Below are positions 1 through 56,253 of a stretch of 56,253 bases of DNA, one piece after another (positions within the stretch are counted from its first letter, which is position 1; each line of letters begins with the position of its first letter). The position numbers were made by a program, and so were the translations under genes. The notes below the pieces were generated by a model. It searched no databases. It was not told the origin of the DNA and saw nothing but the letters and a program-made list of their open reading frames with translations. The stretch is from contig JBDTCF010000026.1 of NCBI GenBank assembly GCA_039923715.1, positions 1 through 56,253 on the forward strand, written 5' to 3'. Source of the DNA: Vulcanimicrobiaceae bacterium (lineage in GTDB: Bacteria; Vulcanimicrobiota; Vulcanimicrobiia; Vulcanimicrobiales; Vulcanimicrobiaceae).

Positions 1-2
1 AG

Positions 3-398
3 CCGCAAACCGGTCGGCCATGGCGCTGGTACCAGCACGACGTCGAGAAGGCGCAAGAGATGCGCAAGTGCATCGAGTGCTTCTTGTGTCAGGACGTTTG
101 CCACGTCCTCCGCTACGCCACCGAGGATAAACCGCAGTTCTTCGGACCGCGCTATTTCGTGCGTTCCGCCGGGCTCGATTTCCACCCGATGGACGCGGAA
201 GACCGCGTATCGGAACTTCGCGGCGAGGGCGGTCTCGGATTGTGCAACATCACGAAGTGTTGTACCGAAGTCTGTCCCGCGGGCATTCACATTACCGACA
301 ACGCGATCATTCCCGAGAAAGAGCGCACGGTCGATGCGCACGGCGATCCGCTTCGCGCGACCCTGCGCCGCGTTTTCGGCAAGGATAGCAAGGGTTAG
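3..398 (+). CDS. sdhB: succinate dehydrogenase/fumarate reductase iron-sulfur subunit, C-terminal part (5' end lies outside the window)
   Basis: The frame is open from the window edge (PQTGRPWRWYQHDVEKAQE precedes the first ATG). Cys clusters CIECFLCQDVC and CNITKCCTEVCP are typical of the SdhB/FrdB C-terminal ferredoxin-like half. Confidence 0.85.
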   Translation, partial: PQTGRPWRWYQHDVEKAQEMRKCIECFLCQDVCHVLRYATEDKPQFFGPRYFVRSAGLDFHPMDAEDRVSELRGEGGLGLCNITKCCTEVCPAGIHITDNAIIPEKERTVDAHGDPLRATLRRVFGKDSKG

Positions 399-401
399 AG
401 C

Positions 402-434
402 GTCGGTACGGTGGTTTGAAACCGCCGTACCGAC
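402..434. terminator. 13-bp stem-loop between convergent sdhB and the secreted-protein gene (candidate bidirectional terminator, no U-tract)
   Basis: GTCGGTACGGTGG (402-414), loop TTTGAAA, CCGCCGTACCGAC (422-434), with one G-U pair. It sits between the stop codons at 398 and 445. Confidence 0.45.
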
Positions 435-444
435 GAGCCGCTGG

Positions 445-1194
445 TTAGTGGTGCGCGGGGCCACGCCCGATCAGCGTGCCGTTAATGTCGATGTTGTCGA
501 TGACGGCTTGACCGCTATAGTCGGGACCGGTGTCTTGCCCTTCGTCGAAGATGATGTAGATCTGCCCGACCGGGCTCGTGATTGGCGGGAACGCTTGACT
601 CACGTCATACCGAAGGCGCGCCCAAGCCGGGCTCGAGGCGATGATGGTCGGCGGTGGTGAGTTGCAACCGATGAAGTGATCCACGTTGTCGCTGAGGGTG
701 ACGACGTCGAAACGAGGGGCGCCGCCTCCACAGTGCGACCCCGAGCGCAGGTCCCAGCCGATTTCGGTTAAGGTTAGCCCCGAGACGTTGGTCAGGGTCG
801 CTTGTCCGGCCGCATAGTTGCCGGTCGGCCCGGTCTTGGTCAGCAAGAGCCCGAAGTTGCGGTGGTCGCGCGGGTCGCCGGTCAGGCAGGCGGCATCCGT
901 AAAGGAGCCGATTGTCGGCGTGGCGATGCGCGCGTTGGTCGGACAGCCGAGCCCCGCGATCCATTGGGACGCGACCAGGTTCGTATGGTAGGGATCGTAC
1001 AGCGAGGCGACGACCTGGATGGCCGCCGTGTCGACCTTGCGGTGGGTCGGCGCGACCTTGCGGGCCGGCAAAACGACGTAGCCGCGGCCGTAGTGCAGCC
1101 GCAGATTTGGGTTGAACGGGGGCGCGGAAACCGCCTTGGAAATCGCGGGGGCGGTCAAAATCGCCCCCAGCGCAAGAATCAAAAGAGCACGCAT
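445..1194 (-). CDS. secreted hypothetical protein (signal peptide, 4 Cys)
   Basis: ATG at 1194 is preceded by GGGAGG. The N-terminus MRALLILALGAILTAPAISKA looks like a Sec signal. The 408-aa track ORF is an Arg/Pro-rich upstream over-extension that runs into the transketolase gene. I recognised no family. Confidence 0.7.
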   Translation of the reverse strand: MRALLILALGAILTAPAISKAVSAPPFNPNLRLHYGRGYVVLPARKVAPTHRKVDTAAIQVVASLYDPYHTNLVASQWIAGLGCPTNARIATPTIGSFTDAACLTGDPRDHRNFGLLLTKTGPTGNYAAGQATLTNVSGLTLTEIGWDLRSGSHCGGGAPRFDVVTLSDNVDHFIGCNSPPPTIIASSPAWARLRYDVSQAFPPITSPVGQIYIIFDEGQDTGPDYSGQAVIDNIDINGTLIGRGPAHH

Positions 1195-1220
1195 GATTGC
1201 CTCCCTGGAAAGCAAAGATA

Positions 1221-1244
1221 GGCGGGCTTCAAAACAAGCCCGCC
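1221..1244 (-). terminator. 9-bp GC-rich hairpin, candidate intrinsic terminator/attenuator downstream of the transketolase genes
   Basis: GGCGGGCTT-CAAAAC-AAGCCCGCC. On the minus strand it is followed by TATCTTTGCTTTCC. It lies only 27 nt upstream of the next minus-strand ATG. Confidence 0.35.
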
Positions 1245-1370
1245 GGAAAGCGGAAAACCACGTCCCCGCCAGGCGGGACCTTCGGGGCGGGGCGACTGGA
1301 ACCTGGCAAGAAATGGCCATGAAGGGAGTATGGCCCCCGCCCGCGCCACACGGCTGGCGCGGCGATTTTC

Positions 1371-2387
1371 TTAGGCGGTGCGTGCCTTTCGTTCGAACGC
1401 GCGGCGGACGGCGGCGACGATCGCCGAGGTGCCCATGCCGTAGTATTCGATCAGCTCGGCGGGATCGCCGGACTGCCCGAATTGGTCGTGGACGCCGATG
1501 AACTCGATCGGGACGGGGTGCCGCGCCGCGACGATCTCGGCGACGCGCGAACCCATTCCGCCGGCGACTTGGTGCTCTTCGACGGTGACGATCGCACCGC
1601 ACTCGCGGGCCGCCGCCAAGATGGTCACTTCGTCCATCGGCTTGATGGTGTGGTTGTTGACGACTCGGCACACGATCCCGTCGCGCGCGAGTTCCTCTGC
1701 TGCCGCGAGCGCGTTGTAGACCAGAATTCCACAGGCGACGATCGCGACGTCGTCGCCGTCGCGGAACGTCTGGGCGACGCCGATCTCGAACGGCGTGTCC
1801 TCGGTCGTGATCACGGCCGACTTCTCACGGCCGAAACGTAAGTACGTGGGACCCCAGCGCTCGGCTACAGCCAACGTGGCTTTCTTCGTTTGTGGGGCGT
1901 CGCACGGAACGACCACCAACATGTGCGGGATCGGACGCATGATCGCGATGTCCTCGATCGCCTGATGCGTGGCGCCGTCGGGTCCGACCGAGACGCCGGC
2001 GTGCGCGCCGGCGATCTTGACGTTCGTTTCGTTGAGCGCCATCGTCGTTCGGACTTGCTCCCAGGCGCGACCGGGGCAGAACATTGCGTACGAAGCGATG
2101 AACGGAACCTTCCCGACGCTGGCGAGTCCGGCGGCCATCGCGACCAGCATCTGCTCGTGGACGCCGATTTCGAGGTACTGCTGCGGAAGTGCGTCGGCGA
2201 AAGCTTTCATCCGGGTCGATTCGGCTAAGTCGGCGCAGATCGCCAAGACGTTCGGATTCGCTTTCCCGGCCTCGACGAGTCCCTCGCCGAAACCGTTGCG
2301 GGTGGGAACTTGCTTGAGGCTCGTAGCCTCACGATAGTCGACGAGATGCATCGCGGCGGCGGCGCGGTCGTTGCCCGTCTCAAGCAT
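1371..2387 (-). CDS. transketolase, C-terminal (pyrimidine-binding) subunit of a split transketolase
   Basis: TRNGFGEGLVEAG, EIGVHEQMLVAMAAGLA, GPDGATHQAIEDIAIMR and HTIKPMD match the Pyr and C-terminal transketolase domains. The ATG overlaps the upstream stop (ATGCTTGA). The alternative start MHLVDY is at 2351. Confidence 0.9.
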   Translation of the reverse strand: MLETGNDRAAAAMHLVDYREATSLKQVPTRNGFGEGLVEAGKANPNVLAICADLAESTRMKAFADALPQQYLEIGVHEQMLVAMAAGLASVGKVPFIASYAMFCPGRAWEQVRTTMALNETNVKIAGAHAGVSVGPDGATHQAIEDIAIMRPIPHMLVVVPCDAPQTKKATLAVAERWGPTYLRFGREKSAVITTEDTPFEIGVAQTFRDGDDVAIVACGILVYNALAAAEELARDGIVCRVVNNHTIKPMDEVTILAAARECGAIVTVEEHQVAGGMGSRVAEIVAARHPVPIEFIGVHDQFGQSGDPAELIEYYGMGTSAIVAAVRRAFERKARTA

Positions 2388-3237
2388 GCGCGACGATCCT
2401 TTCGTAAGCCGCCGCGAGTTCGGCCAGCGCTGCCGCCGCCTGGTCCTTGGTCGGCGGCTTGCCGTGCCAGGTGTAGTCGCCCTCCATGTACGAGACGCCC
2501 TTGCCGGGCAACGTATGCGCGACGATGACCGTCGGTTTTCCGGCGCCGTGCTTGGCCTGCTCGAGGGAGTCGATCAGCGCCCCCATGTCGTTCCCGTCGC
2601 ATTCCAGGACGCGCCAGTTGAACGAACGGTACTTGTCGGCGAGCGGCTCGAGCGGCATCACGTCTTCGGTGCTGCCGTCGATTTGAATGAAGTTTCGGTC
2701 GATGATGCAGATGAGGTTGTCGAGATTGAACTTGGCGGCGACCATGGCGGCTTCCCAATGCAGGCCGGCCTGGTGCTCGGCGTCGGACGTGACGACGTAG
2801 ACGCGCCAGTCCTTGCGATCGAGTTTCGCCGCCAGCGCCATGCCCGTCCCCTGGCCCAGCCCCTCGCCGAGCGGCCCGGACGTCGTCTCGAGCGAGGGCA
2901 AGCGCACGCGCTCCGGGTGGCCCTGCAGGCGCGTGCCGAACTTGCGCAGCGTCAAGAGTTCCTCGACCGGGAAGTAGCCGGCGTAGGCCATCGCCGAGTA
3001 CCGCACCGGCGCAATGTGTCCGCACGAGAGAAGCAACCGGTCGCGATCCTCCCATTCGGGATTTTTCGGGTCGTGACGCAGCACATGGAAGTAGAGCGCC
3101 GTGAACGCATCGGCCATGTCGAGGGGACCGGCGGAGTGTCCGGACCCGGCGGCGACCAAGCTGCGAATGATACCTTGACGCACCAAATTCGCCTGGGCCT
3201 GGAGTTCGGTCAGGCGGTTTGCGGGGAGAGCGGGCAT
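2380..3237 (-). CDS. transketolase, N-terminal (thiamine-diphosphate-binding) subunit
   Basis: GSGHSAGPLDMAD, LSCGHIAPVRY, GPLGEGLGQGTGMA and SDAEHQAGLHWEA are typical TPP-binding motifs of split transketolases. Confidence 0.9.
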   Translation of the reverse strand: MPALPANRLTELQAQANLVRQGIIRSLVAAGSGHSAGPLDMADAFTALYFHVLRHDPKNPEWEDRDRLLLSCGHIAPVRYSAMAYAGYFPVEELLTLRKFGTRLQGHPERVRLPSLETTSGPLGEGLGQGTGMALAAKLDRKDWRVYVVTSDAEHQAGLHWEAAMVAAKFNLDNLICIIDRNFIQIDGSTEDVMPLEPLADKYRSFNWRVLECDGNDMGALIDSLEQAKHGAGKPTVIVAHTLPGKGVSYMEGDYTWHGKPPTKDQAAAALAELAAAYERIVAHA

Positions 3238-3294
3238 AACGGGCGATTTACGCGCCGCGCGCCGGCCAATCCTCGAACGCGGCCGTGGGGCCGA

Positions 3295-3984
3295 TCACTT
3301 CGGGTAAACGAGCGTTGCGCTCGCAACGGTCCGCGCGTCGAGCCGAAGCTCGACCCGTTCGGCGCGGCCCGGGAGCCGGGCGAAGGCTGAGCCGACCGAG
3401 CCGTCGCCGCGAACCGTGCCGCAGTGGACCTCGCGGCCGGCAACCGTCGCGAACACGGCCAGCCCGGGCGCTGGGTGGTCGACCAACACGGCGATCCACC
3501 CCCCCGCCCGCGCGTATAACACCTTCGCTGCGAGCGGCGCAGCCCGCGGATCGACGACCATGGTTGCGTGCGAGAAGTGCCCGTGGACGATGGTTGCGAT
3601 TGCGATGGGGTCGAGTGCCGGGGTGCGGGACCGCTCCCGAAGCAGCGCTGCGAACGCCAAGCCGAAGGCCAGCGCGAAGACGAACGCCACCGCGAGCAGC
3701 GCGGGTACCCGTGCATCGCTCCGGCGTGGCGCGGCGCGTGGCGTGCTGAAGCGAACGCCGGCTGCGCTTCGGCCTAGGCGGTCGGCTAGGGCTGCCGGAG
3801 GCTTGCGGGCAGGGAGGTCGGCGGCGAGCGTGGCGAGCACCCCTTCCGCCTCGCCCAAGCGCCCCAGGCAGGAGGCGCACCCGGCGGCGTGCGCCTCGAC
3901 CCGGGCCGCGCTCCCGCGGTCGAGCAGGCCGAGTACGTAAAGTTCGAGGTCGTCGCCAAGGTGCTCGCGCGCGTGGTCGTTCAT
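3295..3984 (-). CDS. zinc-binding (ZAS-type) anti-sigma factor, single-pass membrane protein
   Basis: It starts at MNDHAREH with an ATGA overlap onto the sigma-factor stop. The H-x3-C-x2-C motif is present (EAHAAGCASC), as is a central TM segment VPALLAVAFVFALAFGLAFAALL. The rest of the 335-aa track ORF is an over-extension. Confidence 0.75.
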   Translation of the reverse strand: MNDHAREHLGDDLELYVLGLLDRGSAARVEAHAAGCASCLGRLGEAEGVLATLAADLPARKPPAALADRLGRSAAGVRFSTPRAAPRRSDARVPALLAVAFVFALAFGLAFAALLRERSRTPALDPIAIATIVHGHFSHATMVVDPRAAPLAAKVLYARAGGWIAVLVDHPAPGLAVFATVAGREVHCGTVRGDGSVGSAFARLPGRAERVELRLDARTVASATLVYPK

Positions 3985-4532
3985 CGATTCGATCCTTGCG
4001 GCCCGAGTTCGCCGGCCAAACGCCGCAGTCCGAGCGCCAAGCGGCTCTTGATGGTTCCGAGCGGTACGCCGAGTGCGAGCGCGATCGCGCGCTGCGATTC
4101 GCAGCGGTAGTACGCGCGCTCGAGTGCGACACGCTGTTCGGCCGGTAGACGGGCCAGCGCTACGCGCACCCGCTCGGCCTCCACGTGATCGACCACCTCG
4201 ATGCCCTCGGGAACCGCTGCTTCCAATTGGGAGGCGCGCTCCTCGCGTGCGCTGCGCCGGCCGGCGCTCCGCGTGGCGGCTAGCGCTTCGTTGCGCACGC
4301 ACGTCGTCAAAAATGCACCCAGCGCGCCTCGTTCCGGGCGATAGCTTTCGGGTCGTTCCCAGACCCGCAGCAGGGCGTCGTGAACGCAGTCCTCGGCGTC
4401 GTCGGCGCCGACGACGTGGGCGGCGACGGAAAAGAGCGCGCGTCCGTAGCGCGCGTACGCAGCTTCGAGCGCGCCGCCCTTGCGCGCGGCGAAGTCGTTG
4501 GCCAGCTGAGCGTCCTCCCCCGCGAGGGTCAT
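3981..4532 (-). CDS. ECF-family (sigma-70 group 4) RNA polymerase sigma factor
   Basis: Region 2 (DAEDCVHDALLRVWE) and region 4 (LPAEQRVALERAYYRCESQRAIALALGVPLGTIKSRL) are both present, and the 183-aa size fits. Confidence 0.9.
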   Translation of the reverse strand: MTLAGEDAQLANDFAARKGGALEAAYARYGRALFSVAAHVVGADDAEDCVHDALLRVWERPESYRPERGALGAFLTTCVRNEALAATRSAGRRSAREERASQLEAAVPEGIEVVDHVEAERVRVALARLPAEQRVALERAYYRCESQRAIALALGVPLGTIKSRLALGLRRLAGELGPQGSNR

Positions 4533-4603
4533 GCCGTGGCTATGCCGCCGGGGCAGGTCGCGGACGACTCATCCGGAGGAGCGAGCGGCGACATAGGGAG
4601 GAC

Positions 4604-4999
4604 ATGAAGCACCTGGTTCTCGGCGCCCTGCTCGTGGGCGCGCTCGGCGTCGGCGCGGCGTCGGGTAGCCTAGCGGGTCCGACGCCTGAGTCGAGCGCCG
4701 CACCCGACTCGGTCGCGGCCGAAACGGTCCACATCAAGGACTTCGCGTACCGGCCGACGCCGCTGAAAGTTCACGTCGGCGACCGGGTGACGTTCGTCAA
4801 CGACGACGATGAAGCGCACACCGTCACCGCGACCGACAAGCGCTTCGATTCCGGTGGACTCGATACGAACGGAACGTGGAGCCACACTTTTTCCGAAGCC
4901 GGTACCTATACGTATTTCTGCGCGCTCCATCCCTACATGAAGGCGACCATTGTCGTTCTGGGGTCGCCATCGCCCGCGCCAACGAGGAACGATCCATGA
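4604..4999 (+). CDS. cupredoxin (amicyanin/plastocyanin-like blue copper protein), secreted
   Basis: Signal peptide MKHLVLGALLVGALGVGAASG. Type-1 Cu ligands are EAHTV plus C-x2-H-x2-M in YFCALHPYM. The upstream 177 codons of the track ORF are Arg-rich and were rejected. Confidence 0.85.
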   Translation: MKHLVLGALLVGALGVGAASGSLAGPTPESSAAPDSVAAETVHIKDFAYRPTPLKVHVGDRVTFVNDDDEAHTVTATDKRFDSGGLDTNGTWSHTFSEAGTYTYFCALHPYMKATIVVLGSPSPAPTRNDP

Positions 5000-5883
5000 A
5001 ACGTCAAGACTTCTTGCACCACGTCGGCTGGACGGGCGCAGGCCTTGCCTGGACTCTCAGCTCGACGGGTTTGCTCCGCGCGGTTGCTGCGGCCGACGAG
5101 AGCGGTTTTACGTTCGTTCAGATTAGCGACAGCCACATCGGCTTCACGCGACCCGAGAATCCCGACGTCGCGGGTACGCTGAAGAAAGCCGTCGCCGCCA
5201 TCAACGCGCTGCCCAAGCAACCCGCGTTCGTGGTCCATACCGGCGACGTGACGCACCTCTCGAAACCCGAACAGTTCGACGCAGCCAAATCGATCCTCGG
5301 AACGTTGCGCGTCCCGCTGATCGTGTTGCCGGGGGAGCACGACGTGATCGGCGCGCCCGCCGCATTCTTCGATGCGTTCGGACGTAAGGAAGCGCCGAAG
5401 GGCTGGTTCTCGTTCGACCAGGGCGGAATCCACTTCGTTTCGTTGGTCAACGTGTTCAACTTCGAGATCGACGGGAAGCTCGGTGCGGAGCAGCTCGACT
5501 TCGTCAAATCGGACCTCGCTGCGCAGAAAGCGAGTACGCCGATTGTGGTCTTCGGCCACGTTCCGCTGTACGCGCTCTACCCGCAGTGGGGTTGGACGAC
5601 CGAAGACGGTGCGGCAGTCCTCGCCATGCTCAAACGCTTCGACGCGGTCACCGTGCTCAACGGACACATCCATCAAATCGTGCAGCACACCGAAGGCAAC
5701 ATCCGCTTCGCGACCGCCGCGTCGACGGCATATCCCCAACCGGCTCCAGGGAACGCGCCGAAACCCGGACCGCTCAAGGTTCCCGACGATCAGCTCTTGC
5801 ACGTGCTCGGCTATCGCACCGTCGAGTTTACCGGTGACGGACCCGCGGCGGTGACCGATCACGACCTGAACTCAAGCGGTTAA
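4996..5883 (+). CDS. metallophosphoesterase (calcineurin-like) with a Tat-like signal
   Basis: The start has an ATGA overlap with the cupredoxin stop. The N-terminus MKRQDFLHHVGWTGAGLAW is a KR variant of the twin-arginine motif. Motifs DSH (QISDSHIG), GD (HTGDVTH), GEHD, GH (FGHVP) and GHIH are present. Confidence 0.85.
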   Translation: MKRQDFLHHVGWTGAGLAWTLSSTGLLRAVAAADESGFTFVQISDSHIGFTRPENPDVAGTLKKAVAAINALPKQPAFVVHTGDVTHLSKPEQFDAAKSILGTLRVPLIVLPGEHDVIGAPAAFFDAFGRKEAPKGWFSFDQGGIHFVSLVNVFNFEIDGKLGAEQLDFVKSDLAAQKASTPIVVFGHVPLYALYPQWGWTTEDGAAVLAMLKRFDAVTVLNGHIHQIVQHTEGNIRFATAASTAYPQPAPGNAPKPGPLKVPDDQLLHVLGYRTVEFTGDGPAAVTDHDLNSSG

Positions 5884-7110
5884 AGAAGCCGCTGCGCGGA
5901 GGCCGGACCGTCCCTGGCGAGCGATTGGGGAGAGCCTGCTTGTCAGCCGCTCGGCGGTGAAGCGTGCGCCGAATGCAAATCGCAACACCGGCCCAAAACT
6001 GTCCGCGGCGCTCGCGCCGGCAAAGAACAAGCCCGGCAGCGAACTCTCGAAGTTGGGCGAGAGCACCGGCGCTCTCTCGTACAACCGCACGAACGGCAAA
6101 ACGTCGGTGAGAAAGGGAATACGCGCGAGGTCGGTGGCATATCCCGTCGCCGCGACAACGAAGTCGGTTGCGAGCAGCCGGCTGCGCCCATCCGCGGTGC
6201 TCTCCAGATGCAGCGCGACCCGTCCGTTGCGAACCTCCGCGCGCCGAAAAACAACGCTGGAATGCACGTCAACCTTGCCGACGATCGCGTCCTTCGTGAA
6301 CCAGCCGGGAGCAGGCCCCAGCGCCGTACGGGCGACCCGAACGCGCGTCCGTTGCGGCAACCGGTAGAAGACGTTCGGAAAGTCCGCGTAGAATCGTGCC
6401 TTCCAATTCTTCCCCAGACCGGACCACGGGTAGCGAACGCGTTCGAAAAGCGACCGCTTTCCTACCTCCGGCGGGGAGTGGAAAGCAAGTTCGTGGCGGC
6501 TCAGGATCCGTACCTGCGCGCCTGAAGCGCGCAGTCCGATCGCCGTGTCAATCGCAGAAGCTCCTCCACCGATGACGGTCACGTCGCGTCCGCTGAACTC
6601 GTCGAAGGATCGACGGCTCGAGCTATGAGCGCAGAACGCCGCCGGGAGGTCCGCGAACGGCGTGGGTACGTGTCGCGCGTAGGTAAGGCCGACGGCGACG
6701 ATGACGATGCGGGTCCGCACGCTCGCGCCGTCCGACAATTGGATCTCAAACTCGCCGCGGTTCCACGGTCGAATTGCGTCGACTCTCCGCGGGTCGATTT
6801 GGGGGACGAACGTTCTCGCAAAGGCTTCGCCGTAGTCGCAGAACGTCTCGAGCGAAACGGGTACGCCGATGTCGGCGTATTCGATCCCGTGCAGGCGGCA
6901 GTGCTCGGTCAGGGTGGAGCCGGCGCCTGGAGCGTAGAGATTTGAGGCGAATCCTTCGGATTTTAGGAACATGCCGGCCGGCATGTTCTTGCGCCAGCTT
7001 TCCATCGGAATGCCGAACGTGTGAACGGCCAGACCGCGTCCGATAAGGTGCGCGCTGATCGACAGGCCGTACGGACCCGCTCCGATCACCGCGATGTCGG
7101 CGACCCTCAC
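5872..7110 (-). CDS. FAD/NADPH-dependent class-B flavin monooxygenase-like oxidoreductase
   Basis: The GTG start overlaps the upstream stop (GTGA). IGAGPYG is a FAD GxGxxG motif, VIGGGASAID is a second dinucleotide fold, and the ATGY motif appears in FVVAATGYATD. Confidence 0.8.
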   Translation of the reverse strand: MRVADIAVIGAGPYGLSISAHLIGRGLAVHTFGIPMESWRKNMPAGMFLKSEGFASNLYAPGAGSTLTEHCRLHGIEYADIGVPVSLETFCDYGEAFARTFVPQIDPRRVDAIRPWNRGEFEIQLSDGASVRTRIVIVAVGLTYARHVPTPFADLPAAFCAHSSSRRSFDEFSGRDVTVIGGGASAIDTAIGLRASGAQVRILSRHELAFHSPPEVGKRSLFERVRYPWSGLGKNWKARFYADFPNVFYRLPQRTRVRVARTALGPAPGWFTKDAIVGKVDVHSSVVFRRAEVRNGRVALHLESTADGRSRLLATDFVVAATGYATDLARIPFLTDVLPFVRLYERAPVLSPNFESSLPGLFFAGASAADSFGPVLRFAFGARFTAERLTSRLSPIARQGRSGLRAAASLTA

Positions 7111-8354
7111 GCGTTGCTCCGCCGGTTAGCGGCCGCGGGGCGGACGGAATGCCAACCTAGATCGCGTCGCAGACGCGCAACGGCTCGGCCGAGTTCGTTC
7201 TTGGTTGTACGTGCGACGAGCCACGACCACAGGCGCCATTCGCGCAGACGCAACTCGCTTAGACACAGCCGCAGATGCGAGAGCCGGCTCACGCGCGGGT
7301 GTCTCAGTGCGTAGAACAGGTAGGATGGGAAGTACGCCTGGGTCGCAGCACCCGCATACACCCCCACCTCGGTGTCCGGTGCGCCGCGGACGAACGCGCG
7401 CACCGCCGGTTCGAAAAAGCGGCGGTTTATGCGAGCGCCGGCAAGCCCAAGCGTCGGTCGAGGGTTGAACTCAAGAAGAACGAGTTCGCGCGATTGTGAA
7501 TCGACAATGAAATCCAGTCCGGCGAAACCGTGAAAACCCGTCGCTGCCCCGACTGCGCCGACGATGACTTCGAGGTCCGGGTGAGCGATCGATTCGTGAA
7601 GCGTCGATGCCGAACGTGCATCGGGATAACAGCAGGACGTTCGCGAAGCTTTCCACGCGAGCGGTTTTCCGTGGACGTAGAGCACGCTGGCCGAGACATT
7701 GTCGCCGGCGATGAATTGTTGGACGAGAACGCGTCCGCTCGCCGACGTAAGGGCGAAAACGGCGGCGCGCAATGCCGCGACATCGTCCGCGACGCGGACC
7801 GCTCGTCCACCGAACCCACGGTCGCCCTTGACGACCAGCGGAGCCTGCAACTCGAGCATCCATTCCACTGCCTCCCCCGCGGTTTGAAAGAAGCGGGAGG
7901 CTGGGACGCTCACGCCGAGTTCAAGCATGTGCTCCAGGAACGAATACTTCGAGAGCACCGCCGAGCACTCGCCGCGAGCCGGAAACCAGCTACGGTGTTC
8001 GTCGGGCTTCATGGTGTCCGCCACAGCCGTCAGCAGATCTTCGTCGGCGACGATGACCCAGTCGTAGCGACGACGCGCCAGCAGCCGAGTCAATTGGCGA
8101 GCGGCCTCCAACGGGCGACGGGAGCAGTGCATGTGCTGGGAGACGAACGAACTGCGCCCCATGAGCCCGGGCGACAGTGCCTCAACCGTAAGTCCGGCCC
8201 CGGCCAACAGCGCGGGTAAGAATGCGGTTGATTCCCACGCCTGACAGGTGGCGACCAAACAGGTTCTTCGGAGTGGCGCTCCGCCGGCCGCGAAGTGGAC
8301 CGCCGATGAACCTCCGGTAGGGTGCGGTGGTGAGGCCAGGGTCCCGCTCGTCAT
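7107..8354 (-). CDS. ATP-grasp domain protein (unknown ligase)
   Basis: PLVVKGDRGFGGRAVRV, VLVQQFIAGDNVS and GFAGLDFIVDSQSRELVLLEFNPR are typical ATP-grasp strands. The start is uncertain: ATG at 8354 is used here, and the GTG at 8435 would leave only 2 nt to the divergent gene. Confidence 0.75.
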   Translation of the reverse strand: MTSGTLASPPHPTGGSSAVHFAAGGAPLRRTCLVATCQAWESTAFLPALLAGAGLTVEALSPGLMGRSSFVSQHMHCSRRPLEAARQLTRLLARRRYDWVIVADEDLLTAVADTMKPDEHRSWFPARGECSAVLSKYSFLEHMLELGVSVPASRFFQTAGEAVEWMLELQAPLVVKGDRGFGGRAVRVADDVAALRAAVFALTSASGRVLVQQFIAGDNVSASVLYVHGKPLAWKASRTSCCYPDARSASTLHESIAHPDLEVIVGAVGAATGFHGFAGLDFIVDSQSRELVLLEFNPRPTLGLAGARINRRFFEPAVRAFVRGAPDTEVGVYAGAATQAYFPSYLFYALRHPRVSRLSHLRLCLSELRLREWRLWSWLVARTTKNELGRAVARLRRDLGWHSVRPAAANRRSNA

Positions 8355-8437
8355 CGCGCCGATGCTAGCGCAGACGCCAGGTTGATTCAATCCCCGAAAA
8401 TGGCTATCGAGCCGGCTCCGGGCGTTCGGTCGCACCG

Positions 8438-10087
8438 GTGAAGGGGGAGGTGGGGTTACCTGCGTACCTGGCGGGCGCGATGCTTCTTGGCGCGATCGAC
8501 GTAGGGACGAACTCGATCCATCTCATCGTCGTCGAGTTGGACGCGCGCTTTGGTACGTCGCGGACGGTTCTGCGCGCGCGAGAGATGGTTCGCCTGGGCG
8601 GCGCTGGCGCGCTAGCGCGCGGCGAGCTTTCGAAGAAGGCAATCGCCCGCGGGGCGCTGGCGATCGCTCGCTTCGCCGATGCGGCCCGAAGCGAGGGAGC
8701 CGAGGAGATTCGGGTGGTCGCAACGTCGGCGGTCCGCGAAGCTTCGAATCGCGATCGCTTCGTTGTGGCTGTCCGGGAAGCGAGCCGACTCGAAGTCGAA
8801 GTGCTTTCGGAACGCGAAGAAGCTCGACTCATCCATCTCGGAGTCAGTCATGGGTATCCGCTCTACGACCGGGTAGCATGCATCATGGACATCGGCGGCG
8901 GTTCGACCGAGTTCATCGTCGCGGACGCGACCCGGCCGTTCTTCCTGCGCAGCGTTCGCCTGGGTAGTTTGCGGTTATTCGAAGAGTATCTCGCGGGCAG
9001 CGAAGGACGTGCGCTTCCCTACGCGCATCTCGTTCGTCGCGTCCGCGACGTCCTCGAACCGCTGGCGGCTTCGCTGCGCGACTACCGCTTCGAGACGATG
9101 CTCGGCACCTCGGGAACGATTATCGGGTTGGCGGCGCTGGACGCCGCCACCGTGAACGCCACGCCGCCGGCACGTCTGCACGGCTACGCATTGCGGCTCG
9201 ATCGCATGCGAGGTCTACAGAAGAAGATGCTGCGCATGACCGCCGCCGAACGGCAGAAGATGCCGGGGATGAACCCGCGTCGCGGCGACATTATCATCGC
9301 GGGGAACGCAATCGCGATTACGGCGATGGAACTGCTCGAGCGAGACGAGTTGATCGTCTGCGACCGCGCTCTGCGAGAGGGGATCGTGGTCGATTTTCTC
9401 GCGCGAAATACCGAGGTCGCGCGCCGGCTCGGCGACGAGCGCATGCGCCGCTTCGACGCAGTTCACGAACTGGCGCGTCGCTTTGGGTCGGACGGCGTTC
9501 ACGAGAATCACGTCGGCGCGCTCGTGCTCGACCTGTTCGACGGCCTGCTCGAGACGCACGGTTTTGAGCCGCGCGATCGCGACGCGCTATTCGCCTCCGC
9601 GCTTTTGCACGACGTCGGCCGGACGGTTAGTCCCAGCGCTCACCACAAACACGGTGCCTACGTCGTGCGTAACGCGGGACTCGATGGCTGGCGCCCCGAC
9701 GAGGTCGCGCTGATCGCGGCCCTGGTTCGCTACCATCGAAAGGCCATGCCCAAACAGACGCACCTGGAATGGGCGCAAAGCGACCCGGCAACACGCCGCC
9801 GAATCGAAGGTTTGGCCGCACTGCTGCGAATCGCGGACGGCCTGGACGCGCGGCGGCTCGGGATAGTCGCACACGTGGGCGTTCTCCGCGCGAACGGAGT
9901 GCTTACGTTGCATGCGCGAGCGCAACAGGATGTCGGCCCCGAACTCGAGGCGGCGCGCTTCAAAGCCGATCTGTTCGAGCGGACTTTCGCGACGCGCGTG
10001 CGATTCGAGGCCGAGACACGCGAGGACGGCGAGCGGCCCGAGCGGGAGGATTGTCTCGACCCCCTCGCGCACGGCCCTGCGAACTAG
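8438..10087 (+). CDS. ppx: Ppx/GppA-family exopolyphosphatase with C-terminal HD domain
   Basis: AIDVGTNSIHLIVVE, DIGGGSTEF and GTSGTI are ASKHA-fold motifs, and LLHDVG marks an HD domain. The start is uncertain (GTG 8438 or ATG 8480). Confidence 0.9.
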   Translation: MKGEVGLPAYLAGAMLLGAIDVGTNSIHLIVVELDARFGTSRTVLRAREMVRLGGAGALARGELSKKAIARGALAIARFADAARSEGAEEIRVVATSAVREASNRDRFVVAVREASRLEVEVLSEREEARLIHLGVSHGYPLYDRVACIMDIGGGSTEFIVADATRPFFLRSVRLGSLRLFEEYLAGSEGRALPYAHLVRRVRDVLEPLAASLRDYRFETMLGTSGTIIGLAALDAATVNATPPARLHGYALRLDRMRGLQKKMLRMTAAERQKMPGMNPRRGDIIIAGNAIAITAMELLERDELIVCDRALREGIVVDFLARNTEVARRLGDERMRRFDAVHELARRFGSDGVHENHVGALVLDLFDGLLETHGFEPRDRDALFASALLHDVGRTVSPSAHHKHGAYVVRNAGLDGWRPDEVALIAALVRYHRKAMPKQTHLEWAQSDPATRRRIEGLAALLRIADGLDARRLGIVAHVGVLRANGVLTLHARAQQDVGPELEAARFKADLFERTFATRVRFEAETREDGERPEREDCLDPLAHGPAN

Positions 10088-10107
10088 GCAGCCCTTACGG
10101 AGTATCC

Positions 10108-10800
10108 GTGGCCTTAGGAGCCGGAGCCAAAAAAATCCTGATCGTGGATGACGAGTCGGCGATCCTCCAGACGTTACGTTTCAACTTGGAACGAAACGGC
10201 TATCTCGTCGCCACGGCCGGCGACGGCCGCAGCGCGATTTCCCTTGCCGCGAGCGAACGCCCCGATCTTGTCATCATGGACATCATGCTGCCGGTTCTGG
10301 ATGGGATCGAAGCCTGCAGGGAGATTCGGCGCATTAACTCGGTCCCGATCATCATGCTGACGGCAAAAGATCAGGAAATCGACAAGGTGTTGGCGCTCGA
10401 ACTCGGAGCCGACGACTACGTCACCAAGCCCTTCTCGCTGCACGAGTTCCTCGCGCGCGTTAAGGCGCGGCTCCGTCGGCAGGGCGAGGTGCCGCACAAC
10501 GAGGCGATTGAAGCCGGCGGCCTCGTGCTCGATCCGTCCCGTCAGTCGCTTTCCGTGCGTGGACGCGATATCGCCTTAGCGCCCAAAGAGTTCAGCCTGC
10601 TGCAGGCGCTCATGGAAAATCGCGGGCGCGTCGTCACGCGTCAAACGCTGCTCGACAAGGTCTGGGGATACGACTTCGAGGGCGAACATCAGACCATCAG
10701 CGTCCACATCCGTTGGTTGCGCGAAAAGATCGAAGAGGATCCGAACAACCCGCACAACATCATCACGGTTCGCAGCCGGGGTTACATGTTCAAGGAATGA
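10108..10800 (+). CDS. OmpR/PhoB-family response regulator (PhoP/PhoB-type by context)
   Basis: GTG start 5 nt after GGAG. The receiver domain shows ILIVDDE, DLVIMDIMLP and LTAK. The winged helix shows LAPKEFSLLQALMENRGRVVTRQTLL and VRSRGYMF. Confidence 0.9.
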   Translation: MALGAGAKKILIVDDESAILQTLRFNLERNGYLVATAGDGRSAISLAASERPDLVIMDIMLPVLDGIEACREIRRINSVPIIMLTAKDQEIDKVLALELGADDYVTKPFSLHEFLARVKARLRRQGEVPHNEAIEAGGLVLDPSRQSLSVRGRDIALAPKEFSLLQALMENRGRVVTRQTLLDKVWGYDFEGEHQTISVHIRWLREKIEEDPNNPHNIITVRSRGYMFKE

Positions 10801-11957
10801 GCGGAGGCGCGACGCTCGCCGCAGTAGCCGCCGTGGCGCTCGTGGCGGGCGTTCTTGTGGGCCTTGCCCTGCGCGGGCTCGAGCGCACCCGCCGGACGGC
10901 GGCGAAGGCGACCCTGCCGCCGGCGAGCTTTCACCGCGGAACGCCCGACGGTCGCTTCGACCAGTTGATGCGCTCGATCACCGTCGGCGTGGTCGTCGTC
11001 GATCGAAACGGGCAGATCGCGTCGCTCAACGCGGCTGCCGGCGCGGTCTTCGACATCGGCAGCCGTCCCGCGCTAGGCCGGGCGATCATCGAAGTAATTC
11101 CGTCGTTCGATCTCGACCGGCGCGTACGTGAGGCCGTCGCGGGCAGCCCCTCGCGAGGGACGGTCGCGTTCGGCGGCGCGCGCGAGCCGCGGACCTTAAC
11201 GGTTACGACGGTCCCGCTCGATGCCGAAGCCGGCGCTATCGTGATCGCGACCGACGAGACCCGCCTGCACGAACTCGAACGCACCCGCCGAGAGTTCATC
11301 TCAAGCGTCTCGCACGAGCTGCGAACGCCGCTCTCGTCGATCAAACTCATGACCGAGACGCTACTCGATCGTCACGGCGACGACGAGGCGCGCGAGCTGT
11401 TTTTGCCTCGCATCAAGCAGGAAGTCGATCGTATGGTGCAACTGGTCGAAGACTTGCTCGAGTTGGCCCGGGCCGAATCCGGCCGCATGCGGCTGCGGCG
11501 GGAGCCCCTCGATCTAACGGACGTTGCGGCCTCGGCGCTGCGTGGCTTCGAGCAACGTGCGAACCAACTCGACGTGCGCCTCGAGTTGTCGGGGAAAGCG
11601 GTAGGCATCGCTGGCGACTCGGCACGACTTACGCAAGTCGTCGTCAACCTCGTCGACAACGCGCTGCGGCACACGCCGGCCGGCGGAGTGGTCGGTGTTG
11701 CGGTTTCGATGTCCGGCGGCGACGCGCTGCTCGTCGTGCACGACGACGGGGACGGAATTCCCTACCGCGACCTCCCGCACATTTTCGAGCGCTTCTACGT
11801 CGTCGACCGGTCGCGCGCCCGAGAGGCCGGCGGGACGGGCCTGGGACTCTCGATCGTCAAGCAGATCGTCGAGGCGCATGGCGGCGATGTCGGGGTGGAA
11901 TCGGAACTGGGCGTAGGCACGACGTTCTCGTGCCGGCTGCCCGGGGGGCGGGCATAG
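10797..11957 (+). CDS. PAS-domain sensor histidine kinase (PhoR-like by context)
   Basis: The start has an ATGA overlap with the regulator stop. There is an N-terminal TM segment and a PAS-like region (VVVVDRNGQIASLN). The H-box is FISSVSHELRTPL, the N-box is VNLVDNALRHT and the G-box is GGTGLGLSIV. Confidence 0.9.
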   Translation: MSGGATLAAVAAVALVAGVLVGLALRGLERTRRTAAKATLPPASFHRGTPDGRFDQLMRSITVGVVVVDRNGQIASLNAAAGAVFDIGSRPALGRAIIEVIPSFDLDRRVREAVAGSPSRGTVAFGGAREPRTLTVTTVPLDAEAGAIVIATDETRLHELERTRREFISSVSHELRTPLSSIKLMTETLLDRHGDDEARELFLPRIKQEVDRMVQLVEDLLELARAESGRMRLRREPLDLTDVAASALRGFEQRANQLDVRLELSGKAVGIAGDSARLTQVVVNLVDNALRHTPAGGVVGVAVSMSGGDALLVVHDDGDGIPYRDLPHIFERFYVVDRSRAREAGGTGLGLSIVKQIVEAHGGDVGVESELGVGTTFSCRLPGGRA

Positions 11958-12167
11958 CGAGCGAAGCCCGGTCGCGGCCTTAAATGGCCGATAAGCTAGG
12001 CATAACGTCGATGCGACATACTGCGGGTACGATGGTCGAGAACGAGCCGGTCGACGCCCGCGAGTCCGCACTCGCCTATGTTGAAAACCACTGGCGCGAA
12101 CTTACGCTGGGCGAGGCGCGTTTGCTATCCGTGGAGTCGCTGCACGATACAGAACGGGCGCGTTCCA

Positions 12168-12207
12168 TTAAGGTGATGTTAACCTGTCGTTAATAGGAGC
12201 TTATGCT
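12168..12207 (+). promoter_or_regulatory. candidate Pho box (three 11-nt phased TTAA units) with a -10-like TATGCT upstream of pstS
   Basis: TTAAGGTGATG / TTAACCTGTCG / TTAATAGGAGC occupy 12168-12200, immediately followed by TATGCT (12202-12207). The pstS ATG is at 12284 with AGGAGG at 12272. The middle unit contains CTGTC, as in enterobacterial Pho boxes. Confidence 0.4.
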
Positions 12208-12283
12208 AGCTCTGCGACCATGAGTAGGACGATGCCCCGCAGGGTTCCGCGTCTTTTTCCGCTCGACTTTTAGGAGGTCAAAC

Positions 12284-13102
12284 ATGCACAAGACCGCTCT
12301 CGGTGCGGCCTTGTTACTGGCCGGCGTGCTCGCCGCGCCGTCGCTCGCCCTCGCCGATACCTCGCTCAGCGCCGCCGGATCGACCGCCTTGCTACCGCTC
12401 GTCAAAGAAGCCGCTGCGCAATATCAGCAGGCGCACGGGGATGTCAAGATCGCCGTTGCAGGCGGCGGCTCAGGAACGGGCATCAACCAGGTCGCCGCCA
12501 AAGCCGTTGACATCGGCAACTCGGACATCCTCGCCAAGGATCATCCCGAACTCGTCGACCACCGGGTTGCGGTCGTCGGCTTTGCCGTCATCGTCAACTC
12601 CAGCGCGGGCGTGAAGAACCTGACGAAAAAACAGCTCCAGGACATCTTTTCGGGCAAGGTGACGAACTGGAAAGATGTCGGCGGTTCGGCCGGCAAGATC
12701 ACGACCATCAACCGGCCCCGGAACTCCGGCACCCGGGCGGTCTTTACAAAGACGATCATGGGCGACGTTGCGATTTCAGCCGAGGGGTTGACCGAAGACG
12801 CCACCGGCTCGGTGGTTTCGACCGTGGGCACCACGCCCGGCTCGATCTCGTATGCCGCGTTCTCGGGCACGCGCAACAAACCAGGCATCGCGGAACTGGC
12901 GATCGACGGGGTCACGCCGACCGACGGGAACGTCGTCACCGGGAAATATCCGCTGTGGTCGTACGAGCACATGTACACCAACGGGCCGTCGAATGCGGCG
13001 ACCTCGCGGTTTATTGCGTTCGTAACCAGCAACCGCTCGACCGTCCACAAGCTCGGTTATATTTTGGTCCGGGACATGAAGGTTTCCGAGACCGATCGTT
13101 AG
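12284..13102 (+). CDS. pstS: phosphate ABC transporter substrate-binding protein
   Basis: Signal peptide, then AAGSTALLPLV, GGGSGTGI, NRPRNSGTR and GKYPLWSYEHMY, typical of the PstS family. AGGAGG RBS. Confidence 0.95.
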   Translation: MHKTALGAALLLAGVLAAPSLALADTSLSAAGSTALLPLVKEAAAQYQQAHGDVKIAVAGGGSGTGINQVAAKAVDIGNSDILAKDHPELVDHRVAVVGFAVIVNSSAGVKNLTKKQLQDIFSGKVTNWKDVGGSAGKITTINRPRNSGTRAVFTKTIMGDVAISAEGLTEDATGSVVSTVGTTPGSISYAAFSGTRNKPGIAELAIDGVTPTDGNVVTGKYPLWSYEHMYTNGPSNAATSRFIAFVTSNRSTVHKLGYILVRDMKVSETDR

Positions 13103-13168
13103 GAACCGAGTCGTCCTACGCCTGGGGGGGTTCGCGCTCGCGCGGCCTCCTCGAGTCGTTGTGGTGAG

Positions 13169-14068
13169 ATGGCGCTAGCACAAAACATCGGGAAGGCGGG
13201 CGCCGCGCGCGCCCACCGGCACGAATTCGTAGCGAAGATGATCCTGCGGAGCGCCGCGGGATTCGTCATCGTCGCGATTGCCGCGCTCATCGCGTACCTC
13301 GCGAGCGAGGGCACGAAGCTATTCACGCACGATCACGTGTCGCCGTTGACGTTTCTGTTCTCACCCAACTTCAATCCCGACGCCGGTGCGCCCGGATCGC
13401 TGGTATTCATCGTGGGATCGCTCGCGATCACCCTCTTTGCGATCGTCGTCGGCGGCCCGTTCGGGATTGCCGTCGGCATCTTTATGTCCGAGCTGGCGCC
13501 GCGGCGCGTCGTCGATGCGATGAAACCGGCGATCGAGGTGCTGGTCGGAATTCCCTCGATCGTCTACGGCTGGCTCGGGCTCACGCTACTGGTCCCGTTC
13601 ATTCGGAACGCGACCGGCAGCAACGGCTTTGGATTGCTGGCTGCGGGCATTGTCTTGTCGGTTATGATCCTGCCGACGATCATCACGCTCTCGGAAGACG
13701 CCTTGCGCGTGCAACCCATCGCATTGCGCGAAGGCTCTCTTGCGCTTGGCGCGACGCGCTGGCAGACGATTTGGCGGGTCCTGTTGCCGGCGGCTGCTAG
13801 TGGGTTGTCGGTCGCCGTCATCCTCGGTATCGCGCGCGCCATCGGCGAGACGATGGCGGTCCAACTCGTCATCGGAAACGCCGGCGTCTTGCCGAAGGGA
13901 CTCTTGAGCGCGACGGCCGCGCTGCCCACGGAGATTGTCATGGACATGTCGGGGGCCCAACAAGGGTCGCTGCTCGAACACGCCCTTTTCTCGATGGCGT
14001 TGTTGCTGCTGCTGATCGCGATGGCGTTGATTCTCGCCGTCCGCATCGCCTTGCGGAAACGGACGTAG
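13169..14068 (+). CDS. pstC: phosphate ABC transporter permease
   Basis: Multi-TM protein with the EAA-like loop (LREGSLALGATRWQTIWRVLLP) and a position directly after pstS. Confidence 0.95.
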   Translation: MALAQNIGKAGAARAHRHEFVAKMILRSAAGFVIVAIAALIAYLASEGTKLFTHDHVSPLTFLFSPNFNPDAGAPGSLVFIVGSLAITLFAIVVGGPFGIAVGIFMSELAPRRVVDAMKPAIEVLVGIPSIVYGWLGLTLLVPFIRNATGSNGFGLLAAGIVLSVMILPTIITLSEDALRVQPIALREGSLALGATRWQTIWRVLLPAAASGLSVAVILGIARAIGETMAVQLVIGNAGVLPKGLLSATAALPTEIVMDMSGAQQGSLLEHALFSMALLLLLIAMALILAVRIALRKRT

Positions 14069-14075
14069 TAGCGCG

Positions 14076-14996
14076 ATGGGCGACGTGACGATAACCCGAG
14101 CTCGGGGTGCTCGGACGGCCGCCGATCGCGTCCGGCTTCGCCGCTTCGTTGACCGTCTCGCGACCTCGTTGTTGTGGAGTTCTGCGATCGCGGTTTTACT
14201 GATTCTCGCGTTTTTCGTTGGCTACATCTTCTACCTCGGCGCCGGAACGCTCTCGTGGCAGTTCCTCGTGAGCCCGCCCAGCGAGGTTACGGCCGGAGGT
14301 GGTATCGGCCCGGAGATCTATAACTCGTTTTATATCCTCGTTCTCACACTGTTTTTTACCGTCCCGGTTGCGACCGCCGCCGGAATCTATCTTGAAGAGT
14401 ACGCAGAGCCCGGTCTCTTTCGCACGATCGTTCAGTTCAGCGCCGAGTCGCTAGCGACGGTGCCCTCGATCGTGATGGGCCTTTTCGGGCTTTTGATCTT
14501 CGTCTATCTGCTCGGCTGGAAGTTCTCTGCGATCGGCGGCGCGTTGACGTTGACGTTGCTGAACTTGCCCGCGCTGATGCGTGTGACGCAAGAAGCGATC
14601 GCCGGCGTTCCGGCGACCTACCGCGAGGCGTCGATGGCGCTCGGCGCGACGAAGTGGCAGACCATCGTTCGCGCCGTGCTGCCGAGCGCGATCGGGCCCC
14701 TGACGACCGGGATCGTGCTGATCGCCGGACGCATCTTCGGCGAGACGGCTGCGCTGATTTACACGGCAGGCGTCAGCGTTTCGGCCGGGAAGGCCGCCTA
14801 CGACCTCAACCCGTTCAGGAGCGCCGAGACGCTGGCGGTCCACGTGTGGTACACGCACGCTGAGAGCGTCGTACCCGACGTCGCGCGCATCGGTAACGGC
14901 TCGGCGCTGGTCCTGCTCCTTATGGTTCTGATCTTCAACGTCACGGCGCGCCTTCTTGGGCGCTTCCTCACGATTCGTTTTACCGGTAAGGCTTGA
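14076..14996 (+). CDS. pstA: phosphate ABC transporter permease
   Basis: Multi-TM protein with [22 protein letters not shown] and the second-permease position in the operon. Confidence 0.95.
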
Positions 14997-15775
14997 TGAT
15001 GGTCGAAACGCCAGTCCTCGAAGTCGTGAAAGTCGACGTGCGCGATCTCAACGTGTTCTACGGTGCGTTTCAAGCGATCAAGAACGCCAATCTAAGCGTT
15101 GCCGACCGCAAAGTGACGGCGCTCATCGGGCCGTCGGGTTGCGGAAAATCGACCTTCATTCGCGCCTTGAACCGGATGCACGACATGACGGCCGGAACCC
15201 GAGTCACAGGGACGGTCTCGCTCGACGGGTTGAACATATACGATTCGTCCATGGATCCGGTCGTCGTGCGCCACCGTATTGGGATGGTCTTTCAGCGGCC
15301 GAATCCGTTCCCGAAGTCGATCTTTGAGAACGTCGTGTACGGACTGAAAATCCACGGCGAGCGCAACCGCAGCGTGCTGCTAGAGCTGGCCGAGCGGAGC
15401 CTGCGGCAGGCTGCACTCTGGGACGAGGTCAAAGACCGGCTCTTTAAATCGGCGCTAGAACTCTCGGGCGGTCAACAGCAGCGTCTGTGCATCGCACGCG
15501 TGCTGGCCGTGAATCCGGAAGTGATCTTGATGGACGAGCCGGCGTCGGCACTCGATCCGATTGCGACCTCGAAGATCGAAGATCTGATCGACGAGTTAGC
15601 CCGCGACTACACGGTCATCATCGTGACCCATTCGATGCAGCAAGCCGCGCGCATCTCGGACTTGACGGCGTTTTTCTTGCTTGGCGAGCTGATCGAGGTC
15701 GGAACGACCTCGGAGATATTCACGCGACCAAGAGACAAGCGGACCGAGGACTACATTACCGGCCGGTACGGCTAG
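14993..15775 (+). CDS. pstB: phosphate ABC transporter ATP-binding protein
   Basis: Walker [10 protein letters not shown], signature LSGGQQQRL and Walker B ILMDEP. The PstB-typical N-terminus DLNVFYG is present. The start ATG (14993) overlaps the pstA TGA stop (14994-14996). Confidence 0.97.
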
Positions 15776-15896
15776 CCTGCCCGGCGAGCAAGTACCGTGT
15801 CCGCGTTCCAGGGAGGTCGTCCCCCCTAGACGTACAACCGGACCGGACTGGCGTCTCGCCCTGTTCGGAACGCAATTTTTCGAAAGGATCTTTAAT

Positions 15897-16673
15897 ATGC
15901 GACCCTCTTCACGCCTGGTCGTAGCCGGCGCAAGCCTGATCGCGATCGGCTCGTTCGTAGCATGCGGCGGTTCGAGCACGACCACCCCGACGCCCCGGCG
16001 GACGGCGACGCCCTTGCCGACCTCGACCGTAACGACGTCGCCGTCGACCCCGACGCCGAGCCCTAAGCCGACCGCTACCGTGACGCCGAGCCCTAAGCCC
16101 ACCATCACGCCGACGCCGACTCCGACGCAGGTCGCGTGCGTCGATCAAAATCTGCCCGGTACGTACACCACGATGTTCGTGCTTGGGAACTACGCCCCGT
16201 CGAGCGGCGCGTTCACCGGCATTTCGGGTTCCGTCTATGCGGTCGTTCCGTATTCGCCTGCGACCGCGACGCCGTCCCCGGTTCCAACCCCCACCGCGAC
16301 ACCGATTGGGATTCCGATCTACTCGTGGAGCGGTATCTACACGGTCAACGGCTCGCAGGGGCCGATCGTGAACGGATGCGTCGCGATGGTCGTGACCCAA
16401 AACGGCCAGCCGTTCTTCCCAAGTAGCCCCAACAGCGGTTTTTCGCTCGAGTTCCCGCAGTTCGCAGGTGGATACACGTTCCCGAAGAGCAACCCGGGGG
16501 GTGCCGTTACGATATTCTCGGTCGCGACCAGTTCGACCGGCGGCATAGGGACGTTCCAACTCGACAACGGGTCGAGCGGAACGGTTGTCCTCGGTCCGCG
16601 TCTACCCGGAATTCTCGATAGCGCGCGCCTGCGTGGGCACTCGACGCCGTTCGACTCGCGCCTTCCCTTCTAG
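15897..16673 (+). CDS. lipoprotein with a Pro/Thr-rich linker, unknown function
   Basis: Lipobox-like signal LIAIGSFVAC-GG, followed by a TP/SP-rich tract (TPTPSPKPTATVTPSPKPTITPTPTPT). AAAGGA lies upstream of the ATG. Confidence 0.7.
   Translation: MRPSSRLVVAGASLIAIGSFVACGGSSTTTPTPRRTATPLPTSTVTTSPSTPTPSPKPTATVTPSPKPTITPTPTPTQVACVDQNLPGTYTTMFVLGNYAPSSGAFTGISGSVYAVVPYSPATATPSPVPTPTATPIGIPIYSWSGIYTVNGSQGPIVNGCVAMVVTQNGQPFFPSSPNSGFSLEFPQFAGGYTFPKSNPGGAVTIFSVATSSTGGIGTFQLDNGSSGTVVLGPRLPGILDSARLRGHSTPFDSRLPF
16052..16111 (+). repeat. imperfect 2 x 30-nt tandem repeat inside the lipoprotein linker
   Basis: GACGCCGAGCCCTAAGCC recurs exactly at 16052 and 16082. It encodes TPSPKPTATV / TPSPKPTITP. 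Confidence 0.5.
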
Positions 16674-16805
16674 CCTCACGAGCTTCGTCGCGGGGTGCGT
16701 CGAGCGCACCTCGCGGCGGGGTCCGACGTACCCATTTCGCGAAGCGGTGCGGCGATGACGACCGTATCGAGCCCAGCAGCCCGAGCGCGCGCGCTTCCGA
16801 CCACG

Positions 16806-17846
16806 ATGCGCTCGTTGCGCAAGATGGCCGCCGGCCCGGGCTTGGTGCTTGACGAAGTACCCGTTCCTAATATCGGCCCATCCGACGTTCTCATTCGGGT
16901 CCGGCGGGCCGGAATCTGCGGTACCGATCAGCACATTTTCAGTTGGGACGCATGGGCGCAGCGACGGATCAAGCCACCGCTCATCGTCGGGCATGAGTTC
17001 ATGGGCGAGGTCGTCGCCGTCGGCGACGCCGTCCGCTTGGTTGCCCTCGGCGACCGCGTCTCGGCCGAGGGCCACATTTCGTGCGGCCGCTGTTTGCACT
17101 GCCGGACCGGCGAGGCGCACATCTGCGAGCACGTGCGAATCATCGGCGTCGACACCGACGGCGCGTTCGCAACCTACATTCGGATGCCAGAAACCAACGT
17201 CTGGAAGCTCGACCCTTCCATCCCCGACGAGTGGGCCGCGATCTTCGATCCCCTAGGAAACGCCGTGCACACCGTGATGGCGGCCGGCGTCAGCACGAAG
17301 AGCGTCGTCATTACCGGCGTCGGCTCGATCGGACTGATGGCGATTCCCGTCGCTCGGGCAGCGGGCGCGGCTTCGGTCTTCGCCATCGACGTTAATCCCG
17401 CGAAACTCGAGCTTGCGCAGCGCGTCGGGGCCGATGCGGTTTTCCGCGCCGACGATCCGAAGCTCATCGACGAAGTCGTCAAACGAACGAACGACGACGG
17501 GGCCGACGTACTGCTAGAAATGTCGGGCAGCGGGTCGGCAATCGACGCCGGGCTGCACATGTTACGGAACGGCGGCCGTGCGGCGCTACTTGGAATTCCG
17601 TCGGACGACGTCAAGCTCAACTTGGCGGAGCGCATCATTTTCAAAGGCCTGACCGTCTTGGGGATCAATGGCCGGCGCATGTTCGAGACGTGGTATCAGA
17701 CCGAAGCACTCGTCAAGAGCGGACGCGTCGACCTGCGTCCGATCATCACCAACGTCGTCCCGTTGTCCGCGTACGAGGAAGCCTTCGAATTGATGCGCTC
17801 GGGTGCGGCGGCCAAGATCGTCTTCGATTTGGAACGAGAGGAGTAG
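16806..17846 (+). CDS. tdh: L-threonine 3-dehydrogenase (zinc-dependent MDR family)
   Basis: MRSLRKMAAGPGL...VLIRVRRAGICGTDQHIFSWDAWAQRRIKPPLIVGHEFMGEV is colinear with the E. coli Tdh N-terminus as I remember it. It also has CGRCLHCRTG and the GVGSIG Rossmann motif. The upstream ATGs at 16695 and 16755 are less likely starts. Confidence 0.9.
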   Translation: MRSLRKMAAGPGLVLDEVPVPNIGPSDVLIRVRRAGICGTDQHIFSWDAWAQRRIKPPLIVGHEFMGEVVAVGDAVRLVALGDRVSAEGHISCGRCLHCRTGEAHICEHVRIIGVDTDGAFATYIRMPETNVWKLDPSIPDEWAAIFDPLGNAVHTVMAAGVSTKSVVITGVGSIGLMAIPVARAAGAASVFAIDVNPAKLELAQRVGADAVFRADDPKLIDEVVKRTNDDGADVLLEMSGSGSAIDAGLHMLRNGGRAALLGIPSDDVKLNLAERIIFKGLTVLGINGRRMFETWYQTEALVKSGRVDLRPIITNVVPLSAYEEAFELMRSGAAAKIVFDLEREE

Positions 17847-17849
17847 ACC

Positions 17850-19049
17850 CTGAACGCCACCTTCGAACGGAAACTGAACGCCGAACTCGGCGCCCTGCGC
17901 GAGGCCGGTACGTACAAGCGTCTCCGGCATCTAACGACGCCGATGAGTTCGCGCGTGCACATGGAAGAAGCGGGCGACGTCATCGTCCTCTCGAGCAACA
18001 ACTATCTGGGCCTGTCCGATCATCCGGATGTCGTGGCGGCCGGCATCGAAGGGTTGCGCGAGTACGGCGCCGGAACGGCGTCGGTTCGTTTCATCTGCGG
18101 AACGTTCGACATCCATCGTCGCCTCGAGGAGAGGATCGCTTCCTTCCTGCGAACGGAGGCCTCGCTGAGTTACGTGGCGTGTTGGAACGCGAACGAAGGG
18201 TTGTTGCCGACCGTCGCGACCAAAGGGAACACCGTCATCTCCGACGAGCTGAACCACGCCTCGATCATCGACGGCTGCCGGCTTGCGGGCGGCAAGCGCC
18301 TGCGCTACAAGCACGGTGACATGGCGGATCTGGAGGCGCGGCTCAAAGAAGCCGAGGGAACGGCCTTCATCGTCACCGACGGCGTGTTCTCGATGGAAGG
18401 AAGCCTCGCGAAACTTCCCGAGATCGTCGCGCTGGCCGAGCGCTACGACGCGGTAACGATCGTCGACGACAGCCACGGGACGGGCGTTACCGGAGAAACC
18501 GGGCGAGGGACGGTCGAGCACTTTGGGCTCGAGGGACGCGTCGACATCATCACCGGAACGCTCGGTAAAGCGCTCGGCGGAGCGGCCGGTGGGTTCGTCG
18601 CCGGCAGCCGCGCATTGATCGACATGCTGATCCAGCGCTCGCGAACCCAGCTATTCTCGAACGCGCTTCCGGCTACGGTGGCCGCGAGTTCGCTCAAAGC
18701 GATCGAGACGCTCGAACGTCATCCCGAGCTGGTTGCCAAACAACGCGACAACGTCGCGTACTTTCGCGCCGGGCTGGAACGCCTGGGCTTCAAACCGCTT
18801 CCCGGCGAGAGCGCCATCGTTCCGATCATCGTTGGCGATACGGCATTCGCGATCGCGATGAGCGACCGGCTCTTGCAGGAGGGCGTTTTTGTAACGGGCT
18901 TCGGTTTTCCGGTGGTCCCCGAAGGGACCGCGCGCATTCGCGTACAGATGAGTTCCGCACTCGAACGCGCCGACCTCGACCGCGCCCTCTCCGCCTTCGA
19001 GAAAGTCGGAACCGAACTTGGCGTCATCGGCAAACCCGCAATCGCGTAA
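17850..19049 (+). CDS. kbl: glycine C-acetyltransferase (2-amino-3-ketobutyrate CoA ligase); probable CTG start
   Basis: NNYLGLSDHPDV, ASVRFICGT, DDSHGTG and the PLP lysine context GTLGKALGG are present. A Kbl-like N-terminus (LNATFERKLNAELGALREAGTYKRLRHL) lies upstream of the first ATG (17943). There is no ATG/GTG/TTG upstream, and GAGAGGAG lies 6 nt before the CTG at 17850. Confidence 0.85.
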   Translation: MNATFERKLNAELGALREAGTYKRLRHLTTPMSSRVHMEEAGDVIVLSSNNYLGLSDHPDVVAAGIEGLREYGAGTASVRFICGTFDIHRRLEERIASFLRTEASLSYVACWNANEGLLPTVATKGNTVISDELNHASIIDGCRLAGGKRLRYKHGDMADLEARLKEAEGTAFIVTDGVFSMEGSLAKLPEIVALAERYDAVTIVDDSHGTGVTGETGRGTVEHFGLEGRVDIITGTLGKALGGAAGGFVAGSRALIDMLIQRSRTQLFSNALPATVAASSLKAIETLERHPELVAKQRDNVAYFRAGLERLGFKPLPGESAIVPIIVGDTAFAIAMSDRLLQEGVFVTGFGFPVVPEGTARIRVQMSSALERADLDRALSAFEKVGTELGVIGKPAIA

Positions 19050-20300
19050 TTAGGCGTCGGCGGTGAGTTCGATGCCGCGGCGCTCGTGGCCGACGGCGGT
19101 TAGGATGAACACGGCGGCAAAGACGACGATCGCGATGACGGCGAGGGCGTGCGCATAGTCGGCGCCCCCGTTCGGAAGTTTGAATTTGCTGGCGGCGAAG
19201 GCGGCCTCGATCTGGGCGGCGCCGGCGGAGATCAGGTTGCCGATCTGATACGTGAAGCCGGGGAACGTTCCGCGGACGTCGCCGGGCGAAAGCTCGTTGA
19301 GGTGGATCGGGATGATCCCCCAGGCGCCCTGGACGAAGAACTGAATCAGGAACCCGCCGAGCGCCAGTAGCGCCGTCGAGGGTGCGAAAACCCACAGCGG
19401 GATGGTGCATGCGCCCAGGAGGCAGGCCAAGAGAATTCCGAACCGGCGTCCGATTCGCTGCGAGAGCGCTCCGAACAACGTACCGCCGATGATCGCACCG
19501 ACGTTAGCGATGATGGTGATCAACGTCGTGCCGCCGACCCCAAGCTCGCGCTGTTTTTGCAGGAACGTCGGATACAAGTCTTGGGTTCCGTGCGACATGA
19601 AGTTGAACGCCGCCATCAACAGGATCGCGTACACGTAGAGCAACGGCTGTTTGAGGAACGAACCCCAAAGATTTCCGCGCTCGCTGAGTGAGGACGCCTT
19701 GCCGGCGAGCCAAACGGGGGACTCTTGCACTTGCGAGCGGACGTAGAGGACGAGCAACGCCGGAAACGCCCCGGCGATGAACATTCCGCGCCAGCCGAAA
19801 TGCGGGAAGATCAAAAAGTACGCGATCGCGGCGATCAGATAGCCGAACGCATACCCTTCTTGCAGTATCCCCGAAGCGACCCCGCGCAGCCGCGTCGGCA
19901 ACGACTCCATTGTGAGCGCGGCGCCGATCCCCCACTCGCCGCCCATGCAAATTCCGAAGATCGCGCGCAGGACGATAAAGACCGTGAGGTTGGGCGAGAA
20001 CGCCGTCAGCAGTTCGACGATCGAATACAACAGGATATTGACCATCAGCGGCGTTCGTCGCCCGAAGCGGTCCGCAAAAATTCCGAAGATAAGCGCGCCG
20101 AGCGGGCGGAACATCAGCGTAATCGTAATCGCGAACGCGACCTGCACGATCGTGTGCTTGAAGTCGTCCGCGATCTTCGCGACCACGAAAGTGACGAGAA
20201 AGAAGTCGAACGCGTCGAGCGTCCAGCCGAGGAAGCAAGCCACGAAGACGTGGCGTTGAGCCGTTGTGAGCGAACGAAAGGCGTCAATCGAGCGCGTCAT
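19050..20300 (-). CDS. MFS transporter (sugar-acid / organic-anion type)
   Basis: 12-TM pattern with FADRFGRR (the MFS signature between TM2 and TM3) and GEWGIGAALTMESLP. The ATG at 20300 is preceded by GGGAGGA. The track start at 20324 is the alternative. Confidence 0.85.
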   Translation of the reverse strand: MTRSIDAFRSLTTAQRHVFVACFLGWTLDAFDFFLVTFVVAKIADDFKHTIVQVAFAITITLMFRPLGALIFGIFADRFGRRTPLMVNILLYSIVELLTAFSPNLTVFIVLRAIFGICMGGEWGIGAALTMESLPTRLRGVASGILQEGYAFGYLIAAIAYFLIFPHFGWRGMFIAGAFPALLVLYVRSQVQESPVWLAGKASSLSERGNLWGSFLKQPLLYVYAILLMAAFNFMSHGTQDLYPTFLQKQRELGVGGTTLITIIANVGAIIGGTLFGALSQRIGRRFGILLACLLGACTIPLWVFAPSTALLALGGFLIQFFVQGAWGIIPIHLNELSPGDVRGTFPGFTYQIGNLISAGAAQIEAAFAASKFKLPNGGADYAHALAVIAIVVFAAVFILTAVGHERRGIELTADA

Positions 20301-20462
20301 CGGGTCCTCCCATGGCCGCGGCATCCGTGCAAGGGACGTCGTACCTCCTCGCTCGACGGTAATTGATGGTTGTCCTGCCCGCTTGCATTTTGTACGAGCC
20401 CACTCACCCGCGGGGCAGAAGCCGAACAGACCCGGAACGACGAGGCGTTCCGGGTCTGGACT

Positions 20463-20539
<77 letters not shown>

Positions 20540-20623
20540 ACGAGCGCACCTGAGTATATCGACTCCCCGTTGCCCTGTCAAATGCCGGGAGGCGGGCTGC
20601 GCCCGAACGAACGCCGCGTCGAG

Positions 20624-21634
20624 ATGACCGCCGATGCGCTGCGGCGCCTGCCGAAAGTCCAGCTTCACTGCCATCTGGAAGGGACGCTCCGCGAAACGAC
20701 CTTCCGGACCCTGGTTCGAAAGTACGGGTTCGAAGGGCCGCGCGCGAATGCCGCGCGGCCGTACGGCTTCGAGACTTTCGGCGAGTTCCTGCTCCTGTTC
20801 GCGGAGATCTGTAAGGTGCTGCGCGAGCCCGACGACTTCGCGCGCCTTGCCGGCGAGTACGTTGAGGATGCGCTTGCGCAGGGCGTGGCGTACGCGGAGA
20901 TCTTTATCTCGCCCTCGGTGTGGACGTACTTTCACCGATCGCTCGACGTGCGGGCGGTCGTGCGCGCGATTCGCGAACGCCTTGACACGCTCGGCGCGCC
21001 GGCCGGCGTTCGCGTCGCGTTGATCTGCGACGTAACGCGGAACTTCGGCAGCGACCGCGCCACCGAGACCGCCCGCGACGCAATCGCGCTGGCGGACCTC
21101 GGCGTCATCGGAATCGGGCTGGGCGGCGACGAGGCGGCGTATCCCCCAGCCCTGTTCGTCGACGCCTTTCGCGTCGCCAAGGAAGCAGGATTGCACGCGG
21201 TCGCGCACGCCGGCGAGGCGGCAGGACCGGCCAGCGTCCGCGACGCGCTCGATTTGCTCGGTGTCGAGCGCATCGGGCACGGGGTGCGGGCGATCGAAGA
21301 CGGCGCGTTGGTGGCGCGCCTTGCGGCTCAGCGCATTCCGCTGGAAATCTGTCCGACTTCGAACCGGCTCACCGGAGCGGTTGGAGCCGGCCGTGCGCAT
21401 CCGCTCGCCGAATTGGAGCGACGCGGTGTGGTCTGCGCCATCGATGCGGACGATCCGGCGCTGTTCGGAGCGACGCTCTGCGAGGAGTACGCGCTCGCGG
21501 AGGAGTTGGCCGGCTGCGGCGCATCCCTGCGGTTCGCGCGGAACGCCGTCGAAGCGAGCTTCGCCGAGCCGGCGCTCAAAGACGACCTGCGTCGCCGGCT
21601 GGCCGCATTCGCCGCGGGAAGGCACGATGGGTAG
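20624..21634 (+). CDS. add: adenosine deaminase
   Basis: LPKVQLHCHLEGTL, GIGLGGDE, HAGE and DADDPALFG are the conserved metal and catalytic motifs. The start was taken at MTADALRRLPK. Confidence 0.9.
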   Translation: MTADALRRLPKVQLHCHLEGTLRETTFRTLVRKYGFEGPRANAARPYGFETFGEFLLLFAEICKVLREPDDFARLAGEYVEDALAQGVAYAEIFISPSVWTYFHRSLDVRAVVRAIRERLDTLGAPAGVRVALICDVTRNFGSDRATETARDAIALADLGVIGIGLGGDEAAYPPALFVDAFRVAKEAGLHAVAHAGEAAGPASVRDALDLLGVERIGHGVRAIEDGALVARLAAQRIPLEICPTSNRLTGAVGAGRAHPLAELERRGVVCAIDADDPALFGATLCEEYALAEELAGCGASLRFARNAVEASFAEPALKDDLRRRLAAFAAGRHDG

Positions 21635-21718
21635 GTCGATTCGTCCCGTCGAACGCTGAGCGTCACGTGGGCGACCACACGCACTGCGATGAGTCGACCG
21701 AGGAGACCTAACCGCACG

Positions 21719-22897
21719 ATGTTGCCCTCGCACCTTGAGTGTTCGCTCGATTCCGCGCATCGCTACGTGGCCGACGCGTTGCAAACGACCTGCGAGATCG
21801 ACGGTTCCCCGCTACTCGTGCGCTACGCCGCGCTCGCGCTCGACCGCGCGAAGGTCGCGAGCCGGCCGTGGACGATGTGGCGCTACCGCGAGATACTCCC
21901 CGTCGCCGAGGACGAAGAACCGGTCTCGCTGGGCGAAGGGGCGACGCCGCTCGTGCGCGCGCCGCGACTCGAGCGCCGGCTCGAACTCGACGTTCCGTTG
22001 TACGTCAAGGACGAGGCACAGAATCCCACCGGCTCGTTCAAGTCGCGCGGCATGTCCGTCGCCGTCACGCGCGCGCTGCGGTTGGGTGCGACCGCTCTGG
22101 TCGTGCCGAGCGCGGGCAACGCGGGCGGCGCGCTGGCTGCCTACGGGGCGCGCGCGGGGTTACCCGTGGTCGTCTTCTTACCGCGCGACACACCCGCCAT
22201 GCTGGTCGAGGAGTGTGCGAGTTTTGGGGCGCGCGTGGAACTCGTCGACGGCTTGATCGATTCCGCCGGGCGAAGCGCAGCCGCGTATGCCGAACGAACC
22301 GGCGCCTTCAACGTGGCGACGCTCCGCGAACCGTATCGGATCGAAGGAAAGAAGACCATGGCCTACGAGTTGGTCGAGCAACTTGGCGGCGTTCCGGGCG
22401 CGATCGTCTATCCGCTGGGGGGTGGAACCGGGCTCGTCGGCATGTGGAAGGCGTTCGAGGAACTGCAGGCGTGCGGTTGGATCGGCACCGAGCGGCCGGT
22501 CTTGCTCGGCGCGCAGGCGGAAGGTTGCGCTCCGATCGTGCGGGCGTTCGACGCGGGCGACGAACGTGCGCGCCTCTGGGAAGACGCCTGGACGGCCGCG
22601 CTGGGACTCCGCGTTCCGGCCGCCATCGGCGACCGCTTGACCCTGCACGCATTGCGGCAATCCGGCGGGTCGGCGCTGGCGGTCCGCGAGATCGACTTAG
22701 TCGAGGACATGCGGACGTTGCGAGCGGTCGAAGGAGTCGACGCGTCGGAAGAAGGCGGGGCCGCGCTCGCCGCCTTGCGGGTGGCGCTCGCCCGCGGATT
22801 GCACTGCGAGGGTCCGATCGTGCTCTTCAACACGGGGAGTGCGCTGAAATACGGGCCTCGCCCGGCCGCGAAGGGCGCTCAGTCCGCGCGCGCATGA
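21719..22897 (+). CDS. thrC: threonine synthase (PLP-dependent, beta-family)
   Basis: YVKDEAQNPTGSFKSRG (PLP lysine), PSAGNAGGALAAYGA and GGGTGLVGMWKAF. The ATG at 21719 lies 13 nt after GAGGAG. The alternative ATG is at 21689. Confidence 0.85.
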   Translation: MLPSHLECSLDSAHRYVADALQTTCEIDGSPLLVRYAALALDRAKVASRPWTMWRYREILPVAEDEEPVSLGEGATPLVRAPRLERRLELDVPLYVKDEAQNPTGSFKSRGMSVAVTRALRLGATALVVPSAGNAGGALAAYGARAGLPVVVFLPRDTPAMLVEECASFGARVELVDGLIDSAGRSAAAYAERTGAFNVATLREPYRIEGKKTMAYELVEQLGGVPGAIVYPLGGGTGLVGMWKAFEELQACGWIGTERPVLLGAQAEGCAPIVRAFDAGDERARLWEDAWTAALGLRVPAAIGDRLTLHALRQSGGSALAVREIDLVEDMRTLRAVEGVDASEEGGAALAALRVALARGLHCEGPIVLFNTGSALKYGPRPAAKGAQSARA

Positions 22898-23496
22898 TCT
22901 CCGCGACGAACCTGCTCGTTGCGGCGAACGTCATCGTCTACGTGTGGCTTTCGCTTAGCGGCGGAGCCAACGACAATCTCTCGCTCGTCAGGCACGGCGC
23001 GCTGGTTCCGGCTTTGGTGTGGCGCGGTGAGTGGTGGCGGCTCGTTTCGAGCGCGTTCTTGCACGCCGGCTTGGTACACATCGGGCTCAACATGCTGGCG
23101 CTCTTTCAAGTCGGGACCTTTCTCGAACGGTTAATCGGCTGGCGCCGGCTGCTGGCAATCTACACCCTTTCACTGTTCGGCGGCAGCTTTGCGGTGCTCT
23201 ACTTCTCGGGACCCTACGACGTTACGATCGGCGCGAGCGGAGCGATCTTCGGCGTGTTCGGCGCGTTGGCCGCGATCGGTTTTCGGCTCGGTCGCGACGG
23301 CCGTTCGCTGATCGCGCAGACGCTCCCGATCATCGTGCTGAATTTGGCGTTCGGTTTCGCGGTTACGAACATTTCGAACGCCGGGCATATCGGCGGTTTG
23401 CTAACCGGTTTCGTGGCGACGCTTGCGATCGTCCGCGTTCGCCGCCGGCCGGCCCAAGCGGTTGCCGCCGCCGAACCGCCCGGCAGCGCTGGATGA
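22894..23496 (+). CDS. rhomboid-family intramembrane serine protease
   Basis: The start has an ATGA overlap with the thrC stop. Motifs: WWRLVSSAFLHAGLVHIGLNM, catalytic GASGAIFG and HIGGLLTG. Six TM segments. Only the last 200 aa of the 585-aa track ORF are accepted. Confidence 0.85.
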   Translation: MISATNLLVAANVIVYVWLSLSGGANDNLSLVRHGALVPALVWRGEWWRLVSSAFLHAGLVHIGLNMLALFQVGTFLERLIGWRRLLAIYTLSLFGGSFAVLYFSGPYDVTIGASGAIFGVFGALAAIGFRLGRDGRSLIAQTLPIIVLNLAFGFAVTNISNAGHIGGLLTGFVATLAIVRVRRRPAQAVAAAEPPGSAG

Positions 23497-25406
23497 ACGC
23501 ACGCGTCGAGACGATCGAAGAACTGTTCGCCCCGGATGGCCAGCTCGCGCGCGCGCACCCCGGCTTCGAGCGGCGCGTCGGCCAAGTGCGGATGGCGCAA
23601 CTCGTCGAGCGCGGGATTCTCGAGGGCGCGCACACGATTGTCGAGGCCGGCACCGGAATCGGAAAGTCCCTCGCCTACCTCGTCCCGGCGATCCGCAGCG
23701 GCAAGACCGTCGTCGTGTCGACCGGCACGATCGCGCTGCAGGAGCAACTCGTCCGCAAGGACATTCCGCTGGTCACGCATGCGCTTGGCCGCGAGGTGCG
23801 GACGGTGCTGCTCAAGGGTCGCAACCACTATGCCTGCCGCCTCAAGCTCGACCGGATGCGCGCCGAGCGTCTGATTCCACAGAGCGTACCGATGGAGCGG
23901 CTGTGGCGTTGGGCCGACCAAACGGCGACCGGGGACCGCGGCGAGTTGACGTTCGTTCCGCCGGCCCGCGAGTGGGAAGCGATCGACGCCGACGCCGATG
24001 ACTGCATCGGCGAGTTGTGCGAACGCTATCGCGACTGCTGGTTCTTCCGGCAACGCGACGCGGCGCGCTACGCGGACCTGGTCGTCGTCAATCACGCGCT
24101 GTTCTTCCTCGACCTTGCGATGGGAGGGACGCTGTTGCCGCCTTACGAGATCGCGATCTTGGACGAAGCGCACCAGTGCGAGCGGTGGGCGACCGCAGCG
24201 CTAACGGTTACGGTCTCCCCGGCGTCGGTCAATCGCTTGATGCGACGACTCCACCACCACTATGCCGTTCCGGCGCACTACGACGCCGAATTGGACGAGG
24301 CGATGCGCGGGCTTGCGTCGACCCTGGCGAGCGTCCCCGGCGAGCGCTATCCGCTGCGCGCAAACGAGCATGCTCCCGATGCGCTGACGGCCCTGCGCGA
24401 TGCGTTCTACCATCTCGAGAATTGGGTTCACGCGAATTGGGAATCGGCGCTGCGCCGGCCGCCGGCGGGCGGCGAGGCCGAGCGACGGCGCGACCTCGCG
24501 CTGCGCGGGATCGTCGCGCACGTGGCGGCGATCGAGCGGACGGCGCTGCCGGACGAGCAGGCGATCTCGTGGGTCGAGCGGGACGAGGCGCGGGCGCACT
24601 ACGAAGTAAACAGCGCGCCGTTCGACGTCGCGGACTTCCTGCGGCAAACGTTATTCGCGCGAACGCAGAGCGTCGTGCTGACCAGCGCGACGATCGCCAC
24701 CGCCGCGCAACCGAGTGCGGCGTTCGCATTTCTGCGCGCGGGATTGGGCGTCGACGAGGCTCAAGAGTACGTCGCACCCTCGCCCTTCGACTACCGGGAT
24801 CAGGCGCGTCTGTACGTCGCCCCGGCCCGCTGCAACCCGAAGGACCCGTCGTTCGCGGAGCGCGTCGCTCCGATCGTCGTCGAGTGTCTCGACCGCAGCC
24901 AGGGTCGCGCGTTCGTCCTGTTTACCTCGTACCGTCGCCTGCGGGAAGTCTACGAGGCGGTCGGCGAGAGCGTCGTCTATCCGACGAAGCTGCAGGGCGA
25001 ACTGCCGCGCGCACACCTTCTGGAGTGGTTTCGTGCGACGCCAAACGCTGTGCTGTTCGCCACGGCGACCTTCTGGGAAGGGATCGACGTCGTCGGCGAA
25101 GCGCTCTCGTGCGTCATCATCGACCGGGTGCCGTTTCCCTCGCCGGCCGACCCGTTGGTTGCCGCGCGCCTCGCGTCGCTCGAAGCCGCCGGCCGTTCCA
25201 GCTTCGAGGACTACATGATTCCGGCGGCGACGGTTCGCCTCAAACAGGGTTTCGGGCGGCTCATTCGTTCGAAGTCCGATCGCGGGCTCGTCGCGATCCT
25301 CGACGGCCGTCTCGGCACGATGCGCTACGGCGCGACCATTCTGGGAGCGCTGCCGCCCGCCACCCGCATCGACGACCTCGGAGCGCTCGATGGGTTCTTC
25401 GCGTAA
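23493..25406 (+). CDS. dinG: DinG/Rad3(XPD)-family ATP-dependent DNA helicase with Fe-S cluster cysteines
   Basis: The start has an ATGA overlap with the rhomboid stop. Walker A EAGTGIGKSLAYL and the DEAH box ILDEAHQ are present. There are four Cys (YAC, DDC, ELC, RDC) between motifs I and II, and C-terminal helicase motifs (SATI, LFTSY, WEGIDV, QGFGRLIRS). Confidence 0.85.
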   Translation: MNARVETIEELFAPDGQLARAHPGFERRVGQVRMAQLVERGILEGAHTIVEAGTGIGKSLAYLVPAIRSGKTVVVSTGTIALQEQLVRKDIPLVTHALGREVRTVLLKGRNHYACRLKLDRMRAERLIPQSVPMERLWRWADQTATGDRGELTFVPPAREWEAIDADADDCIGELCERYRDCWFFRQRDAARYADLVVVNHALFFLDLAMGGTLLPPYEIAILDEAHQCERWATAALTVTVSPASVNRLMRRLHHHYAVPAHYDAELDEAMRGLASTLASVPGERYPLRANEHAPDALTALRDAFYHLENWVHANWESALRRPPAGGEAERRRDLALRGIVAHVAAIERTALPDEQAISWVERDEARAHYEVNSAPFDVADFLRQTLFARTQSVVLTSATIATAAQPSAAFAFLRAGLGVDEAQEYVAPSPFDYRDQARLYVAPARCNPKDPSFAERVAPIVVECLDRSQGRAFVLFTSYRRLREVYEAVGESVVYPTKLQGELPRAHLLEWFRATPNAVLFATATFWEGIDVVGEALSCVIIDRVPFPSPADPLVAARLASLEAAGRSSFEDYMIPAATVRLKQGFGRLIRSKSDRGLVAILDGRLGTMRYGATILGALPPATRIDDLGALDGFFA

Positions 25407-25413
25407 CGTGGGC

Positions 25414-27381
25414 TTACTCTTCGGTCGTCGAGGAAGTCGCTTGAGCGCGCGCCTGGAGTTCGTGCACGACGCTCGAATCGGCGAGCGTCGTCGTGTCACC
25501 GAGGGTCCGTCCCTCGGTGATGTCACGTAGCAGCCGGCGCATGATCTTGCCGCTGCGCGTTTTCGGCAGCTCCGGCGTGAACGTGACGTACTTCGGCCGT
25601 ACGAATTTGCCGAGCAGGTTGCCGACGTGATCGCGTAGTTCGTCGGCGAACGCCGCCGAGCCGACGTCTGAACCCTTGAGCGAGACGTAGCATGCAATCG
25701 CTTGTCCCGTCACCTCGTCGGTTCGTCCCACGACGGCCGCTTCGGCGACCTTTGGATGATCGACGAGCGCGCTTTCAACTTCCGTTGTCGAGATGCGGTG
25801 TCCGCTGACGTTCATCACGTCGTCGATGCGGCCCATAAACCAGAAATCGCCGTCTGCGTCGCGTTTGCAGCCATCTCCCGCGAGATACATGTGCGGGAAC
25901 CTGGACCAGTACGTCTGCACATAACGTTCGTCGTCACCCCAGATGCCTCGCAACATCGAGGGCCACGGGCGGCGCAGCACGCAGTAACCGCCACCCCCGA
26001 GCGGAACGCTGTCGCCGCGATCGTTGACGACGTCGGCCGCGATCCCCGGGAACGCCCTCGTCGCCGAGCCGGGTTTGAGGGTGGTGATCCCCGGTAGGGG
26101 CGCGATCATGATCGCGCCGGTCTCGGTTTGCCACCAAGTGTCGACGACCGGACAGCAACCGCCGCCGATGTGCCGGTAATACCACATCCAGGCCTCGGGG
26201 TTAATCGGTTCGCCGACGCTTCCCAGCACGCGCAGCGACGAGAGGTCATGGCGCTCGGGGAACTCGGTGCCCCACTTCATGAAGGTGCGGATCGCGGTCG
26301 GGGCCGTGTACAGGATGGTCGCTTTGTAGCGCTCGGCGATCGCCCAGAGCCGGTCCTTGTCGGGGAAGTCCGGCGTGCCTTCGTACAAGATGGAGGTGGC
26401 GCCGTTGCAGAGCGGGCCGTAGACGATGTAGGAATGCCCCGTCACCCAGCCGATGTCGGCGGCGCACCAATACACGTCGCGCTCGGCTTTGAGATCGAAA
26501 ACGAGATCGTGCGTGGCCGTGCAGCCGACGAGGTAGCCGGCGGTCGTATGTTTGATGCCCTTAGGCTTCGCCGTCGTACCGCTGGTGTAGAGCAAGTACA
26601 GCAGGTCCTCGGAGTCCATCGGTTCCGGCTCGCAGGTGGTCGGCTGTCCGTGCGTGACCTCCGCCCAGGTCAAGTCGCGACCGGCAACCATCGGGACGTC
26701 ATCGCCCGTGCGCTTCGCGACGATGACGTGCTTCATCGAGGGAATACCCTTGGCGATGGCCTCGTCGCAGTTCGTCTTGAGCGCAATTTTTTTGCCGCGG
26801 CGCCAGGCGCCGTCGGCGGTGATCAGCGCGACGCACGCGGAGTCGTTAGCGCGGTCGTAGATCGAGTCCGGCGAAAAGCCGCCGAACACGACGGAGTGCG
26901 CCGCACCGATGCGGGCGCAGGCAAGCATCGCGACGGGCAACTCGGGGATCATTCCCATGTAGATGGCGACGCGGTCGCCCTTCTTGATCCCGATGGCCCG
27001 TAGACCGTTCGCGAAGCGACAGACGTCGTCGAGCAGTTGCGCGTAAGTTATCGTCCAGCGGTCGCCGGGCTCGCCTTCGTAGTAGTAAGCGATGCGCGCG
27101 CCGCGGCCGGCCCGAACGTGCCGGTCGAGTGCGTTGTACGATGCGTTGAGCTTGCCGCCCACGAACCACTTGGCGAACGGCTCGTTCCACTCGAGGGCGG
27201 TATGGTAGGGCTCGAACCAATCGAGTTTGTCCGCCCACGTTCGCCAAAACGCGACGTAGTCGCGCTCGGCCTCTTCGTAGATCCCGGCGCGGGCGTTGGC
27301 CTGCGCCGCGAAAGCGGCGGAAGGCGGGAAACGGCGCTGTTCGTCCATGAGCGCCTCGATCGCATGCTTGTCGTTCGCCAT
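25414..27381 (-). CDS. acs: acetyl-CoA synthetase (acetate--CoA ligase)
   Basis: 655 aa. YTSGTTAKPKG, WVTGHSY, WQTETG, YLAGDGCKRDADGDFWFMGRIDDVMNVSGHR and LPKTRSGKIMRR are colinear with the Acs family. Confidence 0.95.
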   Translation of the reverse strand: MANDKHAIEALMDEQRRFPPSAAFAAQANARAGIYEEAERDYVAFWRTWADKLDWFEPYHTALEWNEPFAKWFVGGKLNASYNALDRHVRAGRGARIAYYYEGEPGDRWTITYAQLLDDVCRFANGLRAIGIKKGDRVAIYMGMIPELPVAMLACARIGAAHSVVFGGFSPDSIYDRANDSACVALITADGAWRRGKKIALKTNCDEAIAKGIPSMKHVIVAKRTGDDVPMVAGRDLTWAEVTHGQPTTCEPEPMDSEDLLYLLYTSGTTAKPKGIKHTTAGYLVGCTATHDLVFDLKAERDVYWCAADIGWVTGHSYIVYGPLCNGATSILYEGTPDFPDKDRLWAIAERYKATILYTAPTAIRTFMKWGTEFPERHDLSSLRVLGSVGEPINPEAWMWYYRHIGGGCCPVVDTWWQTETGAIMIAPLPGITTLKPGSATRAFPGIAADVVNDRGDSVPLGGGGYCVLRRPWPSMLRGIWGDDERYVQTYWSRFPHMYLAGDGCKRDADGDFWFMGRIDDVMNVSGHRISTTEVESALVDHPKVAEAAVVGRTDEVTGQAIACYVSLKGSDVGSAAFADELRDHVGNLLGKFVRPKYVTFTPELPKTRSGKIMRRLLRDITEGRTLGDTTTLADSSVVHELQARAQATSSTTEE

Positions 27382-27431
27382 AATGGGGACTACGCGCGCG
27401 GCCCGCGATGCCCTGGTCGGTGGGCGACTCG

Positions 27432-28652
27432 CTAGAACGCGAACGTGTCCCAGGAGTAGGGCGTGAAGCCTCGAGCGGCGTCGGCCCGTCCGATCGCGAG
27501 GGTTTGCGCGATTCCCTCACGGTCGTCGAACGATGCGACTTCGACCGGGAGGGTCGCTTCGGGGCGCACGTAGGCCAGCGTCGAGGCGGGAATATAACGC
27601 AGAAAAGACTCGAGCGTTTGAGAACCGCCCGCCAAGGTTCTTACAGATTCGGTCCCGGCCCGTTCGAACGCGCGCTTCGCCAGCCCTTGAAAGTAGACGT
27701 CGCGCATTTCGGCTTCAACGATCTTGCGCTGCATCGTCTGGAACGCGCCCAGCGCGATCTCCAAGGCGTTACCGTACTTCGGCGTTTCCAGCGGGGGGTC
27801 GAGCAAAACGACGTCGATCGCCTGCGCGAGCGTGTGTGCGATCGCGACCGGCGAGTTGCTGGCAACCCCGCCGTCCGAAAAGAGCGCGTGTGCGTCCGCG
27901 CTTCCAGGGATCGAAATCGGATCGAAGACAATCGGAATCGAGGTCGATGCGAACAGCGCGAGGTGGAGAATATCATCGGTGGCCTCGCGCAGAACCGCCG
28001 CCGGACCGAGTGTAACGTGCAACGCCGCCAACACTTCCTGCGTCGGCGCCACGTCGAACTGCGGCGGCAAGCGATAGAAGTATTCCGGTCGCTGGGTCGT
28101 GAGGTTCGTGACGGCCCAGACTAATGGAATCAGCAGCGGTGTGCGCGGATCGATGCGTCGCCGGAGCCACGCGAGGACCGGCGCCGTTTCAGCGACCGCG
28201 CGTTCGTCTTTAAAGAGCCCGAGCGCAAGCCGAACGGCCGCCGCAACGCGCGAGCCGACGCCGCTCGAAGACTGCGCCAGCTTCGCAAAACGGGGCTTGA
28301 GCTGCAGGATATCTTCGCCGGCGATCCCCTCCCAAACATCGCGCAGAGCGTGGTACTGTCCGGTAGCGACGAACCAGCCGTTAATCGCGCCGATCGAGGT
28401 TCCGGCGACCAGCCCGTAGTTTCGCAAGGGCTGCCCGTCGCGAACGCCGTCCGCCGCAACGAGGCCCTCTACGATGCCCGCTTCGTAGGCGCCGAGCGCG
28501 CCCCCACCACTGAGGACGAGGGCGCGAGGAATCACGGGATAGCGTGGAGGCGTCGCGGATCCGGATGCCGTCGGCAAAATCGCCGCGGCGCCCGCGCGCT
28601 GAATAAACGAACGACGATCGAGAATGGCTCGCTCCTCCGCAAGGTCTAGCAT
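27432..28652 (-). CDS. patatin-like phospholipase with Tat-type signal
   Basis: Twin-arginine N-terminus DRRSFIQRAGAAAILP, oxyanion motif SGGGALGAY, nucleophile elbow GTSIG and a catalytic Asp context (SDGGV). Confidence 0.85.
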   Translation of the reverse strand: MLDLAEERAILDRRSFIQRAGAAAILPTASGSATPPRYPVIPRALVLSGGGALGAYEAGIVEGLVAADGVRDGQPLRNYGLVAGTSIGAINGWFVATGQYHALRDVWEGIAGEDILQLKPRFAKLAQSSSGVGSRVAAAVRLALGLFKDERAVAETAPVLAWLRRRIDPRTPLLIPLVWAVTNLTTQRPEYFYRLPPQFDVAPTQEVLAALHVTLGPAAVLREATDDILHLALFASTSIPIVFDPISIPGSADAHALFSDGGVASNSPVAIAHTLAQAIDVVLLDPPLETPKYGNALEIALGAFQTMQRKIVEAEMRDVYFQGLAKRAFERAGTESVRTLAGGSQTLESFLRYIPASTLAYVRPEATLPVEVASFDDREGIAQTLAIGRADAARGFTPYSWDTFAF

Positions 28653-28798
28653 GGCGCCGCGTCAGCGCGCCTTCCCCGCGGCCGTTGCCCATGCCCTTCC
28701 GAGTCGGGTTTGACAGCGCACCTTCTCCTGCGACCCGTGGCCGACCCGATGCAGGCGGAAACCAAAGCCAATTCAGGGAGGCGCCATCGTTGTCAGGT

Positions 28799-28828
28799 TT
28801 GACAGCGCTTGTCGGCAGCGGGTATGAT
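28799..28828 (+). promoter_or_regulatory. sigma-70-type promoter TTGACA-N18-TATGAT, 7 nt upstream of a GTG (leaderless-type arrangement)
   Basis: A perfect -35 TTGACA (28799-28804), an 18-nt spacer and TATGAT (28823-28828). The GTG of the ATPase reading frame is at 28835, with no room for an SD. Confidence 0.5.
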
Positions 28829-28834
28829 CCGGGC

Positions 28835-30038
28835 GTGACCGCTCCCTTCGACAACCCCTTTCGAACGGCGCCCGGCAGCGTTCCGCCGGTCATGGTCGGC
28901 CGCGACGGCGAGCTAAGCGCGGCGCAGTACGCAATCGGGCTGACGCGTGTTCGCGGCGCCGCGGCGCCGATCGTTTTCACAGGGCTGCGCGGAATGGGGA
29001 AGACGGCGCTCCTGCGGCGCTGCGTCGCGGATGCGGAGTCGGGCGGCGCCGTGTCCTCTACTCCGAGGCTTCGCGCGAAAATCATCTCTCGACTTCGCTG
29101 CGGCGAAGTCTCGAGCACGCGAAGCGGCAGTACCGTTCGATCCCCCGAAAGATCAAGGACGCGCTCGACGCAACGATTCAGGCGTTGCCGGAGGCAACGT
29201 ACGAACTCCCAGGCGACCTCGGCGGTGTCAAGCTCGGCGCACCGAGCATCGCACCCGAGCGCCAGTCGTTCGTCGAAGCGCTCGAAACCCTCAATGCCGA
29301 AGTACGTCGCCACGGAAAGTTCGTTCTGATCGCAATCGACGAGGCGCAAGATGCGAACGTCAGGGACCTGTTGATCCTCGTCGAGTTCGTGCATCTAACC
29401 GCCGGCACGAACGACCCGATTCTCTTTCTCGGAGCCGGCTTACCCAACACGCCCGGTCACTTTCACACCGTGCGGACCTACACCGAGCGCTGGCGCTACT
29501 TTCGGATCGGACCGCTCGACCCCGAGTAGACGCGCGAAGCTGTCGCGCTACCCGCGAAAGCACTCGGGGTGACGTTTGCGGCGGCCGCGCTCGATCGCAT
29601 CGTCGAAGCGAGCGCCGGGTATCCGTTCTTCATTCAAGAGTACGCCTCGGCTGCGTGGTTGCAGCACCATGGCGCGCGCGTCACGGTCGCCGACGTGGAC
29701 GCCGTGATCCCGGGCGTGCGGCGAATGCTCGAAGATAGCTTCTACGACGAGCGCTTTCGGCGCCTCACCCCGCGGGAGGTGCGCTACGCGCTAGCGATAG
29801 CCGGCCTCGGTGGGGTGCGCACACGGTCGGGGAGATCGCGAGTGCCCTCGGCGGCGTCTCCGAACATCTGAGTTCGACGCGCAACCAATTGGTGAAGAAG
29901 GACGTGGTTTACGCGCCGGCCGGCGGCCTTCTAGAGTTTCGGATGCCCCTGACCGAGCGGTACGTCGAACGGCACCGAGTCGAATTGGAACGGCGTGCGG
30001 CGCTCGCCCGGACGCGCGTGATCCGCCGGGACGAGTAG
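28835..30038 (+). pseudogene. AAA+/P-loop ATPase (AAA_16/ORC-like) with a C-terminal winged-helix, disrupted by two frameshifts and one in-frame TAG
   Basis: The protein-like reading jumps frame near 29050 (..ESGGAV | VLYSEASRE..) and again near 29812 (..AIAGLGG | AHTVGEIASALG..). There is a TAG at 29527-29529 inside LDPE*TREAVAL. Walker A GLRGMGKT and Walker B LIAIDEAQ are retained. The final stop is at 30036-30038. Confidence 0.65.
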
Positions 30039-30059
30039 CTTGCGCTGCCCGGAAGGCAG

Positions 30060-30689
30060 ATGCGCCAAACCGAAGGTGTAGAGCCGATGTGGAAACGGTC
30101 GACCATTCGCCGCGCCTGGCTGGTCCCGGCCTGCGCGGCGCTCGCGTTCGGCGCGCTTTGCGCCGCCCGAACGGGTGCAGCGTCGCGCACGCCGGCGGAT
30201 TCGGGGACGGGTTTGAAAGCCGTGCGGCTGGGCGCCGAAGCCCCCGATTTCGGGTATGACGTCGGGGCCGGCGCGCGTCGCTTGCGCGACGAACGCGGCC
30301 GGCCCGTCGTCTTGAATTTCTGGGCGACCTGGTGCGCACCGTGCCTCGACGAGTTACCGGCGTTCGATCGTCTCGAGCGTACGTTTGGCGATCGCGTTCG
30401 CGTGGTTTCCCTTTCGGATGAGGCTCCCGGCGTCGCGCGCACGTTCGTTGCCACGCGCGGGCTCGTGCTGCCGGTCGACGAGGATCCTCAGCGAGCGGTT
30501 TTCGACGCATACTCGATCGGACCGATCCCCGTAACCGTGGTGCTCGACGCCCGCGGCCGCGTTACCCACGTCTCGGTTGGCGAACTGGATTGGAAAGAAC
30601 TCTCGGCCGCCGTTAGCGCCGACCTGCCCGCGGGCGCGACGACCCAGGGGGGAGCTCAGGCGCTTCCGCGGATGGAACCTCGCGGCTGA
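30060..30689 (+). CDS. TlpA-family thiol:disulfide oxidoreductase (redoxin)
   Basis: N-terminal signal/anchor, then VVLNFWATWCAPCLDELP (a CxxC thioredoxin fold). The alternative start is the ATG at 30087. Confidence 0.85.
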   Translation: MRQTEGVEPMWKRSTIRRAWLVPACAALAFGALCAARTGAASRTPADSGTGLKAVRLGAEAPDFGYDVGAGARRLRDERGRPVVLNFWATWCAPCLDELPAFDRLERTFGDRVRVVSLSDEAPGVARTFVATRGLVLPVDEDPQRAVFDAYSIGPIPVTVVLDARGRVTHVSVGELDWKELSAAVSADLPAGATTQGGAQALPRMEPRG

Positions 30690-31324
30690 TAGTCGGGAGC
30701 GTCCTCGCGCGTCCGGCCGGCGACGGATCTCGTCCCGTGCCAATCGAGGATTTTCCCGACCATCGCCGGACGATTTCTCGAATCGGTCTTGCTCAACAAG
30801 GTCTTAATGTAGCCCTGCGCCGTGTATTCGGAGATCGAGAGCAGGTCCGCTATCTCGCCTGCACTCGCTCCATGCAGGACGAGGACGAGGACCTCGGTCT
30901 GACGCCGGGTCAGCTTAAATCGATTGATCGCGCGAGAGATGCTGTCGCGGTTGCGGTCGGGCTCGATAATCAATGCGAAAAGGGTCTCCCCGTCGCTCAC
31001 GAGTCGGGAGAGGTGCACCGCGCGCCTTTCGTCCAGCAGAACGATCCGTTTGTCGAACGCACGGCTGGGTCCGACGTCGGCGATGGCGCGCGCGACGACC
31101 GCTTCGATTTCCGCCCGGAGGCGCGTACGATCCTCGGACAGGAAACGCTGGGCGCCCTCCGCGTGGTCGACGCCCCAAAAGCAGAATTTTACGCGACACG
31201 CTGCATCCGTCACGATAAGCGCGAGGTATCGGGAAGACGCCGGCCGATCGTCGCCGGCTGCGCGCGTCAAGAGCAGCGAATCGCTCGCGCGGCGGCCGAC
31301 GGTTGAGGAACCCGGGACGTTCAT
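30656..31324 (-). CDS. LuxR/GerE-family transcriptional regulator with an unassigned N-terminal domain
   Basis: The C-terminal HTH is LTRRQTEVLVLVLHGASAGEIADLLSISEYTAQGYIKTLLSKT. The start was taken at MNVPG, because the upstream 98 codons of the track ORF are Arg/Pro/Gly-rich. Confidence 0.8.
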   Translation of the reverse strand: MNVPGSSTVGRRASDSLLLTRAAGDDRPASSRYLALIVTDAACRVKFCFWGVDHAEGAQRFLSEDRTRLRAEIEAVVARAIADVGPSRAFDKRIVLLDERRAVHLSRLVSDGETLFALIIEPDRNRDSISRAINRFKLTRRQTEVLVLVLHGASAGEIADLLSISEYTAQGYIKTLLSKTDSRNRPAMVGKILDWHGTRSVAGRTREDAPDYQPRGSIRGSA

Positions 31325-31521
31325 GAGAGCCACCCTGGAATCACCTGCACTCCTTGTGCGTTGAGCTCCGCCCGGCCGGGTCCGTCGGCGAGGGTTGGTT
31401 CGGAGAAACGGAGCCATTGAAAACGAGCAGTGATGGGAACGACCCCAGCCTACTCCCTTAGAGCATAGCCGTTGTGCGTGGGCGCGAACACCCCCGTTTG
31501 GGGGATAGGGGCCGGGAAAAT

Positions 31522-32232
31522 ATGCCGCGGCGCACGAGGGGCCGGGGTGACGGCGTTCGCGAAGGCGCCGTCGTGTCACTGTTTTCGCGCATTGCCGACC
31601 ACCGCGATCCGCGCTCACTGGCTTCTCGGCTGCGTGCGCAGCGTCTAGCGTTCTTTCGCCGATTGCTCGCGAGCGTTACGGGACCGGTCACGATTCTCGA
31701 TGTTGGGGGCACGGTCGATTTTTGGAAAAGTCCGGAGTTCGAAAATGACTGGACGAGGGTCGTCCTGCTCAACGTTCGCGCCGAAGCAATTGACGATGCG
31801 CGTTTTGAAAGCGTACTCGGCGATGCGCGCGACCTCGGGGCATTTGCTGACCGGAGTATCGACGTCGTGTACTCCAACTCCGTCATCGAGCATGTGGGAA
31901 CGTTCGACGATCAGCGCAAGATGGCGAACGAGATTCGACGGATCGCGCGACGCTATTTCGTCCAGACGCCGAACGCGCTGTTTCCGATCGAGCCGCACTT
32001 CCTGGTTCCGGGATTCCAATTCATGCCGCTCGCGATGCGGACGCTTCTCCTCCAGCACGCCCGTTTGGGCTGGGTTCCGCGGGAGCGGGATCCTCAGCGC
32101 GCGCGGGATGTCGTCGGGTCCGTGCGCTTGCTTACCGCTGGGCAGATGCGAACGCTGTTCCCCGAAGCGGTCATGTACCGCGAACGCCTCCTGGGCATGA
32201 CCAAGAGCGTCATCGCGTATCACGGATGGTAA
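31522..32232 (+). CDS. class I SAM-dependent methyltransferase
   Basis: Motif I ILDVGGT, an acidic loop, and motif II/III in DVVYSNSVIEHV. The start is uncertain (ATG 31522 or 31474). Confidence 0.75.
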   Translation: MPRRTRGRGDGVREGAVVSLFSRIADHRDPRSLASRLRAQRLAFFRRLLASVTGPVTILDVGGTVDFWKSPEFENDWTRVVLLNVRAEAIDDARFESVLGDARDLGAFADRSIDVVYSNSVIEHVGTFDDQRKMANEIRRIARRYFVQTPNALFPIEPHFLVPGFQFMPLAMRTLLLQHARLGWVPRERDPQRARDVVGSVRLLTAGQMRTLFPEAVMYRERLLGMTKSVIAYHGW

Positions 32233-33529
32233 TGGGCGTGAGGCGGACCGCGCCGCGGACTCCGGCTCGCAGTCCACGATTCGGGTATAGCAACGCCGCA
32301 ACGAAGAATATCCATTCGAACGTATTGTAGTTCGCGAGATAAGTCTCCGTGTAACTTCCGATAACCAGGTAGAGGACGATCATGAGCGGCCAGACCGCAG
32401 TCGGCGCGCGGTCGGTTGCAAGGTACCGTGTTGCGCGAACGATGGCGACGAGCACGAGCGTCGCTAGCAGCGCCAGTCCAACAAAGCCGGCGTCGAGAGC
32501 GATCTGAAGAAAGCTGTCGTGGGCGTGATACGGCGTCCAGCCACCGGCTTGAACGACATAGGAACTGAGGTACTCGTTACCGGTGGAGGAGCCAAAAAAT
32601 GCATTGTATCCGTATCCCAGGACGGCCTGGTCTCCGAACGCTTGGAGCAGATACGGCCAAAAATCGGTACGGCCGGTCAGCGTGTCACTTCGTCCGAGCA
32701 ACTCGAAGACCCGATCGGGCTGTAGGCCGATGAGAAGGCAAACGCCAACGGTCGCCGTCCCGAGCGCGACCAAAAGCAGGCGCCCGGAGAAACCGGCTCG
32801 TGGCGAGTTCCATAGCAGAGCGACGACGCCGAACGCAAGTGCGAGCAGACCCGCTCCGAACGCCGTCGCCGAACGCGAGCCCGCCAGCAGCGCGAGGCAA
32901 AGAAGCGACGCCGCCCCCGCCAAAAGCTTGCGGCGCCGGGTACCCATGAAAAGGGAGGGTACGAGTGCGATTGTTGCCAGCACCATCGCCGCGCCTAAAC
33001 TGTTCTTCTCCTGAAAGACGCCGGACCACGCGCCGCTCCCCCAGTCCATGCGCCCATGCCCGGGCGCGAACACGATGATCAGCAGACTGACCGCCGCGAT
33101 CGTTCCGAAGGCGAGGCCGACGAGATCGAGCAAGCGCCTAAGCGGGTAATAGACGACGAGGTAGTACGCGACGATGGTCGTGCCGACAAGCTCGATTGAG
33201 TTCTTGAACGTCACGGAGGGAGCGACCGACCAAATCGTCGAGAGAACCATGAGCAGCACGAGGGCGCAAAGGACCGTCGAGTGGCGGAGAAGCGTGACGG
33301 TGCGATCACGCTTGGCAAGGAGCCGGACTGCGGCCAAGACGTAGACGACGCTCCAGACGACCTCTCCCAGGGGCGAACTCGTCGGTGCATCCGTGATCTG
33401 ACCCTTCGCGAGTGCCGGGATGAGCGCGATTGCCAGTAATCCGCTGTAGCCGAGCCACCATTCGAGACCGGCCGGTCCGCGAGGGGATTCCGCGACCGCC
33501 TCAACCACTCGCACCGCCCGGCCTGGCAT
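32210..33529 (-). CDS. O-antigen ligase/polymerase-family membrane protein (Wzy-like)
   Basis: About 11 predicted TM segments and a large loop with HAHDSFLQIALDAGFVG, typical of the Wzy_C/O-antigen ligase domain. The start is uncertain: ATG 33529, or GTG 33508 overlapping the upstream stop. Confidence 0.75.
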   Translation of the reverse strand: MPGRAVRVVEAVAESPRGPAGLEWWLGYSGLLAIALIPALAKGQITDAPTSSPLGEVVWSVVYVLAAVRLLAKRDRTVTLLRHSTVLCALVLLMVLSTIWSVAPSVTFKNSIELVGTTIVAYYLVVYYPLRRLLDLVGLAFGTIAAVSLLIIVFAPGHGRMDWGSGAWSGVFQEKNSLGAAMVLATIALVPSLFMGTRRRKLLAGAASLLCLALLAGSRSATAFGAGLLALAFGVVALLWNSPRAGFSGRLLLVALGTATVGVCLLIGLQPDRVFELLGRSDTLTGRTDFWPYLLQAFGDQAVLGYGYNAFFGSSTGNEYLSSYVVQAGGWTPYHAHDSFLQIALDAGFVGLALLATLVLVAIVRATRYLATDRAPTAVWPLMIVLYLVIGSYTETYLANYNTFEWIFFVAALLYPNRGLRAGVRGAVRLTPITIRDTR

Positions 33530-34451
33530 AGGCCCTATACGTATACCCGAGCAGCCCCCCGAGGGCTCCGAGGCCATGTGCGAGATCGCAGGCGGCCGCG
33601 ACGGTTCCTCGGCGCCCGTCCAGCAACGCACGAGGCACGATAGTCACGCATCCGCGCGCAATTCGCGCCGCAGCTTTGAGGGCCCTAAGGATAAGGACGC
33701 GCGGGGCGCCGTTCAGTTTGCGGTCGCTTAGCGACAGCGTGTTACCCCGGCGGAAGTTCAACTTTATCAGGTACGCCGCGGTCAGGCGGTCGGCCGTGAC
33801 GGGCTCGCTTGCGACCGCATGCGCAGCATAGGCGATCGTTGCGCCTCGCCGCCTGAAATCGCGAAAGAACACGAGATCTTCTCCGCCGGCGAAGTTGAGC
33901 GACGGGTCGAAAGCGATCTCGTATCGCTCGATCGAACTGACGCGAACCAGACAGTTGCCGCTGTACCCATCGTTCAGTAGATCTCCGTCAGCATGGACGG
34001 GAAGGTCGAAGAACGTGCCGTTACGCAACCAGCGCGGCGCTTGAGCCGGGACGACGTGTGGCACCGCCCCGACGACAGCATCGGCGCCCGTCGCCGCCTC
34101 GATGCGCAGCAGTTCGCGCAGCCACTGCCGCTGTGGGATCTCGTCGTCGTCGATCATTGCGAGAAACTCGAAGCCTTGGCGCGCGTGATGCAGCGCGAAG
34201 TTCCGCACGGACGAAAGGCCCGGTTGCGGCACGCTTCGGTACTCGAGTGCGAAAGGAAACCGTAGCGCGAGCCGACCCACCAGCGCGGCCGCGGACTGCA
34301 TCGGATCGTTGTCCATCACGAGCACCTCGAGGGCGCAGTCGAGGGGCACCTCGAGAATCGCGATCGCGGTCAGCAGGCGTTCGAGTTCCTGGGAGCGGCG
34401 AAACGTGGGAATCGCGACGCACGTCCGGCGCGTTTTCCGAAGATCAGTCAT
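33501..34451 (-). CDS. family-2 glycosyltransferase
   Basis: CVAIPTFRRSQELERLL, VMDND and MIDDDE (DxD) fit the GT-A fold. The ATG overlaps the upstream stop by 8 nt. Confidence 0.85.
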   Translation of the reverse strand: MTDLRKTRRTCVAIPTFRRSQELERLLTAIAILEVPLDCALEVLVMDNDPMQSAAALVGRLALRFPFALEYRSVPQPGLSSVRNFALHHARQGFEFLAMIDDDEIPQRQWLRELLRIEAATGADAVVGAVPHVVPAQAPRWLRNGTFFDLPVHADGDLLNDGYSGNCLVRVSSIERYEIAFDPSLNFAGGEDLVFFRDFRRRGATIAYAAHAVASEPVTADRLTAAYLIKLNFRRGNTLSLSDRKLNGAPRVLILRALKAAARIARGCVTIVPRALLDGRRGTVAAACDLAHGLGALGGLLGYTYRAYARPGGASG

Positions 34452-35466
34452 AACGCAACTCGAGGCGATGACGTGCGAGGTAGCGGCGCCACCAATCTTG
34501 CAGAGCGACGCGATGAAAGGCTTGGACCGTTTTGCGCGCGGGGGCTACGAGATTGAAACCGGTCTTCGCGAATATCCAGCTCAGCCGATTCTTGAAGCTA
34601 CCCGACAACGCGCCGACGCCGACGTCGGCCTGCAGCCGCCGAGCATGCTGATCGAATCCGTACATCAAAAAGCGAACGTAGAGCGAGCGTATGACGTTGT
34701 CGCGTAAGCGGCCGGCTTCGGTTGGTGAGAGAAGCGGACCGAACTCATCGAGGAGGGCCATCTCCGCGCCGTACGCGCGCTCGTAGTCCGCGAGGATGCT
34801 GCGGCACTTTCCGGCAAGCGTCTGCCGATAGATGGCCAGTCGACGCCCGGTCGGGTAAATCGGGAAGCGCCGGGTGGCGCGCAGGATGAAATCGTGATCC
34901 TCGTGATACCGGAACGGATCGAAGGCGCCGATGGCCTCGAAGATGCGTCGATCGAACAAACAGAGGCTCGGCATCAGAAAGTCTTCGCCGTCGATGAGTA
35001 GATCGAAAGCGCGCCCAGCATGCGTCCGCACCGGCGCGGCGTGCTGCAAGCGCCCGGTGTCGTCGACGGCGTAATACGAACTGTACGCAATTGCAATCGA
35101 CCCGCTGCGTTGCAGGACCGCGAGTTCGCTTGCGACCTTTTCCGGGAACCAGCGGTCGTCGCAGTCGAGAAACGCGACGTATTGGCCGCGCGCTCGCGCA
35201 AGCGCGGAGTTTCGCGCAGCCCCAACCCCGGCGTTCGCTTGGTGCACGACCTGAAGGCGCGGGTCATCGACGGTAGTGAGGCGTTCGAGCGTTGCGTCGG
35301 TCGAGCCGTCGTCGACGACCAACACCTCGAGCGCGCGATGGGTCTGCCGAAGCGCCGACTGCACGGCGCCCAGGACGAGGTTCTCACCTTGATAGACCGG
35401 GAGAATGACCGAGACCAACGGGCTCGCGGCCGCAGGCGAGCAGTTGAGTTCGGGCGCGGCGTTCAC
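34444..35466 (-). CDS. family-2 glycosyltransferase
   Basis: The GTG start has a GTGA overlap with the flippase stop. VSVILPVYQGENLV, VVDDGSTD, NAGVGAARN and FLDCDD are present. Confidence 0.85.
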   Translation of the reverse strand: MNAAPELNCSPAAASPLVSVILPVYQGENLVLGAVQSALRQTHRALEVLVVDDGSTDATLERLTTVDDPRLQVVHQANAGVGAARNSALARARGQYVAFLDCDDRWFPEKVASELAVLQRSGSIAIAYSSYYAVDDTGRLQHAAPVRTHAGRAFDLLIDGEDFLMPSLCLFDRRIFEAIGAFDPFRYHEDHDFILRATRRFPIYPTGRRLAIYRQTLAGKCRSILADYERAYGAEMALLDEFGPLLSPTEAGRLRDNVIRSLYVRFLMYGFDQHARRLQADVGVGALSGSFKNRLSWIFAKTGFNLVAPARKTVQAFHRVALQDWWRRYLARHRLELRYD

Positions 35467-36896
35467 GTTTGTCGCGCCCGCTTGGCCGGGACGAACGAGC
35501 CGAGGTACGTGCGCAGGCTCCGTGGATGCGCGAGCGCGACGGCCGCTCCGTACGCGACGGCGCCGACGGCGAACGAAACGAAGAGACCGAGGAAGGTCGA
35601 GCGAACCGGCACGACCGCGATCGCGGCGACCATCGTGGCCGTTGCGGCAATGACTTTGAACCAACTCTTCCAGGGGATCGGCGTATGCATCAGACGGCGG
35701 GCCCAGACGACGCTGAGCGCCAGGCCGACAACTTCTGCGAGGAGCATGGCCAGCGCGGCGCCAATCGCACCGTACGGGCGAATCAACCAGAGGCTGAACG
35801 CGATCGTCAGAACGACGCGGACGACCGTATTGGCCGCGACCGCTCGGGTTTTGAGCGCAATCTCGAAGATCTGCTCGAAGTAGCTCCCCCGCAGCCCGGA
35901 TAGAAACATCACGGCGGCCCCGATGGCAATGACGGTGCCCGAATGAACGTGGAATCGCGCTCCGAGGTAAATCTCCGAAATCGGTCCCGCCAGGACGATG
36001 AGGCCGACGGCTGCGGGCAAACCGATCGCGAAGACGAGCCTAGCGTTGTTTCGAAGCTGTTCGGCTAGTTGCTCTTTGCTACCGAGATCGCGGGCGCGAA
36101 AGGCGAGTGGCTGTCCGGCGAGCGTTGCCGTTCCGATCAGTAGCCCGACCGTCTGTTGAGAGAAGTCGCTCGCGGCCGCGAATATCCCGACGATGGCGCT
36201 CCCGCCGATCGCCTCGAGGGCGAAGCGCTGAAACGTGTTCGAAACGTAACTCAAAGAAGCGATGCTCGAAGGCCATCCGAAGAGGAAGAAACGAGCGAGC
36301 AAGGTGCGGCTAAAATGCCCGCGCGACGTACCTTTCCATAGACCGAAAGCGCCGAATGCCGCGCAGTTTCCGACGGCGAAACCGCCGAGTAATGCATTCG
36401 CCTTGAATCCGGCTGCGATGAGTGCAAGCGAGCAGAGCAAAGCGCCGAACGCGCGCCCGGTCTGCAACATACCGTAGGCGCCGACGCGCAAACGAGCTTG
36501 TGCGATCGACACGTTGAGTTCGAACCACCCGCTGGCGATCGCGCACGCCGCCGTCAAAGAGGTAGTGGTCCACCCCAAGCCGGGGTTATAGACGCGTAGC
36601 CCTAGGACGATGACCGCACCAACGACCAGCGAGACCGCGGCAAAAGCGAGAGCGATCGTGGCGCCCACGTTGGCTTCGTCGGCGGGTGCGACCGACGCCA
36701 TCATCCGCAGGCTCGCGACGCGCAACCACGAGTATCCGATCAGGCCGACCAAGAACGCAGTGCTTAGAAGAAGAGCGTACGTACCAAAGCTGGCCGGATC
36801 GACCATACGCGTGTAGAGAGCGATGCCGCCGAAGCCGACTGCGGCGGGAAGAAGACGGCCGGCCGCATAGGCCGGCCACTGTTTAAAAAGGTGCAT
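35463..36896 (-). CDS. wzx: oligosaccharide flippase (Wzx, MOP superfamily)
   Basis: 477 aa with about 12-14 TM segments and the polysaccharide-biosynthesis-protein pattern. It sits between glycosyltransferases and export genes. Confidence 0.85.
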   Translation of the reverse strand: MHLFKQWPAYAAGRLLPAAVGFGGIALYTRMVDPASFGTYALLLSTAFLVGLIGYSWLRVASLRMMASVAPADEANVGATIALAFAAVSLVVGAVIVLGLRVYNPGLGWTTTSLTAACAIASGWFELNVSIAQARLRVGAYGMLQTGRAFGALLCSLALIAAGFKANALLGGFAVGNCAAFGAFGLWKGTSRGHFSRTLLARFFLFGWPSSIASLSYVSNTFQRFALEAIGGSAIVGIFAAASDFSQQTVGLLIGTATLAGQPLAFRARDLGSKEQLAEQLRNNARLVFAIGLPAAVGLIVLAGPISEIYLGARFHVHSGTVIAIGAAVMFLSGLRGSYFEQIFEIALKTRAVAANTVVRVVLTIAFSLWLIRPYGAIGAALAMLLAEVVGLALSVVWARRLMHTPIPWKSWFKVIAATATMVAAIAVVPVRSTFLGLFVSFAVGAVAYGAAVALAHPRSLRTYLGSFVPAKRARQT

Positions 36897-36907
36897 TCGT
36901 CAGGCGG

Positions 36908-37750
36908 TCAATCGGCGACCAACGCCTGGAACCATCGCTCGACGAGATCGCAGGTCATCCCATAGTCTCCGAGCCTAAGCTCTGCTACGGCCACACCGGC
37001 GCGCGTTAACTCATCGCCGTCGAGATCGTCGTCGAGCACGAACGGAGCCGCGCGCTCGAGCGAGGGGAACTCGGAGAGGTGGCCGTCGAGTTTTAGGACG
37101 GCACGAAGGCGGCCACCCTCCGCCCACGAGTCGGTCGAACGAACGAGCGTGGGATCGACCGCGCAGAACGCGATGTCGCGCGGCGTCGAATACCACGGCG
37201 AGGTTTCGACGGCGCGCCGATAGGTCATCGGAAGTTCCTCCGTGAGGGACATCGTGACGTAGAGGAGCTTTCGCATCGCGGCGACCTCAAGCGTCTTGCG
37301 GTTGACGAGCGCATAGTCGCCGCCCAACAGCCGCCAGCCTCGCGAGTGCAGATGGGCGCTCAACACAACGCCGGACTCCCAGTCGTCGCCGATGAATGCG
37401 AGCGCGTGTCCGTCGCGCTCGACGACGGCCGCGCGCCAGGCGCAAAGGTGTGCCGCCGCCGCGACGTCGGCAACCAACGACGAGACGATGGCGCCGGCAA
37501 CCCGCGGGAGGGCGCTCGTCGCGCTGAGTACCTTGACGCTTCGCTGGCAGCTGCCGTTGATGCGCCAGACGAATTCGTCGCTCTCGACGTTGATTGAAAC
37601 TCGAATCGGCGAAGTCGCTGACGACGTGCGGGCCGGCGCGAGCGTCTGGTTCAGAATCGCCAGTACGGAACGCGGGGCCCGAATCGTCGCATCGACTCCG
37701 GCGATGCTCACGCACAAGCAATCGGCTCCGGCCGGATCGAGCGTTTGCAC
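36908..37750 (-). CDS. hypothetical protein; weak HprK/PEPCK-like kinase-fold resemblance with a degenerate P-loop
   Basis: AFIGDDWESGVVLSAHLHSRGWRLLGGDYALV resembles, by eye, the G-x-S-G-x-G-K-S...L...GxxLvsDD segment of HprK-related kinases but lacks the Lys and Ser. The GTG start at 37750 shares 1 nt with the upstream TAG. The alternative start is at 37831. Confidence 0.55.
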   Translation of the reverse strand: MQTLDPAGADCLCVSIAGVDATIRAPRSVLAILNQTLAPARTSSATSPIRVSINVESDEFVWRINGSCQRSVKVLSATSALPRVAGAIVSSLVADVAAAAHLCAWRAAVVERDGHALAFIGDDWESGVVLSAHLHSRGWRLLGGDYALVNRKTLEVAAMRKLLYVTMSLTEELPMTYRRAVETSPWYSTPRDIAFCAVDPTLVRSTDSWAEGGRLRAVLKLDGHLSEFPSLERAAPFVLDDDLDGDELTRAGVAVAELRLGDYGMTCDLVERWFQALVAD

Positions 37751-38724
37751 TAAGCGAACACCAAGCGCGCTTCGCGGACCCAGTTGTAAGTGGCTCGCAA
37801 GCCGTCCGCGAGCCCGGTCGAGGGAGACCATCCGAGACTCGCCGCTCGCGTTAAGTCCGGACGTCGTCGGCGTGGATCGTCCAAGCGTGCCGGCAGGTGC
37901 GCAAACGGGGCGTTCGTCATCCCGGCGATGCCGACGAGCGTACGCGCAATCTCTTCGACACTGCGCTCGTCGTCGCTTCCGACGTCGATGGGAGCGAGCG
38001 CGCGGGCCACGGATTCCATCGCGAGCACGATGAGTTCTACCGCGTCGTCGACGTAAAGAAGCGAGCGTCGTTGGCGGCCGTTGCCGTGGATTGGCAGAGG
38101 ATTCCCTTCGAGCAGCGCGTCGATGAGGGCGGGCACTAGGCCGTCGCCATCTCGGTCTATGCCCGGTCCATAACAGTTAAAGAGACGTGCGATGCGCCCG
38201 TCGAGAGCGCGCGACCGGACCGCCGCCGCGACCGCCGCTTCGCCGAAGCGCTTGCCTTCGTCGTAGGCGCTGCGCGGCCCGAGTGCCGCCACGTTACCGC
38301 CGTCGCTCTCAGTTTGTGGATGGACCAATGGATCTGCGTAGACCGCGGCCGACGAAGCAAACAGGAAGCGCGCTCCATGCTCGAGCGCCAACTCGATCAG
38401 CGACATCGTCGCCAGGCCGTTGACGGCGAGCGTTCCCCACGGATCGTTCCGGTACGCTTGTGGACCACCCGGCGAGGCGAGGTGGTAGATGCGGTCGATC
38501 TTCGCCTTCGTTGCATTGGCGACGATCTCGGCCAGCCGGGGGTAGGGGACGGCGACGTCCGCATACACGAACGTGGCGCGTCCCGACGAGAGCCCGTGCT
38601 CGAGGTTTCTCACGTGACCGGTTGAGACGTTGTCTACGACGATCGCTCGGTCGCCGCGGTCGACGAGTGCGTCGACCAGGTGACTGCCGAGGAAGCCGGC
38701 GCCGCCCGTAATGAGGTTCAACAT
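37750..38724 (-). CDS. NAD-dependent epimerase/dehydratase (UDP-glucuronate decarboxylase-like extended SDR)
   Basis: The start MLNLITGGAGFLGSHLV carries the Rossmann motif GxxGxxG. The catalytic YxxxK is in SAYDEGKRF. The upstream 58 codons of the track ORF were rejected. Confidence 0.9.
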   Translation of the reverse strand: MLNLITGGAGFLGSHLVDALVDRGDRAIVVDNVSTGHVRNLEHGLSSGRATFVYADVAVPYPRLAEIVANATKAKIDRIYHLASPGGPQAYRNDPWGTLAVNGLATMSLIELALEHGARFLFASSAAVYADPLVHPQTESDGGNVAALGPRSAYDEGKRFGEAAVAAAVRSRALDGRIARLFNCYGPGIDRDGDGLVPALIDALLEGNPLPIHGNGRQRRSLLYVDDAVELIVLAMESVARALAPIDVGSDDERSVEEIARTLVGIAGMTNAPFAHLPARLDDPRRRRPDLTRAASLGWSPSTGLADGLRATYNWVREARLVFA

Positions 38725-38737
38725 TCGATCGAACGTG

Positions 38738-39388
38738 CTATTGCGCGAGTGATTCGGCCGGCAAAGCATACGACCGCGCGTGCTTTGCTTCGGAGAGACG
38801 GAGTCGCTCGCGTCCGGCAACACGTTCGCCCGGCCGGAGCCGCTCGAAACGTGCGATGGTGTCGGCATCGGCGGCGACAATTCCGACGACGCGCCCACCG
38901 GATTGCTCGATCGTCCGGATCGTCAGCTGGTCTTCGTCGGACGGGGCCCGCCCGATGCGCACCGTTAAGAGGACGCCGTCGACCGAGTGGGCCAGCGCCA
39001 TCGCGGCGTTGCTGCTCAAGAACGTTCCCGCATCGACGATCGTGAAGTCGTACTTGGCGCGCATTTCTTGGACGAACGTCGCGAGGCGATCGCGGCCGAT
39101 GACGCTGCCATCTTCGCGGGACAGTTCGGCCGTCGTACCCTCGCCGACTTCCTTTCCCCGTCCCGTCAGTGAGACGAGAGCTGCGCGGTGGCCAGACTTC
39201 ATGAGGCTGCTGGCCAGCGAATGCGCCGTCAGACTCTTCCCGTCGCCGTCGAGCGCCGAGGTGACCATGACCACGGCGGGCATCTCGAACTCGGCTTCGA
39301 CGCGCGAGCGGAGCAGGTGCACTTGATGGTTCAAGGGGGTCTCGCTCGTTTCGATCCCCTGAAGATCGATGTCAATCGGCTCGTTCAT
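38738..39388 (-). CDS. CpsD/CapB-type (BY-kinase-like) P-loop ATPase, no C-terminal Tyr cluster
   Basis: The start has an ATGA overlap with the Wzz stop. Walker A is in VMVTSALDGDGKS and the Walker B-like motif is DFTIVDAG. The C-terminal 40 aa contain a single Tyr. Confidence 0.8.
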   Translation of the reverse strand: MNEPIDIDLQGIETSETPLNHQVHLLRSRVEAEFEMPAVVMVTSALDGDGKSLTAHSLASSLMKSGHRAALVSLTGRGKEVGEGTTAELSREDGSVIGRDRLATFVQEMRAKYDFTIVDAGTFLSSNAAMALAHSVDGVLLTVRIGRAPSDEDQLTIRTIEQSGGRVVGIVAADADTIARFERLRPGERVAGRERLRLSEAKHARSYALPAESLAQ

Positions 39389-40731
39389 AGATACTTCCCT
39401 AACGTGGCGATCACGGGCTTGCCGTAGAGGCTCTCGATGTGAGCGGCGCGGCGTAGATGAGGGTTGAGTTGGTCGATCAAGAACGCGCACGCAAGCGCAA
39501 GGAGCAGGCTCAGGAGCGCGAAGATCGCGCCAAGGCGAAGTGGCCCGACACCGGCCTGCGCCTCCGAACCGACTGCCCGATTGATGACTACGACGGAACC
39601 GAGCGACAGCGCGTCGCCGCGGTCGAGCAGCGTTGCCGCGCGATGCGCCGCGATCGTTCCGTATTGCGTCATGGCCGCGTCGCGCTCGAGGCGAAGCAGC
39701 GCCAGTGGCGCGGAGCCGTCCAACTGATGGCTACGGCGTACGATCTCACCATCGAGCGCGGCGACCTTCGCGCGATCCCCCGCCACGACGGCCGCGGCCT
39801 TACGTCGCTCGACGACCCCTGCGGCGACGGTCGGACTAAACGCATGCGGCGACGAAAGCGCCCGACTCGCTTGCCGGGATGCCTCGGATTTGAGACTCCG
39901 CACTTTGGCCGCGAGCGCCGGCAATCCGGGATAGCGGGGCGTGAACTGAGCGCGTACGGCCGCAAGCTCCGCCGAGCTGCTCGTCGCCTGTCTGAGCAAA
40001 TCGATGTACAACGGATCCGATTGCAGGATGTCGCGTCGCGCCTGCTCGGAACGGCTACGCCCGTCGACCTCGAGCGCACTCGCCTGGGCCGCGTCCGCCT
40101 GTAGGTCGGCGCTCGCGAGCGCCCGCTGCGTACGCAGCGCATTCACTTGGTCGACCAGGGAGTCTTGGCCCTTGTCGTCGGTCGGCGTCGACCCGGCGCC
40201 GACTCGCGCGTTGAGCTGGACGTTGAGTCGCTCGATACGCCCCTTTTGCTTCACGAGTTCGGAATCGAGCGCGCTCAGGTCGTCGTCGTAGCGCGCCGTC
40301 GAGAGCTGCCTGTAGTACAGCGCCAACTCGTCGGCCACGCCGTTGGCGATGGTTGCGGCTCGCTCGCGGCTGGGGTCCGAGTAGTCAATTCGCATGATGC
40401 CCGATTTGTAGGCCGGCGGTTTCGCGCTGAGGTTTTTCTTCAGCGTGAGTAACGGGACGTCGAGCCCGAGGTGCTTCTCCACGCGGGCAAGGACGCCGGT
40501 GCTCGTCACGAGAGTGGGAAGATCGGGTGACGACAACGTGGGATCGTTGCGCGTGTTGCCATTGACGATCAGGACGTTCGCGCTAGCGCGGTAGATTCGC
40601 GGCATCATCGTAATGAGAGCGACCGATCCGAGCATGAGAACCGCGAACGTCGCTACGACGGGCAGTCGATGCCGCCAGACGATACTACAAGCGTTCTTGA
40701 GGTGGTCGGCCGTAGATTGAACGTGCGTCAT
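39385..40731 (-). CDS. polysaccharide chain-length determinant / co-polymerase (Wzz/GumC family)
   Basis: An N-terminal TM (PVVATFAVLMLGSVALI), a long coiled-coil periplasmic region and a C-terminal TM (LGAIFALLSLLLALACAFLI). The Wzz-type motif is PRIYRASANVLI. Confidence 0.85.
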   Translation of the reverse strand: MTHVQSTADHLKNACSIVWRHRLPVVATFAVLMLGSVALITMMPRIYRASANVLIVNGNTRNDPTLSSPDLPTLVTSTGVLARVEKHLGLDVPLLTLKKNLSAKPPAYKSGIMRIDYSDPSRERAATIANGVADELALYYRQLSTARYDDDLSALDSELVKQKGRIERLNVQLNARVGAGSTPTDDKGQDSLVDQVNALRTQRALASADLQADAAQASALEVDGRSRSEQARRDILQSDPLYIDLLRQATSSSAELAAVRAQFTPRYPGLPALAAKVRSLKSEASRQASRALSSPHAFSPTVAAGVVERRKAAAVVAGDRAKVAALDGEIVRRSHQLDGSAPLALLRLERDAAMTQYGTIAAHRAATLLDRGDALSLGSVVVINRAVGSEAQAGVGPLRLGAIFALLSLLLALACAFLIDQLNPHLRRAAHIESLYGKPVIATLGKYL

Positions 40732-40745
40732 GTGCTTATCCCCGT

Positions 40746-42062
40746 TTACAGTGCTGCAGCGTACGAGAGTCGAGGTTTAGGCGGCATAGCCGTTCGGCCG
40801 ATGCCGCGGTAGGTGAGGCCGGCCGAAGCGACGCGCCGTGCGTCGAGGACGTTGCAGCCGTCGACAACGACGCGCCGGCGCAGAGCGTGCGCGAACGATG
40901 AAGGGTCGATCGCGCTGAACTCGGGCCAATCGGTGAGCACCACAAGAGCGTCGGCGTTGGCGGCCTCGAGCGCCGAGCGAACGAGCCGGCTGCCGGGCGG
41001 AAGGGGCGCGACGTGGACCGCGGGATCGTAGGCGGTCATCGCAGCACCACGGGCGGCAAGCTGATCGATGATGCGTAGCGCCAGCGAGGTTCGGATGTCG
41101 TCCGTGCCCGCCTTGAACGCAAGCCCCCATACCCCGACCCTCGCCCCTTCGAGCGAGCCCAACTCGCGCTCCAGCACCTCGATGACGCGCATCGGCTGGC
41201 GCTCGTTGGCGCGCAACGTCGCTGAAAACAGTTCCCGGCTGGATTCCAGCTCCGTTGCGACGTGACGCATGCTTTTCACGTCTTTTTCGAAGCACGGGCC
41301 GCCAAAGCCGATACCAGGCCTCAAGAACTCCGAGCCGATGCGAGGATCGTAGCCCATCCCGCGCAACACGTCGTCCGAGTTGGCCCCCAACGCATCGCAC
41401 AGATTGGCGACCTCGTTCGCGTAGGTGATTTTCATCGCCAAGAACGCGTTCGAGCAACCCTTGACCAGTTCGGCGTTGCACAGAGACGTGAAGACCACGG
41501 GCCTTTGCAAGGCTTCGAACAGCCGGACGTAAGGTACGGCGATGGAAGCGTTAGGAGCGCCGACGATGATCCGGGCAGGCGCGAGAAAATCGAGCACGGC
41601 CGATCCCTCGCGCAAGAACTCAGGCGCGTAGGCGAGTTCCCCCCAGCCTTCCACGGTGGGCGCGAGGCGGTCGCACGTTCCCGGAGGGACGGTCGAGCGC
41701 ACCACGATCGTCGGCCAGGTCGAGAACCGGACGTTCGAGAGGTCCGCCAAGACGGACTCGAGCGCTCTGAGATCGGCGGACCCATCGTCCTGGGAGGGGG
41801 TCCCCACGGTGACGATCACAATTTCCGAGTCGCGAACGGCTGCTTCCAGCGAATCGAAAAAGTGCATCCGCCCCCGCGCGACATGCTTCTGAAGGGCCTC
41901 CTGAAGACCGGTTTCGCGATAGGGCGGCGAACCCAGACGGAGTCGCGCGATGCGCTCCGCCGCGATGTCGTAACCATGTACCGTCCAACCCAACTCCGCA
42001 AGCCCGATCATGGACGCCATGCCGACATAGCCGGTTCCAATAATGCAAATAGGTGCATCCAC
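40746..42062 (-). CDS. UDP-glucose/GDP-mannose dehydrogenase-family nucleotide-sugar dehydrogenase
   Basis: GTG start (VDAPICIIGTGYVGM, Rossmann motif). The catalytic Cys context is GIGFGGPCFEKDV. The C-terminal UDP-binding domain is present. The upstream 67 codons of the track ORF were rejected. Confidence 0.9.
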   Translation of the reverse strand: MDAPICIIGTGYVGMASMIGLAELGWTVHGYDIAAERIARLRLGSPPYRETGLQEALQKHVARGRMHFFDSLEAAVRDSEIVIVTVGTPSQDDGSADLRALESVLADLSNVRFSTWPTIVVRSTVPPGTCDRLAPTVEGWGELAYAPEFLREGSAVLDFLAPARIIVGAPNASIAVPYVRLFEALQRPVVFTSLCNAELVKGCSNAFLAMKITYANEVANLCDALGANSDDVLRGMGYDPRIGSEFLRPGIGFGGPCFEKDVKSMRHVATELESSRELFSATLRANERQPMRVIEVLERELGSLEGARVGVWGLAFKAGTDDIRTSLALRIIDQLAARGAAMTAYDPAVHVAPLPPGSRLVRSALEAANADALVVLTDWPEFSAIDPSSFAHALRRRVVVDGCNVLDARRVASAGLTYRGIGRTAMPPKPRLSYAAAL

Positions 42063-42064
42063 GC

Positions 42065-42700
42065 TTAGTACGCTCCCCGTTGGAATACGACGGAAAAGAA
42101 CGTCTGCACCAAAAGCGCACCGTCCAGCGCCGGCGACGCCCGTCGAATGTAGTCGATGTCGAGAGCGGTCGCCTCGGGACGATCCAGCGGGATTTGCGAC
42201 CGGCACGTCGCCTGCCAAATACAGGTGATTCCCGGCCGCACCAAGTGTCGCAGATGCTGCCAACGTTGGTAGTCGCCGATGACGAGCGGCATCTCCGGGC
42301 GCGGACCGATAAGCGACATGTCACCGCGCAAGACGTTGAAGAGTTGCGGCAACTCATCGATCGACGTTTTGCGGAGAAAACGGCCCACGTACGTAATCCG
42401 CGGGTCGGCCCCGTGGGTCGGCGAGCGACGATCTTGGCACTCGGTCTTGCGCATCGTGCGGACTTTATAGAGCGTGAACGTCCGCTCGAAGCGGCCGGCA
42501 CGCCGTTGACTGAACAAGGCGGGGCTGCCGTCTTCCAACCAGGTCAACAGGCATGCTGCGGCGATGATCGGCAACGCGAAGAGGAGCAGAATTGCGGCCA
42601 CGCTGACGTCCATCAGGCGCCGCGCGCGTGAGGCGGTCCGGTTGGGCCGGTACACGAGCGCCGCGTTCGCAGCCGGGAGCGTCGCTACTTGAGCAGCCAC
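42065..42700 (-). CDS. undecaprenyl-phosphate sugar-phosphate transferase (bacterial sugar transferase family, initiating enzyme)
   Basis: One TM, then ALFSQRRAGRFERTFTLYKVRTM, IDELPQLFNVLRGDMSLIGPRP, typical of WbaP/EpsL-type C-terminal domains. Confidence 0.9.
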   Translation of the reverse strand: MAAQVATLPAANAALVYRPNRTASRARRLMDVSVAAILLLFALPIIAAACLLTWLEDGSPALFSQRRAGRFERTFTLYKVRTMRKTECQDRRSPTHGADPRITYVGRFLRKTSIDELPQLFNVLRGDMSLIGPRPEMPLVIGDYQRWQHLRHLVRPGITCIWQATCRSQIPLDRPEATALDIDYIRRASPALDGALLVQTFFSVVFQRGAY

Positions 42701-43824
42701 AGCGCCCCGACCCCGCTGAGGATCGTCTGGAATATTCCTTTTGCGTCGACCTTGCGCCCCTCAGGAACAAAGACCACGTCGCCGTCCTTTAACTGCGGAT
42801 TCTGAGAGGTGTCTCCGCGCACGAGGCTACCGACGTCGTACGTCGTCTTCGTGTCGTTGCCGAGCACCTGTACCTTGGCCAGATCGGCCCACTTCGTCGG
42901 ACCTCCGGCGGCGTACAGTGCGCTCAGGAGCGAGAAGTTGGTCTTGAGCGTCACGGCGCCCGGTTTGTCGACGAGCCCGGCTACGACGATGCGCGGCGCT
43001 GCGGGGACGGTTACGGCATCACTCGGCTCGGCGGGTTGTTGGAAGACCGGATCGCCAAGCGCGACGAGTTGGATGGTGCCGCCGCGCACTAGCGCGATGT
43101 GCGAGGTCGCGGCCGAAATCGAGAGGCCGCCAACCTGCGTGAACGCGTCGGAGAGCGCTTCGTCGCTCCAGAGATATGCGCTCCCGGGCGTTCTGACTTC
43201 ACCGCTAACGCGCACCGCAATCGGCTTGTCGACGAGCACGACGGTGTCGCCGGGATGCAGCGTCGGCCCGCTGCCGCCGCCGGCCGAGAGCGCGGTAAGA
43301 TCGAAGGTCCCAAGCGTCTTGCCGTCGCGCATGACGCCGACGCGCCGCAGATCGATCCGGGAGGTCATGGTGGCGCCCAGTTGGGTGTCGGCGCGCACCG
43401 CGCCGTCGCTCGAAGCACTCGCGTCGCGACCGTTCACGGGCAAGTCGGCGAGCGCCGAGGCGAGGGTTTCACCGGGCTGAAACTTCAGAATTCCGCCCGG
43501 TCCACCCGAAACGAAAATTCTATCCGGCTGCGCTTTCAGTTGAACGTCGACCGCCGGCTTGATGACATAGCGCGCGAGCGCCACTCGGACGCGCTCGGCC
43601 ACTTGTTGCGTATCTAAGCCGTGAACGTCGACGGTCCCGGCCAAAGGCAACGAAATGCGCTCGGCGGCATTGACGCTGAACGGCCCGGTCAACTCGGGAT
43701 GGCCGTACACCGTCACGAAAAGTTGATCTCCTGCGTGAATCGCGGGCGTCGCTGCGATTGCCGCTGAAGCAAAAAGTAGCGCACTCGCCACGAGCAGTGA
43801 CCGTAAAATCGCTTGGATTCGCAA
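42685..43824 (-). CDS. polysaccharide export protein (Wza-like: Poly_export + SLBB domains)
   Basis: Signal peptide MRIQAILRSLLVASALLFASAAIA. A Poly_export-like segment is GDQLFVTVYGHPELTGPFSVNAAERISLPLAGTVDVHGL. There are repeated SLBB-like units and a hydrophobic C-terminal helix. Confidence 0.85.
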   Translation of the reverse strand: MRIQAILRSLLVASALLFASAAIAATPAIHAGDQLFVTVYGHPELTGPFSVNAAERISLPLAGTVDVHGLDTQQVAERVRVALARYVIKPAVDVQLKAQPDRIFVSGGPGGILKFQPGETLASALADLPVNGRDASASSDGAVRADTQLGATMTSRIDLRRVGVMRDGKTLGTFDLTALSAGGGSGPTLHPGDTVVLVDKPIAVRVSGEVRTPGSAYLWSDEALSDAFTQVGGLSISAATSHIALVRGGTIQLVALGDPVFQQPAEPSDAVTVPAAPRIVVAGLVDKPGAVTLKTNFSLLSALYAAGGPTKWADLAKVQVLGNDTKTTYDVGSLVRGDTSQNPQLKDGDVVFVPEGRKVDAKGIFQTILSGVGALWLLK

Positions 43825-43952
43825 CCGGACCGCCTCCTTCGAGCGACGCGCCGTACGTGCAGCGGGGTGTCGCCTTCGACTGTAGGCTTACAGCCTAACG
43901 CGAATGCTCAAGCCTGCCAATAACCCAAACCGGGGATGCAGACGAACGCGAG

Positions 43953-45104
43953 TCAGTGTGTGAGGATTTCGTCGCTCGTCGGCCGGACGCCAAGCGCGCG
44001 AGCGGGAACGGGCGCCCGAGAAGCGGCGCCGCGGATCGCAGGACCAGGTCCGGCTCGGGTCGTGAGCGCGTGCGCTGCCGCGAAATACGCTCGCAGATAC
44101 AACCGCGCCGATTCTTCCAACGATAAACGCTCGCCAACGTACCGGCGGGGCGCGTAGCTACCTAAGTTGTTCAAGAACTGGTCGAGAGCGGGGACGAACT
44201 CTGCCGGTCTAGCGAAACGTTCGCCGCACGCCTCTGAAAAATACGGAACGGACGTCGCTTTGACGGGATTTATTCCCCAACGTTCCCGATTGGGGTCTAA
44301 CCAAAGACCTGGGTCCCAGGCCAAAATTGGTAGATCGCTGGCCATGGCCTCCTGGTAGGCCATACCCTGAGTCTCGTGCTCGCAGAGAAAAAGCATTGAG
44401 CGGCTGCGGCGTAGCAGCGCGCGGTATTCGGCATGCGTATAACGGCCGTACCGTACCAGTTCAAAACGAAGTGAGCGTCGTGTCAATTCCCCCAGGACGG
44501 GTTTGAGGAGATCCGGGACGAGGCTGCTGCGGTTCCAGCGGATTTTATCGTAGACGAGCACGTCAACGTCCTTGATCAAGTGCTTGGTCTGGGGCCATTG
44601 CCCTAAATCGATCCCGCCGAACCAAGGCCGCAAGACGTCCGAATCGTACACCGTTGCGAACTCATCTCGCATCCAGTCACACAAGGTAAGGTAGGAGTGA
44701 AAGTGGGGGCGGTCCATCAAGGTTGGGTTCTGCTTGGGGTGATCGTAGAGCCCCGGGCCAAGAACGGCCGGGTTCGTGAGATTCCAAGCATCAAGGATGT
44801 GCGGGTAGCCGCAAACTCCGACTGGATAGTCGGGATGGCGCCGGGCTAAGCCATAGTTATTCACGTGGACCGTTTGGTTTGAGCGCCTCAGCGCTCGGCA
44901 GAGGAGCAGAAACGACATCTCGAAGCCGGAAACACGCGACTTGTGCGGGCGGAAGGGCGCCGCTACTTTGCGCAAGCCACGTCGAAGTCGACGATCGCCG
45001 ATCATGAACGTATCACGATCGCGGTCCTCAAAAAAAAGGAGAACGTCGCGACCGAGTAAGAGTCCCGCACGCCGCTTTTTGTCCACGCTAGCCCTTCGAT
45101 TCAC
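43953..45104 (-). CDS. glycosyltransferase, GT-B (GT1/GT4-like)
   Basis: The GTG start has a GTGA overlap with the upstream stop. LFLCEHETQGMAYQEAMASDLPILAW matches the E-x7-E region of GT4 enzymes. GC is lower than in the flanks. Confidence 0.7.
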   Translation of the reverse strand: MNRRASVDKKRRAGLLLGRDVLLFFEDRDRDTFMIGDRRLRRGLRKVAAPFRPHKSRVSGFEMSFLLLCRALRRSNQTVHVNNYGLARRHPDYPVGVCGYPHILDAWNLTNPAVLGPGLYDHPKQNPTLMDRPHFHSYLTLCDWMRDEFATVYDSDVLRPWFGGIDLGQWPQTKHLIKDVDVLVYDKIRWNRSSLVPDLLKPVLGELTRRSLRFELVRYGRYTHAEYRALLRRSRSMLFLCEHETQGMAYQEAMASDLPILAWDPGLWLDPNRERWGINPVKATSVPYFSEACGERFARPAEFVPALDQFLNNLGSYAPRRYVGERLSLEESARLYLRAYFAAAHALTTRAGPGPAIRGAASRAPVPARALGVRPTSDEILTH

Positions 45105-45985
45105 GAGCTAGCGGCGAGACGCATGGCGAGCTGCGTCGCCGCCTCGGTGACTTCAGGCGAAGTTCCGGTATAGCCGGCGATCGAGAACGCGACGTCTTCT
45201 GCGCGCATGGACCGCGTGAATTCTTCGACTTTCGATTTCGAGAGCGGTCCCGGGCCCCAATACGTGTGACACCAGGAACGCTCGTCGGTCCACACGCCCG
45301 CCGCCTCAGCTCCAATCACCTTATCGACGTAGAGTCCATACACGAGCTGCTCGCCGACCGAACGCGCACGGGTGAATGCCACGTGCCATGGTCGTCCGGT
45401 GATCCGCTCGATCCGCTCGAGCGCTCCTAGAACAATCTCGCGATCCCAGCTGATGACGTTTCCGACGTAGTCGTCCATCGGCAGCTCGTCCGCCTTGACG
45501 CCCAAAAGCCGGCAGACGTTGCGGTGCCACTTGACGTGCGGCATCCCCGCCCTCACCCCGCCAGGCAGGCGGTACATTCTCGTGCGTCCGTCACGGACAA
45601 ATAACGCCCGATCGACGCGGCGTACGAAGCGCACGTCAGAATCGACGTTGACCAGGAGAGATTCCTTTGCGAGGGTCGGCGCACTCAGCTTGACGATTTG
45701 CTGAACGAGCCAACCCTTCGCCGGCACCATTGCCGGCATTGCAAACCACCACTTCTTAGAGAATCGAAGCTTGACGTAGCCCTTCGGAATGACGTCTTCG
45801 ACTGCGACGACGACGGTCCGACTGTTCTGAAGTCCTTGAAAGAGCTTCAGGTCGCAGGCGTCGACGATGATGTAGTGCTTCGCTTCGGGGGTCGCAAATG
45901 TAAGGATGCTTTCATTGAGGTCCCGACACGACTCGAGATCTCGTGAAAAACTCGGCGTGATAAAGGCGATGCCTTGTTCGTTCAA
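45101..45985 (-). CDS. hypothetical protein, possibly a nucleotide-diphospho-sugar transferase-like (GT-A-like) enzyme
   Basis: The TTG start lies 8 nt after GGAG and 22 nt after the NRPS stop. IAFITPSFSRD and a DxD-like VDSD are present. GC is lower than in the flanks. I am not confident of the family. Confidence 0.6.
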   Translation of the reverse strand: MNEQGIAFITPSFSRDLESCRDLNESILTFATPEAKHYIIVDACDLKLFQGLQNSRTVVVAVEDVIPKGYVKLRFSKKWWFAMPAMVPAKGWLVQQIVKLSAPTLAKESLLVNVDSDVRFVRRVDRALFVRDGRTRMYRLPGGVRAGMPHVKWHRNVCRLLGVKADELPMDDYVGNVISWDREIVLGALERIERITGRPWHVAFTRARSVGEQLVYGLYVDKVIGAEAAGVWTDERSWCHTYWGPGPLSKSKVEEFTRSMRAEDVAFSIAGYTGTSPEVTEAATQLAMRLAASS

Positions 45986-46007
45986 AGGAATGACTCCACT
46001 ATCTCCT

Positions 46008-49000
46008 TTAGGCTCCTAGCACGGTGCGGAGGGTGCTAGCGAGCTCCTCGATGCGCTCGTGTACGGCCCCGACGTGCCCGCCGCGCATGGACACGAGGTC
46101 GACGCGTTTGGCTACGGCGCCCCAACCCATGGTCGGGTCGTCAAACATCGTGGTCTGATCTTCGCCCCAGAGAAGCGTTACGGCACCGTCGTAGATCTTC
46201 GGATGGTAGGTAAATGCGGCGACGAGATGCGCGAATGAGCTTTCGGTTTCTCGCGCGCCGCGCCGCTTCTCGAAGGGTTGCGGTTCTTGCACGCCCGCGG
46301 GGCGGTGCGAGCGATTCGCGAGCGAGCGAAGGGCGCGCCAAGCCGCGGGAAGCCCGGCGAACGGACCACTCACGGCCGCGGCGTGAAGCCGAGCGAGGTT
46401 ATAGCAGAAGCGGTCGCGCAGTCGTGGGTTCAGACGCGCGTCTCGACCAAAGCGTCGGATGACTGCGTCGAAGAAAGCGATCTTCTTGCTTGGCATCGGC
46501 GAAGAATTCATCAGAACGAGGGCTTCGACGGTCTCGCCGTCGGAGCGCAAGATGCGGGCGAGTTCGAATGCGACCAGGCCACTCGCGCAGAAACCGCCGA
46601 GACGGTATGGTCCGCGCGGCTGCACGCTGCGAATCCGGGCTGCGTAGTCGGTTGCCATGTCTTCGATCGTCGGCAGCAAGGGTAAACCGGCGGTCGCGTG
46701 CGGTGCGACGGCGTACATTGGTTGATCGGGACCGAGCGCGGTTCCCAGTCGGTGAGCGTAGAGACCCTCGGCGAAGAGATCCCCGTGGAAGAAGAACAAG
46801 GGCGGACGAGAACCGGACCCGTTCAACGTCACGATCGGAACTGCAGCCGTTGCGCGGCCATCGGAGAACGCGTCGATCGTGGCCGAAATCGCGGCAATCG
46901 TTGGCTGCTCGAGCAGCGGGCGAAGACGTAACTCGACGCCCCACTCTTGCTGCACTTGTGCGGCAAGGCGCACGGCGAGCAACGAGTGAAACCCGAGCGC
47001 GAAGATGTCAACGTCGCGATCGATCCGCTCGAGGCCGAGCAGCCGCCCGAGAATCTCGGCAAGGCGCGCCTCCGTCGGGGAGGGCTCAGCGCGGGGCTCC
47101 GCGGCCCCTTGACGAGTGGGATGAGGCAACGCGGAGCGGTCGAGTTTCCCGCTCGAAAGCCGCGGAAGCGTGGGCAGCAGCACGATCGCGGAGGGGATCA
47201 TGAACGCCGGAAGACGCGCGCCGAGCCAGACCCGCAGTTCGTCGACCGTAAGCCCCTCGCGGTCCGCGGTCCGTGGCACGACGTACGCCCAAATCGCTTT
47301 GTCGCCCGACGGCTCGGTCCCAACGATCGTTCGTGCGTCCGCGACGCCGGGGTGGTTCGACAGCACCGCTTCGATTTCGCTCGGTTCGATCCGAAAGCCG
47401 CGGATCTTCACTTGGTCGTCGAGTCGGCCAAGAAATTCCAGGTTCCCATCGGCATGCTGCCGGACGCGATCTCCCGTTCGGTACAACCGTGCGCCGGGAT
47501 CGTCCGAGAAGGGATCGCGGACGAAGCGCTCCGCCGTCAAGCCGGGCAGATTGACGTAGCCGAGCGAGAGTCCGTCGCCGCCCACGCACAGTTCGCCGAC
47601 CATGCCGAGCGATACCGGCTGCAGTTTCGCGTCGAGCACGTATGCGCTAGAGTTGGCGATCGGCCGTCCGATCGGCACACTGTGGCCGATGGCATCCGGC
47701 GACGGAATGACGTAGGCACAACTGAAGGTCGTGTTCTCCGTCGGGCCGTAGCCGTTGATCAAACGGCAATTCGGATATTCTTCCACGAAACGTCTCGCGT
47801 GGAGCGGCGAGACAACGTCGCCGCCGACGAGCAGGCGCCGCACGCTACCGAACGATTGGAAACCTCGTTCGACGGCCTCGCGGAAGACCGCGGCGGCAAG
47901 CCAGAGCGTCGTTACGCTGAAGCCCGCGACCGCTCGGTCAAGCTCCGCTAACGTCAGGATCCCGGGCGGGGCGACGGCCAAGCGTCCGCCGTTCAGCAGA
48001 GCCGCCCAAAGCTCGAACGTCGAGGCGTCGAACGCGAGCGGAGCGTACTGCAGGACGATGTCGTCGGCGCCGAGATTCACGTAGTTCGTGTGGCGCACGA
48101 GACGGGCTATCGCGCGATGCACGACCGTCACGCCTTTCGGGCTGCCCGTCGATCCGGACGTGTACATCACGTAAGCCGGGGCATCCGGCCCGCCAACCTC
48201 GTCCAGGGCGTCGTCGCGTTGAGCGCCGATCGAAGCGGACGCCTCGGCGAGATCGACGATGGTAGCGCCATCTTTTGGCAAGCGATTGAGCGACGTGCGC
48301 TCTGTGAGGATCAGGCTTACGCCCGCGTCCGCGACGATGAACCCGATGCGTTCCCGCGGGAACTCGGGTGCGAGCGGAACGTAGGACGCGCCCGCTTTGA
48401 GAATACCGAGTAGCACGACCGGAACGTCGGGCGAGCGCTCGAGTGCGACGCCAACCGCGGATTGCGGGCCGATGCCAAGGCCGCGTAAATAGCGGGCGAG
48501 CTGATTCGAGCGCCGGTCTAGCTCCGCGTACGTCAGCGTGGCGGCTTCGGCGCTGACCGCGATCGCCTGCGGAGTGCGCGCAACTTGACGCCCGAATATC
48601 CGCTGGACGCTCAGGCCGCGTTCGTACGCGCTCGACTCGCCCGCGCCGAGGGTTATGACGAGTCGCCGCTCGTCCTCACCCATAAGCGATAGCTCCGAGA
48701 GTGGGCTGTGCGGCGCACGAACCACCGAATCCAGCAGCGTCAGAAAATGGTCGAGCATCCGCTCGACGGTCTCGAGCCGATAGAGGTCGGTATTGAACTC
48801 GCACGACACGCGCCAGCCTTCAGGGCGTTCGACCATGAAGAAATTCAGATCGCAAATTGGGCCGGCGGAACGTGACGGAAGGTCGACGAGTTTGAAGCTG
48901 CCATACGTGGCGTTCTGAATGAACGAGCGCTGGTAAACGAAGTTGACCGAAAACAACGCGTTGCGACTCAAATCGCGCTTGGGGTTGACGATCGCTACGA

Positions 49001-50018
49001 GATCCTCGAGCGGGACGTGGCGCTGTTCCAGCGCGTCGGTGACGGAGTCGCGTGCCCGAACGAGCAGGTCGCTAAAGGGCGGATCGCCCTCTACGTCCGT
49101 GCGTAACGCGACCGTGTTGACGAAGGTCCCGACGAGTTGCTCGAAATCGACCTCTTCGCGGCCCGCAACTTGTGTCCCTAACACGATGTCGGTAGCGCCT
49201 GAATAGCGATGAAGGAGCACGAGCAGCGCCGCGTATGCAGTCATGAAGAGCGTACAGTTGTTCGCTCGAGCCAGCTCCGCCAAACCGCCGGAGAGGCGAC
49301 GTTCGAGCAACCGGGAGACGATGTCCCCGTTCGCAGTCTGGATCGGTGGCCGTGGCTTATCGGGAACGATCTCGAAACGCTCGAATCCCTGTAGCATCTT
49401 GCCGACATCACTATCGAACTCCGTCGACGACAGCGACTCCTGTTCCCAGGCCGTGTAGTCGACGTAGGTTGCGGTGAGTTCGGGCAGCGCAGGCGGCCGG
49501 CCGGCGGCGAGGTCGGCGCAGACCTGTCCCATCTCGCGGGCGAGGACCCCGACCGACCACCCGTCGCAGACCGCATGGTGCGCGGTCACCAAGAGCGTCG
49601 AAATACGCGGCCGTACACGAACGTGCGTGACCCGAACGAGCGGCGCGGTGGCCACGTCGAACGTGCGCTGCGCTTCGAGCAGGGCGACCCGATCCGCCTC
49701 GGCGTACGCTTCGTGCTCCGGCAGCGTCGTCAAGTCGATGAGGGGGATGTGAAACGCGACGACCGTCTCGACGACTTGCTGCGGCTCGCCCGCGACGGTC
49801 GTGAAGCGCGTCCGTAGAGGTTGATGGCGTGCGATGATGATATCCCACGCCTGCTCGAGCCGCGCGTGCGGGACGTCGCCTTCGAGACGCCAGCGTACCG
49901 CAACGTTGAGCCCGGGATTGTCGGGATGGAGCTGCGACTCAAACCAAAAGCGCTTTTGCGACTGAGAGCACGGTAACGACGGCGCGTACGGCTCGTCGCG
50001 CACAGGACTGGAGGTCAT
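46008..50018 (-). CDS. non-ribosomal peptide synthetase, C-A-T-TE (terminal module, Val-like specificity by eye)
   Basis: HHAVCDGWS (C); YVMYTSGSTGSPKGV, NGYGPTENTTF, YRTGDRVR and GRLDDQVKIRGFRIE (A); FALGFHSLL (PCP); LFFFHGD...GGFCASGLVAFE...GGH (TE). The ATGA overlap ties it to the upstream synthetase. Confidence 0.97.
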   Translation of the reverse strand: MTSSPVRDEPYAPSLPCSQSQKRFWFESQLHPDNPGLNVAVRWRLEGDVPHARLEQAWDIIIARHQPLRTRFTTVAGEPQQVVETVVAFHIPLIDLTTLPEHEAYAEADRVALLEAQRTFDVATAPLVRVTHVRVRPRISTLLVTAHHAVCDGWSVGVLAREMGQVCADLAAGRPPALPELTATYVDYTAWEQESLSSTEFDSDVGKMLQGFERFEIVPDKPRPPIQTANGDIVSRLLERRLSGGLAELARANNCTLFMTAYAALLVLLHRYSGATDIVLGTQVAGREEVDFEQLVGTFVNTVALRTDVEGDPPFSDLLVRARDSVTDALEQRHVPLEDLVAIVNPKRDLSRNALFSVNFVYQRSFIQNATYGSFKLVDLPSRSAGPICDLNFFMVERPEGWRVSCEFNTDLYRLETVERMLDHFLTLLDSVVRAPHSPLSELSLMGEDERRLVITLGAGESSAYERGLSVQRIFGRQVARTPQAIAVSAEAATLTYAELDRRSNQLARYLRGLGIGPQSAVGVALERSPDVPVVLLGILKAGASYVPLAPEFPRERIGFIVADAGVSLILTERTSLNRLPKDGATIVDLAEASASIGAQRDDALDEVGGPDAPAYVMYTSGSTGSPKGVTVVHRAIARLVRHTNYVNLGADDIVLQYAPLAFDASTFELWAALLNGGRLAVAPPGILTLAELDRAVAGFSVTTLWLAAAVFREAVERGFQSFGSVRRLLVGGDVVSPLHARRFVEEYPNCRLINGYGPTENTTFSCAYVIPSPDAIGHSVPIGRPIANSSAYVLDAKLQPVSLGMVGELCVGGDGLSLGYVNLPGLTAERFVRDPFSDDPGARLYRTGDRVRQHADGNLEFLGRLDDQVKIRGFRIEPSEIEAVLSNHPGVADARTIVGTEPSGDKAIWAYVVPRTADREGLTVDELRVWLGARLPAFMIPSAIVLLPTLPRLSSGKLDRSALPHPTRQGAAEPRAEPSPTEARLAEILGRLLGLERIDRDVDIFALGFHSLLAVRLAAQVQQEWGVELRLRPLLEQPTIAAISATIDAFSDGRATAAVPIVTLNGSGSRPPLFFFHGDLFAEGLYAHRLGTALGPDQPMYAVAPHATAGLPLLPTIEDMATDYAARIRSVQPRGPYRLGGFCASGLVAFELARILRSDGETVEALVLMNSSPMPSKKIAFFDAVIRRFGRDARLNPRLRDRFCYNLARLHAAAVSGPFAGLPAAWRALRSLANRSHRPAGVQEPQPFEKRRGARETESSFAHLVAAFTYHPKIYDGAVTLLWGEDQTTMFDDPTMGWGAVAKRVDLVSMRGGHVGAVHERIEELASTLRTVLGA
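46011..46810 (-). other. domain: type-I thioesterase with Cys at the nucleophile position
   Basis: PLFFFHGD, PYRLGGFCASGLVAFELA (TGC codon at 46587-46589 where the GxSxG Ser is expected) and MRGGHVG near the C-terminus. Confidence 0.8.
46880..47080 (-). other. domain: peptidyl carrier protein (module 2)
   Basis: IFALGFHSLLAV, with the Ser codon at 46983-46985. Confidence 0.85.
47120..48600 (-). other. domain: adenylation (module 2; hand-read code D-A-F-W-L-G-G-T-F, Val code)
   Basis: FDASTFE, TTLWLA, LLVGGD, NGYGPTENTTF, YRTGDRVR and GKLDR. Confidence 0.8.
48700..49970 (-). other. domain: condensation (module 2)
   Basis: SQSQKRFWFESQL, HHAVCDGWS, and downstream motifs to SCEFNTDLY. Confidence 0.85.
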
Positions 50019-53000
50019 GGTGACCTCTGTTCGGCGGCTCGGCGCAGGCCGGCACGTTCGGGTTGCTGCGTGGGCCGCAAGCGCGCGACCGAAGCGGACG
50101 GGACGTCCGAGCGCCGTTTATCCGATGTTCGGGCCAACTCGTCGAGGCGCAGCGCCAATGCGGCGATCGTCGGGTGCCGCAGCAGTTCTTTGGCAGCGAG
50201 ACGAAGGCCGGCCCGGTTCGCCCGTGCCGTGATTTGGAAGAGCTGGATCGAATCGCCGCCGAGCGCGAAGAAGTCGTCGTCGAGTCCGACGCGTTCGAGG
50301 TGGAGAACATCGGCCCAGACCCGCGCGAGTAACAGTTCCGTTGGCGTGACCGCGGCCCGAAAGCGGTCGCTGTCAGCCGTCGGTTCCGGCGCTGGTAGCA
50401 AGCTGCGGTCGACTTTTCCGGCGACCGAAAGCGGCATGCGCTCCAGCTTGGTCCAGACCGATGGAATCATGAAGTCCGGAAGGTGCGCCGCCGCGAGCGC
50501 CCGCAGCTCTGCCGGTGTGCGACCAGGTTCCTCACGGTCGACATAGTAGGCCGCCAGCCGGGGCTCGCCCCCTCGATCCTCACGCAGTACGACCGCGACT
50601 TCGGCCAGCCCGCCTTCTTTTTGAACGACCGTTTCAATTTCGGCCAGTTCGATCCTGAAACCGCGAAGTTTCACTTGACGGTCGAGGCGACCTAAAATCT
50701 GCACGCGTCCATCGCGCGCGATTCGCGCGCGGTCTCCAGTACGGTACATACGGCCGTTACCAAACGGATTGGCGACAAACTTCTCGGCGCTGAGCTGCGC
50801 TCGGTTCACGTAGCCGCGTGCGACCCCGTCCCCGGCGACGTTCAGATGACCCGGAGCGCCGATCGGTACCGGGCGATCGCGGCGATCGAGAACGTAGAAC
50901 TGCGTGTTCGCTATCGGCGTCCCGACGGCAATCGGCTCGTCGCCGATTTCGATCTTTCCGCACGACGACCAAATCGTCGTCTCGGTCGGGCCGTAGACGT
51001 TCCAGAGGGTCCCGCCGCCGGCGAGCAGCCGGTTCGCAAGCTCGCGCGTGAGCGTTTCGCCGCCGCAGATCATTGTGAACCCCGCATGCGACTGAAAGCC
51101 GGCAGCGAGCAGCAGCTGCCAGAGCGCCGGAGTGGCCTGCATCGCCGTCGCTCCGAGGGCTCGCGCGCGCCGTGCGAGGGCGAACGCATCGGAAGTCTCT
51201 TCGCGGGATGCGATCGCGACGGTCGCACCGACGACCAGCGGCAGGAACAACTCGAGCGCGGCGATGTCGAACGAAACGGTCGTCACGGCCAGCAGAAGGT
51301 CGTCCCTACCAAAACCGGGCGTCCGCGACATTGACGTCAGCAGGTTAACGACCGAGCGGTGCGCGATCTCGACCCCTTTCGGCTCGCCGGTCGAGCCGGA
51401 GGTGTAGATGACGTAGGCCGCGTCGTCGCCCGACCGAGCGACGGCAGGCGCCTGCGAAGATGCAGCGCCAAGCGCTTGGGCGGCTTCACTCACGTCGATC
51501 CGTTCGACTGTGCCGGACGCGATCGCGGCGTCGGCCGTGCCGTCGTCGATGAGCGCGGCGACGCCGGCATCGTCGAGGATACGGCGTAGCCGCGCGACCG
51601 GATGGGCGGTGTCGAGCGGCAGGTAACTACACCCGGCGGCGAGTGTTGCCAGCATGGCGACCAGAAGGTTGGGCGTGCGGTCGACGCAGATCGCAATGCG
51701 CCGGCCGGCCCCGACGCGCTCGAGCAGGTGGTTCGCCATCTGATTGACGCGTCGTTCCAAAGCGGCAAACGTCAGCGTCTCGTCGCCGAAACGCACGGCG
51801 ACGGCATCCGGGTTGGCCGCGGCGCTCGCGCGGAACAGCTCGTGCACCGTCTGCGCGACCGGATAGGCGGCGGCGGTGGCGTTGAGGCCCGCGAGCAGTT
51901 GACGCTCGTCGTCCGGAAGGAAATCAACGCCGGCCACGGGCTGCGAGGCGTCCTGGCCGATTCGTTCGAGGAGCGTACGGAAGTAGCCGAGCCACCGCTC
52001 GATCGTTGAGGCGTCGAAAAGATCGGCGTTGTAGTCGCAATCGAGGCGCAGGCCGTCACGCGACTCGACGACGTTGAGAAAGAGATCGAAGTTTACGAAT
52101 GCCTTCGGATTCGGCTCGACCCGCGCTTGCAGGGGGCCAAAGTCCAAGTCTTCGGCCAGGCGTTCCAGATTGAATTGAATCTCCGCAATTGGGACGCGGT
52201 TGTTCTCGCGCTGCACGGCTAAGCTGCGAACGAGGGTGCCGAGCGTGTATTCTTGGTGCTCGTACGCGTCGATGACTTGATGCTTGAGGCTGGATAAGAG
52301 GTCGCGAAGCGTGGTCTCGGACGTTCGCCGAGCGCGGATCGGCAAGAAATCCACGCAGTGGCCGACGAGCGTATCGCCGCCGAGGAGCGCCTGTCCGGCG
52401 GCCGGCACGCCGACGACGACGTCGTCCCGATCGGCAAGGCGTCCGACGAGCACGTCGAACGCCGCCAGCAGCGTCACGAACAGCGTACAACCGTGTCGCG
52501 CGCCCGCTTGTTTGATCGCGCGGGAAGCGTCGTGGCCGACGAATGCGGTCCGGGTCGCTCCCCGGTACGTCCTCGTCGCCGGTCGCGGCCGGTCCGTCGG
52601 TAGGTCGAGGACCGTCGGCAGATCTTCGAACTGCGCGAGCCAATAGGACTCGACCTTAGCACGCTCCTCGGGATCGCGCGCGGCTTGGCGGCGCGCGTAG
52701 TCCGCGAACGCAAGCGCTTCGGGCAACTGCGGCTCCTGCTGCTTGGAAAGCGCGGAATAGGTTTGCGCCAGTTCGGAGAGGATCACGTTCATCGACCACC
52801 CGTCGCAGACGATGTGGTGCGCCGTGAAGACGAAGGCGTGTTCGTCGAGGGTGAGCCGAACCAGGTGTCCGCGCACGAGCGGCCCGTTGCTTAGGTCGAA
52901 CGCAGTTCGAGCATCCTCGGCGACGATCGCGCAGAAGTCCGCCTCCCGTTGGGAGGTCGAACCGCCGGAAAGATCCGTCCGTGGATACGCGCGCGGGCTG

Positions 53001-56000
53001 GGGGACGCGAAGTGCATCATTTCGCCGGTCGTGCCGAAAGCGGCGCGCAAGGCATCGTGTCGGGCGATGACACGTTCCCACGCGGTCTGAAATGAGGACT
53101 CATCGAGCGATCCGCGCAGACGGAGCGTAACCGACTCGTTGAAGGCGCACGAGGCGTCGTCGCCAACCTGCGCCGAAAGCCAAATCTCGGTTTGTTCCTC
53201 CGTCAGCGCGACCGAGGCGAGGTCCGTCCGCGGAACGATTACCGGAAGGGCCGGCGCTCGCGCAACGAACACGCCGGCGCTCTGCAACTCGTCGAGGCTC
53301 TCCGAAAAAGCGGCCACGATCGCGTCGACATCGGCATCGTCGTGCTCGGTGCCCAAGAAACTCGGGAAGCCTTCCTGCACGTAGATGCCGCGCAGGCGGA
53401 GGTGATAGTAGAGCAGGCTCGCGAGGCGGTCCTCGGTAGCGAAGTTCAGATAAAAGAGGCTGCCGTAGGTTTCGATGCGCGAGACGATGCCGCGTCGTTC
53501 GAGCTGTGCGTTGAGGCGTTCGACGAGTCCGGCGGTGCGGCGTCCAAGCGCGACTTGGAGTTTCGGTCCCTCGGCTTTTACCCGCTGCAGCACGGCGAGC
53601 ACGGCCGCCATGGCAAGAGGGTGGCGCACGAACGTACCGGCGATGAACGTCGGCGCGACTTGTGGGAAGGAATCGTCTCCGTATTGCCACGCGCCGCCAT
53701 CGAGCGCGTCCATGAACCGGGCCTTCCCGGCGAGAATGCCGATCGGAAGACCGCCGCCGACGACTTTGCCGTAGGTCGCGAGGTCGGCCTTGATGCCGAA
53801 GATCGCCTGCATGCCGCCCGGATGCATGCGAAACCCCGTGACGACCTCGTCGAAAACGAGCGCGGCGCCAGAAGCTTCGGTGATCCGACGCAATTCGAGC
53901 AGAAAGTCTTTTGGCGCGAGCCCGGGATGCCGGCTTTGGACCGACTCGACGACCACGGCCGCCAGCTCGTCCCGGTGTTCGCGCACCCAGACCAAACTCT
54001 CATCGGCTCCGTACGGCAGGACCGTAATGTTCGCGACGGCCTCGGCGGGAATGCCGAGCGCAACGGGGAGCGAGCGATTCGACGTTCGTGAGCCCTTCAC
54101 GAGGACTTCATCGAACTGCCCGTGATACGCCCCTTCGAAGATGACGACGCGGTCTCGGTTGGTCACCGTCCGCGCGACGCGCAGGGCCGCCATTACGGCC
54201 TCGGAGCCGGTGTTGCAGAAGGTGATTCGCTCGTTGCCGGTCAGTTCACAAAAGAGTTCCGCCGCTTCGCCGGCGAGCTGGGTCTGCGGCCCGATCGCAA
54301 ATCCGGTGCGTAGCTGTTCGGAAACGGCGTCGACGACGAAGTCGGGTACGTGTCCGAACGCCGTCTGACCGAAACCGTTGAGCAAGTCGAGGTACTCGTT
54401 GCCGTCGGCATCCCAGATGCGCGACCCCTTCGCACGCACGCAGGTGATCGGATAAACCATCTCCTTCCACTCGCTGCGGAATCCGGCGGCGACGCGGGGA
54501 TCGGCCAGCACCTTGCGGTAGCGCTGGGTCAAGCGCTTCGATTCGCCCGTGCGAGCGACGGTGCGCGCGACAAGATCGTCGATGTGCTCGCGTTGCGCGG
54601 GCGTAACGTCTGCTTTTTGCGCCCCGGCGATGCCGAATGCTTCGGCCGGCGAAGCGGCCGCGGGCCGGCAAGCCTCCACCGCGGGAGCCGCCGGTTCTAG
54701 CGTCGGCGCAGCACGTTCGAGCGCCGGCGCAGCGGACTCGATCCCGAACGCCTTGAGCGTTTGTAACTGCTCGCGCAGCAGGCCCTGCAGCGCCTGCAGT
54801 TGCTCGCGCATCAGGCCTTCAACCGCCTCCGGAAGCGGCGCGGACGCGAGGGGTGCGCGCGGCGGAATTCGCGAGCCGGTTTCGGTGGAAACCGCTTCCG
54901 TCACCGGGCGGGCCGGCATCCGAGCGGCAAGGTGGTCCGCCAGCGCAACGATCGTGGGGAGGTCGCTAAGAAGTTGCCGAAAGCTCGCGCTGACGCCAAA
55001 ACGCAACTGGACTTGCTGGACGAAGCGGCCGAGAAACAACGAGTCGAATCCGAGTTCGAGAAAGGTCGCACGCGGATCCGCATCGGCGAGCCGCTCTCCC
55101 GAGAGTTCCTCCAGCAGCGCGAGCAGTTCGGTACGCGCGCGCGCCGAGGCCGCGGTGGTTTCCACGTGACCGGATTCAACGTCATGATGGTGCATGCTCT
55201 CCGTCCGCGGCGGTGCCGCTACGCTCGAATTGGGTTCGAGCCAGTGGCGTGTGCGCTCGAATGGATACGTCGGGAGGGAAACGCGCGAGCGGACCGTACC
55301 GCGCGCAAGCGCGTCCCAGTCGGGCGTCGCACCGGCGATCCACAAGCGACCCAGCGTCTCGAGCAACCCCTCGAAATCGCCGATCTCGCGCTCGCTGCCG
55401 GGCAACGTGCGAAGGACAATCGCGTCGCCGTTCTTGGCGGCGCCTTGTAACGCGAACGTCGAGAGCGTTGCGCCCGGTCCCACTTCGAGCAGCACATTCA
55501 CGCCGCCGTCCACGAGCGTCTGCAAAGCGTCCGCAAATCGAACCGGGACGCGACAGTGCCGCGCCCAATAGTCCGCACTGGTCGCTTCCGCGTCTTCGAT
55601 CCACGTACCGGTCACTCCCGATACGTACGGTAGCGAGGGTGGCGAGAGTAGCTTCCCCGCGACGCGTCGCGAGAGCGGCGCGAGCACCGGCTCCATCATT
55701 GCCGAATGGAACGCATGCGACGCGTGCAACCGTCGCGAGCTGACGCCCGTTGCGGCGAGGCGCAGCTCCATTTCTTCGATGGCGTCCAGCGTTCCCGAGA
55801 CGACGGCTAGTCGTGGCGCGTTGAGCGCGGCGATGTCTAGGTTGCGCTCCAGCAGCCTGCCGAGCTCGGATTCGCCGGCCCGCACGACCAGCATTGCGCC
55901 TGCCGGGAGGTCCTGCATCAGACGGCCTCGCTCGGCGACGAGCGTAAGCGCGTCTTCGAGCGAGAATACGCCGGCCAAACACGCAGCGACAAATTCCCCG

Positions 56001-56253
56001 ACACTGTGTCCGACGACGGCGGCCGGCTCGATGCCGTAGTCTTGCAATACTTTCGCCAAGGCGTACTCAACGGCGAACAGCGCCGGCTGCGCGATCCGGG
56101 TCGCCGTCAAATCGGCCGCCTGGTCGCCGGCAAACAGCAGCGTGCGCAGGTCTCGCCCGAGCAGCGGCTGCAGGATATCGGCGCAAGCATCGAAGCACGT
56201 TCGAAACGTCGTAGCGCGCTCGTAAAGGCCACGTCCCATCCCGAGGTACTGTG
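50015..56253 (-). CDS. hybrid PKS/NRPS, 5'-truncated by the window: AT-ACP-aminotransferase-C-A-T
   Basis: The frame is open to the window edge ([11 protein letters not shown] is the start of an AT domain). GHSVGE/HAFHS, LGFDSL, a class-III aminotransferase block, [24 protein letters not shown]...[15 protein letters not shown] and LGGDSIQ are present. Confidence 0.97.
   Translation of the reverse strand, partial: [2078 protein letters not shown]
50130..50340 (-). other. domain: peptidyl carrier protein (module 1)
   Basis: [14 protein letters not shown], with the Ser codon at 50249-50251. Confidence 0.85.
50390..51870 (-). other. domain: adenylation (module 1; hand-read code D-I-L-Q-I-G-V-I-W, Gly-like)
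   Basis: [40 protein letters not shown] and GKVDR. Positions were assigned by aligning to the GrsA numbering from memory. Confidence 0.8.
51960..53215 (-). other. domain: condensation (module 1)
   Basis: [22 protein letters not shown], and downstream C-domain motifs up to [10 protein letters not shown]. Confidence 0.85.
53280..54610 (-). other. domain: class-III (glutamate-1-semialdehyde aminomutase-like) aminotransferase embedded in the synthetase
   Basis: [55 protein letters not shown] and the PLP-lysine context [14 protein letters not shown]. Confidence 0.85.
54920..55150 (-). other. domain: acyl carrier protein
   Basis: [14 protein letters not shown], with the phosphopantetheine Ser codon at 55040-55042. 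Confidence 0.85.
55241..56253 (-). other. domain: acyltransferase (malonyl-type by the HAFH motif)
   Basis: GMGRGLYE, the active site GHSVGE (Ser codon 56003-56005), SHAFHS and the post-AT linker [11 protein letters not shown]. Confidence 0.9.

Follow-up and report, generated by a model that had tools for sequence, protein, structure and literature searches.

Background

At the edge of a DNA stretch that looks like a MAG contig of an uncultured soil bacterium from the phylum Eremiobacterota (Vulcanimicrobiota), a PKS-NRPS assembly line and a set of Wzx/Wzy-type polysaccharide genes follow one another on the same strand. This arrangement raises the question of whether the two gene sets serve one product or are simply neighbours. 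Here we analyse the whole stretch of 56,253 nt (the window) together with loci from inside and outside the phylum, designated by L numbers. Since we find this pairing again in at least three phyla, we propose that the line and the polysaccharide pathway may jointly build one cell-surface material.

Layout of the block

From 56253 down to 32210 the window holds 15 tightly packed genes: the PKS-NRPS tail, two glycosyltransferase genes and 11 polysaccharide genes of the Wzx/Wzy/Wza type. Strand was checked for every gene with homology support, and for all of these the preliminary description, which had placed the whole stretch on the minus strand, was upheld. Taken alone, 15 co-directional genes are ordinary for such loci; it is the recurrence in other genomes that exceeds chance. 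The run ends at 32210, where the next genuine gene is convergent with the Wzy gene.

31474..32232, plus strand: Methyltransf_11 methyltransferase, convergent (Pfam, 35 bits against a cut-off of 21.2)
30656..31618, minus strand: LuxR/GerE-family regulator (Pfam GerE)

The methyltransferase gene marks the block end and is kept in related loci; for the L008/L045 copy, the gene caller chooses the opposite strand and the Methyltransf_11 match is weak. A minus-strand ORF over 31474-32232 ('orf218') was rejected as a gene, being the antisense shadow of the methyltransferase gene, and its tblastn matches in L005, L006, L008 and L011 are the antisense image of that gene.

The assembly line

Two genes of the line lie in the window.

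50015..56253, minus strand: 3' portion of a hybrid PKS-NRPS gene, truncated at the window edge (Pfam domains)
46008..50018, minus strand: terminal NRPS module, C-A-PCP-TE (Pfam, A-domain code, junction)

Pfam analysis of the first gave the domain order AT (malonyl type), ACP, class-III aminotransferase, C, A and PCP, with GHSVG and HAFH motifs in the AT, carrier serine motifs, and a Gly-like Stachelhaus code (DILQIGVIWK) in the A domain; full-length orthologues are ~2600 aa long and begin with a KS domain. The terminal module, whose ATGA start overlaps the upstream stop, carries the A-domain code DAFWLGGTFK, that of Val. The loader lies off the window and, together with the starter unit, is deduced from relatives at ~70% identity, in which it consists of an amino-acid A domain (TIGR01733, 438 bits against a cut-off of 317; Asp235 present; Val/Ile/Leu-like codes) and a PCP. 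No fatty-acyl ligase was seen as loader in the relatives' lines, so the earlier idea of a lipopeptide was not borne out; we predict instead a small peptide-polyketide of the diamino-acyl-Gly-Val type.

The polysaccharide genes

The polysaccharide genes, previously counted as 13, number 11, in the following order.

42685..43824, minus strand: Wza-type outer-membrane polysaccharide export protein, Poly_export and SLBB domains (Pfam, NCBIfam)
42065..42700, minus strand: small polyprenyl-phosphate phosphoglycosyl transferase (PGT, Bac_transf), initiating enzyme (Pfam, 186 bits; NCBIfam)
40746..42062, minus strand: UDP-sugar 6-dehydrogenase, UDP-Glc/GDP-Man dehydrogenase family (three Pfam domains, start choice)
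39385..40731, minus strand: Wzz/PCP-like chain-length protein, weak matches only (sub-threshold NCBIfam TIGR03007 and TIGR03017; Pfam Wzz, E = 0.005)
38738..39388, minus strand: BY-kinase-like P-loop ATPase, weak matches only (Pfam AAA_31, weak; NCBIfam TIGR03018 and TIGR01007, below cut-off)
37750..38724, minus strand: NAD-dependent sugar epimerase/dehydratase (Pfam Epimerase, 162 bits)
36908..37750, minus strand: conserved 280-aa protein, unk280 (synteny; weak NCBIfam match to HprK-related kinase A)
35463..36896, minus strand: Wzx-type flippase, Polysacc_synt/MurJ superfamily (Pfam; NCBIfam HfsF, E = 6e-40, below cut-off)
34444..35466, minus strand: GT2 glycosyltransferase (Pfam)
33501..34451, minus strand: GT2 glycosyltransferase (Pfam)
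32210..33529, minus strand: Wzy_C membrane protein, polymerase or ligase/oligosaccharyltransferase type, last of the run (Pfam Wzy_C, 53 bits)

With the starts chosen here, the junctions between these genes range from -29 to +14 nt, in agreement with the original reading of junctions of 14 nt or less with ATGA/GTGA overlaps; longest-ORF starts would lengthen the overlaps. The 280-aa protein, which has no Pfam match, always adjoins the epimerase in relatives.

The bridge and the 128-nt gap

Two genes and two short non-coding segments connect the halves of the block.

45986..46007, minus strand: NRPS-DUF6492 junction, 22 nt (sequence read, scan)
45101..45985, minus strand: DUF6492 protein (Pfam PF20102, AlphaFold2, Foldseek, invariant residues)
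43953..45104, minus strand: divergent GT4-like glycosyltransferase, 383 aa, GT-B fold, EX7E motif (homologues, alignment, PDB profile search, AlphaFold2, Foldseek)
43892..43929, minus strand: promoter-like element in the 128-nt gap (alignment with relatives, motif searches)

Reading the sequence confirmed a TTG start with its own GGAG 22 nt past the NRPS stop: the TAA at 46010-46008 is followed by the spacer AGGAGATAGTGGAGTCATTCCT and then by TTG at 45985. The spacer contains AGGAG and GGAG motifs resembling ribosome-binding sites, and a scan found no terminator-like site in it.

The DUF6492 protein is predicted to be a soluble GT-A-fold sugar or sugar-phosphate transferase. It has a conserved Asp115-Ser116-Asp117 motif of the DxD type, and its AlphaFold2 model (pLDDT 95) matches CpsY, GT6, glycogenin and GNPTAB in Foldseek. 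For the GT4-like protein, some homologues have PF00534 matches and are named glycosyltransferase, a profile search against PDB sequences also supports the assignment, and the AlphaFold2 model (pLDDT 84) matches GlgM, MshA, BshA and WaaG. Both genes, described at first as glycosyltransferase-like and overlapping by GTGA, thus have glycosyltransferase folds; the 4-nt overlap holds only if the second starts at GTG 45104, and GTG 45086, which would leave a 14-nt gap, fits the alignment equally well. A start downstream of GTG 45086 was excluded, as the conserved N-terminus begins at residue 19.

The gap at 43825-43952 is indeed single, being the only one in the block longer than 22 nt, and measures 128 nt. 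The element within it consists of TTTGGGTTA, followed by a -35 hexamer TTGGCA (43920-43915), a 17-nt spacer and a -10 hexamer TAGGCT (43897-43892). Motif searches recovered this element at eight distinct sites on seven contigs of relatives, in each case ahead of a Wza, Wzz or PMT_2 operon. Because the element is kept upstream of the relatives' polysaccharide operons, transcription probably proceeds in two units, with read-through possible. The first would comprise the NRPS genes, DUF6492 and the GT4-like gene, and the second Wza through Wzy, driven by its own promoter-like element. In the closest relatives, tblastn and gene calls place divergent GerE/LuxR homologues between the GT4-like gene and Wza; on both counts, the notion of one block as a single unit gave way. 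A separate promoter and, in the closest relatives, a divergent regulator between the halves make separate control of the two possible.

Conservation of the pairing

Most Eremiobacterota relatives have the line next to, amid or within Wzx/Wzy-type polysaccharide genes, and the gene order varies. The order NRPS-DUF6492-GT4like-[GerE]-Wza is found in L002, L017 and L038 and, minus the GT4-like gene, in L007. Polysaccharide genes lie upstream of the loader in L046; in L009 a C-A-PCP-TE module is embedded between unk280 and GT4/PMT_2/DUF6492/Wza; and in L011 a reduced set (a C...TE ORF lacking A, a stand-alone A, Cupin_8 and a PAF-AH-like gene) stands in front of Wza. DUF6492 is located inside the polysaccharide operon in L005, L006, L009, L011 and L036, which argues that the gene sets are interleaved, not merely adjacent.

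Outside the phylum, a PGT gene lies within 10 kb of the line in all six loci with full flanks: those of Methylovirgula sp. 4M-Z18, a Steroidobacteraceae MAG and a Bryobacteraceae MAG, and the metagenome loci L047, L128 and L129, the last two picked before their gene context was known. Neighbours of the line there comprise Bac_transf, Poly_export, Wzx, Wzy_C, Wzz and GT genes. The lines are orthologous at ~50-55% identity, against 25-40% for the polysaccharide genes between phyla where measured. The NRPS-glycosyltransferase-EPS synteny is therefore kept, with shuffled order, in most relatives and in six of six outside loci. L129 resembles L043, and loci from inside the phylum cannot be counted as phylogenetically independent, leaving about four independent lineages; the pairing spans at least three bacterial phyla and four major lineages (Eremiobacterota, Alpha- and Gammaproteobacteria, and Acidobacteriota). 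In 43 unrelated aminotransferase loci from the same scan, searched with the same panel as a control, there was no PGT, Wza, Wzx or Wzy match.

These data bear on whether two independent loci simply became neighbours, for instance through hitch-hiking on one genomic island or through shared ancestry. Neighbouring positions in just one genome are no proof of a link, GC dips slightly at the bridge genes (0.59-0.62 around 44-47 kb, ~0.65 elsewhere), and a few relatives show one partner only in the visible flank: L010, L015 and L016 have no polysaccharide gene there, and L006 and L036 have polysaccharide genes and DUF6492 with no NRPS within reach. We nevertheless consider this explanation improbable, given that the pairing survives many rearrangements and is present in all four lineages, that its polysaccharide genes are less alike between phyla than the line is, and that the matched control loci have none of these polysaccharide genes.

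A second alternative concerns the bridge genes. Among Eremiobacterota relatives with the line, most have DUF6492 directly 3' of the TE gene, and NRPS_TE-DUF6492 is the most conserved junction in the phylum. Just as gtf genes glycosylate mycobacterial glycopeptidolipids, DUF6492, the GT4-like protein and the PMT_2 GT-C and Wzy_C proteins of relatives might act on the peptide, the 11-gene operon making a separate exopolysaccharide. Consistent with this, the junction persists in L039/L127 and L045 with no full polysaccharide operon seen nearby (in L045 and L127, Wzy_C 10 kb upstream is the only polysaccharide gene shown), and these loci carry tailoring-like Cupin_8 hydroxylase-like, methyltransferase, PMT_2 and Wzy_C genes. 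However, DUF6492 is absent from the outside-phylum loci, where PGT, Wzx and Wza stay joined to the line; it sits within polysaccharide operons in the five loci named above; and at ~30% identity it turns up in ordinary sugar loci that have GT2 genes but no NRPS. We regard a glycosylated peptide beside an unrelated polymer as unlikely.

A proposed joint product and its export

Synteny thus supports the idea that the line and the Wzx/Wzy machinery are functionally linked, although the lipopeptide and the single unit of the original proposal find no support. We tentatively favour, at slightly under an even chance, one pathway to a peptide-bearing polysaccharide or glycoconjugate, in which the two branches would meet in one molecule. 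On this reading the locus is a composite that serves a single envelope or matrix product. A branched-chain amino acid would be loaded by the A-PCP protein whose gene is off-window and seen only in relatives, then extended with malonyl-CoA by KS-AT-ACP. The in-line aminotransferase would then aminate the beta-keto group to yield a 3,4-diamino-acyl unit, after which Gly and then Val would be added and the TE would release or transfer the chain. The polysaccharide branch would begin on undecaprenyl phosphate through the small PGT, and the GT2, GT-A (DUF6492) and GT4-like transferases would build it up from uronic or epimerised sugars; Wzx would flip, Wzy polymerise, and the Wzz, kinase and Wza proteins export. 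The small peptide-polyketide would be joined either to the finished polysaccharide or to the repeat unit while this is still undecaprenyl-linked. What we observe directly is which genes are present and in which neighbourhoods they are conserved, together with folds, domain order and A-domain codes; the starter amino acid of this genome, the chemistry of joining and the meeting of the two branches in one molecule are what we infer, and no obvious ligase candidate lies at the locus. That both genes after the TE encode sugar transferases, and that TE and DUF6492 are 22 nt apart without a terminator-like site, suggests a joint product.

Somewhat unlikely, in our estimate, is that the locus yields two products of one biofilm or surface programme with no covalent bond, namely an exopolysaccharide and, unattached to it, a small peptide-polyketide acting as a signal, metal binder, antibiotic or wetting agent. 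The polysaccharide operon has its own conserved promoter-like element, the terminal TE is compatible with simple hydrolytic release, and GerE/LuxR-type or sigma-54-type regulators adjoin the line in many loci, so that coordinated regulation alone could hold the genes together. Against this, no fully visible locus has a dedicated exporter (ABC, MFS or RND) beside the line, Wzx and Wza being the only recurrent export functions, and in several lineages transferase, PGT or Wzx genes adjoin or split the line genes, an association tighter than co-regulation usually needs.

Comparison with known systems

We found no description of such a pairing in the literature. The nearest precedent is the WcbR/RkpA PKS of capsule clusters. 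Such PKSs are mono-modular and FAS-like, belong to capsule loci of the ABC-transporter (Kps) type, and are presumed to be the source of a non-sugar moiety for the polymer. Their type I PKS genes reside conserved in the Burkholderia wcb and rhizobial rkp-1 clusters and, as here, place a thiotemplate megasynthase within a surface-polysaccharide biosynthesis and export locus (PMC3908369). The present locus differs in its hybrid PKS-NRPS, in-line aminotransferase, two amino-acid modules and Wzx/Wzy/Wza type, and the window contains no Kps transporter genes.

The order (KS)-AT-ACP-AMT-C-A-PCP is common to our line, mycosubtilin/iturin MycA/ItuA and microcystin McyE. In those systems, a PKS module with an in-line aminotransferase turns a beta-keto thioester into a peptide-bound beta-amino acyl unit, the starter is fatty-acid (acyl-AMP ligase) or phenyl-derived, and the products are large cyclic peptides; to our knowledge they lack polysaccharide genes. 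Here, by contrast, loading in the relatives is by an amino-acid A-PCP, the chain grows by only two more residues, and the line is joined to polysaccharide pathway genes.

The mycobacterial glycopeptidolipid locus likewise clusters NRPS genes with glycosyltransferase and methyltransferase genes, and makes a surface glycoconjugate. Its starter is a lipid, it has four amino-acid modules and its product leaves through MmpL; as far as we know, the polymer machinery of PGT, Wzx, Wzy and Wza is absent from it.

Decoration of lipid-linked or envelope glycopolymers with amino acids or peptides is also the concept behind Dlt (DltA/DltC), an adenylation/carrier-protein system, and behind lipid II/Fem, where peptide-adding enzymes act on an undecaprenyl-PP-sugar flipped by a MOP-family flippase. 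In L043 and L129, FemAB-like genes are found with the line. The parallel is a mechanistic analogy only: homology is limited to the generic A-domain or flippase superfamily, and there are no DltB/DltD or Mur ligases here.

We know of no Wzx/Wzy-dependent capsule or exopolysaccharide pathway with an NRPS/PKS line, and compared with the known pathways several components here match only below family cut-offs. With the E. coli group 1 capsule/colanic acid and Caulobacter holdfast (Hfs) systems the locus shares PGT, GTs, Wzx, Wzy_C, Wzz/PCP-like and kinase-like ATPase proteins and a Wza OPX protein, encoded in one tight operon.

Organization of the minus-strand block

The window has a G+C content of ~65%, and the closest relatives of its proteins come from MAGs labelled Candidatus Eremiobacter(ae)ota, Vulcanimicrobiota, Vulcanimicrobiaceae or Velthaea. 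As the preliminary description had it, every homology-supported gene from 56253 down to 32210 lies on the minus strand. The block consists of a hybrid PKS-NRPS gene and a C-A-PCP-TE gene (together, the assembly line), two bridge genes and a polysaccharide operon.

Features of the block and of its neighbours
50015..56253, minus: PKS-NRPS gene, cut by the window edge; AT, ACP, class-III aminotransferase, C, A and PCP domains
50018..46008, minus: C-A-PCP-TE gene, with an ATGA overlap at its start
45985..45101, minus: DUF6492 gene (bridge gene)
45104 or 45086..43953, minus: gene for a 383-aa protein (bridge gene)
Past a 128-nt gap, minus: polysaccharide genes 1-6, encoding Wza-like OPX, Bac_transf, UDP-sugar dehydrogenase, Wzz-like, BY-kinase-like ATPase and epimerase/dehydratase proteins
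Continuing, minus: polysaccharide genes 7-11, encoding a conserved 280-aa unknown (unk280), Wzx, GT2, GT2 and a Wzy_C protein
31474-32232, plus: Methyltransf_11 methyltransferase (Pfam)
30656-31618, minus: GerE/LuxR regulator, after the methyltransferase
After the regulator, plus: AhpC/TSA protein

The NRPS stop is followed, after a 22-nt spacer holding AGGAG/GGAG, by the DUF6492 start, and the 128-nt gap between the 383-aa gene and the polysaccharide genes is likewise as described. The junctions within the polysaccharide operon are indeed tight (-29 to +14 nt); its genes, previously counted as 13, number 11. The end of the block at 32210 stands, with the plus-strand methyltransferase as the first genuine gene beyond it. 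A minus-strand ORF at 31645-32301 ('orf218', 218 aa), considered as a conserved cluster gene that would extend the block, is the antisense shadow of this Pfam-supported gene, and its apparent tblastn conservation (window 31474-32301) is the image of the methyltransferase. The latter recurs in related loci (L numbers denote loci in other genomes or metagenomes): it adjoins Wzy in L005 and DUF6492 in L008 and L045, and is present in L006 and L011. Elsewhere in the window, a single tRNA-Met (CAT) gene at 20463-20539 (minus) is the sole Rfam/ARAGORN match, and 25414-28652 (minus), ~4-7 kb past the block end, encodes an acetyl-CoA-synthetase-like AMP-binding enzyme (655 aa) and a patatin-like phospholipase (406 aa).

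In the polysaccharide half, the initiating phosphoglycosyl transferase (PGT) scored 186 bits against Bac_transf (cut-off 27), and the MOP-family Wzx flippase 35.8 bits against Polysacc_synt (cut-off 28.2), with a match to HfsF (E = 6e-40) that lies under the equivalog cut-off. Wza is clearly matched by Poly_export (61 bits) and by SLBB. The Wzy_C domain (53 bits, cut-off 31.7) is common to polymerases, WaaL ligases and PglL-type O-oligosaccharyltransferases. For the Wzz-like and kinase-like proteins all matches stayed under family cut-offs. Judged from these matches, the polysaccharide half looks like a divergent but otherwise typical Wzx/Wzy/Wza system, with several parts under family cut-offs. 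The models for XrtA/PEP-CTERM exosortase EPS loci (TIGR03027, TIGR03007, TIGR03018, TIGR03013 and TIGR03098) all scored far under their cut-offs, and no exosortase gene was found among the window ORFs scanned, which were those outside the first 16 kb.

The assembly line and its predicted product

The window encodes the AT through PCP domains of the hybrid protein, and the KS is seen in full-length orthologues (66-72% identity; ~2600 aa), which read KS-AT-ACP-AMT-C-A-PCP. With the KS taken from these orthologues, the predicted order is that of in-line beta-aminotransferase hybrids, a logic common to MycA, ItuA, McyE and the line described here. The AT domain carries the GHSVG...HAFH signature of malonyl-type AT domains. 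Pfam found no KR domain in the window line, which leaves the beta-keto group available to the aminotransferase domain. Adenylation specificities were read by aligning the A domains to GrsA-PheA, with the register checked by Asp235, Lys517 and the code DAWTIAAICK. The two codes of the window line are DILQIGVIWK, which we take to be Gly-like, and DAFWLGGTFK, presumably the classical Val code; orthologues in other phyla have a Gly-like code in both modules.

The preliminary description had called the product a lipopeptide. Ahead of the orthologues stands a ~610-aa AMP-binding/PP-binding protein, the loader, together with a PPTase, or else the loader is fused to the line (~3300 aa). A Pfam AMP-binding match had suggested a FAAL-ACP, but the relatives' loader scored 438 bits against the amino-acid adenylation model TIGR01733 (NCBIfam, cut-off 317), keeps Asp235 and has the codes DAFFLGVTFK, DAFWLGGTFK or DALWLGGTFK, which we assume to be Val/Ile/Leu-like. 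It is thus an amino-acid A domain rather than of the fatty-acyl ligase type, unlike the fatty-acyl-AMP ligase/ACP loading of MycA and ItuA, and the product is no longer read as a lipopeptide. This genome's own loader would lie beyond the contig end, so the loading step is taken from relatives with ~70% identity. On these domain and code assignments, the product is predicted to be a small peptide-polyketide, (branched-chain amino acid + C2, beta-aminated)-Gly-Val.

A divergent accessory operon lies upstream of the loader in three relatives (L041:619-7094, L045:1-7279 and L127:1-5489), and its equivalent here would lie past 56253. All three versions encode three Cupin_8/JmjC-like proteins, a PAF-AH-like alpha/beta hydrolase and a TIGR04325-family methyltransferase; additionally there are a type-II thioesterase (L045, L127), one or two PMT_2 (GT-C) membrane glycosyltransferases (L041, L045) and/or a Wzy_C protein. 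This content suggests hydroxylation, methylation and periplasmic glycosylation steps.

The bridge genes encode two predicted glycosyltransferases

The two bridge genes had been called glycosyltransferase-like, correctly so according to their predicted folds, GT-A for DUF6492 and GT-B/GT4 for the 383-aa protein. The DUF6492 model (pLDDT 95) has a GT-A-type Rossmann-like fold, and its nearest structures by Foldseek are M. tuberculosis CpsY (E = 2e-8), which we take to be a Stealth-type hexose-1-phosphate transferase, and GT6, glycogenin (GT8) and GNPTAB, at TM 0.5-0.6. Its DxD-type acidic motif has invariant Asp115 and Ser116, and Asp117 is at least 90% conserved. Fold and motif together mark it as a predicted GT-A glycosyl or glycosyl-phosphate transferase. 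An exact-protein look-up of the window DUF6492 returned one 1.2-kb read contig only, and we found no description of the family in the literature.

Pfam gave no match for the 383-aa protein itself; some of its homologues match Glycos_transf_1 and are named glycosyltransferase. Its model (pLDDT 84) matches the GT-B/GT4 enzymes GlgM, MshA, BshA, AviGT4, TarM and WaaG in Foldseek, the EX7E glutamates Glu244 and Glu252 are invariant among 19 aligned homologues, and the family profile matches GT4 chains weakly at the EX7E motif (E = 0.017). A GT-B fold with EX7E is what is expected of a GT4 retaining glycosyltransferase, which we predict it to be. Since conservation at the N-terminus sets in at residue 19 of the long ORF, translation would start at GTG 45104 or GTG 45086. 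The GTGA overlap described for the two genes exists with the first start and disappears with the second, which is equally possible. The public gene call for 43953-45104 (303 aa) is too short from either start, losing ~75-80 N-terminal residues and the conserved GRDVLLFFEDRDRDTF segment.

G+C falls to 0.59-0.62 at 44000-47000, around the two bridge genes, from ~0.65 on either side, which could reflect more recent acquisition or different codon usage. In one MAG (L039:10967-12040 and L040:2416-3141), a CDP-diacylglycerol pyrophosphatase gene (PF02611) follows DUF6492 in place of the GT4-like gene; this locus occurs twice in the assembly, on a 562-kb contig and a 10-kb contig.

The pairing within Eremiobacterota

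Scanning one genome per species with a DUF6492 profile gave 36 loci, onto which the window proteins were mapped; further loci came from exact-protein look-ups and from scanning metagenomes with the aminotransferase domain. No flank exceeded 10 kb, and 'absent' therefore means 'not within reach'. The synteny proved to be conserved in most relatives inside the phylum and in the full-flank loci outside it. The window gene order is repeated in L002, L017 and L038, and in L007 without the GT4-like gene; in all four, an opposite-strand GerE/LuxR gene lies just upstream of Wza. In L046, epimerase, unk280, Wzx, GT2, GT2, Wzy_C and WecG genes lie upstream of the loader. In L009 the C-A-PCP-TE module sits inside the polysaccharide operon, with unk280 on one side and GT4/PMT_2/DUF6492/Wza on the other. 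L011 has, ahead of Wza, a C...TE ORF without an A domain, Cupin_8, a stand-alone A domain and a PAF-AH-like hydrolase, and L005 has an NRPS gene after Wzy of which only the C and PCP-TE parts match the window protein.

Other loci show one half. Within the visible flank, L010, L015 and L016 have NRPS/DUF6492 and no polysaccharide genes, and L006 and L036 have polysaccharide genes and DUF6492 and no NRPS; L008 and L014 were dropped as counter-examples when polysaccharide-type genes were found on the line's other side. L045 and L127 show no complete polysaccharide operon, and the divergent operon, with Cupin_8-like, PAF-AH-like, TE-II and methyltransferase genes (and PMT_2 in L045), has Wzy_C as its last gene, at the edge of the fetched region. 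Such loci would suit a glycosylated small peptide made with the bridge glycosyltransferases and the GT-C/Wzy_C proteins, the large operon being unrelated; set beside the interleaved genes of L009, we hold this to be distinctly unlikely.

Several relatives come from long-read MAGs in which frameshifts are evident. In L010 and L017 the PKS-NRPS, DUF6492, epimerase and unk280 genes are broken across several frames, most likely by errors of long-read assembly and not as pseudogenes. MAG bin labels can also be wrong: L009 ('Alphaproteobacteria') and L007 ('Acidiferrales') both have Eremiobacterota-like genes.

The pairing outside the phylum

Outside the phylum, all full-flank loci have polysaccharide genes around an orthologous line (~50-55% identity). 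L128 and L129 were picked before their context was known. The Methylovirgula locus (L042) occupies 126-154 kb of CP149574.1.

Gene context of the line outside Eremiobacterota
L042, Methylovirgula sp. 4M-Z18: Bac_transf, loader, line, PAF-AH-like, Poly_export, Wzy_C
L043, Steroidobacteraceae MAG: Poly_export, Bac_transf, ..., line, PAF-AH-like, ..., Wzx
L044, Bryobacteraceae MAG: Wzz, kinase-like, Poly_export, Wzx, GT4, GT4, line, Bac_transf
L047, metagenome: Bac_transf, PPTase, loader, line, Wzx
L128, metagenome: Bac_transf and DegT upstream; Wzx 44 nt past the TE gene
L129, metagenome: Bac_transf, GT2, FemAB-like

In the aminotransferase-domain scan most flanks were too short to reach past the line, and it chiefly yielded L047 and a control set: among 43 unrelated aminotransferase loci searched with the same query panel there was no PGT, Wza, Wzx or Wzy match. 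Between phyla, PGT, Wza, Wzy and Wzx are 25-40% identical, against ~50-55% for the line, and gene orders differ too, so simple inheritance of one frozen arrangement does not account for the pattern. The chance meeting of two neighbouring loci, with which adjacency by itself had been compatible and to which the one-sided loci at short flanks might be assigned, is in our estimation very unlikely. No ABC, MFS or RND exporter adjoins the line in any fully visible locus, inside or outside the phylum.

In the proteobacterial versions, a sigma-54 activator lies beside the line (L043:5231-6688; L128:1-2566, plus a HisKA histidine kinase; L129:6559-7986), as do FemAB-like (Acetyltransf_6) genes (L043:8457-9824, L129:26099-28514); we regard these as reminiscent of PEP-CTERM/exosortase-type EPS loci.

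A promoter-like element ahead of the polysaccharide operon

A consensus promoter/terminator scan of the 22-nt and 128-nt junctions found nothing. Comparison of the 128-nt gap with the regions upstream of Wza in L038, L002, L017 and L007 revealed a single island of near-identity, TTTGGGYTATTGGCAG, ~16 nt, TA(C/G)G(C/T)T, in otherwise unalignable DNA. In the window the element occupies 43892-43929 (minus), with a -35 TTGGCA (43920-43915), a 17-nt spacer and a -10 TAGGCT (43897-43892), preceded by the invariant TTTGGGYTA; its general form is TTTGGGYTA, TTGnnn, N17, TAnnnT. As only 3/6 bases of the -10 fit the consensus, the scanner could not see it. The 12-mer TTYGGGYTATTG occurs 11 times in 3.8 Mb of fetched DNA (both strands), against ~1.8 expected under uniform base composition, and 10 of these 11 sit, in the same orientation, immediately ahead of Wza, Wzz or PMT_2 genes. 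With L038 and L041 being one place fetched twice, there are nine distinct sites, that of the window and eight in Eremiobacterota-type relatives.

Positions of the element in relatives
L002:16340
L007:5742
L017:12895
L038:13203
L009:10951 and 7088
L005:10900
L006:7009

Motif searches of the intergenic region before the loader/NRPS operon in L041, L045, L046 and L127 gave no match. A sigma-54 reading of the gap motif (TGGCA...GC) was rejected, the GG-to-GC spacing being one base short and the GC missing in L017; we prefer to read the element as a putative sigma-70-like -35/-10 promoter. A regulator, perhaps the neighbouring GerE/LuxR protein, could bind the invariant TTTGGGYTA half. Most likely, then, the polysaccharide operon would have its own, possibly regulator-dependent, promoter, and the NRPS genes, DUF6492 and the GT4-like gene would most likely form the upstream transcription unit; no hairpin with a T-run separates the two, so read-through is possible. 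Separate units of this kind would suit two coordinated products that remain separate, an arrangement that we think rather unlikely.

A candidate peptide-bearing polysaccharide

Thiotemplate lines are usually read as making free secondary metabolites, and Wzx/Wzy loci as making pure glycans. The one precedent documented here for a surface-polysaccharide locus with a thiotemplate enzyme among its conserved members is WcbR/RkpA (PMC3908369). That enzyme is a type I PKS, mono-modular and FAS-like, and belongs to capsule clusters of the ABC-transporter (Kps) kind. The present line differs, having NRPS modules and an aminotransferase domain in a locus of the Wzx/Wzy/Wza type, and Pfam found no Kps genes in the window. 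Our literature searches on NRPS-PKS/Wzx-Wzy (or Wzy/Wza) pairing, peptide-polysaccharide conjugates and Eremiobacterota BGCs found no description of the pairing, which is no proof of novelty.

From the comparative evidence, a functional link of some kind between the line and the polysaccharide genes is very probable. We rank first, at a little short of an even chance, a single peptide-bearing glycoconjugate or polysaccharide, because polysaccharide-type genes are interleaved with assembly-line genes, because a PGT is always present and Wzx is found in most of the loci, and because no other export route is encoded. One possible form of it, tentative and with the balance against it, is a non-ribosomal 'peptido-glycan' exopolymer made by a lipid-II-like route. 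The TE, or else the alpha/beta-hydrolase or FemAB-like proteins that recur in these loci, would transfer the diamino-acyl-Gly-Val peptide (Gly-Gly in other phyla) made by the NRPS/PKS to a sugar carried on undecaprenyl-PP; Wzx would flip the conjugate, the Wzy_C protein would polymerise or ligate it, and Wza would export it. If true, this would be a previously unrecognised class of peptide-bearing surface polysaccharide, ranging from Eremiobacterota to Proteobacteria and Acidobacteriota, and would add a new way to decorate or anchor bacterial surface polysaccharides in abundant, little-known soil phyla.

That the pairing is kept across distant lineages suggests a hybrid envelope/matrix polymer or a tightly coupled product pair, and genome-mining tools now cut such loci in two, an 'NRPS-PKS cluster' and a sugar locus left unannotated. 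The record of Methylovirgula sp. 4M-Z18 is named like that of a cultured strain and is a single 4.8-Mb replicon, so the hypothesis may be directly testable there.

Follow-up and report, generated by a model that had tools for sequence, protein, structure and literature searches.

The window analysed here is a whole contig of 56,253 nt. Two adjoining genes on its minus strand form a genuine polyketide/peptide assembly line, of which the window carries the 3' two-thirds, and two glycosyltransferase-like genes come after them. The features are given in the order of transcription, each gene being followed by its domains.

50015..56253, minus strand: hybrid PKS/NRPS gene, 5'-truncated, in the order [KS missing]-AT-ACP-AmT-C-A(Gly-like)-T (Pfam, translation, full-length relatives)
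55331..56251, minus strand: acyltransferase AT, malonyl-type, with GHSVGE and HAFHS (PF00698 / Acyl_transf_1, E 6e-47)
54917..55129, minus strand: ACP with LGFDSL, Ser404 (first PP-binding stretch in Pfam, and motif)
53276..54595, minus strand: class-III PLP-dependent aminotransferase (AMT) domain (PF00202; MycA AMT 6KFM)
51893..53212, minus strand: condensation domain C1 with HHIVCDGWS, at the PKS-to-NRPS interface (PF00668, E 1e-83; residues 1014-1453)
50414..51835, minus strand: adenylation domain A1, code DILQIGVIWK, predicted Gly-like (PF00501 and PF13193; PheA alignment)
50153..50329, minus strand: carrier domain T1 with GGDSIQ, Ser2001 (PF00550; residues 1975-2033)
46008..50018, minus strand: NRPS termination gene C-A(predicted Val)-T-TE, 1336 aa (Pfam; sequence read directly)
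48663..49976, minus strand: condensation domain C2 with HHAVCDGWS (PF00668, E 3e-86; residues 15-452)
47145..48590, minus strand: adenylation domain A2, code DAFWLGGTFK, predicted Val (PF00501 and PF13193; PheA alignment)
46875..47066, minus strand: carrier domain T2 with LGFHSL, Ser1012 (PF00550; residues 985-1048)
46011..46802, minus strand: thioesterase TE with a Cys nucleophile, GGFCASG (PF00975; match from residue 1073)
45101..45985, minus strand: DUF6492 protein, starting 23 nt past the TE stop (PF20102)
43953..45104, minus strand: glycosyltransferase-like protein, GT-B/GT4-like (weak PF00534/PF13692 matches)

As translated in the window (50015-56251, minus strand), the hybrid protein comprises 2078 aa and ends at a TGA stop codon (50015-50017). 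Its frame remains open right up to the contig end, and the KS is thus absent because the assembly ends there. The edge also cuts the N-terminus of the AT by about ten profile positions, since AT residues 1-307 match positions 10-316 of the Acyl_transf_1 profile. The motifs GHSVGE, HAFHS, HHIVCDGWS and GGDSIQ as well as a 14-residue stretch (letters not shown) with the PLP lysine K829 are intact. The AMP-binding match of A1 spans residues 1473-1814 and is accompanied by AMP-binding_C; that of A2 covers residues 477-821 of the termination protein, again together with AMP-binding_C, and this last A domain is complete, with K517 present. The termination protein is similar over its full length to solved C-A-T(-TE) modules, among them those of LgrA, SrfA-C and AB3403, and it has the HHxxxDG of the C domain, the A10 lysine and the GxxS serine of the T domain, followed by the TE, as in a canonical C-A-T-TE module.

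These observations are in good agreement with a preliminary description of the locus. It had proposed the order AT-ACP-aminotransferase-C-A-T plus C-A-T-TE, which Pfam returns with all catalytic motifs intact, and an ATGA joining both genes, which is read directly at 50015-50018, where the ATG of the termination gene overlaps the stop of the hybrid gene. It had further placed the KS beyond the window, and full-length relatives indeed begin with a KS. Neither protein has a stretch long enough for an epimerisation (E) domain, as had been stated, and the line ends after only two post-AMT modules: no further NRPS genes were found in the other 46 kb of the window.

According to Pfam, the AMT sits between the ACP and the C domain. 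The segment 53280-54610, described earlier as an embedded PLP aminotransferase, was checked by profile search and matches PF00202 (Aminotran_3) at hybrid protein residues 600-959 (E 2e-50). Its best solved relative is the MycA AMT (6KFM; E 1.4e-121, residues 1-440 of 441 aligned), and the matches to glutamate-semialdehyde aminomutases (GSAM) are far weaker, at about 1e-56. The PLP lysine K829 (nt 53765-53767) lies in YGKVVGGG, a motif kept in 119 of 120 homologues. The domain is a MycA-type, assembly-line-embedded class-III aminotransferase. The MycA AMT converts a 3-oxo group to an amine, with Gln as donor (PMC3870968).

The likeness to MycA and ItuA, subunit A of the mycosubtilin and iturin synthetases, extends to the order KS-AT-ACP-AMT-C-A-T, the KS being known here from full-length relatives; by analogy, the AMT would act before any peptide bond is formed, aminating a beta-keto thioester bound to the ACP. 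A second comparison is offered by McyE/NdaF of microcystin and nodularin synthesis, in which an AMT between ACP and C turns the beta-keto group into a beta-amine ahead of C-A-T. The embedding of the AMT in a hybrid PKS/NRPS protein is the same, but McyE is fed with a long polyketide (Adda) by PKS modules that lie upstream. Here, the KS belongs to the only PKS module: in the relatives no other PKS genes lie within 10 kb of the hybrid gene, which is preceded only by an A-T and a PPTase gene, and no multi-module polyketide chain would enter the line.

The specificity codes of both A domains were read from a MAFFT alignment to a PheA reference segment, which returns the canonical DAWTIAAICK. DILQIGVIWK was obtained for module 1 and DAFWLGGTFK for module 2, identical to the codes extracted by hand in the preliminary description, and DILQ/A-LGMIWK-type codes occur across the family. 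From these codes, A1 is predicted to be Gly-like, given DILQLGLIWK as what is presumably the reference code for Gly, and A2 is predicted to activate Val.

The thioesterase carries Cys1144 (nt 46587-46589) as its nucleophile, which aligns to the Ser of 7CRN (GWSLGS) and to the Cys of AB3403 (4ZXH; GWCFGG). Cys takes this position in 55 of 62 TE domains of the family. Among structurally characterised NRPS thioesterases, a Cys nucleophile occurs only in ObiF (beta-lactone), SulM (beta-lactam) and AB3403, and the SulM type is marked by a Gln-Cys-Asn motif and by a last A domain for a beta-functionalised residue such as Dap or a beta-OH residue (PMC11298585). The window TE shares the Cys with all three, and AB3403 is among its best matches. 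It differs from SulM in having Phe-Cys-Ala instead of Gln-Cys-Asn, and from ObiF and SulM in its predicted last residue, Val, which is neither a beta-hydroxy nor a beta-amino acid. The sequence by itself implies no four-membered-ring product.

The gene family spans Eremiobacterota, from which the window probably comes, as well as Acidobacteriota and Proteobacteria, cultured strains included. In all 80 GTDB loci fetched (58-87% AMT identity), KS-AT-ACP-AmT-C is found wherever the contig allows. Full-length hybrid relatives measure 2595-2651 aa, are up to 72% identical, and start with a KS whose Cys-His-His is intact (CSTSL, HGTATP, NVGH). The cluster occurs in many soil bacteria.

The starter unit of the window's line has to be read from these relatives, of at most 72% identity, because the KS, loader and PPTase are all off the contig. 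Every close relative whose contig reaches upstream (L083, at 72% identity, L001, L002, L004 and L005) has an NRPS A-T didomain gene before the KS, followed by a gene for an Sfp-type PPTase between loader and hybrid gene. The nearest relatives share an operon of A-T (609 aa), PPTase, hybrid and C-A-T-TE genes, in this order, whose ends overlap. The loader reaches 438 bits on TIGR01733 ('amino acid adenylation domain'; cut-off 317), retains D235 and K517, has the code DAFFLGVTFK (Ile/Val-like) or DAFWLGGTFK, and is 49-59% identical to the Val-activating A2 of the window. In 31 of 107 complete homologues (about 29%), the A-T is fused to the N-terminus of the KS. Since an A-T loader precedes the KS or is fused to it, the acyl part made by the window's line is most likely derived from an amino acid, too.

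The 'iturin logic' of the preliminary description, with a beta-amino fatty-acyl starter, is not supported by this comparison. Under this model, a fatty acid would enter through a FAAL or AL-ACP beyond the window, be extended by the KS and transaminated, and end up in a lipodipeptide, beta-amino fatty acyl-Gly-Val, resembling a small-scale iturin or microginin. Iturin-family initiation modules do share the AT-ACP-AMT-C-A-T order and the MycA-like AMT, and the loader of the window's own organism is off the contig. However, MycA opens with an acyl ligase and an ACP that load a fatty acid, whereas no fatty-acyl ligase or FAAL was found beside the hybrid gene in the relatives inspected. Their upstream AMP-binding protein is an amino-acid A-T with Val/Ile/Thr-type codes, the closest relative has the same A-T/PPTase arrangement, and the A-T-KS fusions speak against a fatty acid as well. 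Iturin synthesis also runs to seven residues and uses E domains and a TE that forms a macrolactam; here we find two post-AMT modules, no E domain and a Cys-TE. We regard the lipodipeptide as already disfavoured and very improbable. The A-T loader is moreover an additional NRPS module that docks onto these proteins, which the preliminary description had itself named as evidence against its reading.

Beyond the TE, the DUF6492 protein is predicted to be a GT-A-fold sugar or sugar-phosphate transferase. Its AF2 model (pLDDT 96) has the Stealth phosphotransferase CpsY (8J2N) as best Foldseek match (E 5e-9), with GNPTAB, GT6 and glycogenin next; in its DSD motif, D115 and S116 never vary, and D117 is conserved in at least 90%. 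The start of the GT-B-like gene is uncertain (the source annotation gives 303 aa); its homologues are named glycosyltransferase, some of them with PF00534. These neighbours raise the possibility that the peptide receives a sugar or is linked to the neighbouring exopolysaccharide or to some other part of the envelope, the PKS/NRPS then belonging to a cell-surface pathway in the Eremiobacterota clade. In agreement with this, DUF6492 follows the TE in L001, L002 and L004, in L001 and L004 together with the GT-B-like gene, while L005 has a PMT_2 GT-C there. DUF6492 and hybrid homologues share a contig in at least 10 cases, and a co-directional Wza/Wzz/Wzx/Wzy cluster lies further on in the window and in L001. 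However, the 10-kb flanks of loci outside the Eremiobacterota clade showed neither DUF6492 nor the GT-B-like gene, so that these two do not belong to the conserved core of the family. Homologues of the GT-B-like protein are numerous in unrelated phyla, a divergent regulator gene stands between the GT genes and the export genes in L001, and the adjacency could be coincidental. We consider such glycosylation or an envelope role rather unlikely.

Implementing these facts, the scheme we favour, with somewhat better than even confidence, is an amino-acid-primed NRPS-PKS-NRPS line that joins Ile/Val to one malonate, transaminates the beta-keto group and then adds Gly-Val. The missing 5' end would supply a KS. 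A stand-alone A-T protein, whose Ile/Val-like code points to a branched aliphatic amino acid, would prime it, and the malonyl-specific AT loads the ACP. Ile/Val-S-T and malonyl-ACP would give a 4-amino-3-oxoacyl-ACP, whose 3-oxo group the AMT would turn into an amine, as in MycA chemistry. BioA (7,8-diaminopelargonate synthase), a class-III PF00202 PLP aminotransferase with SAM as donor, likewise converts an alpha-amino ketone to a vicinal diamine, that of biotin. The parallel would be one of chemistry only, here on a carrier-bound chain: BioA is free-standing and acts on a free acid, and the window AMT falls in the MycA/GSAM-like branch, not with BioA. C1 would then couple the 3,4-diaminoacyl unit to Gly, C2 would add Val, and the Cys-TE may free the chain by hydrolysis, intramolecular aminolysis or transfer. 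Cupin hydroxylases (Fe(II)/2OG), a TIGR04325 methyltransferase and an alpha/beta hydrolase probably tailor the product; across the loci the hydrolase is found in 26, the cupin in 21 and the methyltransferase in 17, and the relatives' cupins keep HxD...H.

This colinear scheme may miss a protection or modification step, since a gamma-amino-beta-keto thioester, if free, could close into a tetramic acid on its own. The same chemical awkwardness would fit a non-colinear line, in which a short acyl-CoA or acyl-ACP primes the KS, giving e.g. beta-aminobutyryl-Gly-Val, and the A-T serves another carrier in trans, for instance in family members whose last module is without an A domain. The terminal protein does vary (C-A-T-TE, C-TE without carrier, C-C-T-TE); in many relatives it is a C-TE or C-C-T-TE protein that has no A domain of its own, so that the family must somewhere use in-trans loading or a non-canonical step. 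Against this, the fusions in about 29% of homologues place the loader directly before the KS, and the complete A domain of the window's last module makes a trans loader unnecessary. We regard a non-colinear line as quite improbable.

For the amino-acid-primed line, the outcome would be a 3,4-diamino (vicinal diamine) pseudo-tetrapeptide, 3,4-diamino-acyl-Gly-Val. Of the beta-amino-acyl-Gly-Val core proposed earlier, Gly-Val stands with the codes, and the acyl part becomes 3,4-diamino in the light of the relatives' loader. The scaffold had not been recognised before, and our literature searches returned no description of it or of the product either; MIBiG, antiSMASH and BiG-FAM were outside their scope, so a recent characterisation may be missed. 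Started from an amino acid instead of a fatty acid, as the relatives indicate, the line would probably yield a small peptide bearing two neighbouring amino groups rather than a lipopeptide.

The gene that runs into the contig end (50015-56251, minus strand, 2078 aa) was assigned by Pfam an Acyl_transf_1 domain at residues 1-307, matched from profile position 10, followed by PP-binding, Aminotran_3 (600-959), Condensation (1014-1453), AMP-binding with AMP-binding_C (1473-1946) and a further PP-binding domain (1975-2033). No stop codon closes its frame before the window runs out, and since the window is the whole contig, the gene is cut by the assembly end and not by biology. The second gene (46008-50018, minus strand, 1336 aa), which on direct reading of the sequence overlaps this hybrid gene by an ATGA at 50015-50018, comprises Condensation, AMP-binding with AMP-binding_C, PP-binding and Thioesterase domains. 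The expected motifs are intact: GHSVGE and HAFHS in the malonyl-type acyltransferase (AT), LGFDSL in the acyl carrier protein (ACP), the PLP-lysine motif in the aminotransferase domain (AMT), HHIVCDG and HHAVCDG in the first and second condensation domains (C1, C2), and the serines of GGDSI and GFHSL in the two downstream carrier domains (T1, T2); the A10 lysines of the adenylation domains (A1, A2) are present as well. This is in good agreement with the domain order and gene overlap proposed in the preliminary description. Gene calling by GC3 only was too noisy, and the ORFs were verified through family searches.

Specificity codes extracted pairwise were gapped at some positions, and those of the key domains were taken from a MAFFT alignment to a PheA reference segment. 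The segment itself yields the canonical DAWTIAAICK. The resulting codes, DILQIGVIWK for A1 and DAFWLGGTFK for A2, reproduce exactly those derived by hand before. An epimerisation (E) domain, whose absence had also been stated, was found in neither gene, and no unassigned stretch in them is long enough for one. The linker between ACP and AMT (54596-54916, minus strand) is Ala/Pro-rich with a conserved heptad-like helix, which recurs directly before the AMT in the homologues inspected, e.g., VVREQLEAMQQLMRAQLETLKG.

Over its whole length, the 441-residue AMT segment (53276-54595) can be aligned with the solved AMT of the mycosubtilin synthase MycA, 6KFM (E = 1.4e-121), while its free-standing relatives, the glutamate-semialdehyde aminomutases, match far more weakly (E of about 1e-56). 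Together with the PF00202 profile match, this bears out the embedded aminotransferase of the first reading; judged by these alignments, the segment is a genuine assembly-line AMT. In MycA, this domain moves the amine from Gln onto an ACP-bound beta-keto thioester (PMC3870968). In a library clustered at 50% identity, 3232 cluster representatives match the AMT at E <= 1e-30, and the best 150 of these all reach E <= 2e-146.

A degenerate-pattern scan for the AMT over one genome per GTDB species confirmed at least 589 relatives. In the best 80 of these, AMT identity ranges from 58 to 87%, and the order KS-AT-ACP-AMT-C-A-T is found in all of them wherever the contig permits. The closest of these 80 loci, with 76-87% AMT identity, belong to Eremiobacterota (UBP12, 'Candidatus Eremiobacteraeota', Vulcanimicrobiaceae). 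Other carriers among them are Acidobacteriota, Paraburkholderia, Alphaproteobacteria (Bradyrhizobium, Bosea, Labrys, Reyranella, Methylocella, Ancylobacter, Sinorhizobium, Rhizobium) and Gammaproteobacteria (Solimonas, Nevskia, Steroidobacteraceae). Cultured carriers include Paraburkholderia nodosa DSM 21604, Reyranella massiliensis 521, Labrys sp. KNU-23, Bosea lupini, Bradyrhizobium rifense and Solimonas soli DSM 21787.

Hybrid homologues number in the thousands in the protein database, the best being 72% identical. Complete ones have about 2600 aa and read KS-AT-ACP-AMT-C-A-T with the Cys-His-His of the KS intact; the predicted KS of the window gene would lie beyond the window edge, as anticipated. 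Where relatives have gene calls, one co-directional order with overlapping gene ends is shared: an AMP-binding/PP-binding protein of about 610 aa comes first, then an Sfp-type PPTase, then the hybrid gene and finally C-A-T-TE. This order is present in L083 (the locus of the 72% identical homologue), in the metagenomic or MAG loci L001 and L002, and in the GTDB loci L004 and L005.

Pfam labels alone would make the 610-aa protein a fatty-acyl-AMP ligase (FAAL-ACP), which is overturned by TIGR01733 and the specificity code. The protein scores 438 bits on the NCBIfam model TIGR01733 'amino acid adenylation domain' (cut-off 317), retains the alpha-amino-binding D235 as well as K517, carries the code DAFFLGVTFK (DAFWLGGTFK in L005; MAFFT), and is 49-59% identical to the Val-activating A2 of the window. 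In 31 of the 107 complete homologues among the top matches, A-T is fused to the KS N-terminus. This class of about 3300 aa includes a protein of Paraburkholderia nodosa, and such a fusion speaks strongly for A-T serving the KS as its loading module. Loader codes in the best 80 of the at least 589 GTDB loci are mostly of Val/Ile type; some alphaproteobacterial loaders carry DFWNIGMVHK, of Thr type. Loader features, fusion and codes in the relatives together argue for a starter that is predicted to be an amino acid rather than a fatty acid, and the iturin-type beta-amino fatty-acyl starter suggested earlier is not supported. In L005 (3109-5787, Vulcanimicrobiaceae), the loader ORF has 892 aa, and the only match to its N-terminal extension is the C-terminal half of a condensation domain. 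This partial domain may be a remnant, or may hint at acylation of the starter amine in some members.

Across the family, the first module after the AMT almost always has a DILQ/A-LGMIWK-like code, and the last protein is more variable. In the clade of the window it is a C-A-T-TE protein whose code is that for Val, and other members have C-A-T-TE with a Gly-like or degenerate code. In P. nodosa and Reyranella it is a C-TE didomain in which a carrier domain was not detected, and in Bradyrhizobium C-C-T-TE without an A domain. Variant last proteins in cultured relatives lie at L044:14654-16957, L042:14392-16758 and L040:14582-18481. The second A domain of several other loci has a degenerate code without K517.

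The thioesterase (TE) of the window has a Cys as nucleophile, its GGFCASG being aligned with GWSLGS of 7CRN and GWCFGG of AB3403. An alignment of 62 family TE domains has Cys at this position in 55 and Ser in seven. Among structurally characterised NRPS TEs, a nucleophilic Cys is known only from ObiF (which forms a beta-lactone), SulM (which forms a beta-lactam) and the uncharacterised AB3403 (PMC11298585). The window TE has the Cys in common with the four-ring-forming enzymes, but it does not carry the Gln-Cys-Asn motif of SulM and the last residue of its chain is predicted to be Val; it is thus not established as a four-ring former.

When the flanking ORFs were clustered across the loci, four accessory families emerged as conserved: an alpha/beta hydrolase of PAF-AH/PETase-like type (26 loci), Cupin_8/JmjC-like proteins with up to three paralogues and HxD...H triads, which weakly resemble the Asn hydroxylase FIH (21 loci), a TIGR04325 methyltransferase (17 loci), and PPTases. 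L001 (2355-7094, minus strand) and L002 (207-5580, minus strand) carry three Cupin_8/JmjC-like paralogues of about 290-300 aa with 31-37% mutual identity and HxD...H kept. They are divergent and upstream of the loader, together with the TIGR04325 methyltransferase, the alpha/beta hydrolase and one or two PMT_2 (GT-C) genes. The same clustering found no conserved transporter or TonB receptor, which would support a metallophore role; isolated hints of this kind are FecR in the vicinity of L042 and, near L002, a protein with a Plug domain.

From these data, a chemical logic can be proposed. Condensation of the aminoacyl-S-T with malonyl-ACP would give a 4-amino-3-oxoacyl-ACP, which the AMT would convert to a 3,4-diaminoacyl-ACP; C1 would then add Gly and C2 Val, with release by the TE as the last step. 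This predicts a pseudo-tetrapeptide backbone, Ile/Val-psi[CH(NH2)CH2CO]-Gly-Val, that contains a vicinal diamine. A precedent for the amination is BioA of biotin synthesis, a class-III aminotransferase that turns an alpha-amino ketone into a vicinal diamine. For a MycA-type domain acting on a carrier-bound chain, no description of vicinal-diamine formation was found in the literature. Since a gamma-amino-beta-keto thioester tends to lactamise when free, a protecting or tailoring step not recognised here may occur.

A more far-reaching proposal, which we consider rather unlikely, is a scaffold class for which no description was found, in which a carrier-bound amino acid, lengthened by one malonate and then transaminated, yields a short beta,gamma-diamino peptide, the family-wide Cys-TE releases it by an unusual ring closure, and the product has a general ecological role. 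Under this proposal, intramolecular aminolysis by either amine would form a small or medium lactam in most members, and the Val-terminated Eremiobacterota clade could form a beta-lactone after cupin-mediated beta-hydroxylation. Since the cluster is common to several soil-bacterial phyla, the role would be, e.g., metal binding or enzyme inhibition, and not that of a strain-specific antibiotic.

A DUF6492 gene (45101-45985, minus strand) begins 23 nt past the TE stop. Its predicted structure (pLDDT 96) has a GT-A fold, and the closest structures by Foldseek are the Stealth-type hexose-1-phosphotransferase CpsY and GlcNAc-1-phosphotransferase (GNPTAB), followed by GT6 and GT8 enzymes. It has a DSD motif with invariant D115 and S116 and with D117 conserved to at least 90%. 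PDB sequence searches returned nothing for this protein or for the GT-like protein encoded next to it. A word-based search found 126 homologues of this Pfam family of unknown function, few with a source name, mostly Eremiobacterota. The gene follows the TE in L001, L002 and L004, and its homologues share a contig with hybrid homologues in at least ten cases, as judged by identical contig sizes; no copy was detected in the 10-kb flanks of loci that lie outside the Eremiobacterota clade. The next gene encodes a GT-B-like protein whose homologues are named glycosyltransferase, and a complete polysaccharide locus follows on the same strand in the order Wza/UDP-glucose dehydrogenase/Wzz/epimerase/Wzx/GT2/GT2/Wzy.

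Polysaccharide locus and other located genes of the window
32210-43824, minus strand, whole Wzx/Wzy-type polysaccharide locus, co-directional with the NRPS genes
42685-43824, minus strand, Wza-like exporter
40746-42263, minus strand, UDP-glucose dehydrogenase
39385-40731, minus strand, chain-length determinant (Wzz)
37750-38898, minus strand, NAD epimerase/dehydratase
35463-36896, minus strand, Wzx flippase
34444-35664 and 33501-34451, minus strand, two GT2 genes
32210-33631, minus strand, Wzy_C polymerase/ligase
25414-27381, acetyl-CoA synthetase
20463-20539, tRNA-Met

Given this adjacency, the peptide may receive a sugar or become attached to the polysaccharide, or the genes may be chance neighbours. 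L001 has a similar polysaccharide locus as neighbour. A 307-aa protein inside the window locus (36908-37831, minus strand) has no Pfam match and a weak TIGR04352 'HprK-related kinase A' match (E = 5e-6), far below the cut-off. Elsewhere in the window lie a phosphate-related block (8438-15775, plus strand) with a Ppx/GppA phosphatase, a PAS/HisKA histidine kinase, a PBP_like_2 binding protein and two permeases (Pst-like), and housekeeping genes for a transketolase, a Zn-ADH, a class I/II aminotransferase, a patatin and a DinG-like helicase.

The window AMT belongs to the domain family of the MycA/McyE-type module, and the system works alike in this step. Judged from the window and its relatives, it is not an iturin-type lipopeptide synthetase, because of the predicted amino-acid A-T loader, the two post-AMT modules as opposed to seven, the missing E domains and the Cys nucleophile of the TE. 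The earlier notion of a truncated iturin does not hold. The scaffold was rightly called unfamiliar: full-text literature searches on DUF6492, on the AMT with lipopeptide, diamine or carrier genera, on Eremiobacterota clusters and on paenilamicin, with MIBiG outside their scope, returned no description of this architecture or a matching product. The carenaemin cluster was ruled out as a match, being different and PUFA-linked (PMC8313283). In the literature consulted, paenilamicin is described as a linear cationic aminopolyol peptide, and no AMT-made diamine was found there.

The system is one among very many product-orphan hybrid clusters, and everything said on its product is prediction. Three features set it apart, namely conservation across phyla, a predicted building block with a vicinal diamine, and a Cys-TE that is conserved. 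It is not a one-off, as its core occurs in all 80 best of at least 589 loci from several phyla, and because several carriers are cultured, the prediction is directly testable. If the proposed logic is right, the cluster represents a natural route to beta,gamma-diamino acids within a peptide, in which an iturin-type AMT domain is put to new use on a beta-keto thioester derived from an aminoacyl group and combined with a Cys thioesterase. It would also offer a first chemical entry point to the secondary metabolism of the uncultured Eremiobacterota.

Follow-up and report, generated by a model that had tools for sequence, protein, structure and literature searches.

The terminal non-ribosomal peptide synthetase (NRPS) gene in a 56,253-nucleotide stretch of DNA from a Vulcanimicrobiaceae bacterium (the window, i.e. 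the whole stretch that was analysed) ends in a thioesterase (TE) domain that carries a cysteine at the position of the catalytic serine. This raises the question of whether the domain is a genuine Cys-type TE and, if so, which nucleophile would release the chain from it. The gene, its domains and two of its key residues are located as follows.

46008..50018, minus strand: terminal NRPS gene, 1336 amino acids, C-A-T-TE (ORF translation and Pfam)
Residues of this gene, from Pfam: C 15-452, A 477-958, T 985-1048, TE about 1062-1336
46983..46985, minus strand: Ser1012 of the T domain (LGFHSL), phosphopantetheine attachment site (Pfam PP-binding match)
46011..46835, minus strand: thioesterase domain, type I alpha/beta-hydrolase (PF00975, AlphaFold2 model, Foldseek)
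46587..46589, minus strand: TGC codon of Cys1144, nucleophile of GGFCASG, TE position 91

The domain is a genuine Cys-type type I thioesterase, which confirms the observation made in a first-pass annotation of this DNA. It matches PF00975 with 62.8 bits (cut-off 26.4 bits), directly follows the PP-binding domain (985-1048) and yields an AlphaFold2 model with the alpha/beta-hydrolase fold (pLDDT 91.3, pTM 0.91), in agreement with the type I assignment given there. The nucleophile motif PYRLGGFCASGLVAFELA was found in the TE translation, and HMMER alignments to solved TEs pair Cys1144 with the catalytic Ser of 7crn (LLGWSLGS) as well as with the Cys of AB3403 / 4zxh (GGWCFGG), so that codon and alignments agree on the annotated Cys. 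In the AlphaFold2 model, Cys91 (TE numbering) is placed between strand 85-90 and helix 92-106, i.e. at the nucleophile elbow; alignment and structure model, both proposed as checks at the outset, put Cys1144 itself there. The annotated replacement of the following Gly is likewise present, as the second residue after Cys1144 is Ser; at this last motif position the close family has Gly in 25 members and Ser in 22. The best Foldseek matches of the TE model are NocB-TE, AB3403, Pks13-TE and FAS-TE, and Pks13 is also the best NCBIfam match.

The cysteine is shared far beyond this gene. TGC is kept in nine close homologous TE copies, which represent seven distinct sequences at six distinct loci (L002-L004 share one protein, and L001 holds two copies), and the same Cys motif recurs in a fragment of 99% identity from a different sample. 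In an alignment of 49 close relatives, Cys is found in 45 of 46 close family members, and an unbiased search of 1.84 billion proteins recovered it in 137 of the 150 nearest representatives. The TE falls into a large clade that is dominated by Cys and has hardly been characterised; AB3403 is its only solved member, and the cysteine is inherited from this clade, being neither a private substitution nor an adaptation to beta-lactone or beta-lactam formation. The rarity previously ascribed to Cys-type NRPS TEs consequently holds for characterised enzymes but does not extend to the nearest representatives of this domain. Overall, Cys-type enzymes make up about 2% of known TEs (PMC13288461). Around the distant Cys-TEs P0022, P0021 and P0018, NRPS or PPTase neighbours were present and no consistent theme was seen. 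Hit lengths were rejected as a guide to domain architecture ('A-T-TE'), as P0085 is a contig-truncated C-A-T-TE; only the A-T-TE of L001 is supported.

Three further residues of the TE bear on the catalytic triad.

46506..46508, minus strand: AAT codon of Asn1171, canonical acid site ('position I'), TE position 118, directly after strand 111-117
46158..46160, minus strand: GAT codon of Asp1287, candidate acid at 'position II', TE position 234, two residues after strand 223-232
46074..46076, minus strand: CAC codon of His1315, catalytic His of the GGH motif, TE position 262, after strand 250-258

His1315 is aligned with the GDH of AB3403, and 43 of 44 close relatives have His at this site. Asn1171 is aligned with the Asp of AB3403, NocB and 7crn, where most TEs have Asp, and Asn is found at position I in 41 of 47 close relatives. 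Asp1287 lies 28 residues before His1315; an acid is present at TE position 233/234 in 37 of 45 close relatives, with marginal enrichment in those relatives where position I is not Asp (Fisher p=0.053). A position II acid has been defined for the TEs of ObiF1 and SulM (PMC6668435, PMC11298585), and the spacing and predicted topology of Asp1287 would suit this position. However, AB3403 has an Asp aligned with Asp1287 although its triad uses the Asp at position I (PMC11298585), so that an acid found in that column has no diagnostic value. Cys-type TE sequences with Asn or Ser at the acid site have already been noted; the D116N variant of MacB-TE is poorly active, so that an Asn there is not obviously competent, and some tolerance at the site has been reported for D116S (all PMC13288461). 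Judging from topology and conservation, the third triad member may be either Asn1171, in a papain-like Cys-His-Asn arrangement, or Asp1287. The sub-family that combines Cys with Asn lends itself to testing to what extent a Cys-TE depends on the classical triad.

The chain that would reach the TE can be predicted from the assembly line, which begins with the following gene in the window.

50015..56253, minus strand: upstream hybrid PKS/NRPS gene, AT-ACP-aminotransferase-C-A-T, cut by the window end (Pfam)

The stop of this gene shares 4 bases with the start of the TE gene, and its frame is open to the window end. In L005, an uncut homologue has the order KS-AT-ACP-AMT-C-A-T, with genes for an A-T protein and a PPTase in front of it; as the window ends inside the gene, only L005 shows the KS and the A-T loading gene. 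With the KS supplied by L005, the line shows the KS-AT-ACP-AMT to C-A-T layout of FAAL-PKS-aminotransferase-NRPS lines. The A-domain code of the hybrid gene is DILQIGVIWK, which we take to be Gly-like, and that of the TE gene, the last in the line, is DAFWLGGTFK, which we take to be Val-like (GrsA numbering), in keeping with the C-terminal Val predicted by the first-pass annotation. On sequence grounds, the hybrid PKS/NRPS is predicted to make a beta-amino acyl starter and to add a Gly-like residue, and the TE substrate is predicted to be beta-aminoacyl-Gly-Val.

Downstream, the TE gene is followed by genes of sugar and polysaccharide metabolism.

45101..45985, minus strand: DUF6492 gene (PF20102), GT-A fold (Pfam, AlphaFold2 model, Foldseek)
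43953..45104, minus strand: gene for a 383-aa protein, its start overlapping the DUF6492 stop by 4 bases
32210..43824, minus strand: Wzx/Wzy-type exopolysaccharide cluster, co-directional (Pfam and NCBIfam)

The DUF6492 gene begins 22 bp downstream of the TE stop. Its AlphaFold2 model (pLDDT 95.9) has CpsY, GNPT, GT6 enzymes and glycogenin as best Foldseek matches, and of its conserved columns D115 and S116 are invariant and D117 nearly so. Based on this model, the protein is probably a nucleotide-sugar-dependent transferase; a literature search found no mention of DUF6492. The 383-aa protein has a weak, sub-threshold GT-B match (Glycos_transf_1, E=0.02, residues 221-265) and no sequence match in the PDB. 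The exopolysaccharide cluster comprises genes for a Wza-like exporter, UDP-glucose dehydrogenase, a chain-length determinant, an epimerase, a flippase, two GT2 enzymes and a Wzy-like polymerase. A promoter and terminator scan of 38500-46200 returned no promoter-like sites and, as terminator-like sites, only weak ones inside coding sequence.

DUF6492 directly follows the TE gene also in L001, L005, L007 and L047, i.e. in five loci with the window. All of these linked loci come from related Eremiobacterota-like genomes, and shared ancestry could therefore explain the synteny. TE homologues in L069 and L070 are without DUF6492 or exopolysaccharide neighbours, and DUF6492 homologues are also found in exopolysaccharide clusters without an NRPS. 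Two family members are without a C domain: a TE of 51% identity stands alone as a T-TE within a homologous exopolysaccharide cluster, and the second Cys-TE of L001, 64%-identical, is part of an A-T-TE protein. Plain hydrolysis by these two would amount to a futile cycle.

Taking these data together, we propose that the release step would proceed as follows. The T domain, through the phosphopantetheine on Ser1012, would hand over the short beta-aminoacyl-Gly-Val chain to Cys1144, which, activated by His1315 and with Asn1171 at the usual acid site or Asp1287 after the next strand as third triad residue, would accept it by transthioesterification. The resulting acyl-enzyme would be a thioester, not an oxoester, and would be resolved by a nucleophile other than water. 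The explanation that accounts best for the whole is thus a functional Cys-type type I TE from a Cys-dominated clade whose thioester is resolved by a non-water nucleophile, and we give this complete account an even chance of being correct; within it, we infer catalytic competence, the third triad residue, the substrate and the releasing nucleophile.

Aminolysis is the favoured fate of thioester acyl-enzymes, and exchange of Cys for Ser shifts BulbE, MacB, ObiF and SulM towards hydrolysis (PMC11536411, PMC11792885, PMC13288461, PMC11298585). The two uses of the thioester proposed in the first-pass annotation, aminolysis with the beta-amine as nucleophile or passage of the chain to an external acceptor, would fit this published chemistry and the gene context. 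Release onto an external amine or hydroxyl, for example that of a sugar made through the neighbouring glycosyltransferase and exopolysaccharide genes, is suggested tentatively, as a possibility that we would not bet on. We consider it improbable that the chain's own beta-amine attacks, which would give a 10-membered lactam or a cyclodimer. A more specific and speculative version, to which we assign a similarly low probability, has the Cys-TE act as a lipopeptidyl transferase that would shift beta-aminoacyl-Gly-Val from its active-site thioester to a sugar or lipid-linked glycan, at an amino or hydroxyl group of either. The acceptor would then derive from the DUF6492, GT-B-like and Wzx/Wzy genes, the product would be a lipopeptide-anchored or -decorated exopolysaccharide in Eremiobacterota, and the free-standing T-TE homologue would serve the same purpose for a simpler acyl group.

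The alternative that survives best is plain hydrolysis of beta-aminoacyl-Gly-Val to a linear, microginin-like lipotripeptide, with the Cys as clade heritage and DUF6492 and the exopolysaccharide genes as mere neighbours or acting on another target. The FAAL/PKS-aminotransferase-NRPS-TE layout resembles that of microginin synthetases, the closest lines in architecture, whose products are linear, in some cases of three residues only, and released by hydrolysis (PMC12250027). The cysteine itself is compatible with such an outcome, since thioesters and oxoesters are hydrolysed at similar rates (PMC11536411), and it occurs throughout the clade regardless of assembly line. The loci in which DUF6492 and the TE occur one without the other, including the two unlinked TE homologues, point in the same direction. 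However, all Cys-TEs that have been characterised biochemically use a nucleophile other than water, and in those covered by the cited studies a Cys-to-Ser exchange either promotes hydrolysis or breakdown of the product or strongly reduces cyclisation (PMC13288461, PMC11792885, PMC11298585). Hydrolysis is also difficult to reconcile with the T-TE and A-T-TE family members, in which it would be futile, and with a TE-DUF6492 junction kept in five loci. We therefore regard it as a serious but rather unlikely reading.

Far less probable is release of the ObiF1/SulM type, in which Cys and a position II Asp close a four-membered beta-lactone or beta-lactam on the C-terminal residue. The likeness to the TEs of ObiF1 and SulM consists of the Cys nucleophile, a non-acidic position I and an Asp that follows the next strand, some 28-30 residues ahead of the His. 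In detail, position I is Asn1171 here and Gly in ObiF1, the Asp-to-His spacing is 28 here and 30 in both ObiF1 and SulM (PMC6668435, PMC11298585), the Gln-Cys-Asn motif of SulM (PMC11298585) is replaced by Phe-Cys-Ala, and a fused MbtH-like domain is absent. The family profile scores AB3403 at 7.6e-71 and ObiF1 at 1.4e-19 against the PDB, and SulM-TE did not appear among the PDB matches listed. In the Foldseek search with the TE model, both ObiF1 and SulM are missing from the best 50 matches; the two enzymes chosen as comparators by the first-pass annotation are thus not the nearest ones. Strained-ring closure is largely refuted by the Val-like last A-domain code, which provides no beta-nucleophile, as that annotation had sensed in finding neither chemistry obvious, and the cluster showed no gene for a beta-hydroxylase or a sulfotransferase.

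An artefact or a dead domain can be dismissed as having a negligible chance: a single base does separate TGC from TCC (Ser), and the Pfam model covers only the N-terminal half of the TE, but a sequencing or assembly error is contradicted by TGC in nine homologous copies from independent assemblies and in the near-identical fragment found elsewhere, and a decayed, non-catalytic remnant by the conservation of Cys, His and Asn over 49 relatives, the confident full-length hydrolase model and the intact reading frame.

Cys-type TEs are sought as biocatalysts, because the thioester intermediate permits difficult ring closures and acylations, and very few have been studied. As the present locus shows, uncultured soil bacteria contain a large and conserved clade of such domains. 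Should the TE be functionally linked to the glycosyltransferase and exopolysaccharide genes, this would point to a means by which a non-ribosomal lipopeptide is joined to a sugar polymer; to our knowledge, no such joining has been described.

Among known systems, AB3403 (ABBFA_003403 of Acinetobacter baumannii, PDB 4zxh/4zxi) is likewise a single C-A-T-TE protein of about 1320 amino acids with a Cys nucleophile, and it is the best sequence match among solved structures and second-ranked by Foldseek. Identity over the Foldseek alignment is about 20%, and the gene context differs, presumably being an acyl-CoA ligase/dehydrogenase/ACP cluster. AB3403 also keeps the position I Asp (PMC11298585), in contrast to Asn1171.

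The first-pass annotation named the strained-ring enzymes ObiF1 and SulM as the characterised Cys-TEs, which is correct but incomplete, as the polymyxin and macolacin macrolactam cyclases and the indole-N-acylating TE of bulbiferamide have been characterised, too (PMC13288461, PMC11792885, PMC11536411). The view that Cys-TEs make only strained four-membered rings is out of date. PMB-TE, MacB-TE and BulbE-TE resemble the present TE in placing Cys on a canonical type I fold, and in them an N-nucleophile resolves the acyl-thioester. The nearest structures of BulbE-TE, Pks13-TE and NocB-TE (PMC11792885), are the same Foldseek neighbours as found here. In these three enzymes, position I is Asp and the peptide that is cyclised carries a side-chain amine or indole, whereas the chain predicted here is a lipotripeptide with the beta-amine as its sole internal nucleophile.

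In the microginin and iturin/puwainaphycin lines, an upstream AT-ACP-AMT-C-A-T likewise provides a beta-amino fatty acyl starter (PMC12250027, PMC4219810). The present line differs from the microginin and iturin lines in having only two NRPS modules, a Cys TE (theirs presumably having Ser), glycosyltransferase and exopolysaccharide genes directly downstream, and a host from a different phylum. Finally, Pks13 of Mycobacterium tuberculosis is part of a PKS rather than an NRPS, and its TE has a Ser nucleophile and Asp at position I. This TE is nevertheless a top structural neighbour, and it provides the precedent for a type I TE that releases its product onto a sugar, trehalose (PMC9210659).

The terminal thioesterase (TE) of the window's C-A-T-TE NRPS gene carries a cysteine in place of the nucleophilic serine, as the first-pass annotation had stated. 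The gene and its domains are arranged as follows.

46008 to 50018, minus strand: C-A-T-TE NRPS open reading frame, 1336-residue product
Residues 15-452 of the product: Condensation (Pfam)
Residues 477-821: AMP-binding (Pfam)
Residues 881-958: AMP-binding_C (Pfam)
Residues 985-1048: PP-binding (Pfam)
46587-46589, minus strand: TGC, codon of the nucleophile Cys1144, as read

Thioesterase PF00975 is matched at 62.8 bits (Pfam cut-off 26.4), and the motif region reads PYRLGGFCASGLVAFELA, where the small residue two positions after Cys1144 is Ser, not Gly, also as annotated. In the HMMER alignments to solved structures Cys1144 is matched to the catalytic Ser of the skyllamycin-type TE 7crn (LLGWSLGS) and to the Cys of AB3403 (4zxh, GGWCFGG), bearing out the earlier alignment by eye to canonical type-I TEs. 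In a confident AlphaFold2 model of the C-terminal 283 residues, built from a 64-sequence alignment (pLDDT 91.3, pTM 0.91), Cys1144 (Cys91 in TE numbering) sits between strand 85-90 and helix 92-106, i.e. at the classical nucleophile elbow, and His1315 (His262) comes after strand 250-258. This type-I TE is conserved and well folded, and both its elbow Cys and its His are where they are expected. The upstream T domain is intact, with Ser1012 present, and the C domain carries the HHxxxDG motif.

The TGC codon is kept in nine close homologous TE copies on other contigs, representing seven distinct sequences and six distinct loci (two copies in L001, an identical protein in L002, L003 and L004, and one each in L005, L007, L014 and L047), and the same motif occurs in a 99%-identical fragment from another metagenome; more distant Ser-type relatives use TCN codons. 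Among 49 relatives at ≥42% identity, Cys is found in 45/46 and His in 43/44. An index-free HMMER search over 1.84 billion representative proteins gave 28,627 matches at E≤1e-3 (173 at E≤1e-30), the best 150 of which have Cys at the aligned position in 137 cases and Ser in 9. Because of these counts and those for the close relatives, we assign the TE to a large clade with Cys as the rule. The earlier description of Cys-for-Ser NRPS TEs as rare agrees with the Cys share of about 2% among known TEs (PMC13288461), but this figure fits characterised or catalogued enzymes, not the TE's own part of sequence space. Judged by the sequences compared, Cys1144 is neither an error nor a private substitution, and an artefact is an extremely improbable explanation of the finding.

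The triad Asp of most type-I TEs directly follows the strand after the nucleophile helix (position I). Here, this position is Asn1171 (118 in TE numbering; LVLMNSS), aligned with the Asp of AB3403, NocB and 7crn, and it is Asn in 41/47 close relatives. ObiF1 and SulM carry their Asp one strand further on (position II), position I being non-acidic (PMC6668435, PMC11298585), and the spacing to His is 30, compared to 28 for Asp1287 (234), which in the model lies two residues after strand 223-232. An acid is present in the Asp1287 column or the preceding one in 37/45 close relatives. However, the position-II reading of Asp1287 is weakened, since AB3403, a position-I user, also has an Asp in this column and since, over the 150 representatives, position-II acids are only marginally enriched where position I lacks Asp (odds ratio 2.3, p=0.053). 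Alignment and model thus leave two candidates for the third triad member, which could complete either a Cys-His-Asn or a Cys-His-Asp(II) arrangement. The former is comparable to papain. Cys-type TEs with a natural Asn or Ser at the acid site are on record, and MacB-TE copes with the substitution D116S but poorly with D116N (PMC13288461).

The TE substrate can be predicted together with the gene upstream.

50015 to the window end (56253), minus strand: PKS/NRPS gene encoding AT, ACP, class-III aminotransferase, C, A and T

This gene and the C-A-T-TE gene have a 4-base overlap. The upstream reading frame is open to base 56253 and the gene is cut there, so that it lacks the KS found in an uncut, 65%-identical homologue in L005, an Eremiobacterota MAG; the ORF lister starts the gene at an internal ATG. 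The L005 set comprises an A-T loading protein, a PPTase, KS-AT-ACP-AMT-C-A-T, C-A-T-TE and DUF6492. Alignment to GrsA-PheA yielded the specificity codes DILQIGVIWK (Gly-like) for the upstream A domain and DAFWLGGTFK (Val-like) for that of the TE gene. Combined with a beta-amino acyl starter, these codes predict a beta-aminoacyl-Gly-Val substrate, in line with the C-terminal Val of the first-pass annotation. The same beta-amino fatty acid logic operates in microginins, iturins and puwainaphycins (PMC12250027, PMC4219810).

Downstream, the TE gene is followed closely by polysaccharide-type genes.

45101-45985, minus strand: DUF6492 gene, starting 22 bp after the TE gene
Overlapping the DUF6492 gene by 4 bases: gene for a 383-residue protein with sub-threshold GT-B matches only

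Next comes a co-directional exopolysaccharide cluster (Wza-like exporter, UDP-glucose dehydrogenase, chain-length determinant, epimerase, flippase, two GT2 enzymes and Wzy-like polymerase). A literature search found no paper on DUF6492. Its model (pLDDT 95.9) has a GT-A fold, and its nearest structural neighbours are the exopolysaccharide phosphotransferase CpsY, GlcNAc-1-phosphotransferase, GT6 enzymes and glycogenin; D115 and S116 do not vary, and D117 hardly does. As Wzx/Wzy exopolysaccharide clusters without NRPS harbour its more distant homologues, DUF6492 is interpreted as a polysaccharide-type enzyme. A 307-residue protein (36908-37831, minus strand) is also encoded within the cluster and has 47%-identical counterparts in the homologous L002 and L003 clusters; its sole match, HprK-related kinase A (TIGR04352), is weak at E=5e-6 and far below cut-off. 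Two minus-strand ORFs, 29791 to 30510 and 28381 to 29394, have Arg/Pro-rich low-complexity translations without family matches and are probably not genes, in GC-rich DNA.

DUF6492 also comes after NRPS-TE in L001, L005, L007 and L047, where the remaining exopolysaccharide cluster is not adjacent, and DUF6492 is absent at L069 and L070. The linked loci all seem to belong to related bacteria, so shared ancestry would be an alternative explanation of the association. Relatives of the TE also occur in shorter proteins, and a further gene pair is shared.

L002 5591-6808, L003 10001-11218 and L004 1462-2679: free-standing T-TE, 405 residues, TE 51% identical to the window's
L001 10001-13374: locus of an A-T-TE, 898 residues, without C domain, directly after a C-A-T-TE homologue and followed by DUF6492
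Window 5872-8435, minus strand: flavin N-monooxygenase-like gene and ATP-grasp gene, 38 kb from the TE

The 405-residue T-TE adjoins, divergently transcribed, an exopolysaccharide cluster with genes 47-64% identical to the window's; separate AMP-binding and PP-binding genes, an Acyl_transf_3 gene and a PMT_2 gene lie nearby. The A-T-TE holds the second Cys-TE of L001, of the same family and 64% identical to the window's, on a frameshift-prone long-read assembly. The monooxygenase-like/ATP-grasp pair lies within a few kb of the TE homologue on the Eremiobacterota-like contigs L047 (18325-20662) and L069 (1407-3781), at 41-59% identity; it may encode tailoring enzymes for the pathway, or its recurrence may reflect nothing more than conserved synteny. 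Protein searches further retrieved a large set of T-TEs of about 375 residues, one named from an Acidobacteriaceae MAG, with GGYCMGGT, Asp at position I and, at the site expected to hold the catalytic His, LPVYPAGM; they may form a Cys-TE family that lacks the His, or the alignment may be wrong there.

We propose a transthioesterification in which the chain would pass from phosphopantetheine to Cys1144, His1315 acting as base. A non-water nucleophile is favoured for release, because every biochemically characterised Cys-TE acts in this manner, because hydrolysis would be futile in the T-TE and A-T-TE relatives, and because the junction with the glycosyltransferase-like gene is tight and recurrent. 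Transfer to an external acceptor is a tentative possibility. The predicted chain has no hydroxyl open to glycosyltransferase modification; joining its carboxyl to a sugar via the TE would be chemically natural, by analogy to Pks13-TE, which releases its product onto trehalose (PMC9210659). Hydrolysis is an equally tentative possibility: it releases the microginins, whose assembly lines resemble this one most in architecture among those known, and the Cys may be mere clade heritage, but the relatives without a C domain argue against it. Attack by the chain's own beta-amine, following iturin logic, is rather unlikely and would yield a strained 10-membered lactam, or a cyclodimer if the line is iterative. 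Release of the beta-lactone or beta-lactam type, already considered not obvious in the first-pass annotation, is highly improbable, as the Val-like code leaves the last residue without an ObiF/SulM-type beta-nucleophile and the family profile scores ObiF1 far below AB3403. What probability remains lies with other readings.

The Cys-type TE is an already known kind, and the Asn variant is likewise on record; the present one stems from an uncultured phylum, and its predicted substrate does not account for the Cys. Of more interest are the extent of the Cys-dominated clade, a sub-family with conserved Cys/His/Asn and the repeated pairing with polysaccharide genes. Regarding known systems, the first-pass annotation correctly named ObiF1 and SulM as characterised Cys-TEs, but its list was incomplete: beyond ObiF (beta-lactone) and SulM (beta-lactam), the polymyxin TE and MacB-TE close ordinary macrolactams via a Dab side chain, BulbE-TE acylates an indole nitrogen, and AB3403 is a structurally solved Cys-TE of uncharacterised function. 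The rationale that these papers share is that an acyl-thioester is far more reactive than an oxoester towards amines, not towards water, and Cys-to-Ser mutants shift towards hydrolysis in four cases (PMC13288461, PMC11792885, PMC11536411, PMC11298585). Among PDB sequences, the TE family profile matches AB3403 best (7.6e-71), followed by 7crn, EntF, Pks13, NocB and animal FAS TEs, with ObiF1 (6n8e) at only 1.4e-19. Foldseek matches of the model include NocB-TE, AB3403, Pks13-TE, FAS-TE, 7crn and EntF, with ObiF1 and SulM absent from the top 50; AB3403 shares the Cys nucleophile with the TE described here.
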